A stretch of 63,470 nucleotides of DNA, filler included, from Hausera hauseri (Eukaryota), in the NCBI GenBank assembly GCA_046269625.1. It is 12 parts of 12 records of this genome, joined end to end, with 100 filler letters (N's around TTAATTAATTAA, not from the genome) between each part and the next. Parts side by side here need not be neighbours in the genome. Positions count along the whole stretch, not along the records: positions 6,060 to 14,588 come from JBJURY010615442.1; positions 14,689 to 18,987 come from JBJURY010648997.1; positions 19,088 to 23,133 come from JBJURY010795757.1; positions 23,234 to 28,733 come from JBJURY010241294.1; positions 28,834 to 33,459 come from JBJURY010498019.1; positions 33,560 to 38,644 come from JBJURY010340491.1; positions 38,745 to 42,891 come from JBJURY010735433.1; positions 42,992 to 48,554 come from JBJURY010230295.1; 4 more parts are not named here. One strand, written 5' to 3'. Both the position numbers and the translations under genes were made by a program. Below, piece by piece: positions 1 to 63,470 of this stretch. Numbering within the stretch: the stretch's first letter is position 1; each line of letters begins with the position of its first letter. The notes beneath the pieces were generated by a model. It was not told where the DNA came from. It made no database searches and saw nothing but the letters and a program-made list of their open reading frames with translations.

Positions 1-2798
1 GTTTCACATGGATCACTTACCTCTTTGGTTTCACATGGATTTAAAGGATCACTTACCGGGTTTGAGTTCTCGGCTGAGGAGTCCTTGGTGCCTTCTGCGG
101 TACCTGCTGTTAGGCAGTCTGTGACCGTCTCAGGAGGCGTTTGTATTGGCAGGGGTTTGCTCACTCTGGTCCGCATTGTCTGTTCACCATAATCTATAAT
201 CGCATCAAGGCGATTTATAAAATCTTGGCCAACCAGAAATGGGAATGAGTCAACTGAGGACACGTGTACCGGGTGGTATAGTGTCATTCTGCCAATCTGC
301 ATGTGAACCATGGCTATAGCTGTCAGGGTTGTTCTCGTTTCTGAGAGACCCTGCATTTCTACAGCACATTCTGTGAGAGGTATTTCTCTGTTAACACTGT
401 TAGCGGCGGTCCTTAGCTCCTCGAACAGTTTGGCTGACATAATTGTTATGTCGGCTCCACCGTCCAGTAGGGCTTCATGTGTGAGGACCCCCTCTAGTGT
501 TATTGACAGGTAAGCTTTCTGAGCGACCCCCTTTCTGATAAAATTACACAGGAACCTTGCAGGTTTTGGACAACGTTTCTTTCTACGTTTACCACTGTCT
601 GTGTAATGTTGGTTTTTTTGAACTGTCAGTACAGCTACTGCTGATTTATCTGAGTGTTCAATGTGAGATGGGTCACTGTCAGAGGTATGTGAGTTCACCC
701 CCCCTTCGTTTGACGAGGGGATGTCAGAGTCTGTAACAACCGTGTCATGTTGGCTGTCTGTGACAGCGACAACGTTGTTGTTTGTGTGATCCTCTGAGTT
801 ATTAGCAACTATATTGCTACACATTGCGCCAGGTGGATTATCCTTGTTGGCATTATTCATTTTTTCTAACAAACGACGCAGTCTCTCTGTCTCTTCCGAG
901 CTCAGAGGTTTAGGATCGTTATTTTGGAGCTTTCGTGGTTTTTTCTTCATCTCGGATTGTTCTGTCCGGGACGCAGGAGGAGCAGGTCCTTGATTTGGGG
1001 GTCCCCTCTGGGACCACCCACGGTTTGAGGGTTCCTGTTGGGACGACTCTTTCTGATATGGGTCATTTTTGTACGCATATTTTTTATTCTTAGGACGTGC
1101 GCCCCCCTTTTGGTATTGATATTCACCGTCAGGTTTTGTTCTAAACCATTTAGGATCTGTTCTGTACCAACGGGCACCTACCTGTTGTGGTTTGGTAGAT
1201 TGGAAATCCTGTTTTTTCTCACCTTTCTTGGGAGGGGTAGACAACGCTTGCGTCCCTTCTAGTTCCAGTGCCTGGGGTTTGAACCTCTGACCTGGGTATG
1301 CCTCTAAGGGTGTACTGCGTCTACCATGGGCTTCAAAAACATTTACCGCAGCCTGTTTTATTTCTTTCATGGTTTTTTCTGTAAAATTAGCCACAATTTG
1401 TACAGATGGTTTTGTATCAGAGTTAAGGTTCTTTGTGAAAACGAATTTAAAACCTTCTTCTTCTTCCATGCTCGGTTCGTTCCGATTGCCAAAGTAAGCC
1501 TGAAAGATTCTATCGTAATAGATCCTTGGGTGTTCATTCTTACCTTGCATGACCTTCTCGGCGGCTGGATAGCCACTTGGTCCCATGCAGTGAGTGTATT
1601 CTTTAATCAGAGCATCACACAGTAGGTTGTAATCATTTCTCGTAGCGTCTGATTGACGTTCGATGAAGGCATACACCTTCCTGTCTGATGTGAGTCTGAT
1701 AAGATCGATTTTATCTTCAACTGTAGCATTTGGAAAGCTTCTTAGTTGGAAGTTAAGATCTTTTAAATAGGCTTTGGTGTCGTTCGACCCCATTGGCCCT
1801 GGATCAAAACGCTGAATGTATTTAGCTATTTTTTGGAGTTCAGCCATCGAAAGTGGAACTTGGGACACTCCTTGTGGAACAAGTCGAGGTGGTTGTAGTG
1901 TGTGCACTGTTTGTGGTACAAGTGAAGATGAAGGATTATATGTAGGAACTTGCCCTGTTAGAGGATTGTTACCATGTACTCTGTGTGGATTTGTTACCCC
2001 TGATGAGGGTGGGGGTGGAGGTGGAGGTGGTGAGGGTGGAGGTGGTATTGGGATTTGATCCCAGTGTGTCCCCCCTTTTTCCCCACGTTCCTGACTGTTC
2101 ATCCTGTCTGTGAAGAGTTTTTCTTTAGTTGAGACCAGTTCTGATTTACACTGTTTTAATTCGTCTTGTGATTCATTATAGGCCCGTTGTAAATCCTTAT
2201 AATGTTTGTGCAACTCATTTTTGTCTTGTGTGGTCTCTTCATGTTGTTTTGTCAAATACTTTAGTTTTGATTGCAGATATTCATTTTCTGCTTCTGATTT
2301 CTGGTATTTTGTTTCTCTGTCGCGTGTGCTTTCTTCATATGAACTGATATGCTCCTTCACATAACATTTCAAGCTTTCGATCTCTGCTTGTTTTGACTCT
2401 TCGCGTGCAGCAAATTTTAAGAGTTCATTTTCCAGGTCTGTTTTTAAAACTAATTCATGTTCTAGACGTGTTTCTAGATCTGTTGTTAGTTTGGTTTCCT
2501 GATCCCATTTGGCTTTTAGCAGAAGAGCTATTTTAGCTAAACGTTCAATGCCTGTTTTTTTGCTATCTTTTGCAGACATTCCATCTGCTATCTGTTTCAG
2601 CTCACTTTCCACGGTTGTTGTGGTCATTGAGACCACCTCCGTGCCATATGTTGTTATGGGTTCTGTAAGCACAAACAACACCTCATCAAGCCAACCTGCA
2701 TTTGACGCTTCTGTTTCTCTGTTCCGTTTGGGTGGAGTGTTATGTCCATCTCCAGCCTCTGATGAAGCTGGTGGGGTCTGAGTACCATCGTTATCCAT
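1..2798 (-). CDS. gag-pro: Gag-protease (start of Gag-Pol) ORF of a fish-type LTR retroelement; open to the window edge, at least 932 codons
   Basis: Manual translation from ATG 2798 (MDNDGTQTPP...) has no stop down to base 1. Contains a coiled-coil, a poly-Pro linker, a capsid-like block (IQRFDPGPMGSNDTKAYLKDL...YYDRIFQAYFGNRNEPSMEEEEGFK) and an aspartic protease (EALLDGGADITIMS...FLVGQDFI). Probably absent from the ORF track because it has no stop. Confidence 0.9.
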   Translation of the reverse strand, partial: MDNDGTQTPPASSEAGDGHNTPPKRNRETEASNAGWLDEVLFVLTEPITTYGTEVVSMTTTTVESELKQIADGMSAKDSKKTGIERLAKIALLLKAKWDQETKLTTDLETRLEHELVLKTDLENELLKFAAREESKQAEIESLKCYVKEHISSYEESTRDRETKYQKSEAENEYLQSKLKYLTKQHEETTQDKNELHKHYKDLQRAYNESQDELKQCKSELVSTKEKLFTDRMNSQERGEKGGTHWDQIPIPPPPSPPPPPPPPSSGVTNPHRVHGNNPLTGQVPTYNPSSSLVPQTVHTLQPPRLVPQGVSQVPLSMAELQKIAKYIQRFDPGPMGSNDTKAYLKDLNFQLRSFPNATVEDKIDLIRLTSDRKVYAFIERQSDATRNDYNLLCDALIKEYTHCMGPSGYPAAEKVMQGKNEHPRIYYDRIFQAYFGNRNEPSMEEEEGFKFVFTKNLNSDTKPSVQIVANFTEKTMKEIKQAAVNVFEAHGRRSTPLEAYPGQRFKPQALELEGTQALSTPPKKGEKKQDFQSTKPQQVGARWYRTDPKWFRTKPDGEYQYQKGGARPKNKKYAYKNDPYQKESSQQEPSNRGWSQRGPPNQGPAPPASRTEQSEMKKKPRKLQNNDPKPLSSEETERLRRLLEKMNNANKDNPPGAMCSNIVANNSEDHTNNNVVAVTDSQHDTVVTDSDIPSSNEGGVNSHTSDSDPSHIEHSDKSAVAVLTVQKNQHYTDSGKRRKKRCPKPARFLCNFIRKGVAQKAYLSITLEGVLTHEALLDGGADITIMSAKLFEELRTAANSVNREIPLTECAVEMQGLSETRTTLTAIAMVHMQIGRMTLYHPVHVSSVDSFPFLVGQDFINRLDAIIDYGEQTMRTRVSKPLPIQTPPETVTDCLTAGTAEGTKDSSAENSNPVSDPLNPCETKEVSDPCE

Positions 2799-4443
2799 CG
2801 TTGATGTTGTGAAAAGCGATAAAAGTGTTATTATTTTAGTGTTATTGCACTCAAAATGTTGTCTTTCGTTTGCAATGAGTTACTAAACCATCAAGCTGTC
2901 TGGGTTTATTTTAAATACTGTGAACAAGTCATAGAATCATTTTAGGACCTTATTTCAGGTTTTATCTAAACATGAAAAATCTAAGTAATTGCTCTGTTTT
3001 AAGCAGTGTTACTTTATTAGACTTTATTTTAACAGTTATTCATTTAACCAAGCTGTATTTTAGTTTTTCTGCTCAAAAACGTTTAAAAGAATTAAATTGA
3101 AATGTAATTTCACTAAAAGTATCACAAAATGTTGAAATTTTTTAAGCTTTTTGTTTTTTATCAGACTGTTACACTGTGTTAACAGTTGTTGGCAGTGGAG
3201 GCTTAATCACTCTTCCTGTCCACCAGGAGTCAGTAACGACTTCCTGTCGTTTGTTGACTTCCTGTGGTACTTTGTTGACACCCGGTCGTTAGCTGTTAGC
3301 TTCGGTTTAGCCACGACTAACTCTGTGAACGTCAGCCTTTATGGACGGATTTTAGCTTTAACTGTAGGGTCGCCTAAACAAACACACTTTTAAAGATGGG
3401 TCGATTGAATTATGGACATATTCACGGCTTTTTTAGCTTTTCATCAATAAAAAGAATTTCGTTTGAAAAAAACAGTTTCATTTCCGGGGTCACGTGACTT
3501 GTCAGTCACGTGGAGATCGGAGGGTGGGCAATTGCTATGCAACCAGAGTGAGCAGACGTAACGGCGTTACAGCGTAATGACGTTGTGGTCCGCTCGACCA
3601 ATCACAGTGAAGGAAACAGTAAACAACCATAGAGACACGTCATCTGATTGTAGCTCTTAGCTTCGCAACAAAACTCAACTTGTTGGAACAAATCATATGT
3701 TTTAACTTCCAAGTTTCATTAAAAACATCCCCTCAACAGACAAATCGATCGTTTCCGACAGTCATGAAGGCCTAATCGATGTTTTTAAACTTTAAACGAA
3801 CCAGTAGATGTGACACGTAAGATATTTAGCGTAGCATGCTATGTTAGCTTCGTAGCTTCGTTTACCACAATTACTGTACCTCTTAGCTCATAAAAACGTT
3901 TAAAAAGATGCACTAAAATTCTGAAAATACGGCGAAAACAACCGAGACAAGTAATAGCGTTGCACGCAGCACCAAACTAGCGTTTTACTGTGAAACAGGA
4001 CTCACTCGAACCGGACCGAGGCCTTTCGGAACCGGGTCGAAACATCAGTTCCCGACACCCAATCGTCTGGATAGTTTCAACAGATAACAACTATTATACT
4101 CTGTCTTTCGTGTAAAAACCTTATACAGATTAAATAGCACAAAATGAGAAAGTCTAAGCTTGTGAGACGGCGCTCACGCAGATGAATTCAATGTCCAACA
4201 GACGTAAATACGACCATCAGCAAAAATCAACATCAGAGTAGCTTCTCAACGTTTTAAAACATGTCAAAAACATACTTTTCAGCACGAATGTCAGATTAAC
4301 ACAGTTCTGTATTTATCCTGAACATCCCAGCTTTGAACATGTAGCTTTAAGAGTATTTTAACAGCCTTTGAAGTAAACCAACACAGCAGTTTTCAGCAAA
4401 TATCATAAGTCATACAGATATGAATATTAAATACTCATTAGAA

Positions 4444-4458
4444 CCGTATGGGCCACCA
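4444..4458 (-). promoter_or_regulatory. Primer-binding site, tRNA-Ile
   Basis: Minus strand TGGTGGCCCATACGG, 2 nt after an LTR end (...ATCCTACA); complementary to the tRNA-Ile(AAU) 3' end CCGTACGGGCCACCA with one mismatch. Confidence 0.85.
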
Positions 4459-4460
4459 GT

Positions 4461-5959
4461 TGTAGGATGTCAGACCTTAGGTTAGCCGTTGACATCCCCA
4501 ATTAAATATTCTGAGACTAGTTCAAGTTCAAAGAACATTAATTGATTATTTAAACACGAGTTCTATTCTTTTAGTATTAATAAACATTCTGTGTTTCTTG
4601 AATGAGTAGTGACATGAAACGTCATTATATTTGACCCATCAATAAATGCGGTCATTTATTCATGAAATCATATAAACAACATCACATATATACACTTTGA
4701 TTAGCTGATTCAATTTCCTATAAATTTAACTTCAACAGATAACATTATGTTTCCATAATTTTCACTGTTTAGCATTCATAGACAACAGACATAGTTAGAT
4801 GGTTAAAATAACTTATATCTGAAGGCATAATTAGCTTAATACTGGCGTGGAGAGTTTAAAGAAGAAGTTTGAGAAGGAGGAAGTAAAAGTCTAAGATGGA
4901 TGGAGGAGTGAAGTTATCTTGAAATATGTTTAACCAGAAAGTGGCACAACGTCCTCTGTCCCGTCCACGGCCAAACTTTAGCTATGCTTCGTAACAATCG
5001 CCGACTCGTTACCTGGAGGTGTTTTGTCTCTCAGGAGAAGAGAAGAGGTCCAGCTCGGATTCAACAGGTTCTTGGCCTTCGATCAGCTGGCTCGAAAGTT
5101 AACGTTCAGCGTCCCAGCTTGTTCGCCAAGATCGAAACTAGAGTGACGTCTACTTCTGGTGACTTTTCAAAATAAAGCATTCCTTAAAAGGAATATCATC
5201 AAAGCTTAGAGCTTCAAATTCGTGTAAGCTTACAACGGCATGTTGTAAACTTCGCCCTTTGGATAGAAGTCATTGGCTCTCGACTTCTTCCACGGGAAGA
5301 AAGAGAAAGTTCTCTCGTTTGCTTCAGAGCTTCCTCAAGACTGAAAACCTCCAGGAAGTTGGAAGTTTTTGTCAGAGTAACTTCGGTGATTTGGCCTCTC
5401 CTGATTGGTTGAGGCAACCAAGGGGGGAGGGAGTATTAGAGCAGAGACAGAAGGAAATTGTTTAGAAGACACTTAGATAGTGTTCAACGTGAGTAGAGAA
5501 TTGTTTTGGAAAAGGACAGAAAGAAGGCGCCAGCTTCTGGATTCTGATAGACAATTTCTAAACAATTCTAAAGAGAGGTCAATTCGACTGCTCTATGACC
5601 TGTGACCAACTTAACAGCCTCATTTCATTTGCACACTCTGGAAATGCAAGCTCAAAATTACTTTTGAAATAAAACATTTAAACGTGTATAATGAAGTCTA
5701 ATGAGATTTAAAAATCATCAAATACTGTTCACAGTTGATTTAAAATGATATTTCAACATTGAAAATGATATGAAATAAACATCTTTAAAAATGCAGAGAA
5801 AAGATACACAATTAAATTGTTACTCTTTTTCTTAATTAATCACAGTGTCACAACTTGTCATCAAAAATGACTTTGCTAAGAGTCCTTTGATTATCAAAAT
5901 ATTGGAAAATAATAATGATAACATAACAAAGAAGATTGATTCTTCTAATTAATGGACTT
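4461..5959 (-). repeat. 5' LTR (distal end not defined) of the contig-1 element
   Basis: Ends in CA immediately before the PBS; minus-strand AATAAA at ~4655-4660 and CCAAT boxes at ~5275 and ~5407. The TG start was not located before the contig end. Confidence 0.6.
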
Positions 5960-6059
5960 NNNNNNNNNNNNNNNNNNNNNNNNNNNNNNNNNNNNNNNNN
6001 NNNTTAATTAATTAANNNNNNNNNNNNNNNNNNNNNNNNNNNNNNNNNNNNNNNNNNNN
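5960..6059. other. Artificial contig spacer; identical spacers start at 14589, 18988, 23134, 28734, 33460, 38645, 42892, 48555, 54278, 59006
   Basis: 44 N + TTAATTAATTAA (stops in all six frames) + 44 N, repeated 11 times. Confidence 0.98.
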
Positions 6060-6660
6060 TTAGTAACACCAATTACCAGAGTGTTGTTGGCAAATGCTAC
6101 TCAACCAAAACTTTTAAGAGACTGTAAATCCAGCCTAGGAGAGTCAATGTTCAGACGTAGCGAAACCGACCAGGTAAGTTTACCGAACGGCGGTATTATC
6201 GCACCACATACCAAATTGACAGGAACAAACCAAATAAAAGGAATAACCAATGATAAGTTTCAAGATACAGCCGCAAAAGGTATTTACCGACCAAAAGAAA
6301 TAGAGGCGTTTAGACAATTTCTCGCTTTTCCCCGCCAAGGTACACATGAATTAAACAGAGCGATGCACACAATACTCGGGGACTCACGCTACCAGCCGAA
6401 ATGGAAGTCATTACTTAGTGTTGGCTATTACAAGAAGGTAACTAGAAAAATATTATACAAAATTTGAGGAAGATTCCTGATACTCGGACAAGCCACGTCA
6501 GGATTTCTAGCGATATACTTCTTAGTTCAACTGGCAAAAGCTATAATTCAAGCAATCATAAATGGATACGAGATATTTATCTTGACATGATTTTCGTGCA
6601 AAATTTTAACGGCTATTATTACAACTTTCGGCAAATTCTTAAAGGCTTATGAAGAAAGTA
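6060..6660 (+). pseudogene. C-terminal part and TM region of a chuvirus-type glycoprotein
   Basis: VTPITRVLLANATQ...KI*GRFLILGQATSGFLAIYFLVQLAKAIIQAIINGYEIFILT*FSCKILTAIITTFGKFL matches the W-GxFxxFG..SAG..IK.I...IxGY...G.S C-terminal signature of chuvirus-like glycoproteins. Confidence 0.8.
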
Positions 6661-7339
6661 AATGGAAAACAGATGTGGAACGACATGTGGGCTACCATAA
6701 TCCAAAACGTAAAATACACATTCGATTATAGACAGAAATTTATAGTCAGTAAGACACGAAGAAATGATTCCGATGATGACGAGACTAAGGGAGAAGACAT
6801 CATCCCCAGGCCGAGCAGGCACAAAAATTACTTTGTTATGAAACTACCATTAACAATATTTCCACCAACAGCACCTATATATGAAGATTGCGAGAAACAA
6901 TCTGTGAATTCCTGCCAGACAGACATCTATCGGAAGCCATTTAGTTTAGAAGATCCTTATGAAGGAACAAAACGCTATTGGATATTGCGCAAGATCTACG
7001 AAACACAGAGGACCTTGGCTCCATGCCATAAATTAGCAGTCGCGACAACGGCATAATTTACTCATCTAGAATGCCTAAACCAAACGAAACGCAATCGATA
7101 TTTACTCGAAACTGTGACGCACGAAATCTCCGAAACCAAGATGTTCAGCCGCCGGTTAGGAACCCAAGAGTAGAAAACACGAATGGAACGAATAACGAAC
7201 TACACCCAATCGGAGAGTTAAGACAGTTAGTCGAGCCGCCAGTGGGAACCACTGAAGTCACCATCAACGGCTACAAAGTGTCTACGATACGACAACCCAA
7301 AGTAGCACTAAGCTATTACGGTACAGATATTGAAGGTAG

Positions 7340-10300
7340 GCCCTTCGCAAAATTTCAACTGGACGATTAGAAAGTTTACGCACTAATAAATACAGGATAT
7401 GAAATATCACTGATAAAATATGATTCGATCCCACAATTCCTACGGAAACAATAATATTTACCTCCCATGACAGACCCAGGAAGCATTGGAGCTTTCGGAC
7501 AATCATCGGAAAGTAAATTCCGATGAAAACCAAAATTTTGCATAATGGGATAATATTTCCATCATGAATTTTCAGTAATGGAACAATTAACGGATAATGT
7601 AGTGTTAGGATGTGATCTATTAAGACAATAACCGAATATAGCGATTGATTTCAATGCACGCAAATTGGTAGAACTTGGCCCAATAAAAGGAGTCAAAACA
7701 ACCAAAGATAGGAAATTCGGAGAAGTGTGGATTCCTGTAGACGATAACATACCACCCAGAAGTGAAATATTAATTTACTCTCAAATACGTCAAGATGACA
7801 ATCAGTCAGTATATTTCAAACCAAGAGAATCGCTCGACCCAAACTTCGTGCTCAGCAATATATTGACGAGAGTATCAACAGGTTGTGTACCAATTTGAAT
7901 AGCGAATAATGCGCCCACTCCAACCAAACTGTATGTCAATACCACTCTAGGACACACGTATAGAGAATCATCAATTACCATCAAAAAGAAACCGTATAAG
8001 GTTACTGAATTTCCACCCCATGTCGAAACTAAATTTTCGTCGGAATCCTATTGTCGATTTTACGATTTACTTTGTTGTTATAGTTCGATTATCGCGAAAG
8101 ATGAAAAAGATATTGGCCGAGTCAAAACTCTAAGGCTGACAATTTCACTTAAGAAAAGCCTGGGTCCAACGACTAAATAGATCTTGAGGATTAAAAGATA
8201 CCGAAATGGTATCCTCCTCCACATTCATTAAGGCCAGAGATAACCAAGGAAGTTGAACAAATGTTAAAGGCCGACATAATTAGACCAAGCTACAGATCTT
8301 GGTATTCACCGATACTCATGGTTAAGAAAATGGTACCGCTGAGCACAGATTTTGCATCGATTATCGAGCGTTAAATATGCTCATGCTGAAAAACTCTTTT
8401 CCGTTACCATCGGTAAAGGAGGCTTTTGACAGACTCTCTGGAGCCAAATGGTTCACCACGCTCGATTTACAATCTGGATACTGGCAAGTAGAGATAGAAG
8501 AAGAAGATCGTTACAAAACGGCATCTAAAACACACGACGGTATATACGAATTTAATGTTATGCCATTTGGAATAACTACCGGACTCGCCATCTTTACCCG
8601 CATGATGAACAAGATGCTAATGAGATTAGAACATGTGTTTGCCTATTTGGATGATGTTATGCTTGCGTCAAAAACGAAAGAGAATCATTTAAAAGACACT
8701 GAAGGTACCCTCATGAGACTGGAGCAAGCTGGATTAAAACTGAATTCAAAAAAATGCAAATGGGCCCAAAATGCTGTATCGTACCTGGGACATATAGTTG
8801 GGCAAGGAGAATCGAAACCGAAAAAATCTTTATTAAGTAAGATATCGGATTGCATGTAACCTCAGAATCAGAAGGAATTAAGATATTGGTTGAGATTGTG
8901 TGGATATAATGCTACTTACGTACCTGACAATGCGAAGATAAACGCACCTTTATATCGCTTACTAAAAAAAGGGATCAAATGGAAATGGACCGACATCGAA
9001 CAGAAATCTTTTGACGAAATGAAAAAGCTTCTAACTAGTGAACCTGTTCTAAGATATCCAGACTTTAATTTAACATTCATAATCAAAAAATACGCTAGTA
9101 AGGAAGGTATCGGATACAAACTGCCCCAAAAATGAGAAGACGAGGAATTGGAACACCCGATAACATACGAAAGACGTTCCCTAAAGAAAGCATAGAAGAA
9201 CTATTCTGTTACGGAGTTAAAAACATTAGCGGTAAAAGATGCACTGCGACATTTTAACGTGTACATCTATGGACAAAAGATTATAATCGTTACTGACCAT
9301 ATGGCAGTTACGATCTTAAAGGGTAGAGCGAATAATCCAACCTGTAGACTTAACAGATGGAACAAGGAAATCTCACGTTACAACATTGAATTCCAATACA
9401 AACCCGGAAATAAACATGTAGATGCCGATGCATCATATATACTTAAAACCAAAACAAGTGAAGTCACAGTAATGAAGAAGGCCCACCTTGAGAATTTAGT
9501 GGAGAGGCAAGAGACTCTTGCGCTAGACAAGGTATTAAAAATTTTATTGAGCAAAGAAAAAACAATGTTATACAACAAATTGTCGAGTTTATTGATACTA
9601 ACCAAACACCAAAAGATCATAAGTTACGAAAACACCTACGTCGACATGGTCACAAATGTTACCTTACAGGAGATTTAAATCACGAAAATGTGTTGTACTA
9701 CGAACGAAAAAGACGCAAGATAGTCGCTATACCAAAAGGATTACGAGCAGAAGTGCCCATGGCCGAACATGACTCATACTTAGCCGGACACATGTCATGG
9801 AAAAAGACATTGGAATGACATTAAATAAATACTATTGTCCGAGCATTTACATCTATCTGAGAAATTGAGCAAACGCTTGCGAATTATGCGCAACCAAACA
9901 AAAGAAAGTGAAAAACTACGTCGCCGAGCTTAAACCTATCGACGTGCCCGATAGACCAATGCAAGCAATGTCTATGGATATTGTAGGACCATTGCCTACG
10001 ACCCACAAAAACAACAAATATATTTTCACTTGTGTAGACCCATTAACTCATTTCGTAGCGCTTATAGCGCTATTTGACCAAAAGGTCGAGACCTTGACAG
10101 AAGCCGCAGTTCGGAAAATTATTTACAGATATGGGCCACCCGAACAGATTCTGACAGACCGAGGAAGAAATCTTACAAATGAATTGTTCGACAAAATTAC
10201 CAAAATCTTTGAGATTGAACAACTTACTATTACGGCTTATCAGCCCCAATGTAATGGGATAATCGAGCGGATGAACGCACCATTATACGAATTTTATCGA

Positions 10301-10800
10301 CAGTAATCTCAAAGGACCAGAAAGATTGGAATGAGTTCTTAGAAGGAACACAGTTAGCCATTAATACTACTCCATATCCTGCGACAGGATTCACTCTATT
10401 TTTTATGATGTATGGAAGAGAAGCTGCGCTTCTCACTGATTTAGGACTGATCCCGTACACAACGCAAACAGAAAATTTAGAACAAAACTTCGCCGAGGTA
10501 TTGCAAATAAAGTTACACAAGTGTTGGAAAATAGCCAAAGAGTTGTCTAAAGAATATCAAGAACAATTTAAGAAGCAATACGATAAGAAGGCTAAACCAC
10601 ATGATCTAGAACTCGGAAATTGGTTTTACATACACTACCCAGTTGCAAAGAAAGCACGTGCAGAGGACCTTATGAAGTTACTAAAGTTACACCAACCACA
10701 GTTTATATGAAAAAGAACAGGAAGGAAGAGGTCATATCGATTCAAAGAGTGGTTAAAACGGAGATAAGACCCGCCAAACTTTACAATCTGCGCTGAGCAA
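7340..10800 (+). pseudogene. pol: Decayed pol: protease, RT, RNase H, integrase
   Basis: PR VYALINTGYEIS...VVLGCDLL; RT FCIDYRALN, LDLQSGYWQV, MPFG, FAYLDDV; RH VTDHMAV, YKPGNKHVDADA; IN H-H-C-C, MDIVGPLP, ILTDRGRN, NGIIERMN. Confidence 0.93.
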
Positions 10801-10830
10801 AACAGATAAAAAAAGAAAACGTCAACGATA

Positions 10831-11660
10831 GTGACCAGACCAGTATCATACGTGCAAATAATCCTCGCCTTATCGTTATTCGCTTCATATGTGCCGAAGT
10901 CGATATCGCTAACCGTAACCGAAAAATTACAATATGCGGCAAGACGAAGGGATATCCAAAACATGCAATCACTTATAGTATACGATATGGATTGGAGCAA
11001 ACCATGCGCCTGGTTCAAAGAAAGTGAACACATTTGGAGTTATGTGAAATTTTAAATAATATTTGTAACTGGATCCACGATGAAGAAATGTGATTTATCC
11101 TACGGACATTACGGAAGATGTTGTAATTTGAATTTTGGACAAGACTACGGATACGGATTTCAAATGTTTTTTTCTAATTAGTTTGGAGCTCAAGCCTATA
11201 TAACTAGTGAACTCTCAATAAGAATGCTTCTACGAATGGATGCAAATCAAGCCAAAACGGATAAAATAATTCGAAGCACTGACCCATTTAAAAGTCTTTT
11301 GGACTATAACATTATTGGAATTTAAAAGGACTTGAAAAACCGATGTATTTGCATTAAAACCAAGGTGGAACTGCCCGGAGACAGACAAATTTCCGTCCGA
11401 TTCATACCATTGAATGCTTCCATTCCTAAACCGGAGTATTGTTATTTGGCCAGACGACGACCTACTGTGTGTTGTGTATTGCAATTAGGACAGGAGTATC
11501 AGTTGCAATTCGACTTGTATAATACGTTCTCCGGAATGCAAAGTACCTATTTACGAGGATATTGCCCAAAAACGGAAAATGGAGGCTTCCGTTTCCAACC
11601 ACTACGGGAAGACCATCCACAGCTCCGAGTACAACTCACACTACTACCGAAGGGAGAAAA
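10831..11660 (+). pseudogene. Post-integrase signal-peptide-like segment and Cys-rich putative ectodomain
   Basis: YVQIILALSLFASYVPKSIS followed by a Cys pattern conserved with 40330-41050 (IRST..., CI...K..LP..R.IS..F, YC...CC...FDLY). Confidence 0.55.
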
Positions 11661-12289
11661 ATGGGTAAACGGGCACCGAAACTGACTTTATGATAGCATA
11701 ACCTGACTATTACAGATTGGGTTATGCTATCATCAGACAGAGAAAATTCTTTGTTTCAAAACGATAATCTGTTTTAGGTTTAACCTTTATTTCTATTTTA
11801 GCAGAGAACTCAACAATCAGTGCCAATTTCGACATCGATGACATTTTACAGCAGCACGTCACTGTCCCCAAACCACTATCCAAAGTGACTAAAATTGGGT
11901 TTAGAAGAGAATCGACTAGTTCGATTATATGCCATGAGAAACCTAAAGGATGCACGGGAATACTTTTATGAGATATGATCCCATATGAGCCGACACATCA
12001 GCAATTGTACCTACATGTTGCTGATGGAGAAATTCAATACAGAATCGTAGGACAATCCTGGAATACGCAAAAAGTGTAGCAGTGAAAATGTAGTACTTAT
12101 GAGCTATTTTGCTATAGCCTCATTAATTATACTCTGGAATTCAGGATTGCGGACTTTCCGACAAAAACCATGATCGAAATGACGTGGCGAACAGAGGTAA
12201 TGAAGCCACGCCCACCGTTACTATATGTACAGAAACCATCGGAAGATGAAATAAAGCAAAATAGGGAATCTTATATATTAGTCCCAGAT

Positions 12290-12640
12290 GGCCGAAATAC
12301 CCGGATATTATCCGTAAATTATGGAGAAAAGGATGACGGATGGTATAGTCCGATGGAAGTCACTATCAGAAATACTAATGGAGAAGAGGTTGTAAATAAA
12401 ACAATCGCACCTCGAGCTAGGATAAAGGACACTTTTCCCGACGTTACAGGAATTACGAAAGTACAGCTTGAGAAAGGAAAGGACTTCTTGGAAATCCAAG
12501 AAGACATAAGTTATTGCTTATATGGATATATTGTTACCGGATTCCAAGTGCATGAAACATTGGAGCGACTAGGAATCAGACAAGAGTACATAGCCGGAAT
12601 TTGAAAATTCAGCCGGAACCCATCCGTAGTGAGTCAAGTG
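12290..12640 (+). pseudogene. REX4/ISG20-like DEDDh exonuclease-fold domain with a degenerate ExoI motif
   Basis: EVTIRNTNGEEVVNKTIAPRARIKDTFPDVTGITKVQLEKGKDFLEIQEDISYCLYGYIVTGFQV follows the REX4 pattern VSIVN..G..V....V.P...V.DY.T.VSGI....L..A..F..VQ.EV..LL.G.ILVGH; AxDCE is replaced by SVNYGE. Confidence 0.65.
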
Positions 12641-13635
12641 GAAAATACCTTGATGCGGAAAAGAGGCTGCCTGCTTCAGTTAGCATCGCGTAAATCGCAA
12701 TTTAAGATGATGTTAGAAGCTATGAATCGTGAACGATCCAAATCCCTAAGCGGACGATAGCAACTCAACGGACCAAATTTATAAAAGATATTTATTACTC
12801 GTTACGATGGGATCACGTGTGGCAACCCAGAAATTACATGCAAAATACGATATCCGAAAACAACAGCAAGAACCTAATACAAAAATTCCGAAAATGATTT
12901 AGTGAATACCCGAGTTATCAGGAAGTAGTACCCCAAGAACCTAACCGATTTCGAGTGACAGTTCAGAATAATCCAGTAGAAGTCCGTAACATCCAACAGA
13001 AACCATCGACCAGTCAATCTCAAAAAGAAATGACAGTGAAACCAAATAACCCTGACAACTCAAGAAGGAAAAAGACAAAGATTTCCTTTCTGGAATACAT
13101 TAGTAAGAAAAAGAGCAAACCGTGTAAAAACCAAACAGACAAAAATAAACCAGAAGCCAACAGCCCAATTCAGAAAGAACAGAAAAGCGATCAAAAGGAA
13201 ATATCGAACAAACGAGGAACAACAGAAAAAAATGAAAATCAGTTAAGAACTACCAAAACCGGATCGTTTAATACAGAAATTAACGTTCTTCGGAAAAATT
13301 GGGAGGAAGATACCCCAATTATCGTTACAGAATTCGGTCAAGTGAAAGAATATAAAAGACTCCTTGTCATGGCCGAATACTATAGCAAAGGAAAAATCTA
13401 ACAATTGCCGTAGATACCCAAGTTAGAATTCAGCTAAAAAGACAATACAAGAAAACTGGAGTACCTGATTTGGATAAACAAGACATAGTCAAAACGACCC
13501 TGTTTACGGTTTCCGACGATCCCAAATCAAAAGAGGTTATATGGATACTTATACCAAGACATGAAGGGACTGATATTTGAGAGAATAAAAGTGGACGAAA
13601 ACCTTGAGGACATTGATGCAGCTGAAAAAGACGAA

Positions 13636-13770
13636 TGTCCCGTTTGCAATGCGGATCTCTATCAGGGACTCATAGTATTGGACAACAAAGATTGCAGTCA
13701 CAAATATTTCCGCTACTGCTTAGAAACGTAGACCCTGAAAAATGGAAAAACGACCTGCCCAGTATGTAGA
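13636..13770 (+). pseudogene. RING finger domain
   Basis: CPVC-x15-CSHKYFRYCLET*TLKNGKTTCPVCR; TAG at the conserved Trp position and Phe at one ligand position; same frame as ORF 13822-14007. Confidence 0.8.
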
Positions 13771-13962
13771 ACCAAAGCTACCAGACTAAGATACTACTCA
13801 AAGGGAGAAAATAAGAAGATAGTGTCGGTACTACCCGAACAGGCCACGACGTCCTATTATCTTGACTTACAATCGCCATCGAACGAATCAGAATCAGAAG
13901 CGGACTTACGAGTACAAACAAACCGATTACGCAGCACCTCTACTGATGCAGTGGGCATATCC

Positions 13963-13973
13963 GAGAGGAAAAA
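13963..13973 (+). promoter_or_regulatory. Polypurine tract
   Basis: GAGAGGAAAAA directly before TGTTGTAAAA. Confidence 0.6.
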
Positions 13974-14573
13974 TGTTGTAAAATGGGCGCAAACTGTAAA
14001 TTTGTAAATAGTGTATCAAGCGAAACTGAAAAATGAAACCGAAAGTGAAACCGAAACTAAGTATCTGACACTAAAAATTGAAAACGAAAGAATTGTTATT
14101 ACCCAGAATTAATTAACCAGAGAATTGTAGTGATTATGTAAATATGAAAATAGTTTATTGGAAAAGAAAATACTTGTTTATTGTACGAAAGTTTCGGAAA
14201 ATTAATTGTAAATAATAAAATGTGAATTTATGCATGAAATTGCTTATGACTGCCGACTATATAAGGCAGTACAAAATCAATCAAAACGAATAAGTTAGAA
14301 TATAGTTTGTATTAGTCAAGCTGTTGGAAAAGCTCAGATATTAGGCGATTATTTGAAACTATTAAAACGATTTTCAGTTGCCAAACTCGCAGAGAAGTTC
14401 GAGTTATCAAATATTCCTTGAAAAAGGTTCAGTTAATACGTTGATCTTGGAACGATTTGTAGAAAATTTCCGATGACTGTATCGTCTGGTATATTGTTTT
14501 ATTTGTCAATAAATTTGCATTGTAAAATTCTCTTATAGTTTTCCGTAGCGCCTTACGAGGGACTTATACTACA
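13974..14573 (+). repeat. Putative 3' LTR, 600 bp
   Basis: TG...CA ends with an imperfect inverted repeat (TGTTGTAAAA / TTATACTACA), TATATAA at 14258, AATAAA at 14508, preceded by the PPT. No second LTR copy in the window to confirm it. Confidence 0.65.
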
Positions 14574-15499
14574 TTAAGGATTAAAATCNNNNNNNNNNNN
14601 NNNNNNNNNNNNNNNNNNNNNNNNNNNNNNNNTTAATTAATTAANNNNNNNNNNNNNNNNNNNNNNNNNNNNNNNNNNNNNNNNNNNNTTATTGCACACC
14701 CTGAAATACGTCTCGTTTTTCATCCCTATACTACTTACGTTTGATCCTTGCCATAATAGGAGTGTTACATGTTTTTCAATGTTTCAATCAGGCGATTTAA
14801 TAGTGGGCTGTTTTTTGTAGAGAAGAACATAATTATTCTTACATTAATTCAGTATATATGTTATGTCAGAGGTTCAGTACTTGTCTTTCACACCGGACAA
14901 CCATAGAGACGAGGGGTTAAACCATGGGTATGTCTGTACTGAGGACACTCGATTTTCGCCAGTGATTTGAACAAACAAACAAAAGTCCTGTGTCAGCAGG
15001 GTAGATATGACGAAACACCAGACGGGCGATAAACTTTAAGGCTAAATGTGAACATTTCGTGCAGTAAAGATCCCACGCAGTTGGAATCGAAATATAGTAG
15101 TTCAGACATGATATACTGAAATAGTAGATCTCAAAGTGGCTTGAGAAATTATATTACATCCTCAAAGTGGCGTAAGATATAGTTTAATGTAGCTAGCAAC
15201 ACTATAGTAATTGGAACCGTGCTACGAGATTTATAGAAGTAACAAGACAGATTAGAAATTTGCAGAACGAGGAATACGTAAATGAGAAGGCGAGGAAACA
15301 TGGAATTAACTTTTTAAAGATGTTTCCAGTAACTGTGTACAGTTTAGGAAATATATTCCATTTAAATGTCATTTTTAAAGGCACGTTTTTTTTTTTTTAA
15401 ATTTATTTTTTTATTGAAATAATAGTTATGTAATTTGTTTTGTATAAATTTAGTAGTTAATTGTTAGGTAATAGGGGTTTTGTGTTATGTCTTTGTTGT

Positions 15500-16620
15500 T
15501 GTAGCTGGTGTGTATCTTCTTTTTGATGACATCAGCATCTTGTGCCTTATTTTCTTTAGTTACGTGCAGTAAGGGACTGTGCTGGTGCCGTGGCTCGGGG
15601 ATGCTATCGTGTCGTATACGGGTAGTGGGGGCAAGGATATTTTGTTGTTAAGGGCATGTTTCTCAAGGGGATGGCAGTGGTGTAGGGGGTCTTTTTCGTG
15701 TTTAGGGGTATATTTTTTTCTGTTAAGAGCGGGTTTCTTATGTCGGCGGGCGTGGTTTAAGGCATCTTCTATGTGTTTAGGGACACGGAACCGGGATATT
15801 TTCTGTTAAGGGCGTGTTTCTCATGGTTGCGGGTGAGGTTTAGGGCGATTTCTTCGTGTTTAGGGACAGATCGCGACATTCAATGCCGTATTTTGTGTGT
15901 GGGCAAAGTCAAGGGAACGGGTTATGGGGTAGTGGTGTGTTCTGTCTTTGTAATAGTAGATGATGTCTATCTTCTTTTTGATGACCTCAGCGTCTTGATG
16001 CCATAATTTCTTTAATTACGTGCAATAAGGTACTGTGGTGGTACCGTGTCTCCGGGTTGGTAGTGTGTTTGGTACCGTGGGTAGTGGGTCATGAAAAGGG
16101 GTATTTTCTGTTAAAGTCGCGTTGCTTACGGTTGCGGGCGTGATTTGGGGTAACTTTTGCATGTTTAGAGACACGTAAGGAGTGATATTGTCTGTTAAAC
16201 TCGCGTTTCTTATAGTGCTGCCGGTGGTTTTGGTCGGCTTCCTCGCGCTTGTGCGTGTCTTTGCGAGTGAATCGGGACACGGAAGCGGGATATTTTCTGT
16301 TATGGTCGTGTTTCTTAGAGCGCTGTCGGTGGTTTAGGTCGTCTTCATCGCGCTTATGGATGTTTTGGGAGCCAGTCGGGTGGCATAAAAGAGGGATATT
16401 TTCTGTTAATGTCGCGTTTTTTACGGCTGTGGGCGTGGCTTATGTCGTGTTAAAGGGTATAGAAGAGAGATATTTTCTGTTAAGGGCGTGTTTCTCAAGG
16501 ATTTAGGACAGGTTCTTCGTGCTTAGGGGCATATTTTTTTTTGTTAAGGTCGCGTTTCTTACGGACGAGAGCGTGGTTTAAGTCGGGTTCAGGGACCTGT
16601 AAGTGGGATATTTTTTTAGT
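15500..16620. repeat. Degenerate G/T-rich repeat array (core GATATTTTCTGTTAAGGGCGTGTTTCT)
   Basis: About 10 variably spaced copies of the core, plus a higher-order duplication (15512-15650 vs 15966-16110). Confidence 0.8.
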
Positions 16621-17439
16621 TGCCACGGGTATCTTAACGTTTTATACTGATTCTAACAGCGCGTGGATATTTTCCGAAGTAAAAATCTACTAACAACATT
16701 TTTTTTATCGCCCGCTTAGAGGAACATAGAAATATTACCAAGCTTATCCAGCAAACAATGAAACATTCCGACAAACAAAACACACTATACGACCAACACG
16801 ACCCTTAACAATGGGCATTTATTAGAACAACGAAACGTGTTTGTCCACTTACAAAGCCTTCCCTTTTCCAGCGAATCGCTCAAGCGGAACATTTTAACAT
16901 TCATCTAACCAGCATTCCAGCGTTCGTCAGTGGACAAAGCCCGATAACGTCTCGCTTGTTCGCTGTCCAGCGAAGTGCAACACACCTGCCTGACCAACAT
17001 TCCAGTGTTTGCCCGCTTACAAAGGCTTCCTTTGTCCAGCAAAATGCTCAAGCGAAACATAACCGCATGTCCGAGTGACCGTATCTGGCCAGAGGTTAAA
17101 CGCGGCGGACAAAGGGATCCGTTGTTCAGTCAAATAAATCACGTCTTTTAACATTCATCTAACCGCCCTTTTACAAATATAGAAGCTTTTACAAAGCTAA
17201 CTTTTTTACTAACCTTTTAACTTGTTTCGTGAGCAACAGCATTTACAGACAAAGCAGAGTCAGCGTTTTCGTACACAACACGTGATCGATGACCTTGCTC
17301 AGTGACCCGTATCACCGAGCTTAAAAACATTTGACATGTTTGACAAAGCTTCGTGACTTATTTGTCTAATGACGCGTAACCTTTGTCACGAGGAAAAGAT
17401 TTTCGACAACGACCATTCGTTAACGACAAGGCCGCCCGT

Positions 17440-17860
17440 TTCTTAACGGGATACGTTTTCCACTATACGAACATGACGTTCGCACTAAAAGTCTAACTCG
17501 TCCGTCGTTACAGGACGACATTTTCCACTAAAAGTCCAACTCATCCGTCGTTACAGGACGACATTTTCCACTATATGGACACGAAGTCCGTCATTTATGT
17601 ATACAATTATATAGTGTAACGATAAGACTTTTTCAATAAAATGCCGACCTGTCCGTCGTTACAGTGCGACATTTTTAACTAAAAGTCCAATTCGCCCGTC
17701 GTTACCTGGCGACATTTTCCACTATACGGGCACGAAATCCGTCATTTATGTTTACAATTATATAGTGTAACGACAAGACTTTTTCACTAAAAGGCCACGA
17801 TACCCGTCATTAAAGCGAGGACTTTTACACTAAAAGACCATCATGGCCGTCGTTAACGGA
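17440..17860. repeat. Tandem array of ~40-bp units (TCCGTCGTTACAGGACGACATTTTCCACTA) nested in a ~150-bp period
   Basis: Near-identical blocks at 17532-17650 and 17682-17800. Confidence 0.85.
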
Positions 17861-17899
17861 CACAAACAAGCGGTTGTTACAACCGACATCTTTGTTGTC

Positions 17900-18720
17900 G
17901 ACACGAACGTTGTTTCAGTCGACACGCGATTACTAATAAAACATTTCTATGGCATTACAACTTTACCATGACACACGATTACTAATAAAACATTTCCCCA
18001 ATACAACTTTACGACGAAACACGATAGTGTAGACTGACAAAACAAGCAACATTTCCCTATACAACCAACATTTCCTACAAACCCACCAAACTTCCGACCA
18101 ACAACGACACTCGCTGACGAGGCTAACTGACAAGCAATATTTTCCCCACATTCATCCAGCACTAAAACTTTACCGAGACACTAAGAAACACAACATTTCC
18201 ATATCCAACTATCACTACAACACTAAAAAACCACCAACGACACACGATGATGATGCTAACTAACAAACCATTTCCTCTATACAACTGCCACTAAAACTTT
18301 ACCAAGACACTAAAACAACAACATTTCCCACAAACCACCAAGCCTCCGATCAACAGCACTTGCTGATGATGTTGATTTGTAGACAAGCAACGATACTGTC
18401 GACTGACAGAACAATACCACATTCCACTGTCACTACAACATTATCGAGAGACTAAAAAAGCAACATTCCCCTATCACTAAAACTTTACCAACACACAAAA
18501 CAACCAACATTTCACTCAAACCACCAAACTTCCGACCAACGGCACACGATGATGATGCTACCATTTTCCCCATCATCACATTCCCCTAGCACTAAAACTT
18601 CACCAAGACACTAAAAAACACAACATTTCCCTATACAAACGTCATTACAACACTACAAATTCACCAACGGCACATGATAATGATGATGATTAATAATGAA
18701 ACGAGGACCACTAACATACA
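17900..18720. repeat. Degenerate C/A-rich repeat array (CACTAAAACTTTACC; AAACCACCAAACTTCCGACCAAC; CAACATTTCCCTAT)
   Basis: Motifs recur at ~18160, 18290, 18475, 18590 and at ~18080, 18330, 18520. Confidence 0.75.
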
Positions 18721-21572
18721 ATTATGATGATAGAAGACAAGAAACATGTCGCTATACAACTACAAGACCAACTTTACCAAAAGACATGATAAAAAAATTG
18801 ACTCAAGTTTGACGATGCAGAAGAAGAAGAAAGGGCCACAAGGGGGCCACAAGGGTCCCAAATGACCACTTCACTACCTCAAGTAAGCCCCACAGCAAGT
18901 ATTGACACACTTTATACAAAAAAAACAAACAAGAACTCGCGTAATTATGCGGCTCCAATTAGTAGTATAGTAGTGGAATTGGGGTCGNNNNNNNNNNNNN
19001 NNNNNNNNNNNNNNNNNNNNNNNNNNNNNNNTTAATTAATTAANNNNNNNNNNNNNNNNNNNNNNNNNNNNNNNNNNNNNNNNNNNNTTGAACGGAGAGG
19101 GACGGCTTCAGGCCAGCGAGAAGCACGATCCATCATAGTGAGAATATGTTGATACCCGTTGTCGGAAGGTAAAGATCCGACGAGATCAAGATGGACGGTA
19201 TGAAGACGTGATGTTCATGGGAAATGGTAAAGCGGCGGTTTAAGATGTTTTCTGACTTTGTATTTTTGACAGTCGACGCATTCTTTAACCCAACCCTGTA
19301 CATATGTGCGCATTGATGGCCAAACTACATTACGTTGGAGCAAGCGAAAAGTTGCTTTCGAGCCTGGATGATGGAGTGAATGCGTGTGAAGAAAATCTGG
19401 CTTTTGCAGAGAAGGATCGAGAATGATTTTTTATTACCGGAGTTAGGTGTGTCGTATGCGATTCTATCAATGATTTCGAAGGATTTGAAAGAGTTAAGAA
19501 TATCTGCAGACGGTTGATTGAGCTTTAGAATTTCAATAGAAAATATTGGCTCGACCGTAATTGAGCCCATCGACCGTGATAGAAAATTCGCAACCAAATT
19601 TTCAGTACCTGAAATATACTTTATGACAAAACTAAATGTGTATAGGTATGATATCTGTCGTTCCTGCCTCGGTGATGGTTGTTTTAGTGACATGATGTGT
19701 AGCAGACTTGAGATCTATTTGGATGATAAATGGACGAGAGAGGAGGAGATGTTTGAAATGTTTTACTTCCAGAACTATGGCTAGTAGCTCACGATTGAAT
19801 GCAGAATATCGGCTTTCTGGTTGTGTAAGTTTTTGAGAGTAAAATTCCAAAGGTTCATTGACGCCGTTGGAAATTTGGTGTAGTATTGCACCAGTAGCTG
19901 TGGAAGAGGCATCGGTGGTAAGTATTAGCTCCGCGTCGGGTTTTGGGTAGGCCAGTATTTCGGCAGTTTTTAGGCCTTCGCGTAAGTGATCGAATTTGAT
20001 GACTAAATTGGGAGTCCATTAGATTAACTGTCTTTCCTTTCCAGATAAAAGGTGTGCGAAAGATGCCGTAAGCTCAGAGCAATGTGGTATGTATTTATGG
20101 ACAAAATGTAGTGTACCAAGAAAACTTCTCATATCTGTAGTGGTCGTTGGTAGTGTTACGTTTTTTAATTGCTGTAGTCGATCAGGTTATGGAGAGTGAC
20201 CGTGAGAAGTAATAATGTGGCCTAAGAAATTGACGCGTTTCTGAAAGAAATTGCACTTGGCGAAATTAACTTGTACGTTGCTATGATGTAGTTTGTGAAA
20301 AATGATTCGGAAGTGCCCATGGTGTTGTTTCACGGATTTGGAGGCAAATAATATGTCGTCGATGTAGGGATGAGCAAAATCAAGGCCTGAGAGAACGGTG
20401 TCGATGTGGTGTTGGAAAGTTTGTGCTGCGTTACGTAAACCGAATGGCATAAACATGTATTCGTAAAGTCCAAATGGAGTGATGACATCAGTTTTGGGAT
20501 GTCATCGGGTGAAACGGGAATTTGATGGTAGGCTTTGTGCAGATTTATTGTGGAATAGGTATTGGTGTTGTTATGACTCTGCAGGATGTCTATTATGAGC
20601 GGTAATGGGTAAGCATCCATCATGGTTAGATTGTTCACTAGACGGTAATTGCCACACGGTCGCAAAGTACCGTCCTTTTTTGCCACTACATGTAATGGTC
20701 AAGCCCATGGTAATTTGGATTTCCGAATGATACCAGATTTTTTGAGTTTGTTAAACTCTAATTCCACGGCTTTTCGTCTACAAGGCGATAATTGTCTCAC
20801 CTTTTGTCTGATAGGTCTTTGATGTTGGGTGACGATGTGGTGATAAGTTCTTGACAGGGGCTTTAAGCTAGAGTCTTTTTTGAGTATGCGACAGCAAGAA
20901 GAATTGATGTAATATTTGAGATTGGAATCTAGTGATAAAAATGATTGAGGCGTATTATCGGAGGAGGCGGTGACTGTGATTGGCGAAGAGTGAACGACGT
21001 TGTCGCCGTCAACGTTCGGTTTAACCGATTGTTTCAAAATTGACTTCGGTGTTTTAGGTGTAATTGAAAAAATAGATAAACTACTAGATGTATCGTTATT
21101 GACCGATAAGTAATTTGCCAAATTCATGTGTAAGTTCGCAGTCGTTTGGCCTGTTGCGTTGTCTATTAGACTGTTGCTAAAGTTCACGACGGAGTCTCTA
21201 CGTGGCAAACGACCATAATTGCAGTCAACTAGCAGGTCGTATGCGGCCAAAAAATCTGATCCTATTATTGCCGATTTAATGTTGACCACGTGGAATTTCC
21301 AAACAAACTTGCCTGGTAAGTTTGAGAATATAAAGACTAGTTCTGTGGTGCCTGTGATTCGCAAAGGTTGACCGTTGGCGGCGAAAAGCGGAGGGAAAAA
21401 ATTCACGTTGATGTATGGACAAAAGACAAAGGTAGGAGTGAAAAGGCAGCTCCTGAGTCAATGAGGAAATCGATATGTGAAGCATTGTTAGGGAACAGCG
21501 TAGCTTTTAACAGAAAAACTGCGGAAGCAATGTTAAGACGGCCAGAATGTGCCGTAACATCTAGCGGCCTTT

Positions 21573-21582
21573 TTAGTTTTTT
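21573..21582 (-). promoter_or_regulatory. -1 ribosomal frameshift site (gag-pol)
   Basis: A AAA AAC TAA at the Gag stop; the -1 frame reads LKRPLDV...FLIDSGA (protease). Confidence 0.75.
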
Positions 21583-22639
21583 GAAGATTGTGAAGGGAAA
21601 GAAGATGACTGATAGGCAGCAGGAGGAGGAAAAGAAAATGAAGAAAAACTGGAGTTGTTTTTGTAATGTTTACATCTTGGAACGCACGATCTGGCTAGAG
21701 AATGGAATTTTGTGTGATAAATACAGATAGGGCTGTCCACCGCAAAACGCTCGTCGTAAAATCTACAGCCCAAGAGACATTTTTCTGCGTTTCTACGAAA
21801 TTTCTTGTGATAAAAACAAATTCTTCGTCTGTCAGGAGATTTTGAACGAAATGAGTGCCTGGAGGGGCTACGCTCACGCGATGACGAGTCTCACCTCGCC
21901 GAGACATAGACAGATTACTTAGTTGGGCCGTGATGGCGGAAACTGAATGTTGCAGAGTATCGTATTGTTTCTGCATTAATTGTAGTTGCTGTGCGAAGAC
22001 AGTGGTGTCTACGTAAGATGAGGTATGCGTAGATGCTGCAGCTACGGGTTGTGAGTTGTTAGTTTGCAAGATTTCGAAGCTTTTATCAGCCAATAGGGCA
22101 AGTTTTTCAATCGCCGTCGAGTCATCAACGACAGTAAGGAGAACTTTGATGGAAGTGGGTAAGGAGGAGAGGAAATAACGACGAATCAAGTCCGCACTGT
22201 TGGTGGGGGTAACGCCAAGAGCACTTAGGTGTAAAATAGAGGTTTGCAAAAAGTCAGAAGGCTTTTGATTGCCTATAGCATGTTCGTTAAAGTACTTCTG
22301 TATTATATTGTCAATCGATGGATCGGTTATATGAAGAACAGACTCCTAAAGCATGTCATATGATGTCGACGAAGTAAGAATATCAGTAAGATTATTGATT
22401 TGATGTTTAATATTTGCTGGGAGAAGAAGTAAAAAGCTGTTGGCGCGCAAGAAAGAATCGGTAATATAATTGGCTTTAAGCCATTGTAAATGAAATTGTA
22501 GCCAAGTGCGGCTTAAATTAGTTTTATCGAGGAATAACTCTGTGCAAGGAAGGTTAGGAGAAACAGATTGTGCATAGTCAGCAGGGCGACGACCAGATCT
22601 TGTTTTGGACGAATTTTCATTAGAAGGATCAGGTTCCGA

Positions 22640-22858
22640 ACCGCCTAGGAGGTGAAAGTGAAGGGTGAGATGAATGATCGGAGAAGTGAAGGAAGAAAGT
22701 GAGTCAGATGGGTGTAGCACAGAACCATGGTGCAACAAATAAAAGTCGGAAGTGTGTAGGAAAGAGGATAGAGACATATAGTGGGCGTAAGCAATGTCCG
22801 TGTTACTAGTGTGTATAGTAAAAATATGTGTGTTATTTTTAAAAACAAAAAAAGAAAG
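22640..22858 (-). other. Ubiquitin-like domain ending in di-Gly at the Gag N-terminus
   Basis: 73 aa: LSFFVFKNNTHIFTI...DFYLLHHGSVLHPSDSLSSFTSPIIHLTLHFHLLGG; compare ubiquitin [36 protein letters not shown]. Confidence 0.6.
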
Positions 22859-23997
22859 TGGTTGAAGAGTGATGCCAGAGGCATGTTGTGGCGCACGGGT
22901 CACGGACACGCCTAGGTTTCCGATCAGATGATGCTTGGGCCGCATATCCGAAAGAGTAGTCACCACAACCGATCTCCGATGGCCAGTGTTTATCGAAGAC
23001 TGTTCGGGTGCTCCGTATATGTCAATAAGTTTAGAGAGTCGTGGATGTTTAATTAACCACACCTTATAATTTGAATAACCATAGAAAGAATCGGTCTAAC
23101 ATGCATCATCATCAACAAAAGGAATATCATCCCNNNNNNNNNNNNNNNNNNNNNNNNNNNNNNNNNNNNNNNNNNNNTTAATTAATTAANNNNNNNNNNN
23201 NNNNNNNNNNNNNNNNNNNNNNNNNNNNNNNNNATTAACTCATTTTGTGAAAATTTTGATAATATACATAATCTAAACTAATGATTAGATTAGTTTCACT
23301 GTATTATTATCCATTATAAATTGTTGTTCCAAAATTATTCCATAGCTTCCTCTTTTTTTGAGATGTTTATTTATTCTTTTCACATCCTAGTACTTCGGGT
23401 GCATTATCCACGTTTTCTGTTGAAGTCTTTTTAGGAGCAGAACGAGGTGTTTCTCTATAATATCGTAGTAAGACTTTCTATGCCATTTTTTAACATACCC
23501 CTTGTCTCATATAACGTCACCGCAGTCTCTTCTCAAACTCAGGATTCAATTTCATTCATAGCCATTTTCCACCAATTACTGTCCTCTCATTACCTGCCAA
23601 GGGAATTTTTTTTTCTTCTGTTATGTTGATGATTCTTCGATGTTCTGCATCTTCTCAAAGAACGTATAATTAGTTTTCTTTGCCTTCTGGGAGATTCGTT
23701 GAATTGTGGCAAAACTTTCGGTAAATTTGCGCTGAAATATAAGCCTTGTTGGACTGTCAAAGAAAAGGACAATTTCTTTAGGGAAAAAAATACAGACACG
23801 GATGTATAAACATTTTTTACCCACTTTACACAGAACTCTCATTTCTCGGTGGAAACCAAGACAACGTAGAATCCAAGAAATGAACGAATTAAAACTCTAA
23901 TAAGCGGGGACTGGTACTGGCGCAAAGAAAGCTCACGATCAAATATTTGAGGACTTAGGGAGTGGTAGAGTTTGCGAAGTAATAACTAAGGCTAGAA

Positions 23998-24300
23998 TTA
24001 GAGTTTTTGGACGAGAAAGATACATAGCGGAGGAGAAAACAGTATAGTATACACAGACATGCTACAAATTTGAGAAGCTAACGACGACGGGTAATAAAAT
24101 CCAAGCGGATCGAATACTCTGACAACAGTCGGATGGACGTACACAGCAATCCAATGTTCGCCCGGCAACAATGAAGTGTGTGTATTGACAATAAAGCCTC
24201 CGGTTTTTCGTAAATCACGCGGCACACGGTCCAGTGGAAACAGGCCACGAAATTTCACTCCTAAGAGCAGTTTGCGTAGTGACTGAGCTTAGTGGAGCTA
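23998..24300 (-). pseudogene. Adenain-like cysteine protease (Maverick PRO)
   Basis: FRGLFPLDRVP...FIVNTHTSLLPGEHWIAVY...FDPLG; the C-terminal Q..S..CG motif is not recognisable. Confidence 0.85.
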
Positions 24301-24387
24301 AATGTGAATTAAGTATAATAGTAATAGTAGTAATAAATTACTTCATATTACGACGAAGAAGAAAAGGTGATACAAACCGGATTTTAT

Positions 24388-25600
24388 TTATACAATGGCG
24401 GTTCCGTTTTTTGTTATTTGAACTTCGGTATCAAATACACTGAAAATGTACATCACCGTAGATTGCTCCAACGCTTGAGCAAAGTGAATCTCCAGTCGTA
24501 GGTTTCCCTGCTGAGGTATTTGAGTCTGTTTAACGTCATAGTCTGGAGCCAGGACAAAGGTGAAGAATGGATAGGTGGACTTGAGCAAATTTATCGATAT
24601 GCCATTGTTGATGTTTTTGTTGAGCAAACCTATGTTGCGCACGATAGATTGCATATATGTACAAACGTAATCATTAGACTCAAAGTCTTCTTTGTACGCC
24701 TCAACGAAATCCGCATTCCGACAGAAATTGATGTAATTCACATTGCTATGAGTAAACGTTTCTGAATCGGGGGTATAACCGCCCGTTTGTTGAACAGTTC
24801 TTTAAAATGTAACGAGCACAAATTTCGGCAATTGCGTGTCGCCAAACAGTGCATCTTTGTAAAACGTAGTTGAAACTTTTGGTATGGTGTAAAACACGAG
24901 TTCTGTGCGTTGTATCGGGTAACAGGCATTTTGCATTTCCAAACTTAATCGATGTCCCATGAGGATAGATGGTTCTGCCTTTACTCGACGTACGTATAAT
25001 CGTGCCTCGGTAATTTTCAGCATGGGTTTAAGCTGTGCAACGGTGGTTTTCAAACAAAAGACATTGTCGCTGCATTTGAGCTTAATCATGTCTTTAACAC
25101 CGGGAAGTACGTATTTCGACTAATCGAAAAAGTGAAAGTACAGCGGTCCACACATGGTAAGCGGTTTTGATTCTGCTATCCATGCCTGATGGTTTGCCTC
25201 TGTGGTATTGTATCGTTTTCATGTCTGCGCTGTAATTCAAAGTCATTTTAATGAGTGCTTTGGTATTGTATGGACTGGTTCTGCCTTTGATTTTGACGCT
25301 GTTCAGAGTCAGTGAAGCCTCTTGGAACAGTGTGCGGAAAAATTAATTGGCCGGTGTTACAGTGTCTGTTGTAGCGAGAACCGTTGACTAATCCTTTTTA
25401 ACAATGACTTTTACATAGAACAGCGTATCATTCAAATTCAGGTATTCATTGTCCGATGCCATAATGTTGAACTGAATGTTAATGTTATCGTCCGTTGAAA
25501 CCGAATCAACGGGGTAGATATCTTTAAATGCCGCACTGTCAATAACAACTTACGGCGTCGATTTGCCAAATATACACAATTAAGATTTTGCAGATTCCAT
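24388..25600 (-). pseudogene. Double jelly-roll major capsid protein (Maverick PY/hexon-like)
   Basis: MESAKS*LCIF...IQFNIMASDNEYLNLNDTLFYVK...PAN*FFRTLFQ...KITEARLYVRRVK...YPIQRTE...LPKFVLVTF...GNLRLEIHFAQAL. Confidence 0.88.
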
Positions 25601-25619
25601 TTGTCTATCAATCAGTCAA

Positions 25620-25960
25620 TCAACCGAAAATCGTACGACAACGACGTTTGTTTATGGTTGAAAAGCTAGCTGATATACCACGTCCATGTTTTCTTATCAA
25701 GCCGCTGTTGGCGAATTGTTTTTTTACTGATTCAACGACTCCCGGTGCAGTGCTTTTTATTTCCGACAAGGCGTGTTCCTTTAGTGATGGTAAAATCGAT
25801 TTGTTTTCATATATTACGTCGTGTGCAGTTTTTGCTACCACTGCACCAATGCGCTTCAACACATGAAATGCTAAGAGTGCCAATGTATGCAACTATCCAT
25901 AGCCATACTCTTTACCAACGAAATACGGTAGTTCACCGCCCTGCTAGGGTTGACTTTAAA
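25620..25960 (-). pseudogene. Small basic Maverick protein (PW-like core/cement protein)
   Basis: FVGKEYGYG*LHTLALLAFHVLKRIGAVVAKTAHDVIYENKSILPSLKEHA resembles the G.G.G..F..L.R...P.LK pattern; lies just upstream of the MCP. Confidence 0.55.
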
Positions 25961-25981
25961 TGGAAACAATTTCAGAATCAA

Positions 25982-26509
25982 TCATGTTGTTGGATTCGAC
26001 GGAAATAAAGAGTTAGACCGGTTGTAATACCGTAGGGAAATACAATAAGGTAGCCCGCGCTCACATCGGATATTCACTTTAACATTGTTTATAGATGTAG
26101 ATGCCATAAAATGTAAGTATTCCACTAAAATAAAAACACTGATCTTGCCGTGTACACCGTAATATTTACAGGGCGTGCAAATGGCCGATTCTGCAACTGT
26201 GATTTTATTGTCAGTAAGTGTCAGAGGACAAGGATGTGTTTTGGTTTCAGCAACAGTCTTGTTGTAAGTTATTTTCATACTGCCTTTTAATGTTACCCGT
26301 GCGTAGGGAAAGTTAAATTCCGTCAATGCAATCTCCCATTGTCCAGCAGGTAAATCCAAAGGATTGTTCCCATCTACAACGTATTCCTGAAGGAATTGTT
26401 CAGACGAGTCGTCGGACAATTCTTTCTCGGCAACACCATGTAAATATTCATTATCTCGATGATGATCATGGTAATGACGCAGTTTGTTTATTATCGACGT
26501 TGACGACAT
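25982..26509 (-). pseudogene. Minor capsid (penton)-like protein 2
   Basis: NPLDLPAGQWEIALTEFNFP matches the P..L.G.WEVAL.E..YP motif. Confidence 0.6.
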
Positions 26510-26539
26510 AGAAAATGTAACGTTAAATGTGTCGTTGAC

Positions 26540-27548
26540 CCGAACAGAAATTTAATGGGTCCCCAAATTGCATCAATCATATACACAGAAATATTGTGCA
26601 CAATATTGTGAGACAATGATAAGTATATCGGTTTGAATATATTAACGTGAACATTTTCATCCGATGTTTGGACGTGTCAGAATTCAGTTCGATAAACGCC
26701 AGTAGTTGTTTACGTTCTCCACCAACGACTACGGATTCGATTAAGTCCGTTAAAATGTTGATTTGGTGAAATGCTCCATAGAGTTGTGGTTTGTATTTGG
26801 CAACAATAGATCGTCCAGCAATGTTTTGATAGAATTCGCGTTGTGCTAAACCCAGATTCCGAGCCAATAATTCATCAAAGGCAAAATTTGTAACATTGTC
26901 ACTGAGTGTAATTGAAATATGACCATCTGCGTTTATTTCACATGTCCTTACGGCTAATGTAGCCATTTTCTTGAAGTATTCACAAAATTCTAGTTTTGTC
27001 TCCATAAATAAGTCATATGGTAAAATATACGAACGAAATTCTGATTGTGACCTTATCCAGTTCACTACAATCGCTGTTGTCATATCAGAGGAAAGGTGCA
27101 AATTTTAAGCAATTATAACATGTCCACCTAGCCGTAAACCTTTCGAGTGTACATTGACTTAATGAAACTACAATGCCTGAGCATCAGCCATGGATTCAAA
27201 CTGCTATTCCACGGGATGTCTATGTGTTACTTTCATACGGCAATTTGAAAAATAAGCATAAACCGAGAAATTGTATCGCGAATAATTGCGAAGGATATAT
27301 TTGTTAGAGTCTGGGATTAACTGTAAACGGCTTGAAATAGGGCATTTTTCTAGTCGAGTAAAGTAAATACCGCTTTTCTTACGTATTTATTTGGGTGAAA
27401 ATGTAAATGTGAAACCCGTTAGAGCCACTTCCCAGGTTCTCGTGCGTAATTTGAGCGGTCGGTCCAAGTTTATGGTAAACTGTTCATCTGAATTGTTGTC
27501 ACTCTGTGATGATGACTTTTCACTATCAAGTACCAAGTAAGTGTTCAT
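26540..27548 (-). pseudogene. Minor capsid (penton)-like protein 1
   Basis: MNTYLVLDSEKS...DNNSDEQFTINLDRPLKLRTRTWEVALT; C-terminal INILTDLIESVVVGGERKQLLAFI. Confidence 0.75.
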
Positions 27549-27559
27549 CATTCAATTTG

Positions 27560-28480
27560 CGATGCAAATATCAAGCTGGGTTTGGAATATCCGTGCTACA
27601 TCATGAAATATTGTTTATTCTAATCTTTGCCGCATAAACGTATAATTTCCTGAATACTATATGCTTGTTCGTAGAATTTACCACGTATCTCCTCACCATT
27701 CTCACCTTCCAAAACGTACATGATGGGTGTTTGTTTTGTGTTGATTGTTGTCATTCGGAACAACTCATCGCTGCAGTTCTGACTGAAATTCTTGATAAGT
27801 GGAGTTGTGCTCAGCTCTGAAATACGTACATAATAGCAAATTCTGTTTCGGACGACGATTAACTGCTTGTTGTTGGTTTTGGTAAAGCCAAACGTCCAAA
27901 TCATCGATTACATCAACCGGCCATAATCCATTGATGCCACAATGTGTCGAATGATTTAATGCGTGGATAATATCCGGTAGTACATCTACCCAGCGTTTGT
28001 TGCCTTGCTTCGTAAAGAATTTGTTTAGGTGACCGCACAATGTTCGACTAAATCGTTCAACGAATGCAGCCTTGTATTGGGAAAACACAATGTAGTGCTT
28101 TACGCCGAATCGTATCAAAACAAATGCGACATGGGAGTTGTAAAATTCTTTACCAAAATCCGTTTGTACATGTTTCGGCGGCTCTTGTTTAGTTAATCTG
28201 TGAACAGCGTCGGCAATCTCTTTACCGCATTCGGATTTGACAACAATTGCATGTGCCAAACGACTGAACACATCAATACATGTCAGCATCGTACCAATAC
28301 CCATCGTTGATGCTGGCTTACGGTATCATTTCCATAATATCCATTTGCCATAACAATATTCACACCTGTTCGAAGCACAGAACTGATTAATCATTTGACT
28401 GTAGTGGTTCGTTTTGATACATGTTTCCTGCCGGACACCCACTTGGTAGGTTTATGTTTAACAATTGTTCCTTGGAAATT
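27560..28480 (-). pseudogene. Maverick rve integrase with a degenerate C-terminal chromodomain
   Basis: WQMDIMEM, LTCIDVFSR, VQTDFGKEFYN, KAAFVERFSRTL, RWVDVLPDII, GEEIRGKFYEQ, YSIQEIIR. Confidence 0.9.
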
Positions 28481-28529
28481 TTTTATTTCGAATAATGTCG
28501 TCGATTTTGGAATTTGTTTTTGGACATGT

Positions 28530-28733
28530 ATACATTTCTGATTGAAAATATCTGTTCGTACACGCATATCATCTGAACACTGTTGGGTAAAGTCAGTAAA
28601 CAAATATACATGCGGTTTGTTCGTAGCATCATGATATGCATCTATCAAGTAGGCTAGGTTGTGAGGAAATGCTTGTCGTGCAACATAATCAATGATAGTC
28701 TGATCACGGGGATTTTTGAACAACACCAAATAG
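28530..28733 (-). pseudogene. Maverick packaging ATPase, C-terminal part
   Basis: YLVLFKNPRDQTIIDYVARQAFP...AYHDATNKPHVYLFTDFTQQCSDDMRVRTDIF. Confidence 0.88.
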
Positions 28734-28840
28734 NNNNNNNNNNNNNNNNNNNNNNNNNNNNNNNNNNNNNNNNNNNNTTAATTAATTAANNNNNNNNNNN
28801 NNNNNNNNNNNNNNNNNNNNNNNNNNNNNNNNNCAAGGAA

Positions 28841-31800
28841 ATGGCAAATATTATTCATTGGCTAAGGATACGTACCCGTGTCCCGTGTGTTTTATTCAAA
28901 ACACATGCCCATACGCCGACTTTTATGAGATGCACAAGCGTCATCTCGGTCCGTGCACGTTGTCTAAGAAGATGATGGTTGTGCATTGCCGGATATACCC
29001 GCGAAACTGTAGTAGTGGTAGAGTGTATGACGTTGATTGTTTCCCTAGTGTAATGGAGCAGTACTATGGTGCCAATTCTACGAACAATTCTACTATGAAC
29101 AATTCTACATCATTCACAAGGACCACTGGAACCAGTTTCAGAAATCCAAAAAGGAAATATTAATGGACGCAGAAAGGAGCAGCAGCAGCAGGAAACGTCA
29201 GGCATCAGCAAGCCTTGACAAATACTTTCAAAACAACAGAAGTCAGAAACAGCAGCAGCAGGAATGTGAACCGCCCATAACTGTCAAGAACGACTTGAAC
29301 AGATCGTACATGCACATAACGGTGGACATGTCGACGAAAACAGCAACGTAATTGAAGGGTGAATACGCTAATGTGCGTAACCGGTTGGAATCAGAGGTGA
29401 CCAAATTTCAACAACACCACTATAAACTGGAATGTTATGCACTTGCAGAATTTGAAAATCTGCATGGTGACAGGAAACAATGGTACATGTCACATCGGGC
29501 CGTACCATGCTCTGAGGATTTTATTGCCAATGTAGTCGAAAACCTTGACGAAAAAATCGCCAATTACACCGAAGAGGGCAGTGGTTGGCGAAATGTAAAG
29601 ATTGTCACTTTCGGTTTTATTTTGACCAAGACGAATGACATGATTTACCTGTCTGGATGTTTATTCATATCGACACCTGCATTCTGAAGCAATCTCCGGC
29701 GATAGTGAATGTACAACATACTAACGACGAATATTGCTTTATTTACAGCATTCTGGCCATAGTGAAATATAATCAAGTGTCCAGACATCATGCAAATTGT
29801 CCGAAGTAGTACAGTAAGTATTTCTAAGAATTGGACTATTACTAGTGTTGGATGTCGATGAAACTCAAAACCATTCCGGATTTTGAACGGCGTAATCCGA
29901 CACTGGCAATAAACGTGTTCCACTTCAACATAATCGTAGAGATACCGGTGGATAAGGAAATTTACAAGAATCCTCACGTGGACATAATTTACCGCAGTCG
30001 AAATCCAATTAGACGTCCAGTGAATTTGTTGTTGTTGAAGAATGAAGAAAAGTTTCATTACACGGCCGTGACCAATTTGGGCAGAATGTTGAACATGCAG
30101 CATGACCAGTTCTTCAAAAAGGTATATACGGCGCAAATGGTGTCCCGTGTGTCTGCATGATTTCCGATTAAATGAGACATGGAAAAAGCATGTGGCGCTA
30201 TGCAGGCAAACTTCTTTAGGAACCACAATATGTTACGCTAGTCAAAAAGGAGTTGAGATTTAGTGACTGGTCAAAAAGCGGACAGATATTGAAGCAATTC
30301 TACCACGGCACAATGAATACGATAAAAAGCACGTTTCAATTGCCCTCGGTACGTTGCTAATACCAATAAAAGCCGCCGCACAACCGCAGTATTACGTTTT
30401 CCGTAGTTGGAACTGTGTACGTGATTTCCTGCAGCAGTTGGAAACCATAGTGGAAACGGAAATCGCGTCGTGATATCGCAACAACTGCAAGAAGCCATTG
30501 ATTTGGTAGACGAATATCAACCGTTGCTTTTCACTGTCACCAATTAATACTACCTGTGCCACAAAATAATACCATTTGATGCACCAACGGCTCGTACCGT
30601 ATCACGACCATTTCACCGGTCGACACTTGGGAGCAGCATGCAATTTATGCAATTTAGCAAGGCGAGTGCGACCATTCCTGCCGGTGATCTTTCATAATTT
30701 CCGAGGTTATGACTGTCACCGTATTCTCAAATGGGCAATTAACGGCTCTCCGCAATGGGAACTATCCATAGGATAATGGAGAAATACCTATCGCTGTCGG
30801 CAGGCTTAAACCGATTCCAGGTACGCTTCCTTGGTTTATTGCAATTTCTCAATGAATCATTTCCAAAGCTAATAAATGCCTTGCCAGATGTGCCAATAGC
30901 ACTGACACAGTTCCCTGCACATATTGCACGCTGCAAAGACATTTCCATATGACTTTCCAACATGATATGAGCGACTTCGGATAGCAGAGGAATTACCGCC
31001 GCGATGGACAGGTATCACAGAAGATGAATACCGGAGAGCACAAGAAACGTGGATAGACTTTGGTTGTAGAAACATGTTGGATTACATGCTCCAGTATCTT
31101 AAACTGGACGCGTATTTATTAGCCGACGTGTTCCAAGCATTTTGGACCAAAGCGCTGGCGGATAATAGGTTGGAGCCCTCAACTTTTATTCCATGCCGAG
31201 AATAAGTTGGGTGTCAGCTCTAATGCTGCTGGATCGAAACACTGAGCTGCTGCAAGACCCGGAAATGTACCGGCTGTTTGATGTTGTTATTCGCGACGGT
31301 ATGACATTTGTCAACAAGGATCAGATCAGTGCTACCGATACCACATCACTGTTCTATATTGATATTAATAATCTGTACGGCTGGGGGCTTTCACAATCAT
31401 TGCCGTACGGTTCATTCGAATGGGTTGTCGACAGACAAGATCTGGACGACATAATGTAAAACATACCACGAGCAGACATGGCAGGCTCAGTCGGATACTT
31501 GATGGAGGTCGATCTCGTGACACCAGATAAGCTGCATAACGTTTTGGACAATTTGCTGGTCGCACCATTTAACCAGTGTCCGTCAGGCACAAAAGTGAAG
31601 AAACTGCTCATGACGCATGAACCGAAGCTGAATTACCTGGTCCATTGGTGTTTGCTACAGTTCTATATGCAGTTCGGTGTATGCGTCACACAAATGCATC
31701 GTGCAATCCGATTTGCTCAGGCTCCAATATTCAAGGTGTACATAGATGGAAATTTGGAGAAACGAGCCGCAGCTTATACAAATGTTGAAAAGAACTACCT

Positions 31801-32589
31801 ATGCTGGAAAACAGTTCCCTGTACGGAAAAACTGCAGAATCTGAAAAAACAGCTTAATGTACGCCTACATAACTCTGAAAAGTGGCTAGTTACCTATAGC
31901 AGCTAGGTACAGTTTCGGCGGTCAATGCTCATTGCGATGGATTGATTGCAGCGCTGTTAAACATGGAAGAAATCGTTTTGAACCGGCCAAGTTACATCGG
32001 GCAAGTGATATTGGACCTGTGAAAGTTGCGGATGTATGAGCTACAGTATCGCGACTTGGCACGTTGTCGGCAAATGTTCGGCGGCAAATGCAAGATCAAT
32101 ATAATTGCCGGTAACACAGATAGATATTTGTTGGAATTGAAATACGTCAATCGCGAAAAACTACTGCGGCAAATGATAACAGACGGATTACTGGAAACGT
32201 TCAATTACCCATAGAATCATCCATAGTACAGCAAAGCCATTACAAACAAAATCGTCTGATTCAAGAATGAAAGTAAAGGTCGGCTTCAGTATCAGGAATG
32301 GGCATTTCTACTGCCAAAATGTTCTAGTCTTTTAACTGACTGTAGACCGAAAATGCGCGACAAAGGTGTTCAGTAGGCCCAGACGGAAATACATCACGGT
32401 GATTATCGCCGTGTCTATGAAGAAGAAGGACAATCAAAGGCTGTTGTGTCTCAAACGATCATCCAATCAATTGAGCACCAGCTGTATATGGTGAACAATA
32501 CAAAAGTCGCTTTATCATGGAATGACGATAAGCGTAAAGGAATGGGACGGAATAAGAGTTTGGCGTATGGACATTGGCTTTTGGAATAA
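28841..32589 (+). pseudogene. polB: Protein-primed DNA polymerase B with an EndoVII-like insertion (Polinton type), decayed
   Basis: EEGSGW, NDEYCFIYSILA, HDHFTGRHLGAACNLCNL, VIFHNFRGYD, YLKLDAYLLADVF, YIDINNLYG, NS.YGKT, AGNTDR (degenerate YxDTDS), KVALSWNDDKR, SLAYGHW; many frameshifts. Confidence 0.92.
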
Positions 32590-33803
32590 ATTAGGTGAAT
32601 TCGGAATGAATTCGGTGCTGATGGTACAGACAGATCAAATTACTGTGACAATTCATTGTGATCTGTGTTTTCTATAAATAATGTATATTGTTCGTTATTT
32701 TTGCCTTTTGTTATCATTTAATTTATCTACGTACATTATATATTTAATTTAATGCGACAAGAAACAATATGAAAATCAATAAAATTAATTAGTCATATGC
32801 TAAAATCAAAACAAAGTAAGTCAAATCAGCACAAACTTTCCCAGCTTCCATATTGGTGATTTAATGCTTTGCAGATCCTTGTATCCTTTTAATTTCAATG
32901 TTAGATGGCCTTTAGCTCCTTCCGGTGGCAAAACCGCTTTTGCTGCTGCTACTATTTCTCCAGCATGTTAACTGACAATTTTCACCATATATCCTTTGAG
33001 AAAAATCGATGATGTATCTCGGATATAGTTCCTCAACGCGAAATAATTATCAACTTTTATAATTATCTCTTCCTTTGTATCCAAATAATCATCTGTGATC
33101 TTTTTCACCAATAGTCCATATTTGGTCAATTTGATTTTGACCGTTGGCGTCAATGGCAATTGAATAACGTTGCGCTGATAACGTAAGTTGTATCCATCAT
33201 TCAACGGGAATTTCTGGGTAAATATTCACTGTATAATTGCTTTTTTGATAGAGTCGCGGAACTATCACCTGCTGAATTGTTTTTCAAAGATATTTTTTAA
33301 ACAAGACAAACATGAAATGGAATTGCATTTATATTTTTACCATATTTATACATACCGGTTTGTTTTCATTGTAAACACTAGACATTTACTTTGTGAGTAT
33401 TGTCTCATATCACAATGATACAAACTACCTCCACCTCATTGAAGCCCATGACACTGTTTNNNNNNNNNNNNNNNNNNNNNNNNNNNNNNNNNNNNNNNNN
33501 NNNTTAATTAATTAANNNNNNNNNNNNNNNNNNNNNNNNNNNNNNNNNNNNNNNNNNNNTTTATGGCATTTGTTTATAGTTGTTTGCCTCTTACGTTTAC
33601 GCCCGCCTGCAGGCCTGCTTGAACCAAGCCTCATTATTCTACACCTAACTGGACTAGGACTACTTGATTTACTATTAATTGATAGACTACTGCTTATAGT
33701 AGGCCTATTTAAACCGTAAAGACTTCAAGCACCGCCGATTTGCCTTCTTCTTCTTCTAAAACCACCACTACCTTAATTATCAACAATCTCTTTCATTGTG
33801 TCA

Positions 33804-36800
33804 TTAGTACTTTTGTGATAACTCATATTCTTTGATCGAATAAAGCCAGAACCAAGTAGCGTCACGCGCGTTGTATCTTGATATAAATCCATCACCAAGC
33901 AAGTTCGGAATGAGCCCATGTCGAACAGTTGCTCCATAAGTAAGAATAATCTGACGAGCGTCCTCGAATCTGTTAGTAAGCAACAGCAGACCACGCAGAG
34001 CAATAAACGTATTACGGCCCCAGTTTCTCCAGATGCCCTCGGTGAAATGCGGAAATCCGGCAGACAACGTGGCTCGTTCTCCTTCGTAATTGATTGCCAA
34101 TGGAGGCAATTGACAATTTCGCACGACCGAGCACAGCATGATCGAATTGAGACCGAGTGCTTTAACGAAACTCGATCCAAAGATGACAAGATCTCCCAAT
34201 CGATACCAGCATTCTTCCACAATGACTCAATACGTGCAGGACAGAACAGCGTCAAAATAAGCAGGAACGAGATACCGAGGCAAACGCTTGACAGTGTCGC
34301 ACATCTCCTTGAACCAATCACCAACGCCAGCGAGACTACCCCTGTAACGAGCCAGTCGCTGACACATGAAATCGATAAGCCAATTGCCCTCACGCAGGTT
34401 GTTACACAGCAGGTGACCAAGGTTGTTTTGTAATCGAATTTGTTCCATTTCCGAATAGTAACCCTGTATACCGCAAAACAGCAACGATCCGTACCCCGGC
34501 AAATGATACGAACCGGTGCCAGGGAAGTCGGCATTCTCCTCTGATCCACATCGAAACAAAAGTCGATTGAGATCGTAGATATTAAGATCTCCAAGTAACT
34601 CGCGCAATGTGGGAAGCACAGACGCATTGACGTTGACGTCAGGTACATCTGTAGATCTTGACAATTGTGCTTTCACCATAAGTTCGTGAATAAGATTCTG
34701 GCCCGTGCTGCTCGATCGGAGACGTGCGTTGAACTGCAGTGCCATGTCCGATTTTAGTTTGTCGATGTTCTTCTGATCTGACGGAGTCAGAACGACCTCA
34801 ACGACGACTACGCTGCCCGGTGGTAGGAACTTGAAATTTAGAATATCGTATCCAGTATCGCTGTCCGTGTCCAAAGTTATCATTTGTGACTTATCGGGCA
34901 TGATATCCTTACGTAATTCTACCGTCACTCCTGGCAAACCATTGATGTACTTTTCATTGCGCTTGAAAGAATCGACCATTTTTTCATCTCTTAACGTGCG
35001 TGCTTCAAAAATCACCTTTGAAACTTTACCAGACAAATGCAGAGATTTTATTGGCCGATGGGAAGGCTTGTGTCCAGGGTAGGAAAATGAACTGTGTGCT
35101 ACCATGACGACGGTAATCAATTTGTTCGGATTGTATCGGGATATTGCCACAACATCTCCATCCAATTGGTCGACGAATATTTCTGCATAATTCTCCGCAG
35201 CTAGTTTCTGATGAAGCGCATTGATCGCCGCACGAGCTTTCATTATTCCTGTATCTATGGTGATGCCGTTATTCCAACTGGAGTATGGCCGTGTCTCGTG
35301 AACAACATCAATGTAGTGCGGTACCATTTCGTCATAGCCTCTAGTACTTCCGATAGCGCAACAGGCCATATTGACAATGGCAGCAGAAGTTAGGATATCG
35401 AATGGAGATCGTTTGTGGATCGGGGATTCATTGTCGTGAGTCATGTCATAAAACAAAGCATGGGCAATGGATGGCTGAAGCAATGCTGGATTCTGTTGAA
35501 CGAATAAACCAATCGCCTGGCCACCGTATTTGTGAACCAGTCGGCCTTGATCGTTGCAGTTCCATGCAGCCAGAGCTTCTCGGATCAGAGAATTAATGCC
35601 GAGTTTGTTGACAAATACGTTATCAATAGCTTCGCTACCGGTAAACAATTCAGCAACGATGTAGAGATCCGGACGGACGGCTCGAGCTCGGTCGAGCATG
35701 TACTGTGCAACATGGATTGGTGTGCTGTGGCAATTATCCAACCGAACGGCATGGAATATGCGAGCTGTTAGTTCCGTATATTTCGTCATATGTTGCCACA
35801 GGTAAGGACTGTCACTCGGATTATTGCCATAACGCAGTTTCACCGAATCACCGCATAAAATTAATTCCCGACGAAGGTAAACAGCCGAACCTTCTTCCGC
35901 AAAATTCACTAGTGGATTATCACTCATAACCCATCCTTTATATGCCATAATCCGCTGTTCATTATCCATTTTCACTTCACAGTCTTTAATTTCCTTCACA
36001 TTATCAAACGGATGGTAAAAGTATGCCCACATCAGAGGTGTATCAACGGTAACTTTCCCCAAACACAGTCCATGATCATCAATAAACCGATAATTAACAT
36101 TAGCAATAAAATTGGTAACTGCGGCTTCCAGATGATTTTGTACAATTCCATATTGCTCATCATTCAGCCGCTGTAAAATTGATCGCAGATCATTGCATGC
36201 TGCATCGACATGTTGATGGTTTTTGAACAGGTTATGCGCCGCAACTTCCATATCGATAGTAGCACCAAATCGACGGTAATTGGCATGCAACAATCGAATT
36301 TCACCGGGCTTATAATGCACTTGTTTGCTACTGAGATATTTACGGAAATTATCAAGTTCTTGATCAATGTGAATGAGGAAAAATTCGACGAATTTCACCT
36401 TGTTCACTTCTTCCCAAAGAATAGATCGAATCGTATCGACGTGTTCTGGTCGACTGACGTAATTCGTCAGTCCGCGATTTTTGTATTTCTCAGCGGCAAC
36501 GTCCAGTGTCAAATTCCAGACAACCCGATCCATTAAATAAGCCGGTCGTAAATGCGGTGAATTAACTACGTTATACGCACTTTCCGGATGTTCGTGAATC
36601 CATGGACTGTCGCTAGAAGTGTGATTGAACACCAAATCGGTCATTGACAAACATTGGTGATTCTGATGCATATCCTTAATAAATGATTCAATCATTTCCC
36701 ATGTAACGTTGACTTTTTTCGTTGAAAACCACGGATTGACTTTCAACTGATCACGCAACGAATAAGCCGATTTGGAATAGCCCAATTCCTGTAGCGGTGT

Positions 36801-37301
36801 AAAATGAACCATGTTGTATTTTCCTTCGTATGATGCTTTTAACTTCTCCGGCCATTGGGGAAATGCGCCCATATTCTTCGACAAATATGTTTGCAAACTC
36901 AATCCGTCTAATTCAAATGAATTTTTTGAATCGTCCGAATGAAAACTGAATCGCGGATCAACAATGAAATATCCTTCACCGCATTTGTTGCCAATATCCG
37001 CCGAGCCGTCTTTCGTGAAATAAAACTGAAACGAACCGGAAACCGATACTTTAAATTCAGCATGATTGTCAAAACAATCGTGATCATTTGACGATGGGGA
37101 CGGGTTTAAAACTTCCAATTCTTGATAATTTTCTCGTATGAACACATCGTTTTTAGGGAAATTCGTAAACAATCGAATTAGTTCTCCTTGTAACGTATGA
37201 CCAATTGCCAATCGAATGTACGTATCTTTTTTAACTCGATATAACTGATGCTGGTTGTTCATACCATCTTGTAATACTAAAACACTAACAGCTTTTTTCA
37301 T
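33804..37301 (-). pseudogene. AGL: Glycogen debranching enzyme, intronless, with a nonsense codon and 3' truncation
   Basis: YNMVHFTPLQELG, DLVFNHT, GDSVKLRYG, RLDNCHSTP, VAELFTGSE, DMTHDNESP, GSTRGYDEMVP, AGFPHF, HGLIPNLL, RYNARDATWFWL. In-frame TGA at 34229-34227 (the same frame continues); homology ends at ~33830. Confidence 0.92.
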
Positions 37302-38029
37302 TGGCAAACGCTTTCTCAATCGTTTAAATGAAAACTGATTTGGAAATCAATGAGTTGTTAAATTAGTTTTAGAAACAAATAAATTGAAATACATCAGAAA
37401 TAATTAAATACAGAAATAAATTGAAATTTGTAAATTTTTTGATTATAACCGTGTGGGGTTCTGTAGACAGGGATCGGATTCGCCCCGATATATTCTGTAT
37501 ATATATTTTGTACATCTATATGTTTTTGTTTTAATATCGCGGTAACGCGAAATGAAAAGTTGAAAATTTTTTGAAGTTAAAAATATATTTTTACTTCCCT
37601 CGAAAGCAATTTTGTTTTTCACGATTTTGACCAAATGGGTAGACAAAAATTGAAACTAGTTTTTAAAATACAATGTATTCCGGCTATTATACAGAAATTT
37701 TATGCTATGCAATTGGTGCCTCTGGAAATATCAAAGTCGTTTTCCATGCACCCAAAAATGCAGGTTAAACCTGACATTATTATACTTTTCGCTAATAGTT
37801 TTAAGAACTCTTCGGCCGCTGAAATCAACAATGCAGTTGGAGATTTCGGCTGATGGCGGAACGAGGTTATACGGACATTTTTAATGATGCCTATTCTGGA
37901 GTATTATTAGAGTTTGATGTTGGTTGAATATCGATGTCGTTTGAGTTTGGTTTTCACTCTTTCGTCCTCATGTTTTCATTAAAGTCATTTATCTGAATGT
38001 GTAGACGCACCCACCACGGAATGAATTTT

Positions 38030-38137
38030 TTAAGGCGGGGAAATCGGATCCTACTATGGATCCGACCCGACGGCAACGGACACCCGGCCATGTCCAACCA
38101 AATGTGCCAGAGGGCGCTGACCGCTGTGGGCACTACA
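38030..38137 (-). repeat. LTR-start fragment of the CsRN1-like family
   Basis: 38084-38137 is visibly similar to 44350-44404 (TGTAGTGCCCACAGCGG vs TGTGGTGCCCACAGCGG). Confidence 0.6.
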
Positions 38138-38744
38138 GTATGTATTTTCTCATTTTATACTGGGCAACTACTTATGCAAGAAGTGTCAGAATACAGAAAT
38201 TTCTGGATATCAGAATGAAAATTTTACATATATAGATTCTGCATAAAAAGGCTACCTAACTAGGAAACAAATTTCACTGTAAATCTGGTGTCCTAATGAA
38301 TAAATAGTCATAGAGACTTTCAATATATAATGCTGATTAATAATATGAAAACAATTTTTGCCAAGAAAGTCAAAATAACGTAATTGGGGCTTTTAAGTAT
38401 GATAGCATTTTGCACTTGGTCAAACCTCCCCCAATACATTTCGAGTTCTGAACTTTGACAAAATTTTCCTTACTTTTCTGGAGCTTATGTTCTTTTAATA
38501 TTTGACAGACAATGGCTTCTTGATGTTTTGTTGAAATAAAAATTATACATCGAGTATTTAGCTCATATTTATATATTTGGTCTATAGTATGTGGTCCCTA
38601 GTGTGTATAGCCCAGATATGTGATTAATAATAAGACGAATACATNNNNNNNNNNNNNNNNNNNNNNNNNNNNNNNNNNNNNNNNNNNNTTAATTAATTAA
38701 NNNNNNNNNNNNNNNNNNNNNNNNNNNNNNNNNNNNNNNNNNNN

Positions 38745-41700
38745 TACGTATATGGGCAGAAAATTATCATTGTCACCGATTATAAAGCCGTCACAACTTT
38801 GAAAGGCCGCGAAAATAACCCAACATGTAGGCTTAACAGAGGGATTGAAGAAATTTCTAGATATAATATCGAATTTCAATATAAGCCAGGAAATAAACAT
38901 ATAGATGCCACTGCCTTATCAAGATTAAGGACTAAAACAAGTGCGATTACAATAATGAAGAAAAGTCAGCTGGAAGAAATAATTCATCGCCAACGCGCCT
39001 TGACGATGGATAAAGCAATCAGAATCTCAACGGAACAAAAAAGGATGAAGTTATCCAGCAGATTGTAGAATTTGCCAAAAAGAATATCATACCCAAAGGA
39101 TGACAGTTAAAGAAACATTTATACATTCATGGACACAAATATTGCGTCATGAACAGTAAGGGCGATGAGGATATTTTATATTACGAACAAAAAGGAAAGA
39201 AATTAATAGTTATCCCAAAGAATTTACAAACCGAAGTGTTAACTTCAGAACATGATTTATATTTGGCCGGACATATGTCCTGGAAGAAAACATTAGAAAG
39301 AGTAATGAATAAATATTTTTTGTCTAGTATCTACATTGATGTAAAAAATTGGGTAAATGCCTGCGAAGTATGTGCAACTAAACAAAAGAAGACGAAAAAT
39401 TATATGGCAGAATTAAAACCAATTTATGTGCCCTGTAGACCTGTGCAGTCCATGCCTATGGACATTTTAGGACCCCTTCCTACAACTCACAAGAACAATA
39501 AATACATCTTAACCTGTATCGATCGATTAACTCATTTTGTTGAATTGATAGCATTAATTGATCAGAAGGCGGAAACCTTAGCAGAAGCCGTAGTAAGAAA
39601 AATTATTTGTCGATACGGACCTCCAGACCAAATACTCACCGATAGAGGAAGAAATTTCACCAGCGAACTATTCGAGAAAATCACCAAAATTTTCAAAGTC
39701 GAACGACTAACAACTACCGCATATCATCCTCAGTGCAACGGAATGGTCGAACAAATGAATGCCACCGTCATACGCATATTATCAACAGTAGTTATCAAAA
39801 GGATTGGGACGAGTTTTTAGAGGGGACAATTTTCAATTAACACCACACTACATCCATCAATAGGATTCACTCCATTTTTCATGATGTATGGACGTGAAGC
39901 CTCATTACACACGGACTTAGGAATGACGCCATACAAGGTTAATCCTGAATAATTAGAACAAAACTTCGCAGAAGTCTTACAAACGCGGTTGCGGAAATGT
40001 TGGGAAATCGCAAAAGAATTATCCCAAGAATACCAAGTGCAGTTTAAAAAGCAATATGATAAGAAAGCAAAACCGCATGATATAGAACAATGGAACTGGG
40101 TTTATGTGCATTACCAAGTAGCTAAAAAGGCTACTTCATTAAAGTTGACCCGCACGGGTAGAGGACCGTACAAAGTTACCAGGGTGACGCCAACAGCAGT
40201 ATATATTAACAAAAATGGAAAAGATGAAGTTGTGTCAATACAAAGAGTTGTTAAGACGGAGATACGACCCAATAAACGTTACAAACTACGTCCGCATGAA
40301 ATAAAAACTTTGTCAATAATTGCTAGACCAATATCGTACGTTCAAATAGTTTTGGCATTATGAGTAATTGCTTCCTATATTCCAAGAACACAAGCTGAAT
40401 GGAGGCATGAAAAACATATAATAAAGGTAAAGCGGAAAAGACACCGAAGGTCGAAGAAAGTCAAAGATTATTACAATCAATTCAGATCGTCTTAGATGAG
40501 ATGATGACCAAAGAAACAAGGAATTGCGATTTCGAACCGAGAGATTATATGCAATTTTGTGACATAGACTTCGGACAAATTTACAACCTCACTTATCAAT
40601 TATACCTGCCATGCTTATATAAGATCTATGAAATAAAACCGCAATTTCAATTAGTCATTACGGCGAGGAATAAACATCATGGAATAAAGCTTGACTACGT
40701 GATACGATCTACTAATCCGGACATTAAGTTCTTAGACGAAAATATACAGAAAATTGTTGTGAATCAGGGAAAACAATGTATTCAGGTATATGCCAGGAAA
40801 GATCTACCCATCAATCGAGAAATCAGCATCACGTTTGAGTCGGAAATTGGACCAACTCTAAGAATAAAATATTGTGCTATTCGCGCTGCTATGTAACATA
40901 CGTGTTGTAATATACCCGTAAACGAAAGATTCAAAATAAGATTTGACTTATATAAAATACGACCTAACCAATCAAGTATACAATTACGAATTTACTATAC
41001 AGAAAGTAAAATCTGGAAAATATTAATAGAAACCACGACTAAGAACACACCTAAAGCAGAGTTAAGAGAAATACCCATCAAATTTTCGGCTCACCGATAT
41101 AAAATCGTGTTCTTTGTGGAAGAGAAACAACCATACGATATACACATAAGTTGTCGGACAACATATAATAATAAAATTGTAAAAATAAACAAAAACACAT
41201 CAAACAGAGTGAAATTTATTACAACCAAAATCCGCGTACATAGTACAAGTGCATGAGCAGGACAAACAAACTCAAACGATGACACTGCACACCTTATACG
41301 AAATTTATGCAAAAATACATACACAAGAAAATGCAGGCGAAGAGACTACGACGACGATTGTTACTCAAGCACAGTTAGGACTAACCACATTACCAATCAT
41401 ATCGATTACGGTACTATCAACGTTTGTTCTCATTATATTAATTGCGATTTTACGATTAGTCGCCAAAAATTGTTGTTCTAAGCGCCCTAAAAATTCAGAA
41501 TGGGAACTAAGGGAACCGGGAGACCCTATTGATCCATATGACAAAATAACCTGCCAGTTACAGAACGGGTTATTCTGCCATTTGATAAAAAATTGGTTTA
41601 ATTTTAAAAATGACCTTTATTTTAAGAATAATTCATATTATTTATTCCTCAAAATCGAAAACAGTGGAATGTCCGAACAAAGTAGAATCGAAGAACGAGA

Positions 41701-42891
41701 AGGAGGAAACAGTTCCACCTTTCGAGTTAGTGTCGACGAATTTTTTCAGTGCTATGCTACTGTCCTCCTTATAAATTCAAATTCGATTTATCGAGAAATA
41801 CATAACAAGCTGCATGGAAGGGCCATCATAAAATACGACCAGGTCCACGCCATACCCAATAACTTAAAAAGAACGACCGAGGAAGATAGAATCGTCTATC
41901 TCTACGCTATGAGGGAAGATCGTGATGTGAGAGCATATTCGCTTAGATATTTAATAAATTTCGAAATCGGTCAAGATGTGTACATTTATTTAGCAGATGG
42001 TGAGATTTATTACAGATTACAAAGTCAAGAATGGATTACACAAAAAGGAAGACAGTACAGGTTTAGCATCCTAAAGATTCGAGGCGAAGACTTTCAAGGT
42101 AAGGAATTGGAATTCAGAGTCGCTGCTATTCAAGTCAAAATAATGATTGAAGTAACAAAAGAGGAAAAGAGAAAAAACATGTTACCACCCCTAGAATTTC
42201 GGCATAGACCTTTAGAAGCGGAAGTAATAAAATCCTTGTACTCCTATAGATTGGTACCCCACACTAGGAACACTAAAATTATTGCTGTGAGCTGTGGTGA
42301 AGGAAATGAAGCAGACAAAATTCCGATGGAAATTTCAATCAGGGAAACAGACGGAACGGAATTATATCGTACAATAATTAGCCCGAGAAAACGGATCAGA
42401 GAGACTTTCTTTAACCAAACAGAAATCCGTAAAGAAAACTTGAAAAAAGGAAAAGATATCAAGAAGGTACAAAATGAACTGGCCCATTGTTTACATGGTT
42501 GTATCCTTATCGGGTATCGAATAGAAGAAATTATATCATTGCTAGAAATTCTTTATTGAGGAATAGCAGGAATAAGAGAACTTAATACGCATCCACTTAT
42601 CGCCGAGAAAACAAAAAATTATTACGAGATAGAAACTACCCGATGCCAAGAATTATGGACGCTTAATTTAAAATAATGACAGAAGCAACAATCAATAGTC
42701 GGACTAAAATTAGCAAAATGTTGACAGCATGTCAACGTACTCAATACCTGCGAGATACTTACGCCGGATTATCCTGGGAACAAAAATGGGTACCCAAAAA
42801 CCCCGAGTATAACTTAATTCGTGCCGCAAACCCAAATCAAACTGATGCGAAATATCGTAAACAATATCAACCCTACAAAACATTCGAAACT
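38745..42891 (+). mobile_element. Large Gypsy-type element, copy B (RH end - IN - ectodomain - TM - exonuclease-like)
   Basis: IN HDLYLAGH...CEVC, MDILGPLP, ILTDRGRNFTS, NGMVE, GRGPYKV; then ISYVQIVLAL*VIASY; TM ITVLSTFVLIILIAILRLV; exonuclease-like domain at 42270-42600. Confidence 0.9.
41249..42559 (+). pseudogene. 436-codon open segment: Thr-rich stalk, TM helix, unknown domain, DEDDh-like domain
   Basis: EETTTTIVT...PIISITVLSTFVLIILIAILRLVAKNCC...IIAVSCGEG...EISIRETDGTELYRTIISPRKRIRETFFNQTEIRKENLKKG...LHGCILIGYRI. Confidence 0.7.
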
Positions 42892-42991
42892 NNNNNNNNN
42901 NNNNNNNNNNNNNNNNNNNNNNNNNNNNNNNNNNNTTAATTAATTAANNNNNNNNNNNNNNNNNNNNNNNNNNNNNNNNNNNNNNNNNNNN

Positions 42992-44260
42992 GCTAAACCG
43001 TATAATCCACAGTCCTTCTTACTGCAGTCGGAACCGGGTTGAGTGCTTGTAGTGAGTTTTTCTACCGGTCCGTGCATTGATGAACCGTGTATGTGTCGTT
43101 CCAATAGTCGTGCACTTTTTCGATTTCGAAATTTTATGATACAAATTAAAATAAAAATAATAATCACCACAAGAGCAACCAGGCCAATTAAAATTTTCAT
43201 CGTCAGAAATAGTGTATGTGTATCGATTATTGGTTTCTGTTGGTTTTAGCAGCACTATGAGTAGTTTCTTTGTTGTCTGATATGTGAATGGATGGATTTG
43301 CGGCTTTTGATGAATGTGGCGGTGTTGATGTGCATATCGTTTTCGCATCATGATTTGTCGAATCTTTAGACAGATACAAATTAACTGATTTGGTAAACAA
43401 ACGTTTGCGATTAGTGCACTTTTCTGAACTGTAAAGTTGTAACTCAAACTGACCGGATCGTGCGTGTTGCTTTGGGTTGTAAACAAATTTTCAAATATTT
43501 GGAATTTCAATGTGTTTAGGGTTATCATCAACTAATGTCAAATAAAGATCGACGTGTTCAACATTTTCAAAATAAATCGAATGCTCATCGCTGAATACGA
43601 GAACAACATTCAAATAGCTACTCTCGTGTTTTGAAAGCGCTTAATGGGAATGGATAAGAATTCGTCGAAAATTTGGAAAGAGTTTGCTGAACGATTGTGT
43701 GATATTGAGAATACTGATACACGAAACTTTCATGTCGGTCAAACGAACAACTTCATTTGTCACCGATATTCTATCAAGAGTTAATTTCTCTTTATGAGCA
43801 TTAATGATGGATATGTCGGTAACACCTTCTTGAACAGAACTGAGGATAAAATAATTGTTTTTCAATTCCGCATTTAAGATGCAATTCGAATAGTTGATAT
43901 TGTGGTTCGATAGATATGATGTAAAGTTTAGTAAAGGATGATTATTTCGCTCGTTTTGGCCGAAGTAAACTTTGTGTTGATTGATACTTTCTTGGACTGA
44001 TCTTCCCACAAAGTGACATTTGACAATCTGATAAACTGTTCATATCCTTGTCCATTTCTTTTGACGGCGGACCCATCGGATACTGGTCTCAAAGATTTAG
44101 TGGAGAGCAGCAATTTCCAGTTTTCTGCAGCCCTATGTTCCACGGGATATTCATATAATTTCCACCATGTCAGCATTGTAAAAATAATATTCCAGTTCGG
44201 TAATCGATTCGTAAACACAAAATGTACTGCTACGTCTGCAGATGAAATCCGAGCATGAAT
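42992..44260 (-). pseudogene. Fragmented coding-like region ending in a type-I TM segment; product unknown
   Basis: Chain of overlapping minus-strand ORFs; ILIGLVALVVIIIFILICIIKFRNRK is a hydrophobic helix with a basic stop-transfer sequence. Confidence 0.4.
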
Positions 44261-44279
44261 GTCAGGCCATTTTGTCGAA

Positions 44280-47200
44280 ATTTTTTTGAATTATTTCGAA
44301 GCGGAAGATCCGGGGCACGCTTATTGGCCCGACGCGGCGGCTACAGAGGCCCGGCCGTGCCCAACCAAATGGGTCAAAGGGCACCGGCCGCTGTGGGCAC
44401 CACATCAACCCCCACGTGACAAAGTGAAAACTATAAAGATTAAAACAGACGAAAAAAACAAGCGCTAAACGAAAATGTGTATGTGTCAGTCGGTCTTAGT
44501 GTGGATTAGACGTTGGGTGCCTTCTAATGATTTTTCCTGCTATACTTGCTTAATGTGACTCTGCGTGTTTTGTCTTTATGGTGTGTGTTTTCTTGCAGAG
44601 GTTGAAGTTGGGGAAAAAATTGTCGGATTTTGTTGTGAGTGTTGTGTTGTGCGAAGACGAGACAGAACGAAGAGAAGAAGAAAGTGAAGGAGGAAAAGAG
44701 ATTGTTGAAGACGGATGGTTAAAGGTATTCAAGAGAATGTTAGAAGACGGAGGAATGATAAAAGGTGTAATGGCGGATAAAGGAAGAGAGAAAAAAGTTG
44801 TAGTAGAAGTTGGAATTGAATGTGTGAAAGAGTGGAAGTGAAAGATGAAACAGAGGTAGTGGTAGAGAGAGGAAGAGAGAGAAGAAAGTTGCGAAGCGGA
44901 AGTAAAAGGGGTAAAAGGCGATGTGTGAGGAGAAAGGGGGAAGAAAGCGCCGAAGATAAGGAAGGTATGGAAAGAGAAGAGGAGAGAGATAAAACGGCGA
45001 AAAGGTACAAAACGGAAGATAGCAAGAAGATGGAGAAGGCGAAGAATAGTAGTATGAAAGTGGTGTGCAAGAGGTTGGAATGATGAAAGCGGTGGATAGA
45101 GAGATTGATGAAGTCGAAGTGGTGTTTGATTGAGGAAGTACTGTAAAAGGAGAAAGCAGGTAGTTATGAGAGGATGAAAGAGGTGTGAAAAGACTTGAAG
45201 ATGCAAAATCGGGTGGGGAAAGAAAGGCTGAATTGTCAGAAGAAATTGAAGAAGTTTTGGGAGAAAACGTAGGGTAAAGTGGATTAAAAAATTGAACATA
45301 GATGGATGGTGCATTGTTGGATTGCTGCAAGTCGTGTAGGGATGTTGGTGGAAAAGTGGTTTTCGATGGGAGACGTGTCATCAATAAAGAAAGCCGTTTT
45401 AGCGTTGTTGATGTATACTGTTACTTCTTTGTCGTCTTTGAGGATGATGATGTTGTGGGAGTGTAAGCGAATTACTTTGTAAGGGTCGACATAATGAGAT
45501 TGAAAACCACATAGCGTCTGATTTTTTCGCCATACGAATTTTCCAGTATATAAATCTCCGTGTATGTAAGGTTTATTGCCGTGTAATAGTTTACAAAAGG
45601 AGTTTTGATGATCTCAACGAAGTGTCTCTGTGCCGCTTGTATGGTTTTATCTGTAGGAATATTGTCCAGCTCAGCCAGTTCGAATAATTATATAATAAAA
45701 GTGCCAAATAATGCTTCTGCAGGCAAACAGCCTGTAAAATTAGATGGTGTGTTGTGCCAGCCAAGAAGAACGTACGGAAGGAATGTTGTCCAGTTGCGAT
45801 TTGACTCAGCAAGAATTTTGAGAGACGTTTTCATCGTGCGGTGAAAGCGTTCAAGAAGGCCATTTGACTGGGGATGATATGGTGACGTGTAAATGTGGTT
45901 AATTCCCAATCGATTGACAAGAGTTTTAAACAGGTTGGATTCAAACTGTGGACCTTGGTCCGAAATGATGTGGCGAGGTGATCCAAACTTGCTGATCCAA
46001 GTGCGGATAAAAACGTCTGCGATTGTTTCTGTTTTGGTGCTCCGAAGCGGGACAGCCTCTGACCATCGCAAGGAACAATCCATCATTGTAAGGATGAACT
46101 GATGGCCGTTGTCTAAGGGTAGTGGGCCTACGAGTTCAATGTGCACAGATTCAAAACAAGACGTGCAGGGAAAATGATATAGTGGTGGCTTTTAGTGCTT
46201 AGTAGCTTTGTATTTTTGGCATGTTACACACTGCCTAACCCATGCCTGCATGTCAGAGCGCATCGACGGCCATACTTCTTGGCGTTGAAGAAGTCGAAAA
46301 GTGACCTTGGCACCGGGATTATGCAACGAATGAATGTTGTTGAATGCTTCTTTTTGAAGCGATTCAGAAAGGATGACTTTAGGATTATTAGGTTTGGAAG
46401 TGTCAAAGGCCACACCGTCGATAATTTTGCACGATTTAAAAGATTTAAGGATGTCAGGAGGTGGCTGGTTCTGTTGAAGTTTGGATTGATGGAAAATTGG
46501 TGTAAAACCAATCGAGCTGACTGATCGAGACAAAAGGTCAGCTAATAAATTATCGACTCCGTTTAGGTGCTTAATTACAATATCAAATGTAAACAAATAC
46601 GATATTTGCCTCTCCTGACGTGGTGAAGGAGATTTCATGGTGAGAATTTGAAGCAAGGGCTTGTAGTCCGTTTGTATTGTAAAAGTTCGTGCAGTTAGTA
46701 GATGTTTAAAGTGTTTTACGGCAAGGACCATTGCAAGCAACTCTCGGTCAAAAGTGGAATATCTTTGCTCTCTTGCTGCGAATTGTTGAGAAAAGAATTC
46801 CAGGGGCTCATGGGATCCATTTTTGACTTGATGGAGGACAGTACCTGCAGCTGTTGTAAATGCGTCGGTGGTTAAGAGGAGTTCTGCATGGGAGTCTGGA
46901 TAGGCCAGGATTTCTACGGTTTTTTAATTGTCTTTGAGGTGATCGAGAGCGTTGACTAGCTTGGCAGTCCATTAAATAAGCTGTTTTTCTTGCCACAACT
47001 TAGTGAAGCATATGGAGCGATTAGAGTGGAGCAGTGTGAAACATACTTATGAATAAAGTGCAAAATTCCGAGGAAAGAACGCATTTGTGTTGATAAACGT
47101 GGTAGTTGTATGTTTTAGAGCTGTGTGATGCGGTCTGGCTGAGGTGAATGTCCGGAGGAGCTAATAACATGTTCTAGGAAGTTGACCTTATGTTGAAAAA

Positions 47201-48554
47201 AGGAGCATTTGTTGAAATTAATTTCCAAATTGTTTTGGTGCAAGCGCTGGAAGATTAGACGTAAGTGTTTGGAGTGCTGTTTCGAGGAAGATGATGCAAT
47301 TAGGATATCATCAATATAGAAGTAGGCAAAGTCTAAGCCTAATAGGACTGTATTAATATGCCTTTGGAAGGTCTGGAAAGTGCTACGGAGTCCAAGAGGC
47401 ATGAAGAGGTATTCGAAAAGGCCGGAAGGTGTAATGACAGCCGTTTTCGGAATGTCTGCTGGGGCCACCGGAATTTGGTGGTATGCTTTGTGCAAATCAA
47501 TGCAAGAAAACATGGCGGAACCATGGAGCCTGTGAAGGATGTCGTTGATTAATCGCAGAGGTTAGGCATCCATTATTGTTATAGTGTCGAATTCGCGGTA
47601 ATCACCGCATGGGCGAAAGTTACCATCTTTTTTGGAACCATATGTAGTGGTGAAAACCAAGGGGATTTGGATCTTCTGATTATTCCTGATTTTACCAGTT
47701 CGAGAAACTCAGCCTCCACTGCCTGTCTGCGGCGAGGCGACTGTGGGCGGACGTTTTTGACGTATTGGTCTTTGATATGCTGTTACTATGTGATAGAAGG
47801 TGGATTTAGGTGGTACGAATGAATTGTCCTTTTGTGACAAACGAGTGCAGGAAGGCGAAACATTGCTGTATGTCAGAGGGCAAAGATGAAAAGTTTTCAG
47901 ATGGTCTCGATGCATCGTGAATGGATGCAGTTGAAGTATGAGTTGTAGACGAGGTGTTGTGACAAAGTGGTATTAGGTGCAGGATGTTTGTGTTGAAGAT
48001 AGTGTTGGCAAATGTACTATCAGTAATGAGTGCCACGCAGTTGGTAATATCGTATTTGTCACCGTAATAAAAATTTCAAAATAATGAGTGAGTATAAAAA
48101 TAATTCAAATCGAGAGTCATTTTTTTCAGTAATGACTTCCTGGCAGCGGTCATCCGGGCGGTCACCGAAATTCTGTTAATTTTATTATTATTTCCATTCT
48201 TTAAGGAACATCGTTTGCAGTCCACAAGTAAATAATAGTGGGACAGAAAGTCTGAACCGAATATAGGTGTGCGTACATTGGCTACTGTGAATTTTCAGGT
48301 GAATGTGTTTGTGAAATTTGGTAGGGTAAAAGTTAATTTAGTAATACCAAAACTTTGTAAAGATTCACCGGACGCAGCGACTAGTTGATGTTAAAAGCAA
48401 AATTGTTTTGGATGTTCTGTATTGGTGGTAGTAAAGAGACTGCTGCGCCGGTGTCTATGAGCAAATTAATGTTTTGCTTTATTGGAGTGACGACTGCTGC
48501 TTTCAACGTGAATACAGCAAAAGAAATGTGTCGGCCAGCTTTTTTAGATTGTTG
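44280..48554 (-). mobile_element. CsRN1-clade Gypsy, copy 2 (PR-RT-RH-IN, S/T/P-rich tail, PPT at 44409-44413, LTR starting at 44404)
   Basis: LLIDTGAAVS, FRPCGDYR, IDLHKAYHQIP, FYIDDIL, TFDRELLA, HIELVGPLP, SDQGPQFES, NGLLERFHR. Confidence 0.88.
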
Positions 48555-51409
48555 NNNNNNNNNNNNNNNNNNNNNNNNNNNNNNNNNNNNNNNNNNNNTT
48601 AATTAATTAANNNNNNNNNNNNNNNNNNNNNNNNNNNNNNNNNNNNNNNNNNNNGTGTTATACCGTAAGATTTCCTCAATCCATTTGTCAAGTCTCCATG
48701 TCGTATTATTCGCTTGTCTTTTCAAGGTTGTAACAGCCTTGTGATCGGTAATAATTTTAATTTTCTGTCCGTAAACGTAAATGTTAAAATATTGTATTAT
48801 TTCTTTTACCGCTTATGTTTCTAGTTCTCTCACTGCATAATTCTTTTCGGCCTTCTTTAGTGATCGTCCTCCATAAGTGATCGTATGCTGTAATTCTTCA
48901 CCATCCAGTTTTTGGACTACTTCATAGCCAATTCCTTCTTTACTAGCGTCAATTTTAATTATGAATGGCAGACTAAAATCAGGGTACCTCAAGACTGAAA
49001 ACTTGTTTAAAATTTCTCCATTTCATTAAGTCTTCTGTTCGACACCTGCCATTTCCACTTAATTCCCGTTTTGAGTAGACAATACAAGGGTGCGTTTATT
49101 TCCGAATCTCCTGGCATAATATCATGATATCTGGCATAATATAAGTGGTATAATATCCGCATAAGCCTAATTAATGTCTCAGCTCTTCTTGGTTTTGTGG
49201 TTCATATAATCTGATATCTTATTTAATAATGATTTATCAGGTTTGGTTCCTGCTTCTCCAACTAAATGTTCGAGATAGGATACTGCGTTCTGAGCCCATT
49301 TATATTTAGAATTTAGCTTTAATCCAGCTTGTTCCAATCTCATGAGTGTACCTTCAATGTCCCTTAAATGTCCGTCTACCGTTTTCGACGCAATAAAGAC
49401 GTCGTTCAAATAGGCGAACGCGTGCTCTAGTCCCATTAGCATTTTGTTCATCATCCGGGTAAAGATGCCTGGTCCGGCAGTTATCCCAAATGGCATAACA
49501 TTAAATTCGTATATACCGCCGTGTGTCTTAAAGGCTGTCTTGTAGAGATCTTCCTCTTCTATCTCTACTTGCCAATATCCAGGTTGTAGATCGAGCGTGG
49601 TAAACCATTTAGCTCCCGAAACTCTGTCCAAAAATTCCTTTACTGATGGTAACGGAAAAGAGTCCTTCATCATAAGTGTATTTAATGCTCGATAATCGAT
49701 ACAAAACCGGTGTTTACTGGTGCCTTTCTTCTTAACCATAAGTATAGGCAAGTACCAAGGTCAGTAGATTGGTCTAATTATGTCGGCCCTTAACATCCGT
49801 TCAAGTTTCTTAGTTATCTCTGGCCTTAGCGAATGTGGAGGCGGATACCATTTCGGCATCTTTTGATCCTCTACGTCTATTTCGTCGTTCAATCCAGGCT
49901 TTTTCTTAAGCTGAATCGTGAGCTTTAAAGTTTCGGCTCGGCCAATATCTTCTTCGTCTCTCGCGATAATTAAACTATAACGACAGAGCAATTCGTAAAA
50001 TCGACAATATGATTCTAGTGAAAACTTAGTCTTCACGTGGGGCGGAAATTCGGCACTCTTATATGGTTTCTCTTCGACAGTGATTGACGATACTGTACAT
50101 GTGTGTCCCAAAGTGGTAATGGGGTACAATTTAATCGGGTTTGGTGCATTATTGGCTATTCTGATTGGCACACGGCCTGTCGATACTCTTGACAAAATAT
50201 TACTGAGTACGAGGTTTGGGTCGAGTGATTGTTTTGGTTTGAAATATACTGGCTGATCGTCATCTTGACGTATCTAAACATATATTAGGATTTCTGTTCT
50301 GGGTGGTATGGTTTCATCCACTGGAATCCACACTTCTCCAAATTTTGTATCTTTCGTGGTTTTAACACTTTTATTTGGCCAAATTCTATCAACTTGCCTG
50401 CATTGAAATCGATTGCTATATTGGGTAATTATCTCAGTAAGTCACATCCTAACACTACATCATCTGTTAATTGCTCAATTACCGAGAATTCATGACGAAA
50501 AGATTGTATCATTATGTGGATTTGTGGTTTCTATTGGAATTTACTTTTTGAGGATTGTCCGAAAGCTCCGATGCTTCCTGGGTCGGTCGTAGGAGGTGGA
50601 TATAATTGTTTTTGTAAGAATTGCTGTATCGAATCATATTTTATCAGTGATATTTCAGATCATGTATCTATTAGTGCATAAACTTCCCAATCTTTCAGTT
50701 GAATCTTTGCGAAGGACCTGCCTTTAATTACTGTACCGTAATAGTTGGGTGCTATCTTGGGTTGTCGTATGGTAGACACTTTGTAACCGTTGATGGTAAC
50801 TTCAGTGGTTCCAACTGGCTGTTCGACTAATTGTCTTAACTCTCCAATTGGGTATAATGCGTTATTCGTTTCATTCGCGTTTTCTACTCGATGGTTTCTA
50901 ACTGGCGGCTGAATATCTGAGGTTCGAAGATTTCGTGCTTTATGGCTTCGAGTAAATATCGATCGCATTTCGTTTGCCTTAGGTATTATGGGCGAGTAAA
51001 TTATACCGTGGTCGTTGACTGCTGATCTATGGTGTGGAGCCAAGGTTTTCTCTGTTTTGTGAATCTCACGCAATATCTCATAGCGTTTTGTTCCTTCGTA
51101 AGGGTCCTCTAAACTAAACAGCTTCCGATAGATGTCTGTCTGGCATGAACTTATAGAATGTTTCTCGCAATTTTCATATATAGGCGCCGTTGGCGGCAAT
51201 ATTGATAATAGTAGTTTCATAACAGAGTAATTTTTGTGCCTGCTCGGCCTAAAGAGGACGTCTCCTCCCTTAGGCTCTTCATCATCCGAATGATTTCTTT
51301 GTGTCTTAGCATTTATAAATTTTTGCCTGTAGTCGAATATACCTCTGTTTCGTTTTCGATTATGGTAACCAACATGTCGTTCTACATTTGCCTTCCATTT
51401 ACTCTCTTT

Positions 51410-53125
51410 ATAAGCCTTTAAAAACTTGCCGAGAGTAGTGATAATAGCCGTTAAAGTTTTGCACGAAAATCCTGTCAAGGTAAATATCTTATATCCATTT
51501 ATGATTGCCTGAATTATAGCTTTTACCAGTTGATTTTAAAAATATATCGCTAGAAATCCTGACGCGGCTTGTCCGAATATTAGGAATCTTCCCCAAATTG
51601 TATACAATATTTCTGTAGTTACCTTCTTATAATAGCCAACATTAAGTAAAAACTCCCATTTCGCCTGGTGGCGCGAGTCCTCTAATATTGTATGTATTGC
51701 TCTGTTTAATTCATGATTACGTTAACGGGGAAAAGCGAGAAATTGTCTAAACGCCGTTCGGTAGACTTACCCAGTCGGTCTCGCTCAGTCTAAACATTGG
51801 CTCTCCTAAGCTAGTTTTGCAATAGCTCAAAATTGTCGGTTGAGTAGCGTTTGCCAACAACACTCTGGTAATCGGTGTTACTAATCTGGGTACGTCCTGA
51901 TATATCATTGGAAGTTCTTGTATACACCTGTTCTCTTTCACGTTGATTGGTACGTCTTTCTTCTCACACTCATACGTCAATAAAACTTCTCCAGTTACTC
52001 GTCCAAAACACCTTCCTTCATCGGAATTATTGGTGATGCCAACTCAGGATTTGCATATATCAGAGCTAGTTTAGTTTTCATAATTTCCAAGTCCAATTTA
52101 AATTCGTTTGTTATCATCTTGTGGTATAACTCGGCTATTCCGGCTTGTCCTTTATAGTAGAAGTAGTCGTCTTTGTTCTTTAAGTAGTCTTTAATCCGGA
52201 TTTCCTGAGTCTCGAGTTTGTACGTTCTGGCATTTATTTCTGCCTCGGCTACGAAAAATGCTTCGTAGTTGGTGGCATACATTATGACGTCACATCTGCT
52301 GAGCATTGCTTTCATCACAAATTTTAATCCATGAGTATCAGAAATCAGTATAGTAGATGTGGACTGTTCGGCTACATCTTCTCGTGTCTTAGAGTTAGTT
52401 TCTATACTACTTATGTATCGTTTGCCTGTCGTCTCATTAAATTTAAGCTCTTTAATTCTGATAAAGCTGCAATCAGTCTTTGTTGGAGGTTCCCAAATTA
52501 CTACAGAACTTCAAAACGGGCATGCGCCATCCTGAATGTGACACTTGTGATTCTCGGTGTAAAATTTAGTAACACTATGAAACATCACTTTCTGTATACG
52601 CATTTCGGTTTCGTAAAAATCCACTACCACGACGTTTGATTTTGATCCCTTTCCGGTATCGTATTCCGCACCATAACAATGTCCGGCGTGCATGTCCAGC
52701 CTTCCTGCTGCTATTTTATACATTCCGATTATACTCCCTTGTTGCATTTCCAGTTCCATACCGTCCCTTTTTATTCTCCCCGTTTCTCTAGCTTGCTTAC
52801 AATGCTGACGTTCTAAATTTATTGGAATTAGTGGAGTTGTCGGCTTGATTATTGACGATTGTCCATATACCAGTCCACAATGGAAAATGCTGCGAGAACG
52901 CGGCAACATACATTCTACTCCATCGAAGGTAACTAGGTCGCCTTGTTGATATAATACATAAATTTTTTCTTTTGTTTCTAATCTGTGCGGCCTCGCATCT
53001 TTGCACATTTTTAAGTCCATTAACGAATATTTTTTGCCCAATCTAAATTTGTCACAGTCGTATACTGTAACTGCGCCCATTTGTCTTATCAACATCATCA
53101 TGGTCAGAAAGTTTATTAGCCTGTT
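51410..53125 (-). pseudogene. Chuvirus-type (class III-like) envelope glycoprotein with an internal signal peptide and C-terminal TM
   Basis: RLINFLTMMMLIRQMGA|VTVYDC...YSLMDLKMC...VEC...IFHCG...C...TG...AAG...HCYGAEY...NVVVV...C....GAC...W...C...GEVLLTYEC...CIQELP...PITRVL...IWGRFLIFGQAASGFLAIY...IINGY; Cys spacing and motifs match chuvirus G. Confidence 0.85.
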
Positions 53126-53825
53126 CGAATCGTTTCCTCTGCGATTTCCAGTAACATCTCGCAGCAGATATCCGAATCTGTTGTTATCAAAGAAGAATCT
53201 ATTGTGATGCTCTTCTTTTTCAAATAGCTTTGTCCAGTCTACTTCTCGGGCAGTTTCCTGGCAGCCTTCCTTGCCAAGCTAGTAACCTTGTTAAATTCAT
53301 TTTCTCGATTCGGATCGGTTTTGATGGCCAAATATAGCAACACTTTTCTCAGTTCCTCTATGGTATTTTCTACCATCATTTTATCGCTTAAAGTACTTTT
53401 GGTTGATTTACACCAAAGGTTCTTCATGGCCTTTGCGGCGTTCGCTATGGCCTTCTCTTTCTCGTCTAATATATCACCACCGAGATTAGAGTGGTTTACT
53501 ATTCGTATCAAATTTGTTATAAGTTCGTTCAGGTCCTCATTATTCGCATTAAAGTTTGGTATGAACATCTGCTTCAATTCCCTAATTAAATCTCCATTAT
53601 AATCGATCTCTTCCCGCATTTTCCGTGGTCGACCGACAGGACGCTTTTGTTTTGTTATAGCAGGTACACGGCCATGGGGGGTACTAAATTTTTATCGTAT
53701 TGTTCATTATCTTCGTCTGTCTACAGGTATTCTAAATATACTGCAGCATCTCGGACCCCTATTATTCGTCCTACTTGTTGTTCGGCTTTAGCCTTCCTTA
53801 TAGCTTTATCCTTAGTCTCGTTGAT

Positions 53826-54050
53826 AGTAATGGTTACCGTGACCCGGTTCACCTTGCCTGGAATAATTCCGACTTCTATTAATAATTCCGTCTCATCTAG
53901 TATCCTTCCTCGGAAATAAAGTCTATAGCTCAGCTCATGGGCGTATCCGTTATTCTTTATCTACAGTAATACATCCTTTGCAAGGGAGCGCGTAGTAAAC
54001 TCTTGTTTCTTCTTGTCCATCCAGTTTGATGCTATTTTTACTGGAATCGT
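53826..54050 (-). other. Ubiquitin-like domain (one in-frame TAG)
   Basis: IPVKIASNWMDKKKQEFTTRSLAKDVLL*IKNNGYAHELSYRLYFRGRILDETELLIEVGIIPGKVNRVTVTI fits the Ubl RLIFxGKxLxDxxxLxxxGI motif. Confidence 0.6.
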
Positions 54051-56039
54051 CTCTTCTGCTTTTGATTTTAGGATTTTGGCATATTCTTTGAGTAAAAGCT
54101 TAGGTGCTGTACTAAGGATCGTACCTTCGCTAGCTAATTTAGTTAGAGTGGGGACTAACCGTCTTAATTGACTTTCAGTGAGATTTACCTCGATCAACTG
54201 AGTTAAATCTTTCTCGGTTTATGCTGGGTCCAAAATCATTCCTACATCGAACCTTTTGTACGGAGAATACATCTCCANNNNNNNNNNNNNNNNNNNNNNN
54301 NNNNNNNNNNNNNNNNNNNNNTTAATTAATTAANNNNNNNNNNNNNNNNNNNNNNNNNNNNNNNNNNNNNNNNNNNNTTGTAAAACGTCCCTGAACTATA
54401 ATATAAAAACAAAGAACGACCCAGCAGAAACAGTTTTTACGAATGAATTGTCTGATTTATTAGATAAATTATTTCCTGATGACTCAGTCGATAATTCTTA
54501 TGATTCAGGTGAAGTTCAGACATTACCGAATCCTTTGGCATATGGTAATTACTGGCAACATCCATTGATCACGCCAGTTACCGAGATTCTGGATCACCAT
54601 TCTGATTCACAAGATCTCAAAATATTGCTAGAATTTGAGTAAAGAAGCCATGCATATTGAATAAATTAAAGCTTACTACCGCTTCCAGGTTTTCAACCGC
54701 GACACACACACAATACATAACAGGGGGAATTACATGTAGGATTGAAATTTGTTGGTAATACAAATGAAAGAAAACGATAATGTGTGTCTTTCACTCCGTG
54801 TGTTTTTCTGTGCCGTTCTCGCGATTTCTTCTTGGATAATGGCTATAGAAGTCGCGATGTGGTGTCTGATTTCTGTGCAACGTCACCAAATGGCTAAACC
54901 ATTACATTCAAATTTCAGTAAATGTTGTCGCATCCTTCTCACTGATGTATTCACTATATTAGCGTGATATCGTTGTTATAACACCGTATCACTGAGCAGT
55001 TAATTCTTGTGCATGAGCTTTGAAAGTCCTAAGAAGAACTGCGGCAGACATAGCTGAGCTTTCCTGCCATCTCAGTGGTGCCTAGGAGGTGAACCGAGGT
55101 CCTCCTAGTGGCTATGCCTTTCTCGGCTTCCTAGAAGCGATCCAACACTCAACTCAACAGGGGATAATCTCCAGCCACCCCCCGTTAGCCCGTAGAATTC
55201 CATTTCGTTGCCTAGGAAACACGACGATGACGGGCGAAGGTCTTCGCTGACTTTTGAGCTGTCTTCCCTAAGTTATCGCTGTGTAATAGGGTCAGCTAGA
55301 AGCCGGCGAGGGCCCTTATTGCATCTCTGTCTCCTGTCGACTGTGTAAAATTACTACACTTTAGAGATTATTTCAAGTAATACAATTTGTATGTGTGTGC
55401 GGCAACACATTTTAAAAATTTATAGACATATAAAGGGTCAACATGTAGAGAGACTAAAACTTTCTTGTAAATTGTTGTACCTGCATTTGTAAGAGCTATG
55501 TCACTATCGTTAAAAACCACTGTTTTAATAGCCTTTGTGGTGTGACGGGTATGAATGATTTTTATGCTTTGGTTGTTAGTACTGAAAAAAGGAAGGTAAC
55601 GTAAACGTTGTGCTTAGGACAGAAGATGGCCATAACTATTGGGAGCCATCTCTAGCCACAACTGGCTGGTAGATTCCCCATTGCCTGTGAGTCATCACGG
55701 GAAGGATGGCAGTGGTCTTATCTGACCATAGGGTGTCATGCTCAGAGCCTTCACAGCCCCACAGGCTCCCACGAGATTGGTAAAATTAAATAAAAAACGA
55801 ACAGTGATTGTTGCAAAGAAATAAAATAAACAAAAGCAAAGAAACCCAAATAATGTTTTATATTAGATACATCGAAGTAATTATGGTGATTTTAAAGATG
55901 ACTGTGTTTTACCTGTCAGTGATGATTTAGCTTTTATAATGATATTATATGTAATTACATCTTATATAATTTAGGTTTTTCATTATCATACCGCTAAAGA
56001 GATAATAAATGATTTATATAAATTTTACACGTTATTCAT

Positions 56040-56200
56040 GGTTGTCCATCAATGTGTGTGGATTTGTCTGTCCGTCTGTCTGTTTATATGTTTATAACTG
56101 TCTATCAATTCATTCAACCGTCTATCCATCCGTTCATGCGTCTTTCCATCTATCTTTGTTTTTCTATGTATCTATCAATTATTTTCCCATTTCTCTTTGC
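56040..56200. repeat. Degenerate TCTG/TCTA/TCCA microsatellite
   Basis: e.g. gtctgtccgtctgtctgt, gtctatccatccg, gtatctatc. Confidence 0.55.
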
Positions 56201-56239
56201 CCTTACATATGAATTCACAACATAGTTTATGAACACTGT

Positions 56240-56390
56240 TTTCCTCTGACTCATTCCGGAACAACAAAAGCATGGAAGCAAAGCTGTTGGGCAGCCGGGA
56301 GGACCTCCTGCTGACGACCAGATTCATAGAGACATTCTGCCTCCTTGTCTAGACATTAAGCATGTGAAATTTAACGATGAAGAAGAAGAC
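56240..56390 (+). mobile_element. 3' remnant of a non-LTR retrotransposon (I-group-like)
   Basis: MEAKLLGSREDLLLTTRFIETFCLLV* resembles the KLxG...DL..T..F C-terminus of RNase H-bearing LINEs; followed by a (GAA)n tail. Confidence 0.45.
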
Positions 56391-56637
56391 AATGAAACAC
56401 TAAGTGGGCTTAGCAGATGTGAATGATGCTCTGTCTGTACGCGAGCTAATCCCTTGTTCCATAGACTTGCTCTTTCTAGCCACAACAAACGCGCCCATCT
56501 CCTCATTGATAAATCTTATTCCACACTCTGCTGTGGCACTCAATGCATTACGGATATGGTGAATCACTGACTCCTCAATATTGCTTTCAATTGAAATGTG
56601 TTAAATACTGACATACACCTCCGTCTCCGAGTCGTAG

Positions 56638-59005
56638 CTTACTTAACTTATCCGTGCCACCCCTCATCATGAGCCCCCAACCTTTCCTGTCCTATACATT
56701 TCTTCCTGACTGGTTTCAGGTGTAGCCAAACATTTTTGTCTCTGCCTCTAAGTTTCTGCGCCAGATATTTCGTGGTCTTCCTACATTCCTGTTTCCCTTG
56801 TGTAGGGGGTTTTCGCAGTATATGTCCTATCCATCTCCAGTGTCCTCTTGCAGTATCTTCGTCAACTGGGTATTGGTTTGTTTACCGCCAGAGGTCAGGC
56901 TTACTGATACCGCCAGGCCAGTAAATATTTAGTATCCTTCTCAAACAGGTATTTATGAAGGGCTTCAGTTTCCTTGTGATCTTCGCTTTTATTTTCCACG
57001 TTTCTGCTCCATACAGCAGGACAGCTTTCACGTTGCTGTACGTATTTTAGTTTGAACTGTTAAATGTTTAGATTTCCATATGTTCTTCATTAATGCAAAT
57101 GCGTGTCTAGCTTTTCCTATTCCTGGTTTTACATCGTCTTCTGTACGCCCCCCCCCCCACCCCCCGGCTATGACTCATGCTGCCCAGATAAGTAAATGAT
57201 TTTACATCTTCCAATATTCAGCCTATCAGTATAATTGGGGCATTTGTAGCTCTGTTTATTTTGAGAACTTTAGTTTTTTTTTCCCTCTGTGTAAGTTTAA
57301 ACCAAGTTAAGATGTTATGTTTGCCATTCTATCTGGTTTTTTTTCTTGCGTAATCAATAAAGTGAACATATAAGGGAGAACTGCATTCTAGAGACTGTTC
57401 TACAATAATGCGCACTGTTGCAATCTGGTCTAAACAAGATCTGTCTTTGCGGAAACCAGCTTGTTGATCAGGAGTTGTATATCAAAGGCGTCCCTTATTT
57501 TATTTAGGATTATATTGTTTAAATCCTTTCTCGGTATAGACAGCAGGGTGATTCCTCCATAGTTTGCACAGTCTCCAACGTCTCCTTTCCGCGGAATTCA
57601 TAAAGAGGGGGTATAGTATATCTACTGTAGTACTCGTATCTGCCTTAAGTGCTTCAGCTGGGATGTTGTTAGGTCTTGGTGTATTATGGTTCTTTAGTTG
57701 CTGAATTGTTTTCTGGATTTCCTCTTTTGTAGGTTTTTCACATGACATGGGTAAGTCCACTTCAGCTGAATTTCTGGTGGGTTTTTTTTGTTTTTTAAAT
57801 TGGTCTGTTAATATTTGCTTGTAGTCTTCCATCAATCTTTCCATTTGTTTTCTTAACCCTAAAATCTGTTTTCTTTCTCTCTTTGGTCTCATATTTCTTA
57901 GTTCCCAATATTTATTTGCAAGTTAATGTAAATGTTTCTTTAATTTTGTTCCATCTGTTATCTACTGAGTCTTCTGCCTATAATAATTCTTCAGTATATG
58001 GGATTTAGTTATGAGAGTAATTTTATCTTCTTCGAATTTTTGCGTATCATTTGGATACTGGATATTGGACTCCTGGCTTGGTACTTGATCTTTTATCCAT
58101 TTTCTTTTTAGTTTCCGTTTTGCCACTACTAAATGGTGGTCTGAGGCTACATTTGCTCTCCCTTTTAACCCTCACACTTTTAAGGTCGTCCTGAATCGTT
58201 TGTTAATACAAATGTGGTCGATCTGGTTTTCTGTTCTATGATCCGGTGACACCCAGGTTGCTTTGTGTATTCGTTTGTGAAGAGAAACAGTACCTACTAT
58301 AACGACGTAATTTAATGCACAGAAGTTTACAAAACTGTCTCCATTTTCGTTTATTGTCCCAAGTCCATTGCAACCCATTATGTCTCCGTATCCCTTATTA
58401 TCATCTCCAATTTTTGCATTCAGATCACCCATTATGATGTTAACATCGCTCGTTGGACATTTTTTGTACACAGAGTCCAGCTTGCAATAGAAATCTTCTT
58501 TGGTTGTTTCTTCGCTATTATTTGTTGGTGCAAAACACTGGATCACATTCATGTTGATTCACATTCATGTTGATTTTCTTTTTCTTTGTGCGAAAGGACA
58601 AATTCTTGGACCATTTTCTTCCCATCCAATGAGCACTTTCTGTGTTGGTCTTGATAGCATCAATGCTACTCCTTGGGTATGCGGTGAATTTTCTTCTTCA
58701 TGACCTAAGTATATAATTCATTCTCCTGAGTTCAGTCTCCTCTGCCCTGGACCTGTCCACGTTGTTTCACAAATTCCTTGTATATTTATATTATAGTTAT
58801 TTATTTCCTTTGCCACGCGCTGTTTTTCCTGTCTCATACATTCCATGTTCCTATATACATGATTGCCCTTGTTGAGAGATTGATGGTTGGTCTGTTGGCT
58901 TCCAGAATCTTCTGGCTTTCACCACCAAGCGTCATACTGCTTCCAGGAGAAGCCCCATCCCTTCCCAGGGCGGTAGGTTCTTGAGTTCTTTTCGACGTTT
59001 TCGTA
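56638..59005 (-). mobile_element. RTE-clade LINE (APE + RT, internally deleted)
   Basis: IGTWNV, TQGVALML, QCFAPTN, MGDLNAKIG, HKATWVSPDHRTENQIDHICIN, ASDHHLV, QQAGFRKDRSCLDQI; 3' tail TAAGTTAAGTAAG. Confidence 0.9.
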
Positions 59006-59399
59006 NNNNNNNNNNNNNNNNNNNNNNNNNNNNNNNNNNNNNNNNNNNNTTAATTAATTAANNNNNNNNNNNNNNNNNNNNNNNNNNNNNNNNNNNNNNN
59101 NNNNNGAATCATTTAATTTGTTGAGAAATTCATGGAAAAAGTGAAACATAAGACAATTACAAACTCATAAGTCAAAGTAAGTTAAAATGTGTATACACCA
59201 GTAGATGGAAGGGAGGACACTAGGCCAATCCCCAAGATTGATCATCAATATTCAATAATCAATTTTTTTAATTTTTGAATTTTCAAAGTGCACTATTGAT
59301 TTTAGCACTTGGAAAGTGTGCAGCACTATTTGGTGCAAATTTCGAAAATTTTCGAAAAAATAAAAAATGTGTATTTTTGAATTCTATACACGATGGTAT

Positions 59400-62300
59400 T
59401 GTTCGAAAAAAATTTTTGAAAAAATTTGTTTCGAACTCGAATATCTTTTCACACGGAAGCACGGTCTCGTTGGGCACAACATCACCCCCTTCGTGGCTAA
59501 GTTAAAAACGATAAGGATGGAATAACTGAAAATCGCGAAGTAGACAGTGTGACTTGGTTATTCAATTTTAGTCTAAACCAGACGTTGTATACTTTCGATA
59601 TTTCTCTCCTTTCTGTACTTTCTAAAAGTGACAGTTTTGTAATATATCTTTTTGCTTTTGTCTCCGTTTGTTGAAATGCTTTGGAAGGAAATATGTCACA
59701 ATCTGTCGCGTTAAAGGTAGTGTCTTGCTGAAGCAATCTAGGAGAGGGAAAAGTAGTGATCGAAGGTGGATGTTTGAAATTGTCGAACGGAGTTCCCAAA
59801 GATAAGGTGTTGGACTGAAGAGTAGTAATGGGTGAAAAAGCGGGAGGAGAAAATGGAGTAGTGGTAGGGATAGGAATAGTAGGTGAAGTGGATGTGTGAA
59901 CAAAAACAGGAACAGGAGAAAATGGAGTAGCAGTAGAGTCAGGAGCAGAAACAAAAGGAAATGTAGGACTTAGAAAATTTGTCGAAGCTTCAGTTGGAGA
60001 GGTGTCGTCTACAAAAAGGGCAGGTTTCACATTATTTATATGGACTGCTAGTTCCTTTAGAAAAAAAATATAGCGTTGTGAAAATGTAGTTAAATTAGCT
60101 TATAAGGTCCTAGATACTGCAGTTGAAAACCAAACGGTGTTTGATTCCGTAGCCAAACGAACTTTGCAGAATACAAATCGTCAGATAAATACGCTTTATT
60201 GTTTTGTAGTATTCTACAGAACGAATCTTTACTGACCATGATGAAATGGTCCTGTGCTGCTCTGATCGTTTCGTCTGTAAGTATATTATCTAAGGCGGTT
60301 AATTCGAACAAGGAGCGAACAGGTGTTCCAAATAAGGCTTCAGTAGGTGAGCATCCTGTGGAAGTGGACGGAGTGTTTCGCCAGCCGAGCAGGGCGAACG
60401 GAAGAAGTGTGGTCCAATTGGTGTTTGACTGCGCCAGGATTCGAAGTGATGTTTTCAAGGTTCGGTGGAAACGTTCGACCAGGCCATTTGATTGGGGATG
60501 ATATGGTGTAGTATGAATATGACTTATACCTAATCGGTTGACTAGGGATTTAAACAGATTTGATTTGAATTGAGAGCCTTGATCCGAGATGATGTAACGA
60601 GGGGATCCGAATCTACTAATCCACGTACGGATGAAAGTATCGGCTATTGTGTCAGTGTTTGTGCTCCGCAGTAGAACGGCTTCCGGCCATCGTGAGGCAC
60701 GGTCCATCATGGTCAGAATAAATTGGTGGCCGTTGCATATTCGAAGAGGAGCGATGATATCAATATGTACAGTTTCAAAACGTGATGTGCATGGAAAGTG
60801 GTATAAAGGAAGTTTTAGATGTTTTATTGTTTTATATTTTTGACAAGGCACGTATTCTTTAACCCATGCTTGCACATCGGAGCGCATGATTGACCACACT
60901 ACTTGTCGTTGAAGTAAACAAAAAGTTGCTTTGGCACCAGGATGATGTAACAAATGTACATTATGGAATGCTTGTTTGTGTAAAGATGGAGCAAGAATTA
61001 TTTTGTATTGTCCTGGTTTGGAAGTATCTAAGGCCACGCCGTCGATTATCTGCTAAGATTTGAACGATTTGAGAATATTTTGCGATGGCTGATTTTCCTG
61101 GAGCCTTGTCTGAGTGAAGATTGGAGAAAAATTTATCGAACCGACTGATCTGGATAGAAAATGGGCAATTAGATTGTCAACACCCTCGATATGTTTGATT
61201 TCAAAGTTGAATGTGGACAAATGTGAAATTTGCCCTTCTTGTCGTGTTGAAGGGTGTTTCATTGCCATTATATTAATCAACAGCTTGTGATCCATCTGTA
61301 TAACAAAATGGCGGGCTGTAAGTAAATGAGAAAAATGTCTTAAAGCAAGGACTATTGCCAACAGTTCCCGATCGAAAGTTGAATATCTACTTTCTGGTGG
61401 CGTTAATTTTCGGTAAAAAAAATTCTAGGAGTTGATTTTTCCTTTGTACAGCTGGTGTTATGCAGCACCTACTGCAATGTTTGATGCATCTGTAGTTAAA
61501 ATTAACTCGGCGTCTGGTTTAGGAAATGCTAGAATTTCGACAATCTTTAGTCATTTTCGTAGTCTATCGAATTTATTGACTAGTTGTGGTGTCTACACGA
61601 TTTTCTGGTGTTTTTTCCTCCGCTTAAATGTGCAAAAGGTGTCGTGAGTTCCGAACCATATGGTATATATTTGTGGACGAAATTCAGAGTACCGAGAAAA
61701 CTGCGAATTTCTGTTGTTGTCTTAGGTAGTTGGACATTTTTAAGAAACTCGATTCGATCAGACTGAGGTAAGTGGCCGTTTGAAGAGATAATATGTCCGA
61801 GGAGATTAACGCGCTTTTGAAAGAAGTTAAATTTCGCGAAATTGATCTGTAGGTTGAACTGATTAAGTCGTTTGAAAATGGATGGTAGGTATTCCTCGTG
61901 TTGTTTAACTGATGAAGAGGCAACCAACATATCATCAATATATGGATGCTCAAAGGTGAAATCTGAAAGTATTGAATCGATGTGTCGCTGAAAAGTCTGA
62001 GAGGCATTCCGGAGACCGAAAGACATATATAAATACTCATAAAGACTGAGAAGTGTGGCAATTGCAGTTTTCTCGATGTCTTCCGGTGCGACAGGAATTT
62101 GGTGGTAAGCTTTGGCTAAATCGATTGTCGAATAAACTAAAGTAGTATTAAGCCGATGTAATATGTCTTTGATTAATGGTAGTGGATATGCGTCCATTGT
62201 GGTTAAAGTATTAAGTTGGCGGTAGTCGCCGCATGGTCGGAAGGATCCATCCTTTTTTACAATGTTGAGAGGTGAAGACCATGGTGATTTAGATCTGCGG

Positions 62301-63470
62301 ACGATACCTGTTTGTTCGAGTTCCATAAACTCAGCTTCTACTGCTTGTCTACGTCGCGGTGACAATGGACGGACCTTTTGTATAATTGGCCTTTGATGTC
62401 TTGTAATTATATGGTGGAAAATGCTGTTTACTGGAGTAAAATTCCTATCTTTCTGAAGTATACGAGGACAAGAAGTATGGACGAATTGTTGTAAACTTGC
62501 GGGTAGTTTCTGAAATGACGTAACTGGCGATGAACCAAGGTTGCTAGCAGTACTTGGTATATGGAGATTGGTTGTTGATGAGGAATCGAGTGGAGTTTGG
62601 AGTAGGATGGTTGGGTCCGGAACCGTGTTTGAATAGGTGTTATTGTTCAATGATTTTAAAGAAAATACCAGATTGTCGATGTCGACATTGAGCTGTGATT
62701 GGCTGTCGACATTGTCCTTCAGAAGCTTACGATGTAAAACGTAATAGTTATTGGAATTATAACGAGGTACTGACTGTTTTAAAATAGACTGCTTACTTAC
62801 TATTAACTGTGGTGTTGTTGAGATGCTGTCTATACCTGTGCTACGGTCTGCAGGTGTATTCGATTTTACGCAGCGTCGGTTACAATCGACTAGCAAATTA
62901 TAGTGCGAAAGGAAATCTGAGCCAAGTATTGCCGTCTGGACGTTAGCGATTGTAAACATCCAATGAAATGAAGAAGAAAAGTTTGGTAGAGTGAAAGATA
63001 ATTTGCAAGTTTCGGAAATACGGAGAGATTGACCAGAGGCAGTGTATAAAGGTTTTATTTTAGGTGAAGAATGCTGAACTGGAAAAGAAAGTGGTAATAG
63101 TGAGATCGCTGCGCCAGTATCGATGAGAAAATCAATGGATTGAATGTTAGGATTAGAGATAGCAGCTTTTAGTGTGACGACTGCAAATAAAGTGTGTCGG
63201 CCAAAGGAATTGGATAAATTTCCTTTGCCAGGATCTTTCGATAATACTGGCGGCGAAATAAGTTTTTTTTGGATTGGTAAGTTAAAACGGTTACTGTTAG
63301 AGACGGTGGGACATCTATCAGTGGTGTAGTTTTTGGTAATTTTATAGTTACAGCCGGAAATACAATTTTGAGCATTAGATCCGAACTTTGCATGATAGAT
63401 GCAAATTATGTTATCCGAGTGTAGATTTGATGAATAATATCTACACCCTAAACAGCACTTATTTGCTGTG
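59400..63470 (-). mobile_element. CsRN1-clade Gypsy, copy 3 (gag end-PR-RT-RH-IN, S/T/P-rich tail, PPT at 59485-59491, LTR starting at 59481)
   Basis: CIYHAKFGSNAQNCISGC, FLIDTGAAIS, SPWSSPL, FRPCGDYR, PYIDDML, TTDASN, TFDRELLA, SDQGSQF, NGLVERFHR, YLGPYKL. Confidence 0.9.

Follow-up and report, generated by a model that had tools for sequence, protein, structure and literature searches.

Does a single large retroelement in the genome of Hausera hauseri encode one polyprotein that is threaded through the membrane twice? An earlier note on the 63,470-nucleotide stretch of DNA analyzed here (the window) had proposed this from three complementary copies tiling an element of more than 11 kb. The window comprises 12 contigs with artificial N44-12 bp-N44 spacers between them, and each of the three copies, A (6060–14588, + strand), B (38745–42891, + strand) and C (48655–54277, − strand), occupies its own contig, so no linkage between them is shown. 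A overlaps in homology with both B and C, and the modules themselves are found by Pfam and homology. However, in the window comparison A and C are 79–84% (about 80%) identical as DNA and A and B 68%, so the tiled order mixes different families. It is also a composite, since among the window copies the second transmembrane segment (TM2) occurs only in B, and the RING, polypurine tract (PPT) and LTR candidate only in A. Judged from their sequences, A, B and C are three decayed, related elements, not copies of one; the modules of the earlier note stand, while its single element becomes a mix of different families on unlinked contigs.

The stops that break these copies are mostly private, as the earlier note had observed. 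A and C share one stop position in 964 aligned codons, inside the protease (PR) and with different triplets, and A and B share none in 769. In reads of run X1, four A stops differ in >99% of the depth. Mismatches are most frequent at third codon positions in each module compared in its correct frame, the TM1-PR linkers, the second signal peptide and the dead exonuclease among them. Identity between the window copies and their relatives is 22–48% per piece, and the relatives found include no intact member of the lineage to which the window copies belong. At the codon level, these comparisons show that the window copies carry the domain order of their relatives with selection for coding.

We favor, at a probability of roughly 0.7, a reading in which A, B and C belong, in decayed form, to a Burro-like lineage of Ty3/Gypsy elements present in many copies. 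Its intact relatives encode Gag, a fusion protein, Pol and a predicted fibronectin-III (FN3) membrane protein in one frame, as a chain likely threaded into the ER twice and likely cut by signal peptidase and its own protease. In an RT tree of 93 of 136 RT sequences, many plant, pseudoscorpion and other redundant rows having been dropped, A and C are sister to the relatives bearing the glycoprotein G (support 0.949). They also group with these relatives in an RT+RH tree of 32 sequences with a fixed outgroup (SH-aLRT 96, UFBoot 87), in which the window lineage lies on a long branch. These trees show the placement of the window copies with the G-bearing relatives. In an RT-RH search family members at 62–79% identity are environmental or MAG-labelled; eukaryote-labelled hits reach at most 53%.

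Glycoprotein and Pol in one frame

C encodes a chuvirus/gB-type (class III) fusion glycoprotein with a membrane-proximal and TM region (51419–53062, − strand), broken by stops and two frame changes. Pfam PF24664 (Monjiviricetes_fusion) matches C in three pieces (E 7.6e-23, 2e-5 and 1.1e-14), the third in frame with a weak RVP match (E 0.018). C's G is 26–39% identical to that of relatives, and a PDB sequence search with it returned nothing real. Downstream lie the protease, a dUTPase-like spacer, RT and RNase H (RH) (48657–50719, − strand; RVT_1 E 1.5e-25, RT_RNaseH E 5e-26 by Pfam), cut by the contig end. A carries the end of G with TM1, a linker, PR, spacer, RT, RH and integrase (IN) (6063–10793, + strand), identified by tblastn of intact relatives, RVT_1 and RNase H matches and IN motifs. 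B holds the end of RH, IN (Integrase_H2C2 E 1e-15, rve E 1e-13) and the second signal peptide (38745–40390, + strand), the last two in one frame. The PR-RT spacer is conserved, under selection and alignable to relatives, and has no dUTPase match in Pfam. The PR-RT-RH-IN order, with an HHCC zinc domain, DDE core and GPY/F motif, is that of a Ty3/Gypsy Pol. G precedes PR in both A and C, and relatives have the order Gag-G-Pol; the chuvirus-type G followed by Gypsy Pol is thus borne out by the PF24664, RT, RNase H and integrase matches and by the contiguity of G and PR in both copies.

Gag is not in the window because C's contig ends first; relatives have Gag upstream (zinc knuckles or Retrotrans_gag). 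Between Gag and env, C carries as cargo a helical bundle and a ubiquitin-like (Ubl) module (53831–54215, − strand), located by phmmer and profile. The Ubl module has phmmer matches in the pre-G regions of 8 of 16 relatives, and a profile of these eight, its members chosen from the phmmer hits, matches only 53831–54215 (E 1.4e-12). The module at the Ubl position of relative L002 scores weakly as ubiquitin/SUMO-like (Pfam E 0.02–0.08). A ubiquitin/SUMO-like domain before env is a module common to C and relatives, with weak Pfam support. A short basic AT-hook-like motif (53634–53620) and a helical domain follow (53245–53634, − strand) in the slot of the Bcl-2-like domain of relatives and Burro. 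This domain has no convincing match in Pfam, in Atlas or with a one-sequence profile (E 0.04); relative P0006 has a Bcl-2-like domain (E 0.00096) and P0043 ankyrin cargo. MATH, BIR and ankyrin domains had no match in the window pieces scanned, the 5′ part lying beyond the window. An internal signal-peptide-like stretch precedes G in C (53054–53119, − strand). Its core is short and directly upstream of the conserved G start, a position where most relatives also show a hydrophobic peak. On a hydropathy scale, signal 1 and TM1 of C reach only moderate values (1.34 and 1.6, respectively). By eye, two small domains are candidates for TFIIS-N-like and PUR-like folds.

The intact relatives, of 2,600–4,800 aa, encode in one ORF Gag, Ubl cargo, signal, chuvirus/gB-type G, TM, PR, RT, RH, IN, a second signal, an ectodomain and a TM. 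Of the 13 hits scanned, 9 have G and protease on the same chain. The G-PR-RT-RH-IN order is present in P0001, P0002, P0043, P0046, L001 and L002, and in 9 of 11 long hits, a set in which P0001 and the L002 protein recur. In L002 a single ORF of 3,703 aa begins with a Gag-type region that has two zinc knuckles and extends as far as TM2. Relatives thus show directly that one ORF covers Gag through IN and includes env in frame; in the window, private breaks and codon bias support it. L001 also has a third signal/TM cassette, between proteases. Other searches added no members: with C's G ectodomain among longer proteins, 0 of 1,965 candidates passed; C's RT against metagenome contigs gave 36 pattern matches, none confirmed; and the G alignment gave 25 matches in viral contigs and 12 in prokaryote genomes, with no find in either.

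It is highly improbable that the tile is nothing but unrelated elements wrongly joined, or that G and the post-IN parts are nested or passenger insertions. The tiled pieces do come from different families whose contigs are not linked, but G and PR are contiguous in A and C, and IN, signal 2 and ectodomain in A and B; substitution bias in the junction regions is of coding type, and many intact relatives have the same order. Nested insertion of G and the FN3 module is ruled out by the intact single ORFs.

In the mechanism we propose, Gag and cargo would fold in the cytosol, and signal 1 would direct G into the ER and be cleaved. TM1 would return the chain to the cytosol, so that Pol, made as an Env tail, would ride with Env to budding sites. 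PR would free RT, RH and IN; signal 2 would bring the FN3 repeats into the ER, where TM2 would anchor them. We infer that signal peptidase and PR together cut the polyprotein. It is somewhat unlikely that the frame is single yet Env, the FN3 protein and the accessory ORF come mainly from spliced or internally started messages, with double ER threading a minor route. Such messages would suit the candidate acceptor before A's accessory ORF, described below, and a single chain would yield Gag, Env and Pol in equal amounts, which is unusual by the standards of established retrovirus biology. However, every intact relative has signals 1 and 2 within its ORF, downstream of fused cytosolic domains, and the third cassette of L001 between proteases also argues against it.

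The membrane protein after integrase

In A, the region after IN (10816–11690, + strand) comprises a second signal peptide (hydropathy 1.87 at 10843), two FN3-like repeats and a Thr-rich stretch. No TM2 was found in A: the Thr-rich stretch (11568–11690) peaks at −0.49, and the other segments scanned after signal 2 reach at most 1.15. In B (40453–41461, + strand), a repeat profile and hydropathy delineate three FN3-like repeats, a Thr-rich stalk and TM2 (41390–41461; hydropathy 2.98 at 41405), the third repeat being matched on both sides of a frame change near 41215. The repeat profile scores 14.5 bits in B, which none of 300 shuffles reach, and 7.7 bits in A, reached by 2 of 300. A and B also show codon-position bias over the second signal and FN3-like region. 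A signal and TM follow IN in 18 of 21 clade members (by hydropathy and eye), TM2 being absent from the other 3; in all 18 the ORF stops shortly after TM2.

One repeat of L002 was modelled at pLDDT 85–94, and all 50 top rows of the structural comparison are of FN3 type (best Z 10.2, rmsd 2.4 over 83 residues); the first half of the L002 model is unreliable because the alignment is wrong there. An hhalign comparison of the relative's FN3 with A/B gives a probability of 2.3% and a score of 15.0 against a shuffle maximum of 11.6, and Pfam has no FN3 match for any ectodomain. The post-IN domain is predicted to be an FN3 repeat array, its fold being modelled on a relative and linked weakly to A and B by profile. 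The earlier note had called it a Cys-rich domain with signal and TM; the module is real, but it is rather a predicted FN3 array, with a TM in B and not in A.

A C-terminal [ST]x[VIL] motif (PDZ-type) ends 10 of 18 relatives against 3 of 113 other RT proteins, although the relatives share ancestry and the count is not independent. This motif would put the protein at polarised membranes. In A's family the FN3 protein, lacking TM2, would be secreted. A likely role of the FN3-like surface protein is in attachment of the element to cell membranes or in its action there. Class III fusogen relatives of G often need a partner protein, and by this analogy the FN3 protein would most likely be the attachment or cell-contact partner of G.

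The junction and the exonuclease-RING unit

After TM2, B continues into a cytosolic tail, a linker and a dead DEDDh fold (41462–42891, + strand), and its contig ends before any RING. The L001 exonuclease ORF matches B by tblastn (E 1.2e-5), and an Atlas match of the region to RNase_T (0.79) serves as a lead only. In A, stops in all three frames (11666–11706) are followed by a DNA-conserved stretch of ∼100 bp that ends in a pyrimidine run and AG, a candidate splice acceptor or other cis element (whole feature 11666–11800, + strand). A-B DNA similarity here is 99.5 against a shuffle maximum of 54. Run X1 has no majority difference at 5 of 6 A junction stops, and its depth peaks at ∼55,000 over the stretch compared with a few hundred either side; all-frame stops are apparently common to A's family. 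Beyond it lies a broken accessory ORF (11838–14007, + strand) with an N-terminal domain, a dead ISG20/REX4-like DEDDh fold, a low-complexity linker and a RING (13630–13770; zf-RING_2 E 2.7e-5 by Pfam), 38–39% identical in amino acids to B. The fold aligns with the exonucleases of L001 and L002, which largely keep the catalytic residues (D, E, D, D and H). Both A and B have substitutions at the first Asp and in motif II, and by eye also in motif III, and both exonucleases are predicted from this loss to be inactive. Of the two domains that the earlier note placed after the TM, the DEDDh-like one is therefore present in A and B as a fold without its catalytic residues, and the RING is present in A, with RING and TM2 never on one contig.

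We consider it unlikely that the ancestor was one polyprotein through DEDDh and RING, a membrane-anchored pseudonuclease-ubiquitin ligase whose fusion A's family later broke on losing TM2. B is stop-free across TM2, linker and exonuclease (41213–42556), the only copy with this frame open; a stop-free 39-codon linker arises in 2.5% of shuffles, before requiring the right frame. The A-B alignment crosses an A stop at 12895 where B has none, and the available part of PMC6431247 indicates that Burro accessory ORFs may exist as polyprotein subdomains. However, both relatives with DNA context (L001 and L002) encode the exonuclease in an ORF of its own, all 18 TM2-bearing relatives end their ORF as described above, and the all-frame stops of A show no majority difference in X1. 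Between A and B, conservation of the linker is at the DNA level, interrupted by numerous single-base gaps, and is weak at the protein level. A Met at 41669 in B falls close to the L001 ORF start position, and B is itself one decayed copy. A single polyprotein with two signal-and-TM modules is thus backed, from G through TM2, by the intact relatives' ORFs; its proposed extension through DEDDh and RING fails in L001, L002 and A's family, with only B open across the junction.

Under our preferred reading, the exonuclease-RING unit would normally be a separate accessory ORF, whose dead nuclease fold likely serves here to recruit a ubiquitin ligase to nucleic acid, plausibly against host silencing; in B the exonuclease unit may be fused to TM2. 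More tentatively, the clade could be a two-glycoprotein system, in which a single ER-threaded chain would be cut to give a class III fusogen and a conserved FN3 protein that mimics a receptor and bears a PDZ-type tail. B's chain would continue into a membrane-anchored dead nuclease (with RING, if like A) ubiquitylating host silencing complexes.

At the 3′ end of A, a candidate PPT (13963–13973) adjoins a candidate 3′ LTR (13974–14573; TG...CA) with AATAAA at 14214 and 14508 (whole feature 13963–14573, + strand). No second LTR copy was found in the window or the loci, nor LTR-size direct repeats in A, L001 or L002, whose contigs are too short; the PPT and LTR of the earlier note are thus present in A as candidates.

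Relation to described elements

The earlier note recognised this organisation in no described family, yet the layout up to IN is already published, and an existing Repbase family of such architecture is one of the findings that the note itself had named as refuting its claim. GYPSM1/Burro1, a Repbase family of planarians, has the order Gag-Ubl-BCL2-env-PR-dUT-RT-RH-IN in one 4,873-aa ORF, and GAG-ENV-POL Ty3/gypsy errantiviruses with gB-type env occur in Platyhelminthes, Bryozoa and Nematoda (available parts of PMC6431247 and PMC13524379, respectively). As described in the former, Burro resembles our elements and their relatives in its giant ORF, Gag zinc knuckles, ubiquitin/SUMO-like cargo and in-frame mononegavirus-like env, and its accessory ORFs may be separate or fused. 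Burro also has BCL2-like cargo and a dUTPase-like PR-RT spacer, in whose places the window copies have the helical domain and the conserved spacer described above. Burro was compared by description, and its MATH, BIR and ankyrin cargo is the cargo unmatched in the window pieces scanned. In contrast to our elements, the available part of PMC6431247 names no second membrane protein after IN, FN3 or exonuclease, and gives a size of 25–30 kb against ∼11 kb for the window tile from Ubl to the LTR candidate. The GAG-ENV-POL errantiviruses share Ty3/gypsy Pol and a gB/chuvirus-like env before pol, as the class III glycoprotein is sited by Pfam in the window copies; the available text of PMC13524379 does not mention in-frame fusion, a single ORF, fibronectin or Burro, and the post-IN domains it discusses are chromodomains only. 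Nematode endogenous retroviruses (NERV) likewise have an RNA-virus env between gag and pol in a metavirus, as in the window relatives (gene order via the available part of PMC13524379).

In Anakin BEL/Pao elements of mosquitoes a chuvirus-like glycoprotein was captured by an LTR element of another superfamily (available part of PMC7642597), whereas here Pol is Gypsy-type and G precedes it. No BEL/Pao-specific family matched in Pfam; retropepsin, RT_RNaseH, Integrase_H2C2 and rve did instead, with a GPY motif. Sacco et al. reportedly described, in 2022, NERV with a continuous gag-env-pro-pol ORF and restricted to nematodes; we know of no FN3 module in them. Rotifer Juno/Vesta LTR elements carry a DEDDy (DnaQ-type) exonuclease ORF3 as a separate accessory ORF after pol (available part of PMC5408684), in contrast to the window's ISG20/REX4-like DEDDh fold, with catalytic residues lost in A and B and a RING following in A.

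The post-IN signal-ectodomain-TM module was not found in the literature searched, although subscription papers, Repbase entries, figures and the Grohme supplements may hold it; nor did that literature contain an LTR element with a dedicated attachment protein of FN3 kind. Judged from this literature, the FN3-like membrane module after IN is an apparent new element of the layout. Its conservation suggests that env-in-polyprotein elements assign attachment and fusion to different proteins, in the manner of herpesviruses and paramyxoviruses, and the exonuclease-RING unit, with its dead fold, is a candidate counter-silencing device. The window copies, dead and fragmentary, make a poor model, but through them a divergent lineage joins those with this layout, and they document remodelling of the FN3 module, with TM2 lost in A and a possible fusion in B.

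Related families in various states of decay

The window comprises 12 unlinked contigs of 4.0–8.5 kb separated by 11 artificial spacers (5960–6059 to 59006–59105), in each of which a 12-bp segment that closes every reading frame sits between two runs of 44 N. The decayed Ty3/Gypsy elements A (6060–14588, plus strand), B (38745–42891, plus) and C (48655–54277, minus) fill one contig each. The earlier note took them for three copies tiling one element. They are related, but they lie on unlinked contigs and their DNA identities (79–84% for A versus C, 68% for A versus B) are those of separate families, so A, B and C represent related families rather than copies of one element. The family behind A is large: in the sequencing run X1, 13,012 contigs match A at 85% or above, covering all 30 bins of A.

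Along the chosen frame paths, stops number 12 in the 1,875 codons of C, 27 in the 2,526 of A and 7 in the 1,352 of B, and the paths consist of 8, 13 and 5 frame segments, respectively, counts that include a few border artefacts or the natural end. As claimed previously, stops are mostly private to single copies: over 964 aligned codons, A and C have a single stop position in common, which lies in the protease (PR) and has differing triplets, and A and B share 0 of 769. Third codon positions carry most mismatches in every correctly framed module; the bias is weak in the linkers between the glycoprotein anchor (TM1) and PR (0.15/0.13/0.21) and strong in the post-integrase signal peptide, signal 2 (0.36/0.07/0.57). 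Among 40 of the 895 differences between X1 and A, at least four stops of A differ, each in >99% of depth, and among those listed, length differences lie close to at least seven frame changes of A, one of them the change between integrase and signal 2. Judged from sequence, the breaks in A, B and C are decay, not design.

A single reading frame from Gag to the second anchor

Pfam identifies three pieces of a chuvirus-type glycoprotein (G) in C, the third being in frame with a weak protease match, as well as reverse transcriptase (RT), RNase H (RH), integrase (IN) and, in A, a RING, which bears out the proposed G followed by PR-RT-RH-IN, plus RING. C starts with a helical-plus-ubiquitin-like module common to 8 of 16 relatives; domain and profile searches gave no identity for its next helical domain, in the slot of BCL2 in Burro. 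Gag is absent from the window.

The G-tail-to-protease stretch of C matched 42 proteins among 1.84 billion, and 9 of 13 scanned matches carry G and protease in a single chain. Four relatives (P0001, P0002, P0043 and P0046; 2,627–4,844 aa) hold G, PR, RT, RH and IN in one protein. At the DNA level, metagenome locus L002 holds a single 3,703-aa ORF that opens with a Gag-type start carrying two zinc knuckles and closes with a TM, and locus L001 holds a 3,426-aa ORF with an open 5′ end. The G of L002 retrieved 11 proteins of 2,296–4,057 aa, two overlapping with the first search, and RT and IN are present in nine. With signal peptides and TMs called from hydropathy, a signal-like stretch, ectodomain and TM (TM2) follow IN in 18 of the 21 clade members having IN; one other stops after the ectodomain, and two have neither ectodomain nor TM there. 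A and C are sister to the G-bearing relatives with support of 0.949 (93 of 136 sequences) and, in a second tree of 32 sequences, 96/87, on a long branch; identity to these relatives is just 22–48% per piece. Intact relatives and codon bias support a single polyprotein through TM2. Separate ORFs in relatives and the closed frames of A oppose its extension through the DEDDh-like and RING modules; only B is open from TM2 into the exonuclease.

L001 has a third signal-ectodomain-TM cassette (∼4750–5320) between two protease copies within the polyprotein, which would give this chain three entries into the ER. In P0004, P0043, P0051–P0055, L001 and L002, each polyprotein has between two and seven protease-like copies, and some of these lie after IN. 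The family members P0002 (HBK71150.1) and P0142 are filed as bacterial MAG proteins, likely reflecting eukaryotic contamination of bins.

The organisation had been considered unrecognised, but the headline layout is already known. PMC6431247 describes Burro1/GYPSM1 as a 4,873-aa ORF with Gag, Ubi2/SUMO-like, BCL2, env, dUTPase-like, RT, RH and IN, its mononegavirus-like env lying in frame between gag and pol and termed the first such case. PMC13524379 reports that flatworms, bryozoans and nematodes have GAG-ENV-POL elements whose env is gB-type, and it cites NERV. Cer1 is a Gypsy element with one ORF and an apparently cleaved polyprotein (PMC3315495), and Anakin is BEL/Pao (PMC7642597). By likeness to the description of Burro, A, B and C would work as a Burro-type element. 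NERV reportedly has a continuous ORF.

In the proposed scheme, of which module order, reading frame and selection are observed, the chain would enter the ER twice and be cut by signal peptidase and PR, and Pol would be delivered as the tail of Env. A post-integrase fibronectin-III (FN3) protein would act as attachment partner, and a pseudonuclease-RING as a nucleic-acid-guided ligase. The text of the papers searched describes neither the post-integrase FN3-TM protein nor the dead exonuclease-RING ORF, and both are possibly new parts.

The post-integrase region

The ectodomains of the relatives comprise mostly 1–3 repeats of ∼90 residues. The model of the L002 ectodomain is confident for the second repeat only, where the alignment was right, and the top 50 structural matches to this repeat are all FN3-type, the best having Z 10.2 and an rmsd of 2.4 over 83 residues. 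A 22-repeat profile scores 14.5 bits on the B ectodomain (reached by 0 of 300 shuffles), 7.7 bits on that of A (2 of 300) and at most 3.1 on four control stretches; profile-profile comparison scores the FN3 link of A and B weakly. Position and profile combined make FN3 likely, not certain, for A and B, in place of the Cys-rich domain suggested earlier. A C-terminal Val is found in 13 of 18 relatives with TM2 versus 8 of 113 other RT proteins, and a terminal [ST]x[VIL], the class I PDZ ligand pattern, in 10 of 18 versus 3 of 113. In P0055, P0056 and P0087, whose tails carry PPxY motifs, a short Cys-rich domain replaces the FN3 repeats between signal 2 and TM2 (both by eye), so this slot appears to be swappable.

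The ORF ends soon after TM2 in all 18 relatives having TM2. L001 and L002 each encode the exonuclease, whose nearest match is ISG20L2 (E 8e-8), in a separate ORF that gave no RING match. Exonuclease ORF3s also occur in rotifer elements (PMC5408684). TM2 is absent from A by hydropathy, and all three frames of A are closed within 11666–11706. Over 11540–11930 (263 contigs), one of six stops differs in 98% of X1 depth and no majority difference is seen at the remaining five, so that a stop is retained in each frame, in a comparison that pools several subfamilies and where an absent difference does not prove identity; no majority length difference is listed there. The sequence that directly follows these stops is conserved at the nucleotide rather than the protein level and ends in a candidate splice acceptor. 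X1 depth at 11722–11777 is ∼100× that of the flanks, and this is a short DNA element common to far more sequences than the element body.

In B, an open frame (41213–42556) spans TM2, linker and exonuclease, and the linker is stop-free by chance in 2.5% of shuffles. This frame counts against the separate-ORF rule, and there may be a fusion in B's family. Catalytic residues of the exonuclease fold are gone in both A and B, yet the folds are 39% identical with third-position bias, which argues for a maintained pseudonuclease. In A, the RING follows this fold after a frame change and stops. Since A has the RING without TM2, and B has TM2 and its contig ends before any RING, the module order proposed earlier is a composite of two families; overall, the observations and the interpretation of the earlier note each hold in part. 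A candidate PPT (polypurine tract) and LTR of A are plausible.

Other contigs

CpG observed/expected is 0.70 (1–5959) and 0.64 (54378–59005) versus 0.99–1.21 in the other ten contigs, and these two probably derive from a second organism. Their content includes a Gypsy gag-protease ORF (2879–3; weak protease match) and, by eye, RTE-like LINE remains. An uninterrupted 1,039-codon frame for glycogen debranching enzyme (34227–37346, minus; three Pfam domains) suggests that the host has few introns. Three contigs (19088–23133, 42992–48554 and 59106–63470, minus), 63–66% identical, belong to another Gypsy family that looks env-less and has a CHCC-type Gag knuckle, a type known from the CsRn1 clade. 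A Polinton/Maverick-like stretch (23234–33459, by eye) has a broken integrase, a DNA-polymerase-B-like ORF and other ORFs, and tandem and dispersed repeats of 43–151 bp with strong strand skew lie at 15481–18696.

Follow-up and report, generated by a model that had tools for sequence, protein, structure and literature searches.

We report that Gag of a CsRN1-like retrotransposon is preceded, in the same reading frame, by a leader that ends in a conserved Gly-Gly tail and bears remote homology to ubiquitin. These properties of the leader form the observed part of the explanation that we consider best. The other part, that a host deubiquitinase cuts after the Gly-Gly of the leader and so frees Gag, is probable, given the way in which the leader has been conserved. 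Papers identified here by PMC number are cited from portions of their text.

The window (the whole stretch of DNA that was analysed, positions 1-63470) consists of 12 short contigs separated by spacers of 100-base N/TTAATTAATTAA, and adjoining contigs are not true neighbours. The minus strand of one contig, 19088-23133, carries a single broken Ty3/gypsy element, in which Gag is followed by pieces of protease, reverse transcriptase, RNase H and integrase (Table 1). This contig is cut at both ends, and no LTR pair is readable in the element; furthermore, 22966-23133 has no long match elsewhere within the window. The frameshift in Gag is located near 21896-21851 (minus strand), and the A AAA AAC motif before the Gag stop is a candidate ribosomal frameshift site, a role that we infer and regard as likely.

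Table 1. Features of the Gag-leader element on the contig at 19088-23133 (positions of the window).
Feature	Position	Strand	Remarks
Stop-free Gag frame upstream of the ATG, 50 further codons	22946..23095	-	79 codons upstream of the ubiquitin-like domain
Primer-binding-site-like TGGTGACTACTC	22954..22965	-	First 7 bases of tRNA-Trp type; rest a partial match
Extension of 29 codons, nearest in-frame ATG (22945) to ubiquitin-like domain	22859..22945	-	Candidate start
Ubiquitin-like domain	22640..22858	-	73 codons, ends LHFHLLGG; 14/73 positions equal a natural ubiquitin
Gly-Gly codons, predicted cleavage site, then Ser	22640..22645	-	Invariant in six lineages
Pro/Ser/Thr-rich linker, 31 codons	22547..22639	-	Poorly conserved: 9-40% identity among lineages
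Capsid-like Gag core	21896..22546	-	In-frame TAA at 22346-22348; relatives match DUF7041 weakly here
Gag C-terminus, other frame	21573..21890	-	Two CX2HX9CX3C motifs (21818-21765, 21725-21672) and stop codon
A AAA AAC immediately before the Gag stop	21576..21582	-	pol in -1 frame
Broken pol: protease (DSG), reverse transcriptase (YIDD), RNase H (DAS), integrase (HHCC)	19088..21669	-	Cut by contig end

The original prediction of a CsRN1-type Gag is supported by the doubled CX2HX9CX3C motif and by the order and motifs of pol. This Gag motif is a signature of CsRn1-like elements (PMC2582038), and it is present in two copies in the window element and in nine of its ten relatives, with a single copy in the shorter P0004. 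The window element also shows the pol order by which CsRN1 elements are recognized, PR-RT-RH-IN with D[TS]G, YXDD, DAS and HHCC. The tRNA-Trp primer-binding site of the clade reads TGGTGA(G/C)CCCG(T/A) (PMC2582038); at 22965, the TGGTGAC of the element agrees with this consensus and the next five bases mostly differ. As its primer site fits in the first seven bases only and no LTR pair can be read, we call the element CsRN1-like. DUF7041 was matched weakly (E 0.00019-0.012) just after the linker in four of the seven relatives' proteins scanned. As in CsRn1, PwRn1 and AgCR (PMC2582038), the window element combines CX2HX9CX3C with the same pol order and motifs, a -1 overlap of gag and pol and a primer site whose first seven bases are of the tRNA-Trp type, but the doubling of CX2HX9CX3C sets it apart from those three. 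The portions of the main text of that paper used here make no mention of a ubiquitin-like leader in the clade. Two more CsRN1-like elements are found in the window at 45452-48554 and 60075-63470 (both on the minus strand), and in pol the three elements are 63-66% identical in every pairing. The sequence of both additional elements breaks off before reaching the N-terminus of Gag, and there is no second leader in the window.

The remaining contigs contain several other features. A stop-free frame of 1039 codons for glycogen debranching enzyme, apparently cut short, occupies 34230-37346 (minus strand); upstream of it, 76 bases at 38062-38137 are 80% identical to 44329-44404, which lies downstream of another CsRN1-like integrase, and the frame may be a retrocopy that lies next to part of an LTR. 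At 50663-53278 (minus strand), broken frames match the Monjiviricetes fusion glycoprotein family; that contig also has a reverse transcriptase frame, and we read the whole as an envelope-carrying LTR element. Two contigs of broken frames (23234-33459), with an integrase core at 27768-28325, resemble a Polinton. Families of degenerate direct repeats of 58-151 bases are found at 15481-18696.

A ubiquitin-sized segment of 73 residues ending in LHFHLLGG had been predicted ahead of Gag, and the minus-strand reading frame at 22858-22640 confirms it: the segment is in frame with Gag, and its Gly-Gly codons lie at 22645-22640. The limits originally given to the feature, however, need correction. Position 22858, proposed as the start of the segment, opens a CTT (Leu) codon rather than an ATG, and the nearest in-frame upstream ATG is at 22945, 29 codons earlier. 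This ATG lies 20 bases after TGGTGAC and 102 codons ahead of the end of the Gly-Gly, in a frame that is stop-free to 23095. Similarly, the proposed end of the feature at 22346 coincides with a premature in-frame TAA (22346-22348) within the capsid region, past which the same frame still encodes Gag. The linker, which had been described as acidic, holds four acidic, four basic and 13 Pro, Ser or Thr residues among its 31, so that only the stretch of its first nine is acidic. Shuffled sequences remained open for 79 codons upstream in 1.35% of cases, and for 50 codons (with the ATG allowed for) in 6.9%. In comparison with the 79 open codons of the window copy, 481, 632, 99, 135 and 21 residues stand ahead of the domain in five relatives; a Met is found 92-97 residues before the end of the Gly-Gly in P0001, P0004/P0008 and P0007, but not in P0005 or P0010. 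Also in this upstream region, 22 open-frame residues at 23074-23009 (minus strand) resemble the end of the GRAP2 SH2 domain, a match that is not significant (E=1.4).

Relatives were gathered by homolog searches and a cluster look-up in public protein collections, which together gave ten proteins (P0001-P0010). The Gly-Gly was counted in the eight that include the region, leaving out P0002, which starts in mid-capsid, and P0003. The latter, in which a DUF5777 beta-barrel piece is joined straight to mid-Gag without a leader, is probably an assembly chimera. In all eight, Gly-Gly ends the leader 18-37 residues before the capsid motif, and the suggested check of whether the pair is constant across family copies comes out positive for these relatives and the window copy. 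The tails read RLRGG in P0001, RLCGG in P0004/P0008, RLLGG in P0005 and in P0006/P0009/P0010, and the non-canonical KAYGG in P0007. By comparison, the bodies of five Gag proteins, 1520 positions in all, hold only two Gly-Gly dipeptides, and the presence of the pair at the same place in 8/8 relatives is therefore not due to chance. No leaderless CsRN1 Gag was present among the ten relatives retrieved, in a search possibly biased towards leader-bearing proteins, as two of the homolog searches used a query that contained the leader and so favoured such matches. P0007, the only relative among the matches that a crowded search by Gag alignment listed, was retrieved through the capsid part alone (query 97-169), and the query therefore cannot account for its Gly-Gly. 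No DNA loci of the relatives were found in metagenome or viral collections.

For comparison among lineages, P0004, P0006 and P0009 were excluded as near-duplicates of P0008 and P0010, which left six lineages, namely the window copy and five relatives. Identity among these is 15-52% in the leader and 34-73% in the capsid, and three of the 65 ungapped leader columns (Asn, Gly and Gly) are invariant. The residue that follows the Gly-Gly is S, T, S, M, G and N in the six lineages; the Ser that had been put forward as the N-terminus of mature Gag is therefore not conserved, and a conserved Lys at this site was rejected, since it is found in none of the six.

We are highly confident, from the comparisons that follow, that the leaders are remotely homologous to ubiquitin. 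A profile built from the six leaders can be aligned with residues 2-76 of ubiquitin and needs no long gaps; its best single-domain E-value is 0.002 (the E-values for polyubiquitin in this search are inflated by its repeats), and 58 of the best 60 of its 98 matches at E<=10 are chains of ubiquitin, ubiquitin fusions or SDE2. An untrimmed whole-protein profile gave 21 matches, all of them on the leader: 18 to ubiquitin, eS31 or eS30, two to Bem1 and one to prefoldin, each with E of 0.13-6.6 and none significant singly. The Bem1 matches are to PB1, a beta-grasp domain. Against a reference set drawn from 121 viral loci, which holds 93 distinct natural ubiquitins, the leader profile had a median score of 10.6 bits, which none of 3000 shuffles reached; when the profile was shortened by its last six residues, 12 of 3000 did. 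With HHalign, the leader profile matched ubiquitin with a probability of 24.6% (E=8e-4) and did better than each of 60 column shuffles, although without the tail it did not beat the column shuffles.

The contribution of single leaders to this signal is uneven. When each was scored against a ubiquitin profile, the shuffles that did as well numbered 3/1000 for P0007, 5/1000 for both P0001 and P0010, and 14/1000 for P0005, whereas the leaders of P0008 (114/1000) and of the window copy (247/1000) do not score alone. The window leader by itself also has no match in Pfam, and none in sequence searches of the PDB; it is the family that carries the likeness to ubiquitin. Thus, the description of the leader as ubiquitin-like is sustained for the family profile, but the window copy on its own does not bear it out. 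The protein atlas gave no usable match for the leader of either the window copy or P0001.

As to the source of the leader, that of P0001 matches one Pfam family only, PF13019, the Sde2 ubiquitin domain (E=0.0011), and two of the six leaders match this family; there is also a weak match to the SDE2 chain 8ro1_X (E 0.34-1.1). An Sde2-type domain is accordingly the best named match among these sequences, as a candidate donor only. An SDE2 ubiquitin-like domain proper was rejected, as the P0001 leader scores 19.9 bits against a family cut-off of 26.4 bits and no lineage of the six has Lys after the Gly-Gly. FUBI, to whose precursor the leader had been likened, was likewise rejected as the specific donor, with one eS30 match at E=0.37. 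Canonical ubiquitin was also rejected, with 11-16 identities over 68-76 positions and with the I44 patch, K48 and K63 absent.

Structure prediction, which had been suggested as a check for a beta-grasp fold, did not confirm this fold. Two AlphaFold models of the leader show the fitting order strand-strand-helix-strand-strand, but their confidence is low (pLDDT 60 and 58), and fold searches with both gave no significant match to ubiquitin. In one search, 19 of the 46 matches listed were ubiquitin-like, but at E 0.3-0.9 and with TM below 0.4; in the wide fold searches, ubiquitin was absent from the best 50 matches of each model.

When mapped on ubiquitin, the leaders are hydrophobic at 9-12 of 14 core sites and keep G47 in five of the six lineages. 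In the tail, the L69 site is hydrophobic in all six and the L73 site is Leu in five, while the R72 site is Arg in four, Lys in one and His in the window copy, whose HLLGG tail is non-canonical. In contrast, K48 and K63 are absent from all six leaders, and L8, I44 and V70 are not kept. In an alanine scan of human SDE2, loss of the equivalents of L69, R72 or the Gly-Gly blocked or impaired cleavage (PMC13572447), and because these same residues are kept, conservation of the leader fits cleavage by a host deubiquitinase. Cleavage of SDE2 is indifferent to what follows the cut site (PMC13572447). Pro after the Gly-Gly is inhibitory (PMC5381556), and Pro never follows the leader Gly-Gly in the six lineages. 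To judge from these alignments, the conservation of the leader is the pattern of a cleavage signal, and not that of a chain-forming modifier or docking domain. The window copy itself, which is broken and has His where its relatives have Arg or Lys, is thus a relic of the design.

In the mechanism that we propose, the precursor (and, by way of a -1 frameshift, Gag-Pol) would be translated from an upstream start, and the leader domain would fold as a beta-grasp. A host enzyme of the USP type would then read the tail of the leader and cut after the Gly-Gly, so that Gag would begin at the linker wherever translation had started and whatever lies upstream. The leader would thus be a processing signal that the precursor itself carries, comparable to those of SDE2, FUBI-eS30 and the fusions of ubiquitin to ribosomal proteins, rather than a chain-forming ubiquitin. 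It could also be argued that the freed ubiquitin-like domain is the working product, either conjugated to host proteins or serving as a decoy for ubiquitin enzymes, and that the release of Gag is a by-product. A tail of Arg-Leu-x-Gly-Gly is also read by activating enzymes, which counts in favour of this argument, and P0001 has the full RLRGG. However, the low identity to ubiquitin (only 11-16 of 68-76 positions), the loss of the I44 patch, K48 and K63, the fast and uneven divergence of the leaders and the length and variability of their N-terminal extensions all speak against an effector, which we consider quite unlikely.

It is also unlikely that the domain stays on Gag, as a folding aid or a matrix-like targeting domain, with an uncut Gly-Gly inherited from its donor. 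Many ubiquitin-like domains are indeed stable parts of proteins (PMC13572447), and the tail variants HLLGG and KAYGG are in keeping with such a role, but the Gly-Gly is invariant while nearly all other positions drift, and the usual ubiquitin binding patch has been lost. Finally, the leader could be unrelated to ubiquitin, the Gly-Gly marking either a flexible joint or the place where the aspartic protease of the element cuts. The failure of the fold searches and the weak scores of single sequences point in this direction; nevertheless, the profile match to ubiquitin is collinear from end to end and was repeated with the untrimmed profile, the signal persists without the tail (12/3000 shuffles; 3/1000 for P0007), and there is the match to the Sde2 family (PF13019), which together make an unrelated leader very unlikely. 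Release of Gag by a host deubiquitinase is the reading that we prefer.

A further question concerns what might be cut off from Gag together with the leader. In the protein model of P0001, residues 1-398 are a C-terminally cut CARM1 ahead of the leader, and in those of P0004 and P0008, residues 1-550 consist of DIS3L and an internal piece of CNOT1; no recognisable host piece stands ahead of the leader in P0005, P0007 or P0010. P0004 (996 aa) lies on a contig of 3554 bases, and P0008, a mosaic 98% identical to it, on one of 7611 bases. As P0004 fills 2988 of the 3554 bases of its contig, there is little room for introns or intergenic DNA. Nonetheless, these models need caution, because P0003 shows that chimeras occur in the same protein source. 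LTR elements are known to capture host mRNA (PMC5131818), and as in the models of P0001 and P0004/P0008, host-gene pieces, sometimes from two genes, are joined there to LTR-element sequence. That paper describes no release spacer in the portions used here, and the word ubiquitin is absent from its main text. It is possible, although doubtful, that the leader is such a spacer, by which captured host pieces (CARM1; DIS3L and CNOT1) are carried in frame before Gag and cut off by the host deubiquitinase so that the capsid still forms. If so, retrotransposons would have a route for expressing and shuffling pieces of host genes.

The polyproteins of LTR retroelements are matured by the element's own protease. 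If our preferred reading is true, the capsid would need a host deubiquitinase in order to mature, at which step the host could exert control, and a leader cut by the host would let the element fix the N-terminus of Gag regardless of where translation starts. The leader also adds a candidate class of natural substrates for deubiquitinases, beside SDE2 and FUBI. In the literature covered by our search, which lay outside Repbase reports and most subscription journals, no paper describing a Gag with a ubiquitin-like leader was found; other links concern Ulp1 and OTU proteases in DNA transposons and engineered fusions (PMC6431247, PMC2836005, PMC9703124, PMC3383448, PMC2642776). Of the ubiquitin-fusion precedents first invoked, that of pestiviruses stands (PMC5381556), but that of L1 elements was not found in this search. 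The parts of the design, cleavable ubiquitin-like precursors and pestivirus inserts, are thus known, and what appears to be new is their lineage-wide use on a retrotransposon Gag.

In summary, the Gag leader can be set beside three kinds of known system. The ubiquitin-eS31/eL40 and FUBI-eS30 precursors are linear fusions with Gly-Gly at the junction. The Gag leader is joined in the same way, and such chains dominate the matches of its profile, but its identity to ubiquitin is only ~16-21%, K48, K63 and the I44 patch are missing, and the extension at its N-terminus is variable. SDE2/Sde2 (PF13019; PMC13572447) is similar in having a diverged N-terminal ubiquitin-like domain that ends in Gly-Gly before the working protein, with the same tail residues kept. 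However, SDE2 exposes a conserved Lys (GGK) where the residue after the leader Gly-Gly varies (S, T, S, M, G, N), and it is a host gene for which cleavage by USP5 has been shown (PMC13572447), whereas cleavage of the Gag leader is predicted. In the polyproteins of pestiviruses (BVDV), a ubiquitin module of host origin likewise lets cellular proteases make the N-terminus of the next protein (PMC5381556). The BVDV inserts are near-identical to host ubiquitin and are found in single strains (PMC5381556), while the Gag leader is old and diverged, and has become fixed in an entire lineage, within which capsids can differ by as much as 66%.

Follow-up and report, generated by a model that had tools for sequence, protein, structure and literature searches.

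Why would a retrotransposon carry a viral fusion glycoprotein directly ahead of its protease, and where does such an arrangement leave Gag and the delivery of Pol? The layout breaks the textbook rule by which Pol enters particles as Gag-Pol and Env is made from a separate spliced message, and a single open reading frame obliges the three proteins Gag, Env, and Pol to be made in equal amounts. The stretch of DNA analyzed here (the window; 63,470 nucleotides from Hausera hauseri, GCA_046269625.1) consists of 12 separate pieces, with spacers of N and a fixed 12-mer between them. Copy C, the subject of this study, occupies the minus strand of piece 48655-54277, its upstream sequence stopping at 54277. 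Copy A, on the plus strand of piece 6060-14588, is 79% identical to copy C over 3.1 kb (blastn, 3109 nt; copy A 6060-9385), and copy B (38745-42891), 68% identical to copy A over 1660 nt of the integrase region (blastn), is a more distant member of the family.

The in-frame join between the glycoprotein (G) and the protease is real. On the minus strand, the frame from 51535 to 50663 runs for 291 codons without a stop, against 21 stops in each of the other two frames, and the chance of such a stop-free run, estimated from base composition, is about 2e-9. This bears out the original prediction of a chuvirus-type glycoprotein fused in frame upstream of the protease, for which a stop-free reading frame at 50660-51478 had been claimed; the open frame is in fact a little longer, extending to 51535. 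It closes at a stop (50662-50660) that falls inside the protease catalytic motif, directly after VYALIDT (50683-50663). Copy A had been said to show the same adjacency, ruling out a one-off nested insertion, and its protease site does share a frame with the end of G, two intervening frameshifts (6716 and 7041) offsetting each other. Of the joins between G and the reverse transcriptase (RT), each is preserved in frame by copy A, copy C, or both.

Both copies are dead. Stops interrupt copy C at 52513, 51724, 51538, 50662, 50533, and 50431; its frame changes near 52004, and relative to copy A it has lost 116 nt near 51756. Copy A has stops of its own, and N replaces the catalytic D of its protease. 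The family is abundant, with 12,572 contigs of one public run mapping onto the copy C piece and covering all 30 bins; the contigs are short, and the run is possibly the source of the window. Among the 10 best-supported length differences listed for this run, none lies within 50400-52000 and several coincide with frame changes of copy C, so that those breaks are not family-wide. No RNA run carrying the element was found among the sequencing runs listed.

What kind of protein is G? Five stop-free pieces match PF24664 (Monjiviricetes_fusion) in order, at profile positions 5-206, 244-362, 371-444, 522-559, and 562-608 of 653, the first piece being the only one to pass the curated cut-off alone. 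These pieces delineate an ectodomain of the Monjiviricetes type at 51602-53071 (minus strand), broken by stops, the frame change, and the deletion; positions 5-608 are thus covered with gaps, in keeping with the view that G is nearly full length. Directly before the ectodomain, a hydropathy peak at 53072-53119 (minus strand) indicates an internal, signal-peptide-like stretch, and each of the 18 rows printed likewise has a hydrophobic stretch ahead of (Y/F)DC, the conserved beginning of G. At the other end, the region 51410-51601 (minus strand) contains the predicted membrane anchor and a second hydrophobic stretch, as judged from hydropathy and from PF24664 positions 522-608. The predicted anchor (about 51601-51500) has one stop inside; compared by eye, it matches the most strongly hydrophobic helix in relatives and in a virus G. 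The sequence first quoted as the transmembrane region, TGFSCKTLTAIITTLGKFL, is the second hydrophobic stretch, and the likely anchor lies some 30 codons earlier, by eye against relatives and a virus G. A second hydrophobic stretch after the anchor is visible in free virus G proteins too, the tails of which are taken to be cytoplasmic.

A HMMER search with the N-terminal G piece returned 38 matches at E<=1e-3, 14 of them at <=1e-10; many long retroelement polyproteins are among the best matches (1e-22 to 1e-12), and the glycoprotein of Wenzhou crab virus 2 matches at 3.7e-5. A tree built on the N-terminal half of G places copy C among 17 retroelement rows (100/99) and outside the two virus G rows; its branch is long (2.16), which leaves its exact place unsure. 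By these profile and sequence matches, G is a member of the chuvirus/mononegavirus fusion-glycoprotein family. The expected similarity to chuvirus G therefore stands at the level of the PF24664 family match, but the nearest relatives are retroelement Envs rather than chuviruses. This greater proximity to retroelement Envs marks G, on sequence comparison, as an old capture inherited within retroelements and not a freshly captured gene. A search of solved structures with the G profile returned no match below E 0.15 and no fusogen; the putative class III assignment draws on PF24664 and PMC13524379.

Selection was assessed by comparing copies A and C. Pairwise dN/dS (Nei-Gojobori, codons with stops or gaps excluded, bootstrap intervals) was 0.18 (0.05-0.44; 44 codons) at the end of the G ectodomain and 0.38 (0.19-0.82; 101 codons) for the end of G plus the transmembrane region, both values covering the last part of G only, the portion common to the two copies. 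It was 0.41 (0.27-0.64; 221 codons) in the linker between G and protease and, within Pol, 0.23 for the protease, 0.18 for the spacer behind it, 0.14 for RT, and 0.10 for RNase H, whereas 16 shifted-frame controls gave 0.78-1.72. This comparison had been set in advance as a check on the prediction, and the ratio lies below 1 over the shared part of G, over the linker, and over Pol: the end of G, the linker, and Pol have been under past selection. Could a chuvirus G nevertheless have been inserted recently into a gypsy element, or adjoin it by chance, with the frame left open by accident? G does have a detectable chuvirus relative, and Pao elements in mosquitoes are known to capture chuvirus G (PMC7642597). 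Yet the same join recurs in two copies and in many distant relatives, both G and the linker show selection, the retroelement clade excludes the virus G rows, and a frame open by chance has the minute probability given above; we assign this scenario practically no weight.

What lies between G and the protease? The linker of copy C (50837-51409, minus strand) contains PTAP (51193-51182) and LYPIGEL (50857-50837). By the bounds used in the motif comparison it is 248 residues long, linkers of relatives being as short as 82-112. PTAP is kept in the tail of both copies, and in copy A the Y of the second motif is replaced by H. A hydrophobic-Y-P motif recurs in 13 of 14 linkers, where shuffles predict 1.35, at a distance of 31-87 residues ahead of the first motif of the protease. 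This count overstates independence because the pattern was widened after inspection of the data, the bounds of two linkers were drawn manually, and some rows are closely related. Two free virus G proteins also carry the motif close to their C-terminal ends. The linker looks like an expanded cytoplasmic tail of G, and the simplest reading of these motifs would be that a whole viral G including its tail was placed in the reading frame, with the protease after its old end. The kept tail-end motif may mark this fusion point and may serve as a budding signal; motifs of the PTAP and Y-P types recruit ESCRT in retroviruses.

These same motifs could be read differently, as traces of a short Gag hidden in the linker in an ENV-GAG-POL order, given that retroviruses keep late-domain-like motifs in Gag and that the linker of copy C is long and has been under selection. 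The linker, however, has no capsid profile match and no CCHC, and a word-based search of its reading frame against longer proteins returned nothing, itself weak evidence; moreover, the linkers of relatives shrink to the short lengths given above and end in the Y-P motif of free virus G tails. An ENV-GAG-POL order is reported for two mite species, but the mite elements bear an F-type Env (PMC13524379). We consider a Gag in this position very improbable and treat the linker as the likely tail of G.

Where, then, is Gag? A capsid profile found no match in the six frames of the window. At the upstream end of copy C, a helical and ubiquitin-like domain with one stop inside (53837-54230, minus strand) represents part of a Gag-to-Env spacer. 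A profile built from eight segments of seven relatives, window sequence excluded, matches copy C at 54230-53837 with an iE of 2e-12, the next best value in the window being 2.9. A profile combining the copy C module with three relative segments in turn matches ISG15 (E 2e-4) and other ubiquitin-like chains; ESM Atlas gave no usable match for a relative's ubiquitin-like module. In copy C the module and G lie in different frames. Between them, at 53242-53691 (minus strand), an AT-hook-like motif (53646-53620; Pfam AT_hook E 0.052, below cut-off) and a helical domain occupy the place where relatives carry a Bcl-2-like domain. The model of this reading frame is all helical at a pLDDT of 46, too low for a fold search; ESM Atlas gave no usable match for it, and in two attempts Bcl-2-like profiles from relatives did not score above 200 shuffles. 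The Bcl-2-like domain of the relatives matches Pfam Bcl-2 at E 1e-3 in P0004, and in the PDB search Bcl-xL chains rank first, at E 0.04 only.

The relatives place Gag upstream of G. We scanned 16 of the 38 G matches, chosen mostly by length, for domains: a protease follows G in the same protein in eight, four of which also contain RT, RNase H, and integrase; a Pfam zinc knuckle precedes G in three, and an integrase precedes it in none of the 16. In three further relatives of 3700-3771 residues, one reading frame encodes a capsid domain, then G, and the domains up to integrase; the DNA of L001 shows one of these three as a single frame of 3703 codons. A locus search with a single relative returned two loci, and no LTR pair was found in L001 or L002. 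The order in intact relatives is Gag, ubiquitin-like module, internal signal, G, transmembrane region, protease, RT, RNase H, and integrase, all in one reading frame; the segment between Gag and G comprises the helical and ubiquitin-like module and, in several, the Bcl-2-like domain. An ankyrin domain is present in P0040 only.

The original prediction placed G where Gag normally sits, and here it needs revision, as relatives have Gag upstream of G in the same reading frame and copy C keeps the spacer module. Replacement of Gag by G would imply either a Gag-less Env-Pol form or a separate upstream Gag reading frame, with the capsid borrowed in trans. The empty capsid search of the window is compatible with such a loss, as are several relatives: two of the longer ones start without a recognized Gag, P0020 has other sequence before G, and P0005, P0008, P0040, and P0012 begin shortly before it; some relatives have domains of another kind at this place. 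On the other hand, the piece holding copy C simply ends at 54277, the module at that end follows Gag in six relatives (P0002, P0003, P0007, P0045, P0046, and P0047), and the relatives lacking Gag are single predicted genes with unverified starts. Such relatives may be truncated or may represent forms in which Gag is absent or split off, but replacement of Gag in copy C strikes us as improbable. Given the position of Gag in relatives and the shared spacer module, the Gag of copy C most likely lies just beyond the end of the piece.

Downstream of the linker, Pol is of the Ty3/gypsy type. In copy C (minus strand), the aspartic protease (50380-50740) is recognized by Pfam RVP at E 0.017 with stops read as X and by tblastn to the protease region of P0040, its catalytic motif being broken by a stop. 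The protease-to-RT spacer (49765-50330) aligns with relatives and matches no Pfam family; its counterpart is called dUTPase-like in the planarian element Burro. RT and RNase H (48657-49760; RVT_1 E 2.6e-26, tblastn to relatives) are cut by the end of the piece. Copy A contains the end of G, linker, protease, RT, RNase H, and integrase at 6060-10750 (plus strand; blastn, tblastn, and matches to RVT_1, RT_RNaseH, and rve), followed at 12308-13770 (plus strand) by accessory remains, namely an exonuclease-like region (12308-12656; iE 3.5e-6 to a profile of RNase_T-like accessory reading frames from L001 and L002) and a RING finger (13633-13770; zf-RING_2 E 3.5e-6). Copy B (plus strand) comprises the end of RNase H, integrase, signal-like and transmembrane-like hydrophobic stretches behind it (about 40331 and 41396), and an exonuclease-like region (42302-42614; iE 1e-6). 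The best match in the window to a profile of the relatives' post-integrase ectodomain, at iE 0.1, is not significant. Taken across copies C, A, and B, the domains follow the Ty3/gypsy order RVP, RVT_1, RT_RNaseH, Integrase_H2C2, and rve, and no BEL/Pao-type Pfam family is among the window matches. The RT tree unites copies A and C with G-bearing polyproteins (99/99) and sets three further gypsy RTs from the window apart; neither this tree nor that of G includes a named Burro sequence. G and RT thus share their ancestry with the same group of polyproteins. We conclude with considerable confidence that copy C is a decayed Ty3/gypsy copy in which G is in frame with the protease and was probably preceded, within one long reading frame, by Gag and a ubiquitin-like module.

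From this anatomy we infer a model for topology, cleavage, packaging, budding, and infectivity. Gag and the cargo domains would be made in the cytosol, until the internal signal directs G into the endoplasmic reticulum and signal peptidase severs G from Gag, which may retain the internal signal as a membrane anchor. The transmembrane region would stop transfer, returning the tail of G and all of Pol to the cytosol. Pol, parted from Gag during translation, could then not be packaged as Gag-Pol; instead, the Env tail would hold it at the budding membrane until its release by the element's own protease, which would lie about 60 residues past the old end of G, while PTAP and Y-P motifs within that tail may recruit host budding machinery. 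Tethering of Pol to the membrane by the Env tail, as the original prediction proposed, is a reasonable inference from the predicted order of signal, anchor, and protease. Should the second hydrophobic stretch also span the membrane, however, Pol would finish on the lumenal side, which would defeat the tethering model.

We suggest, more tentatively and at somewhat less than even confidence, that these elements may represent a separate line of enveloped reverse-transcribing viruses, in which an RNA-virus G was spliced in whole, from signal peptide to Y-P motif, signal peptidase cuts Gag off, Pol is packaged via the Env tail, and tail motifs drive budding with Pol attached. The layout has been in print since 2019, and the literature searched contained no functional test of topology or packaging. 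The packaging of Pol is the worthwhile question, and the conserved tail motif stands out as worth testing; dead and partial, copy C is a poor experimental entry point.

How does this locus compare with known systems? NERV (Sacco et al. 2022) reportedly has a continuous gag-env-pro-pol reading frame with an RNA-virus glycoprotein in a Metaviridae element; it is said to be restricted to nematodes, with cargo that differs from that of the present elements. The Anakin elements of mosquitoes show the same glycoprotein family on an LTR retrotransposon, but they are BEL/Pao elements with a chuvirus G (PMC7642597), whereas Pol of copies A and C has Ty3/gypsy-type domains and groups with gypsy-type polyproteins, and G of copy C is only distantly related to chuvirus G. 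Troyka elements were considered and rejected as a comparison, since they are described as encoding no envelope (PMC12440569). GAG-ENV-POL errantiviruses with an HSV/gB-type Env, reported from Platyhelminthes, Nematoda, and Bryozoa, share with copy C a Ty3/gypsy Pol and a gB/chuvirus-like Env before Pol (PMC13524379). This likeness was assessed by gene order, and those elements are intact, unlike copy C; by eye, the N-terminal half of G is closer to the Schmidtea rows than to the bryozoan and nematode rows shown (PMC13524379).

The planarian Burro/GYPSM1 elements, giant gypsy-like LTR retrotransposons published in 2019 with an in-frame gag-env-pol, offer a close parallel (PMC6431247). Their single reading frame is described as encoding Gag, ubiquitin/SUMO-like and BCL2-like motifs, env, protease, a spacer, RT, RNase H, and integrase, the env lying in frame between gag and pol and matching arthropod and fish mononegavirus glycoproteins (PMC6431247). 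Expression of Burro is reported upon PIWI knockdown (PMC8532177). Copy C differs in being decayed and partial, with its size and LTRs outside view, and it has one protease and a G tail that exceeds those of most relatives in length; MATH, BIR, and ankyrin domains were not seen in the window copies. The section on Burro in PMC6431247 makes no mention of a second membrane protein or an exonuclease/RING accessory gene. Copy C resembles Burro in its mononegavirus/chuvirus-type Env, in frame upstream of the protease, and in the ubiquitin-like domain upstream of Env, identified by the relatives' profile and by the ISG15 match. The layout is therefore already known, and to it the present locus adds one host genome and evidence of selection on the tail of G.

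In the intact relatives (the polyproteins P0005, P0007, P0040 and P0045–P0047, and the DNA locus L002), the open reading frame does not end at the integrase but goes on to encode an ectodomain with a second signal-like stretch before it and a transmembrane segment after it. This region corresponds to 10800–12000 (+) on the copy A side and to 40300–41450 (+) in copy B, where signal-like and transmembrane-like stretches follow the integrase; a post-integrase profile built from the relatives found no significant match in the window. A downstream accessory gene of two relatives, the loci L001 (12085–13473) and L002 (10617–12107), carries an RNase_T-like exonuclease domain, and remnants of this gene persist in copies A (12308–13770, +) and B (42302–42614, +), with a RING finger lying past the exonuclease-like remnant in copy A.

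Only a single protease-like domain is visible in copy C, whereas many relatives (P0002, P0005, P0008, P0012, P0040, P0045–P0047 and L002) carry several per polyprotein, reaching a maximum of seven Pfam protease-like stretches in P0040, and some of these extra domains are located after the integrase. P0007, a full G-Pol polyprotein, is entered at NCBI under a Flavobacteriaceae metagenome-assembled genome, which probably reflects animal DNA in a bacterial bin.

Compared pairwise over their whole overlap, copies A and C differ by a synonymous distance of 0.28–0.35 in the end of G and the linker; the value climbs to 0.5–0.8 from the protease through the spacer to RT, and to about 2 in RNase H. This rise may stem from recombination between lineages or from constraint on the RNA.

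The window also holds three mutually related ordinary gypsy copies, 63–66% alike (19088–23133, 42992–48554 and 59106–63470, all −), that fall outside the G-bearing clade, and an unrelated Gag-protease ORF of 958 codons that includes a proline-rich stretch (3–2879, −). Arrays of degenerate 75–150-nt repeat units with opposite strand skew occupy 15481–18696. At 33773–37346 (−), a glycogen debranching enzyme is encoded in a stop-free frame of 1039 codons and then onward in another frame; we regard this gene as intron-poor or retrocopied. At 56600–58600 (−), a weak match to an endonuclease domain points to a decayed non-LTR retrotransposon.

By eye, two pieces within 23234–33459 resemble decayed parts of a Polinton/Maverick. 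The region contains an integrase (Pfam rve, E = 2e-7), together with stretches that we take to be capsid-like, protease-like and protein-primed DNA polymerase-like.
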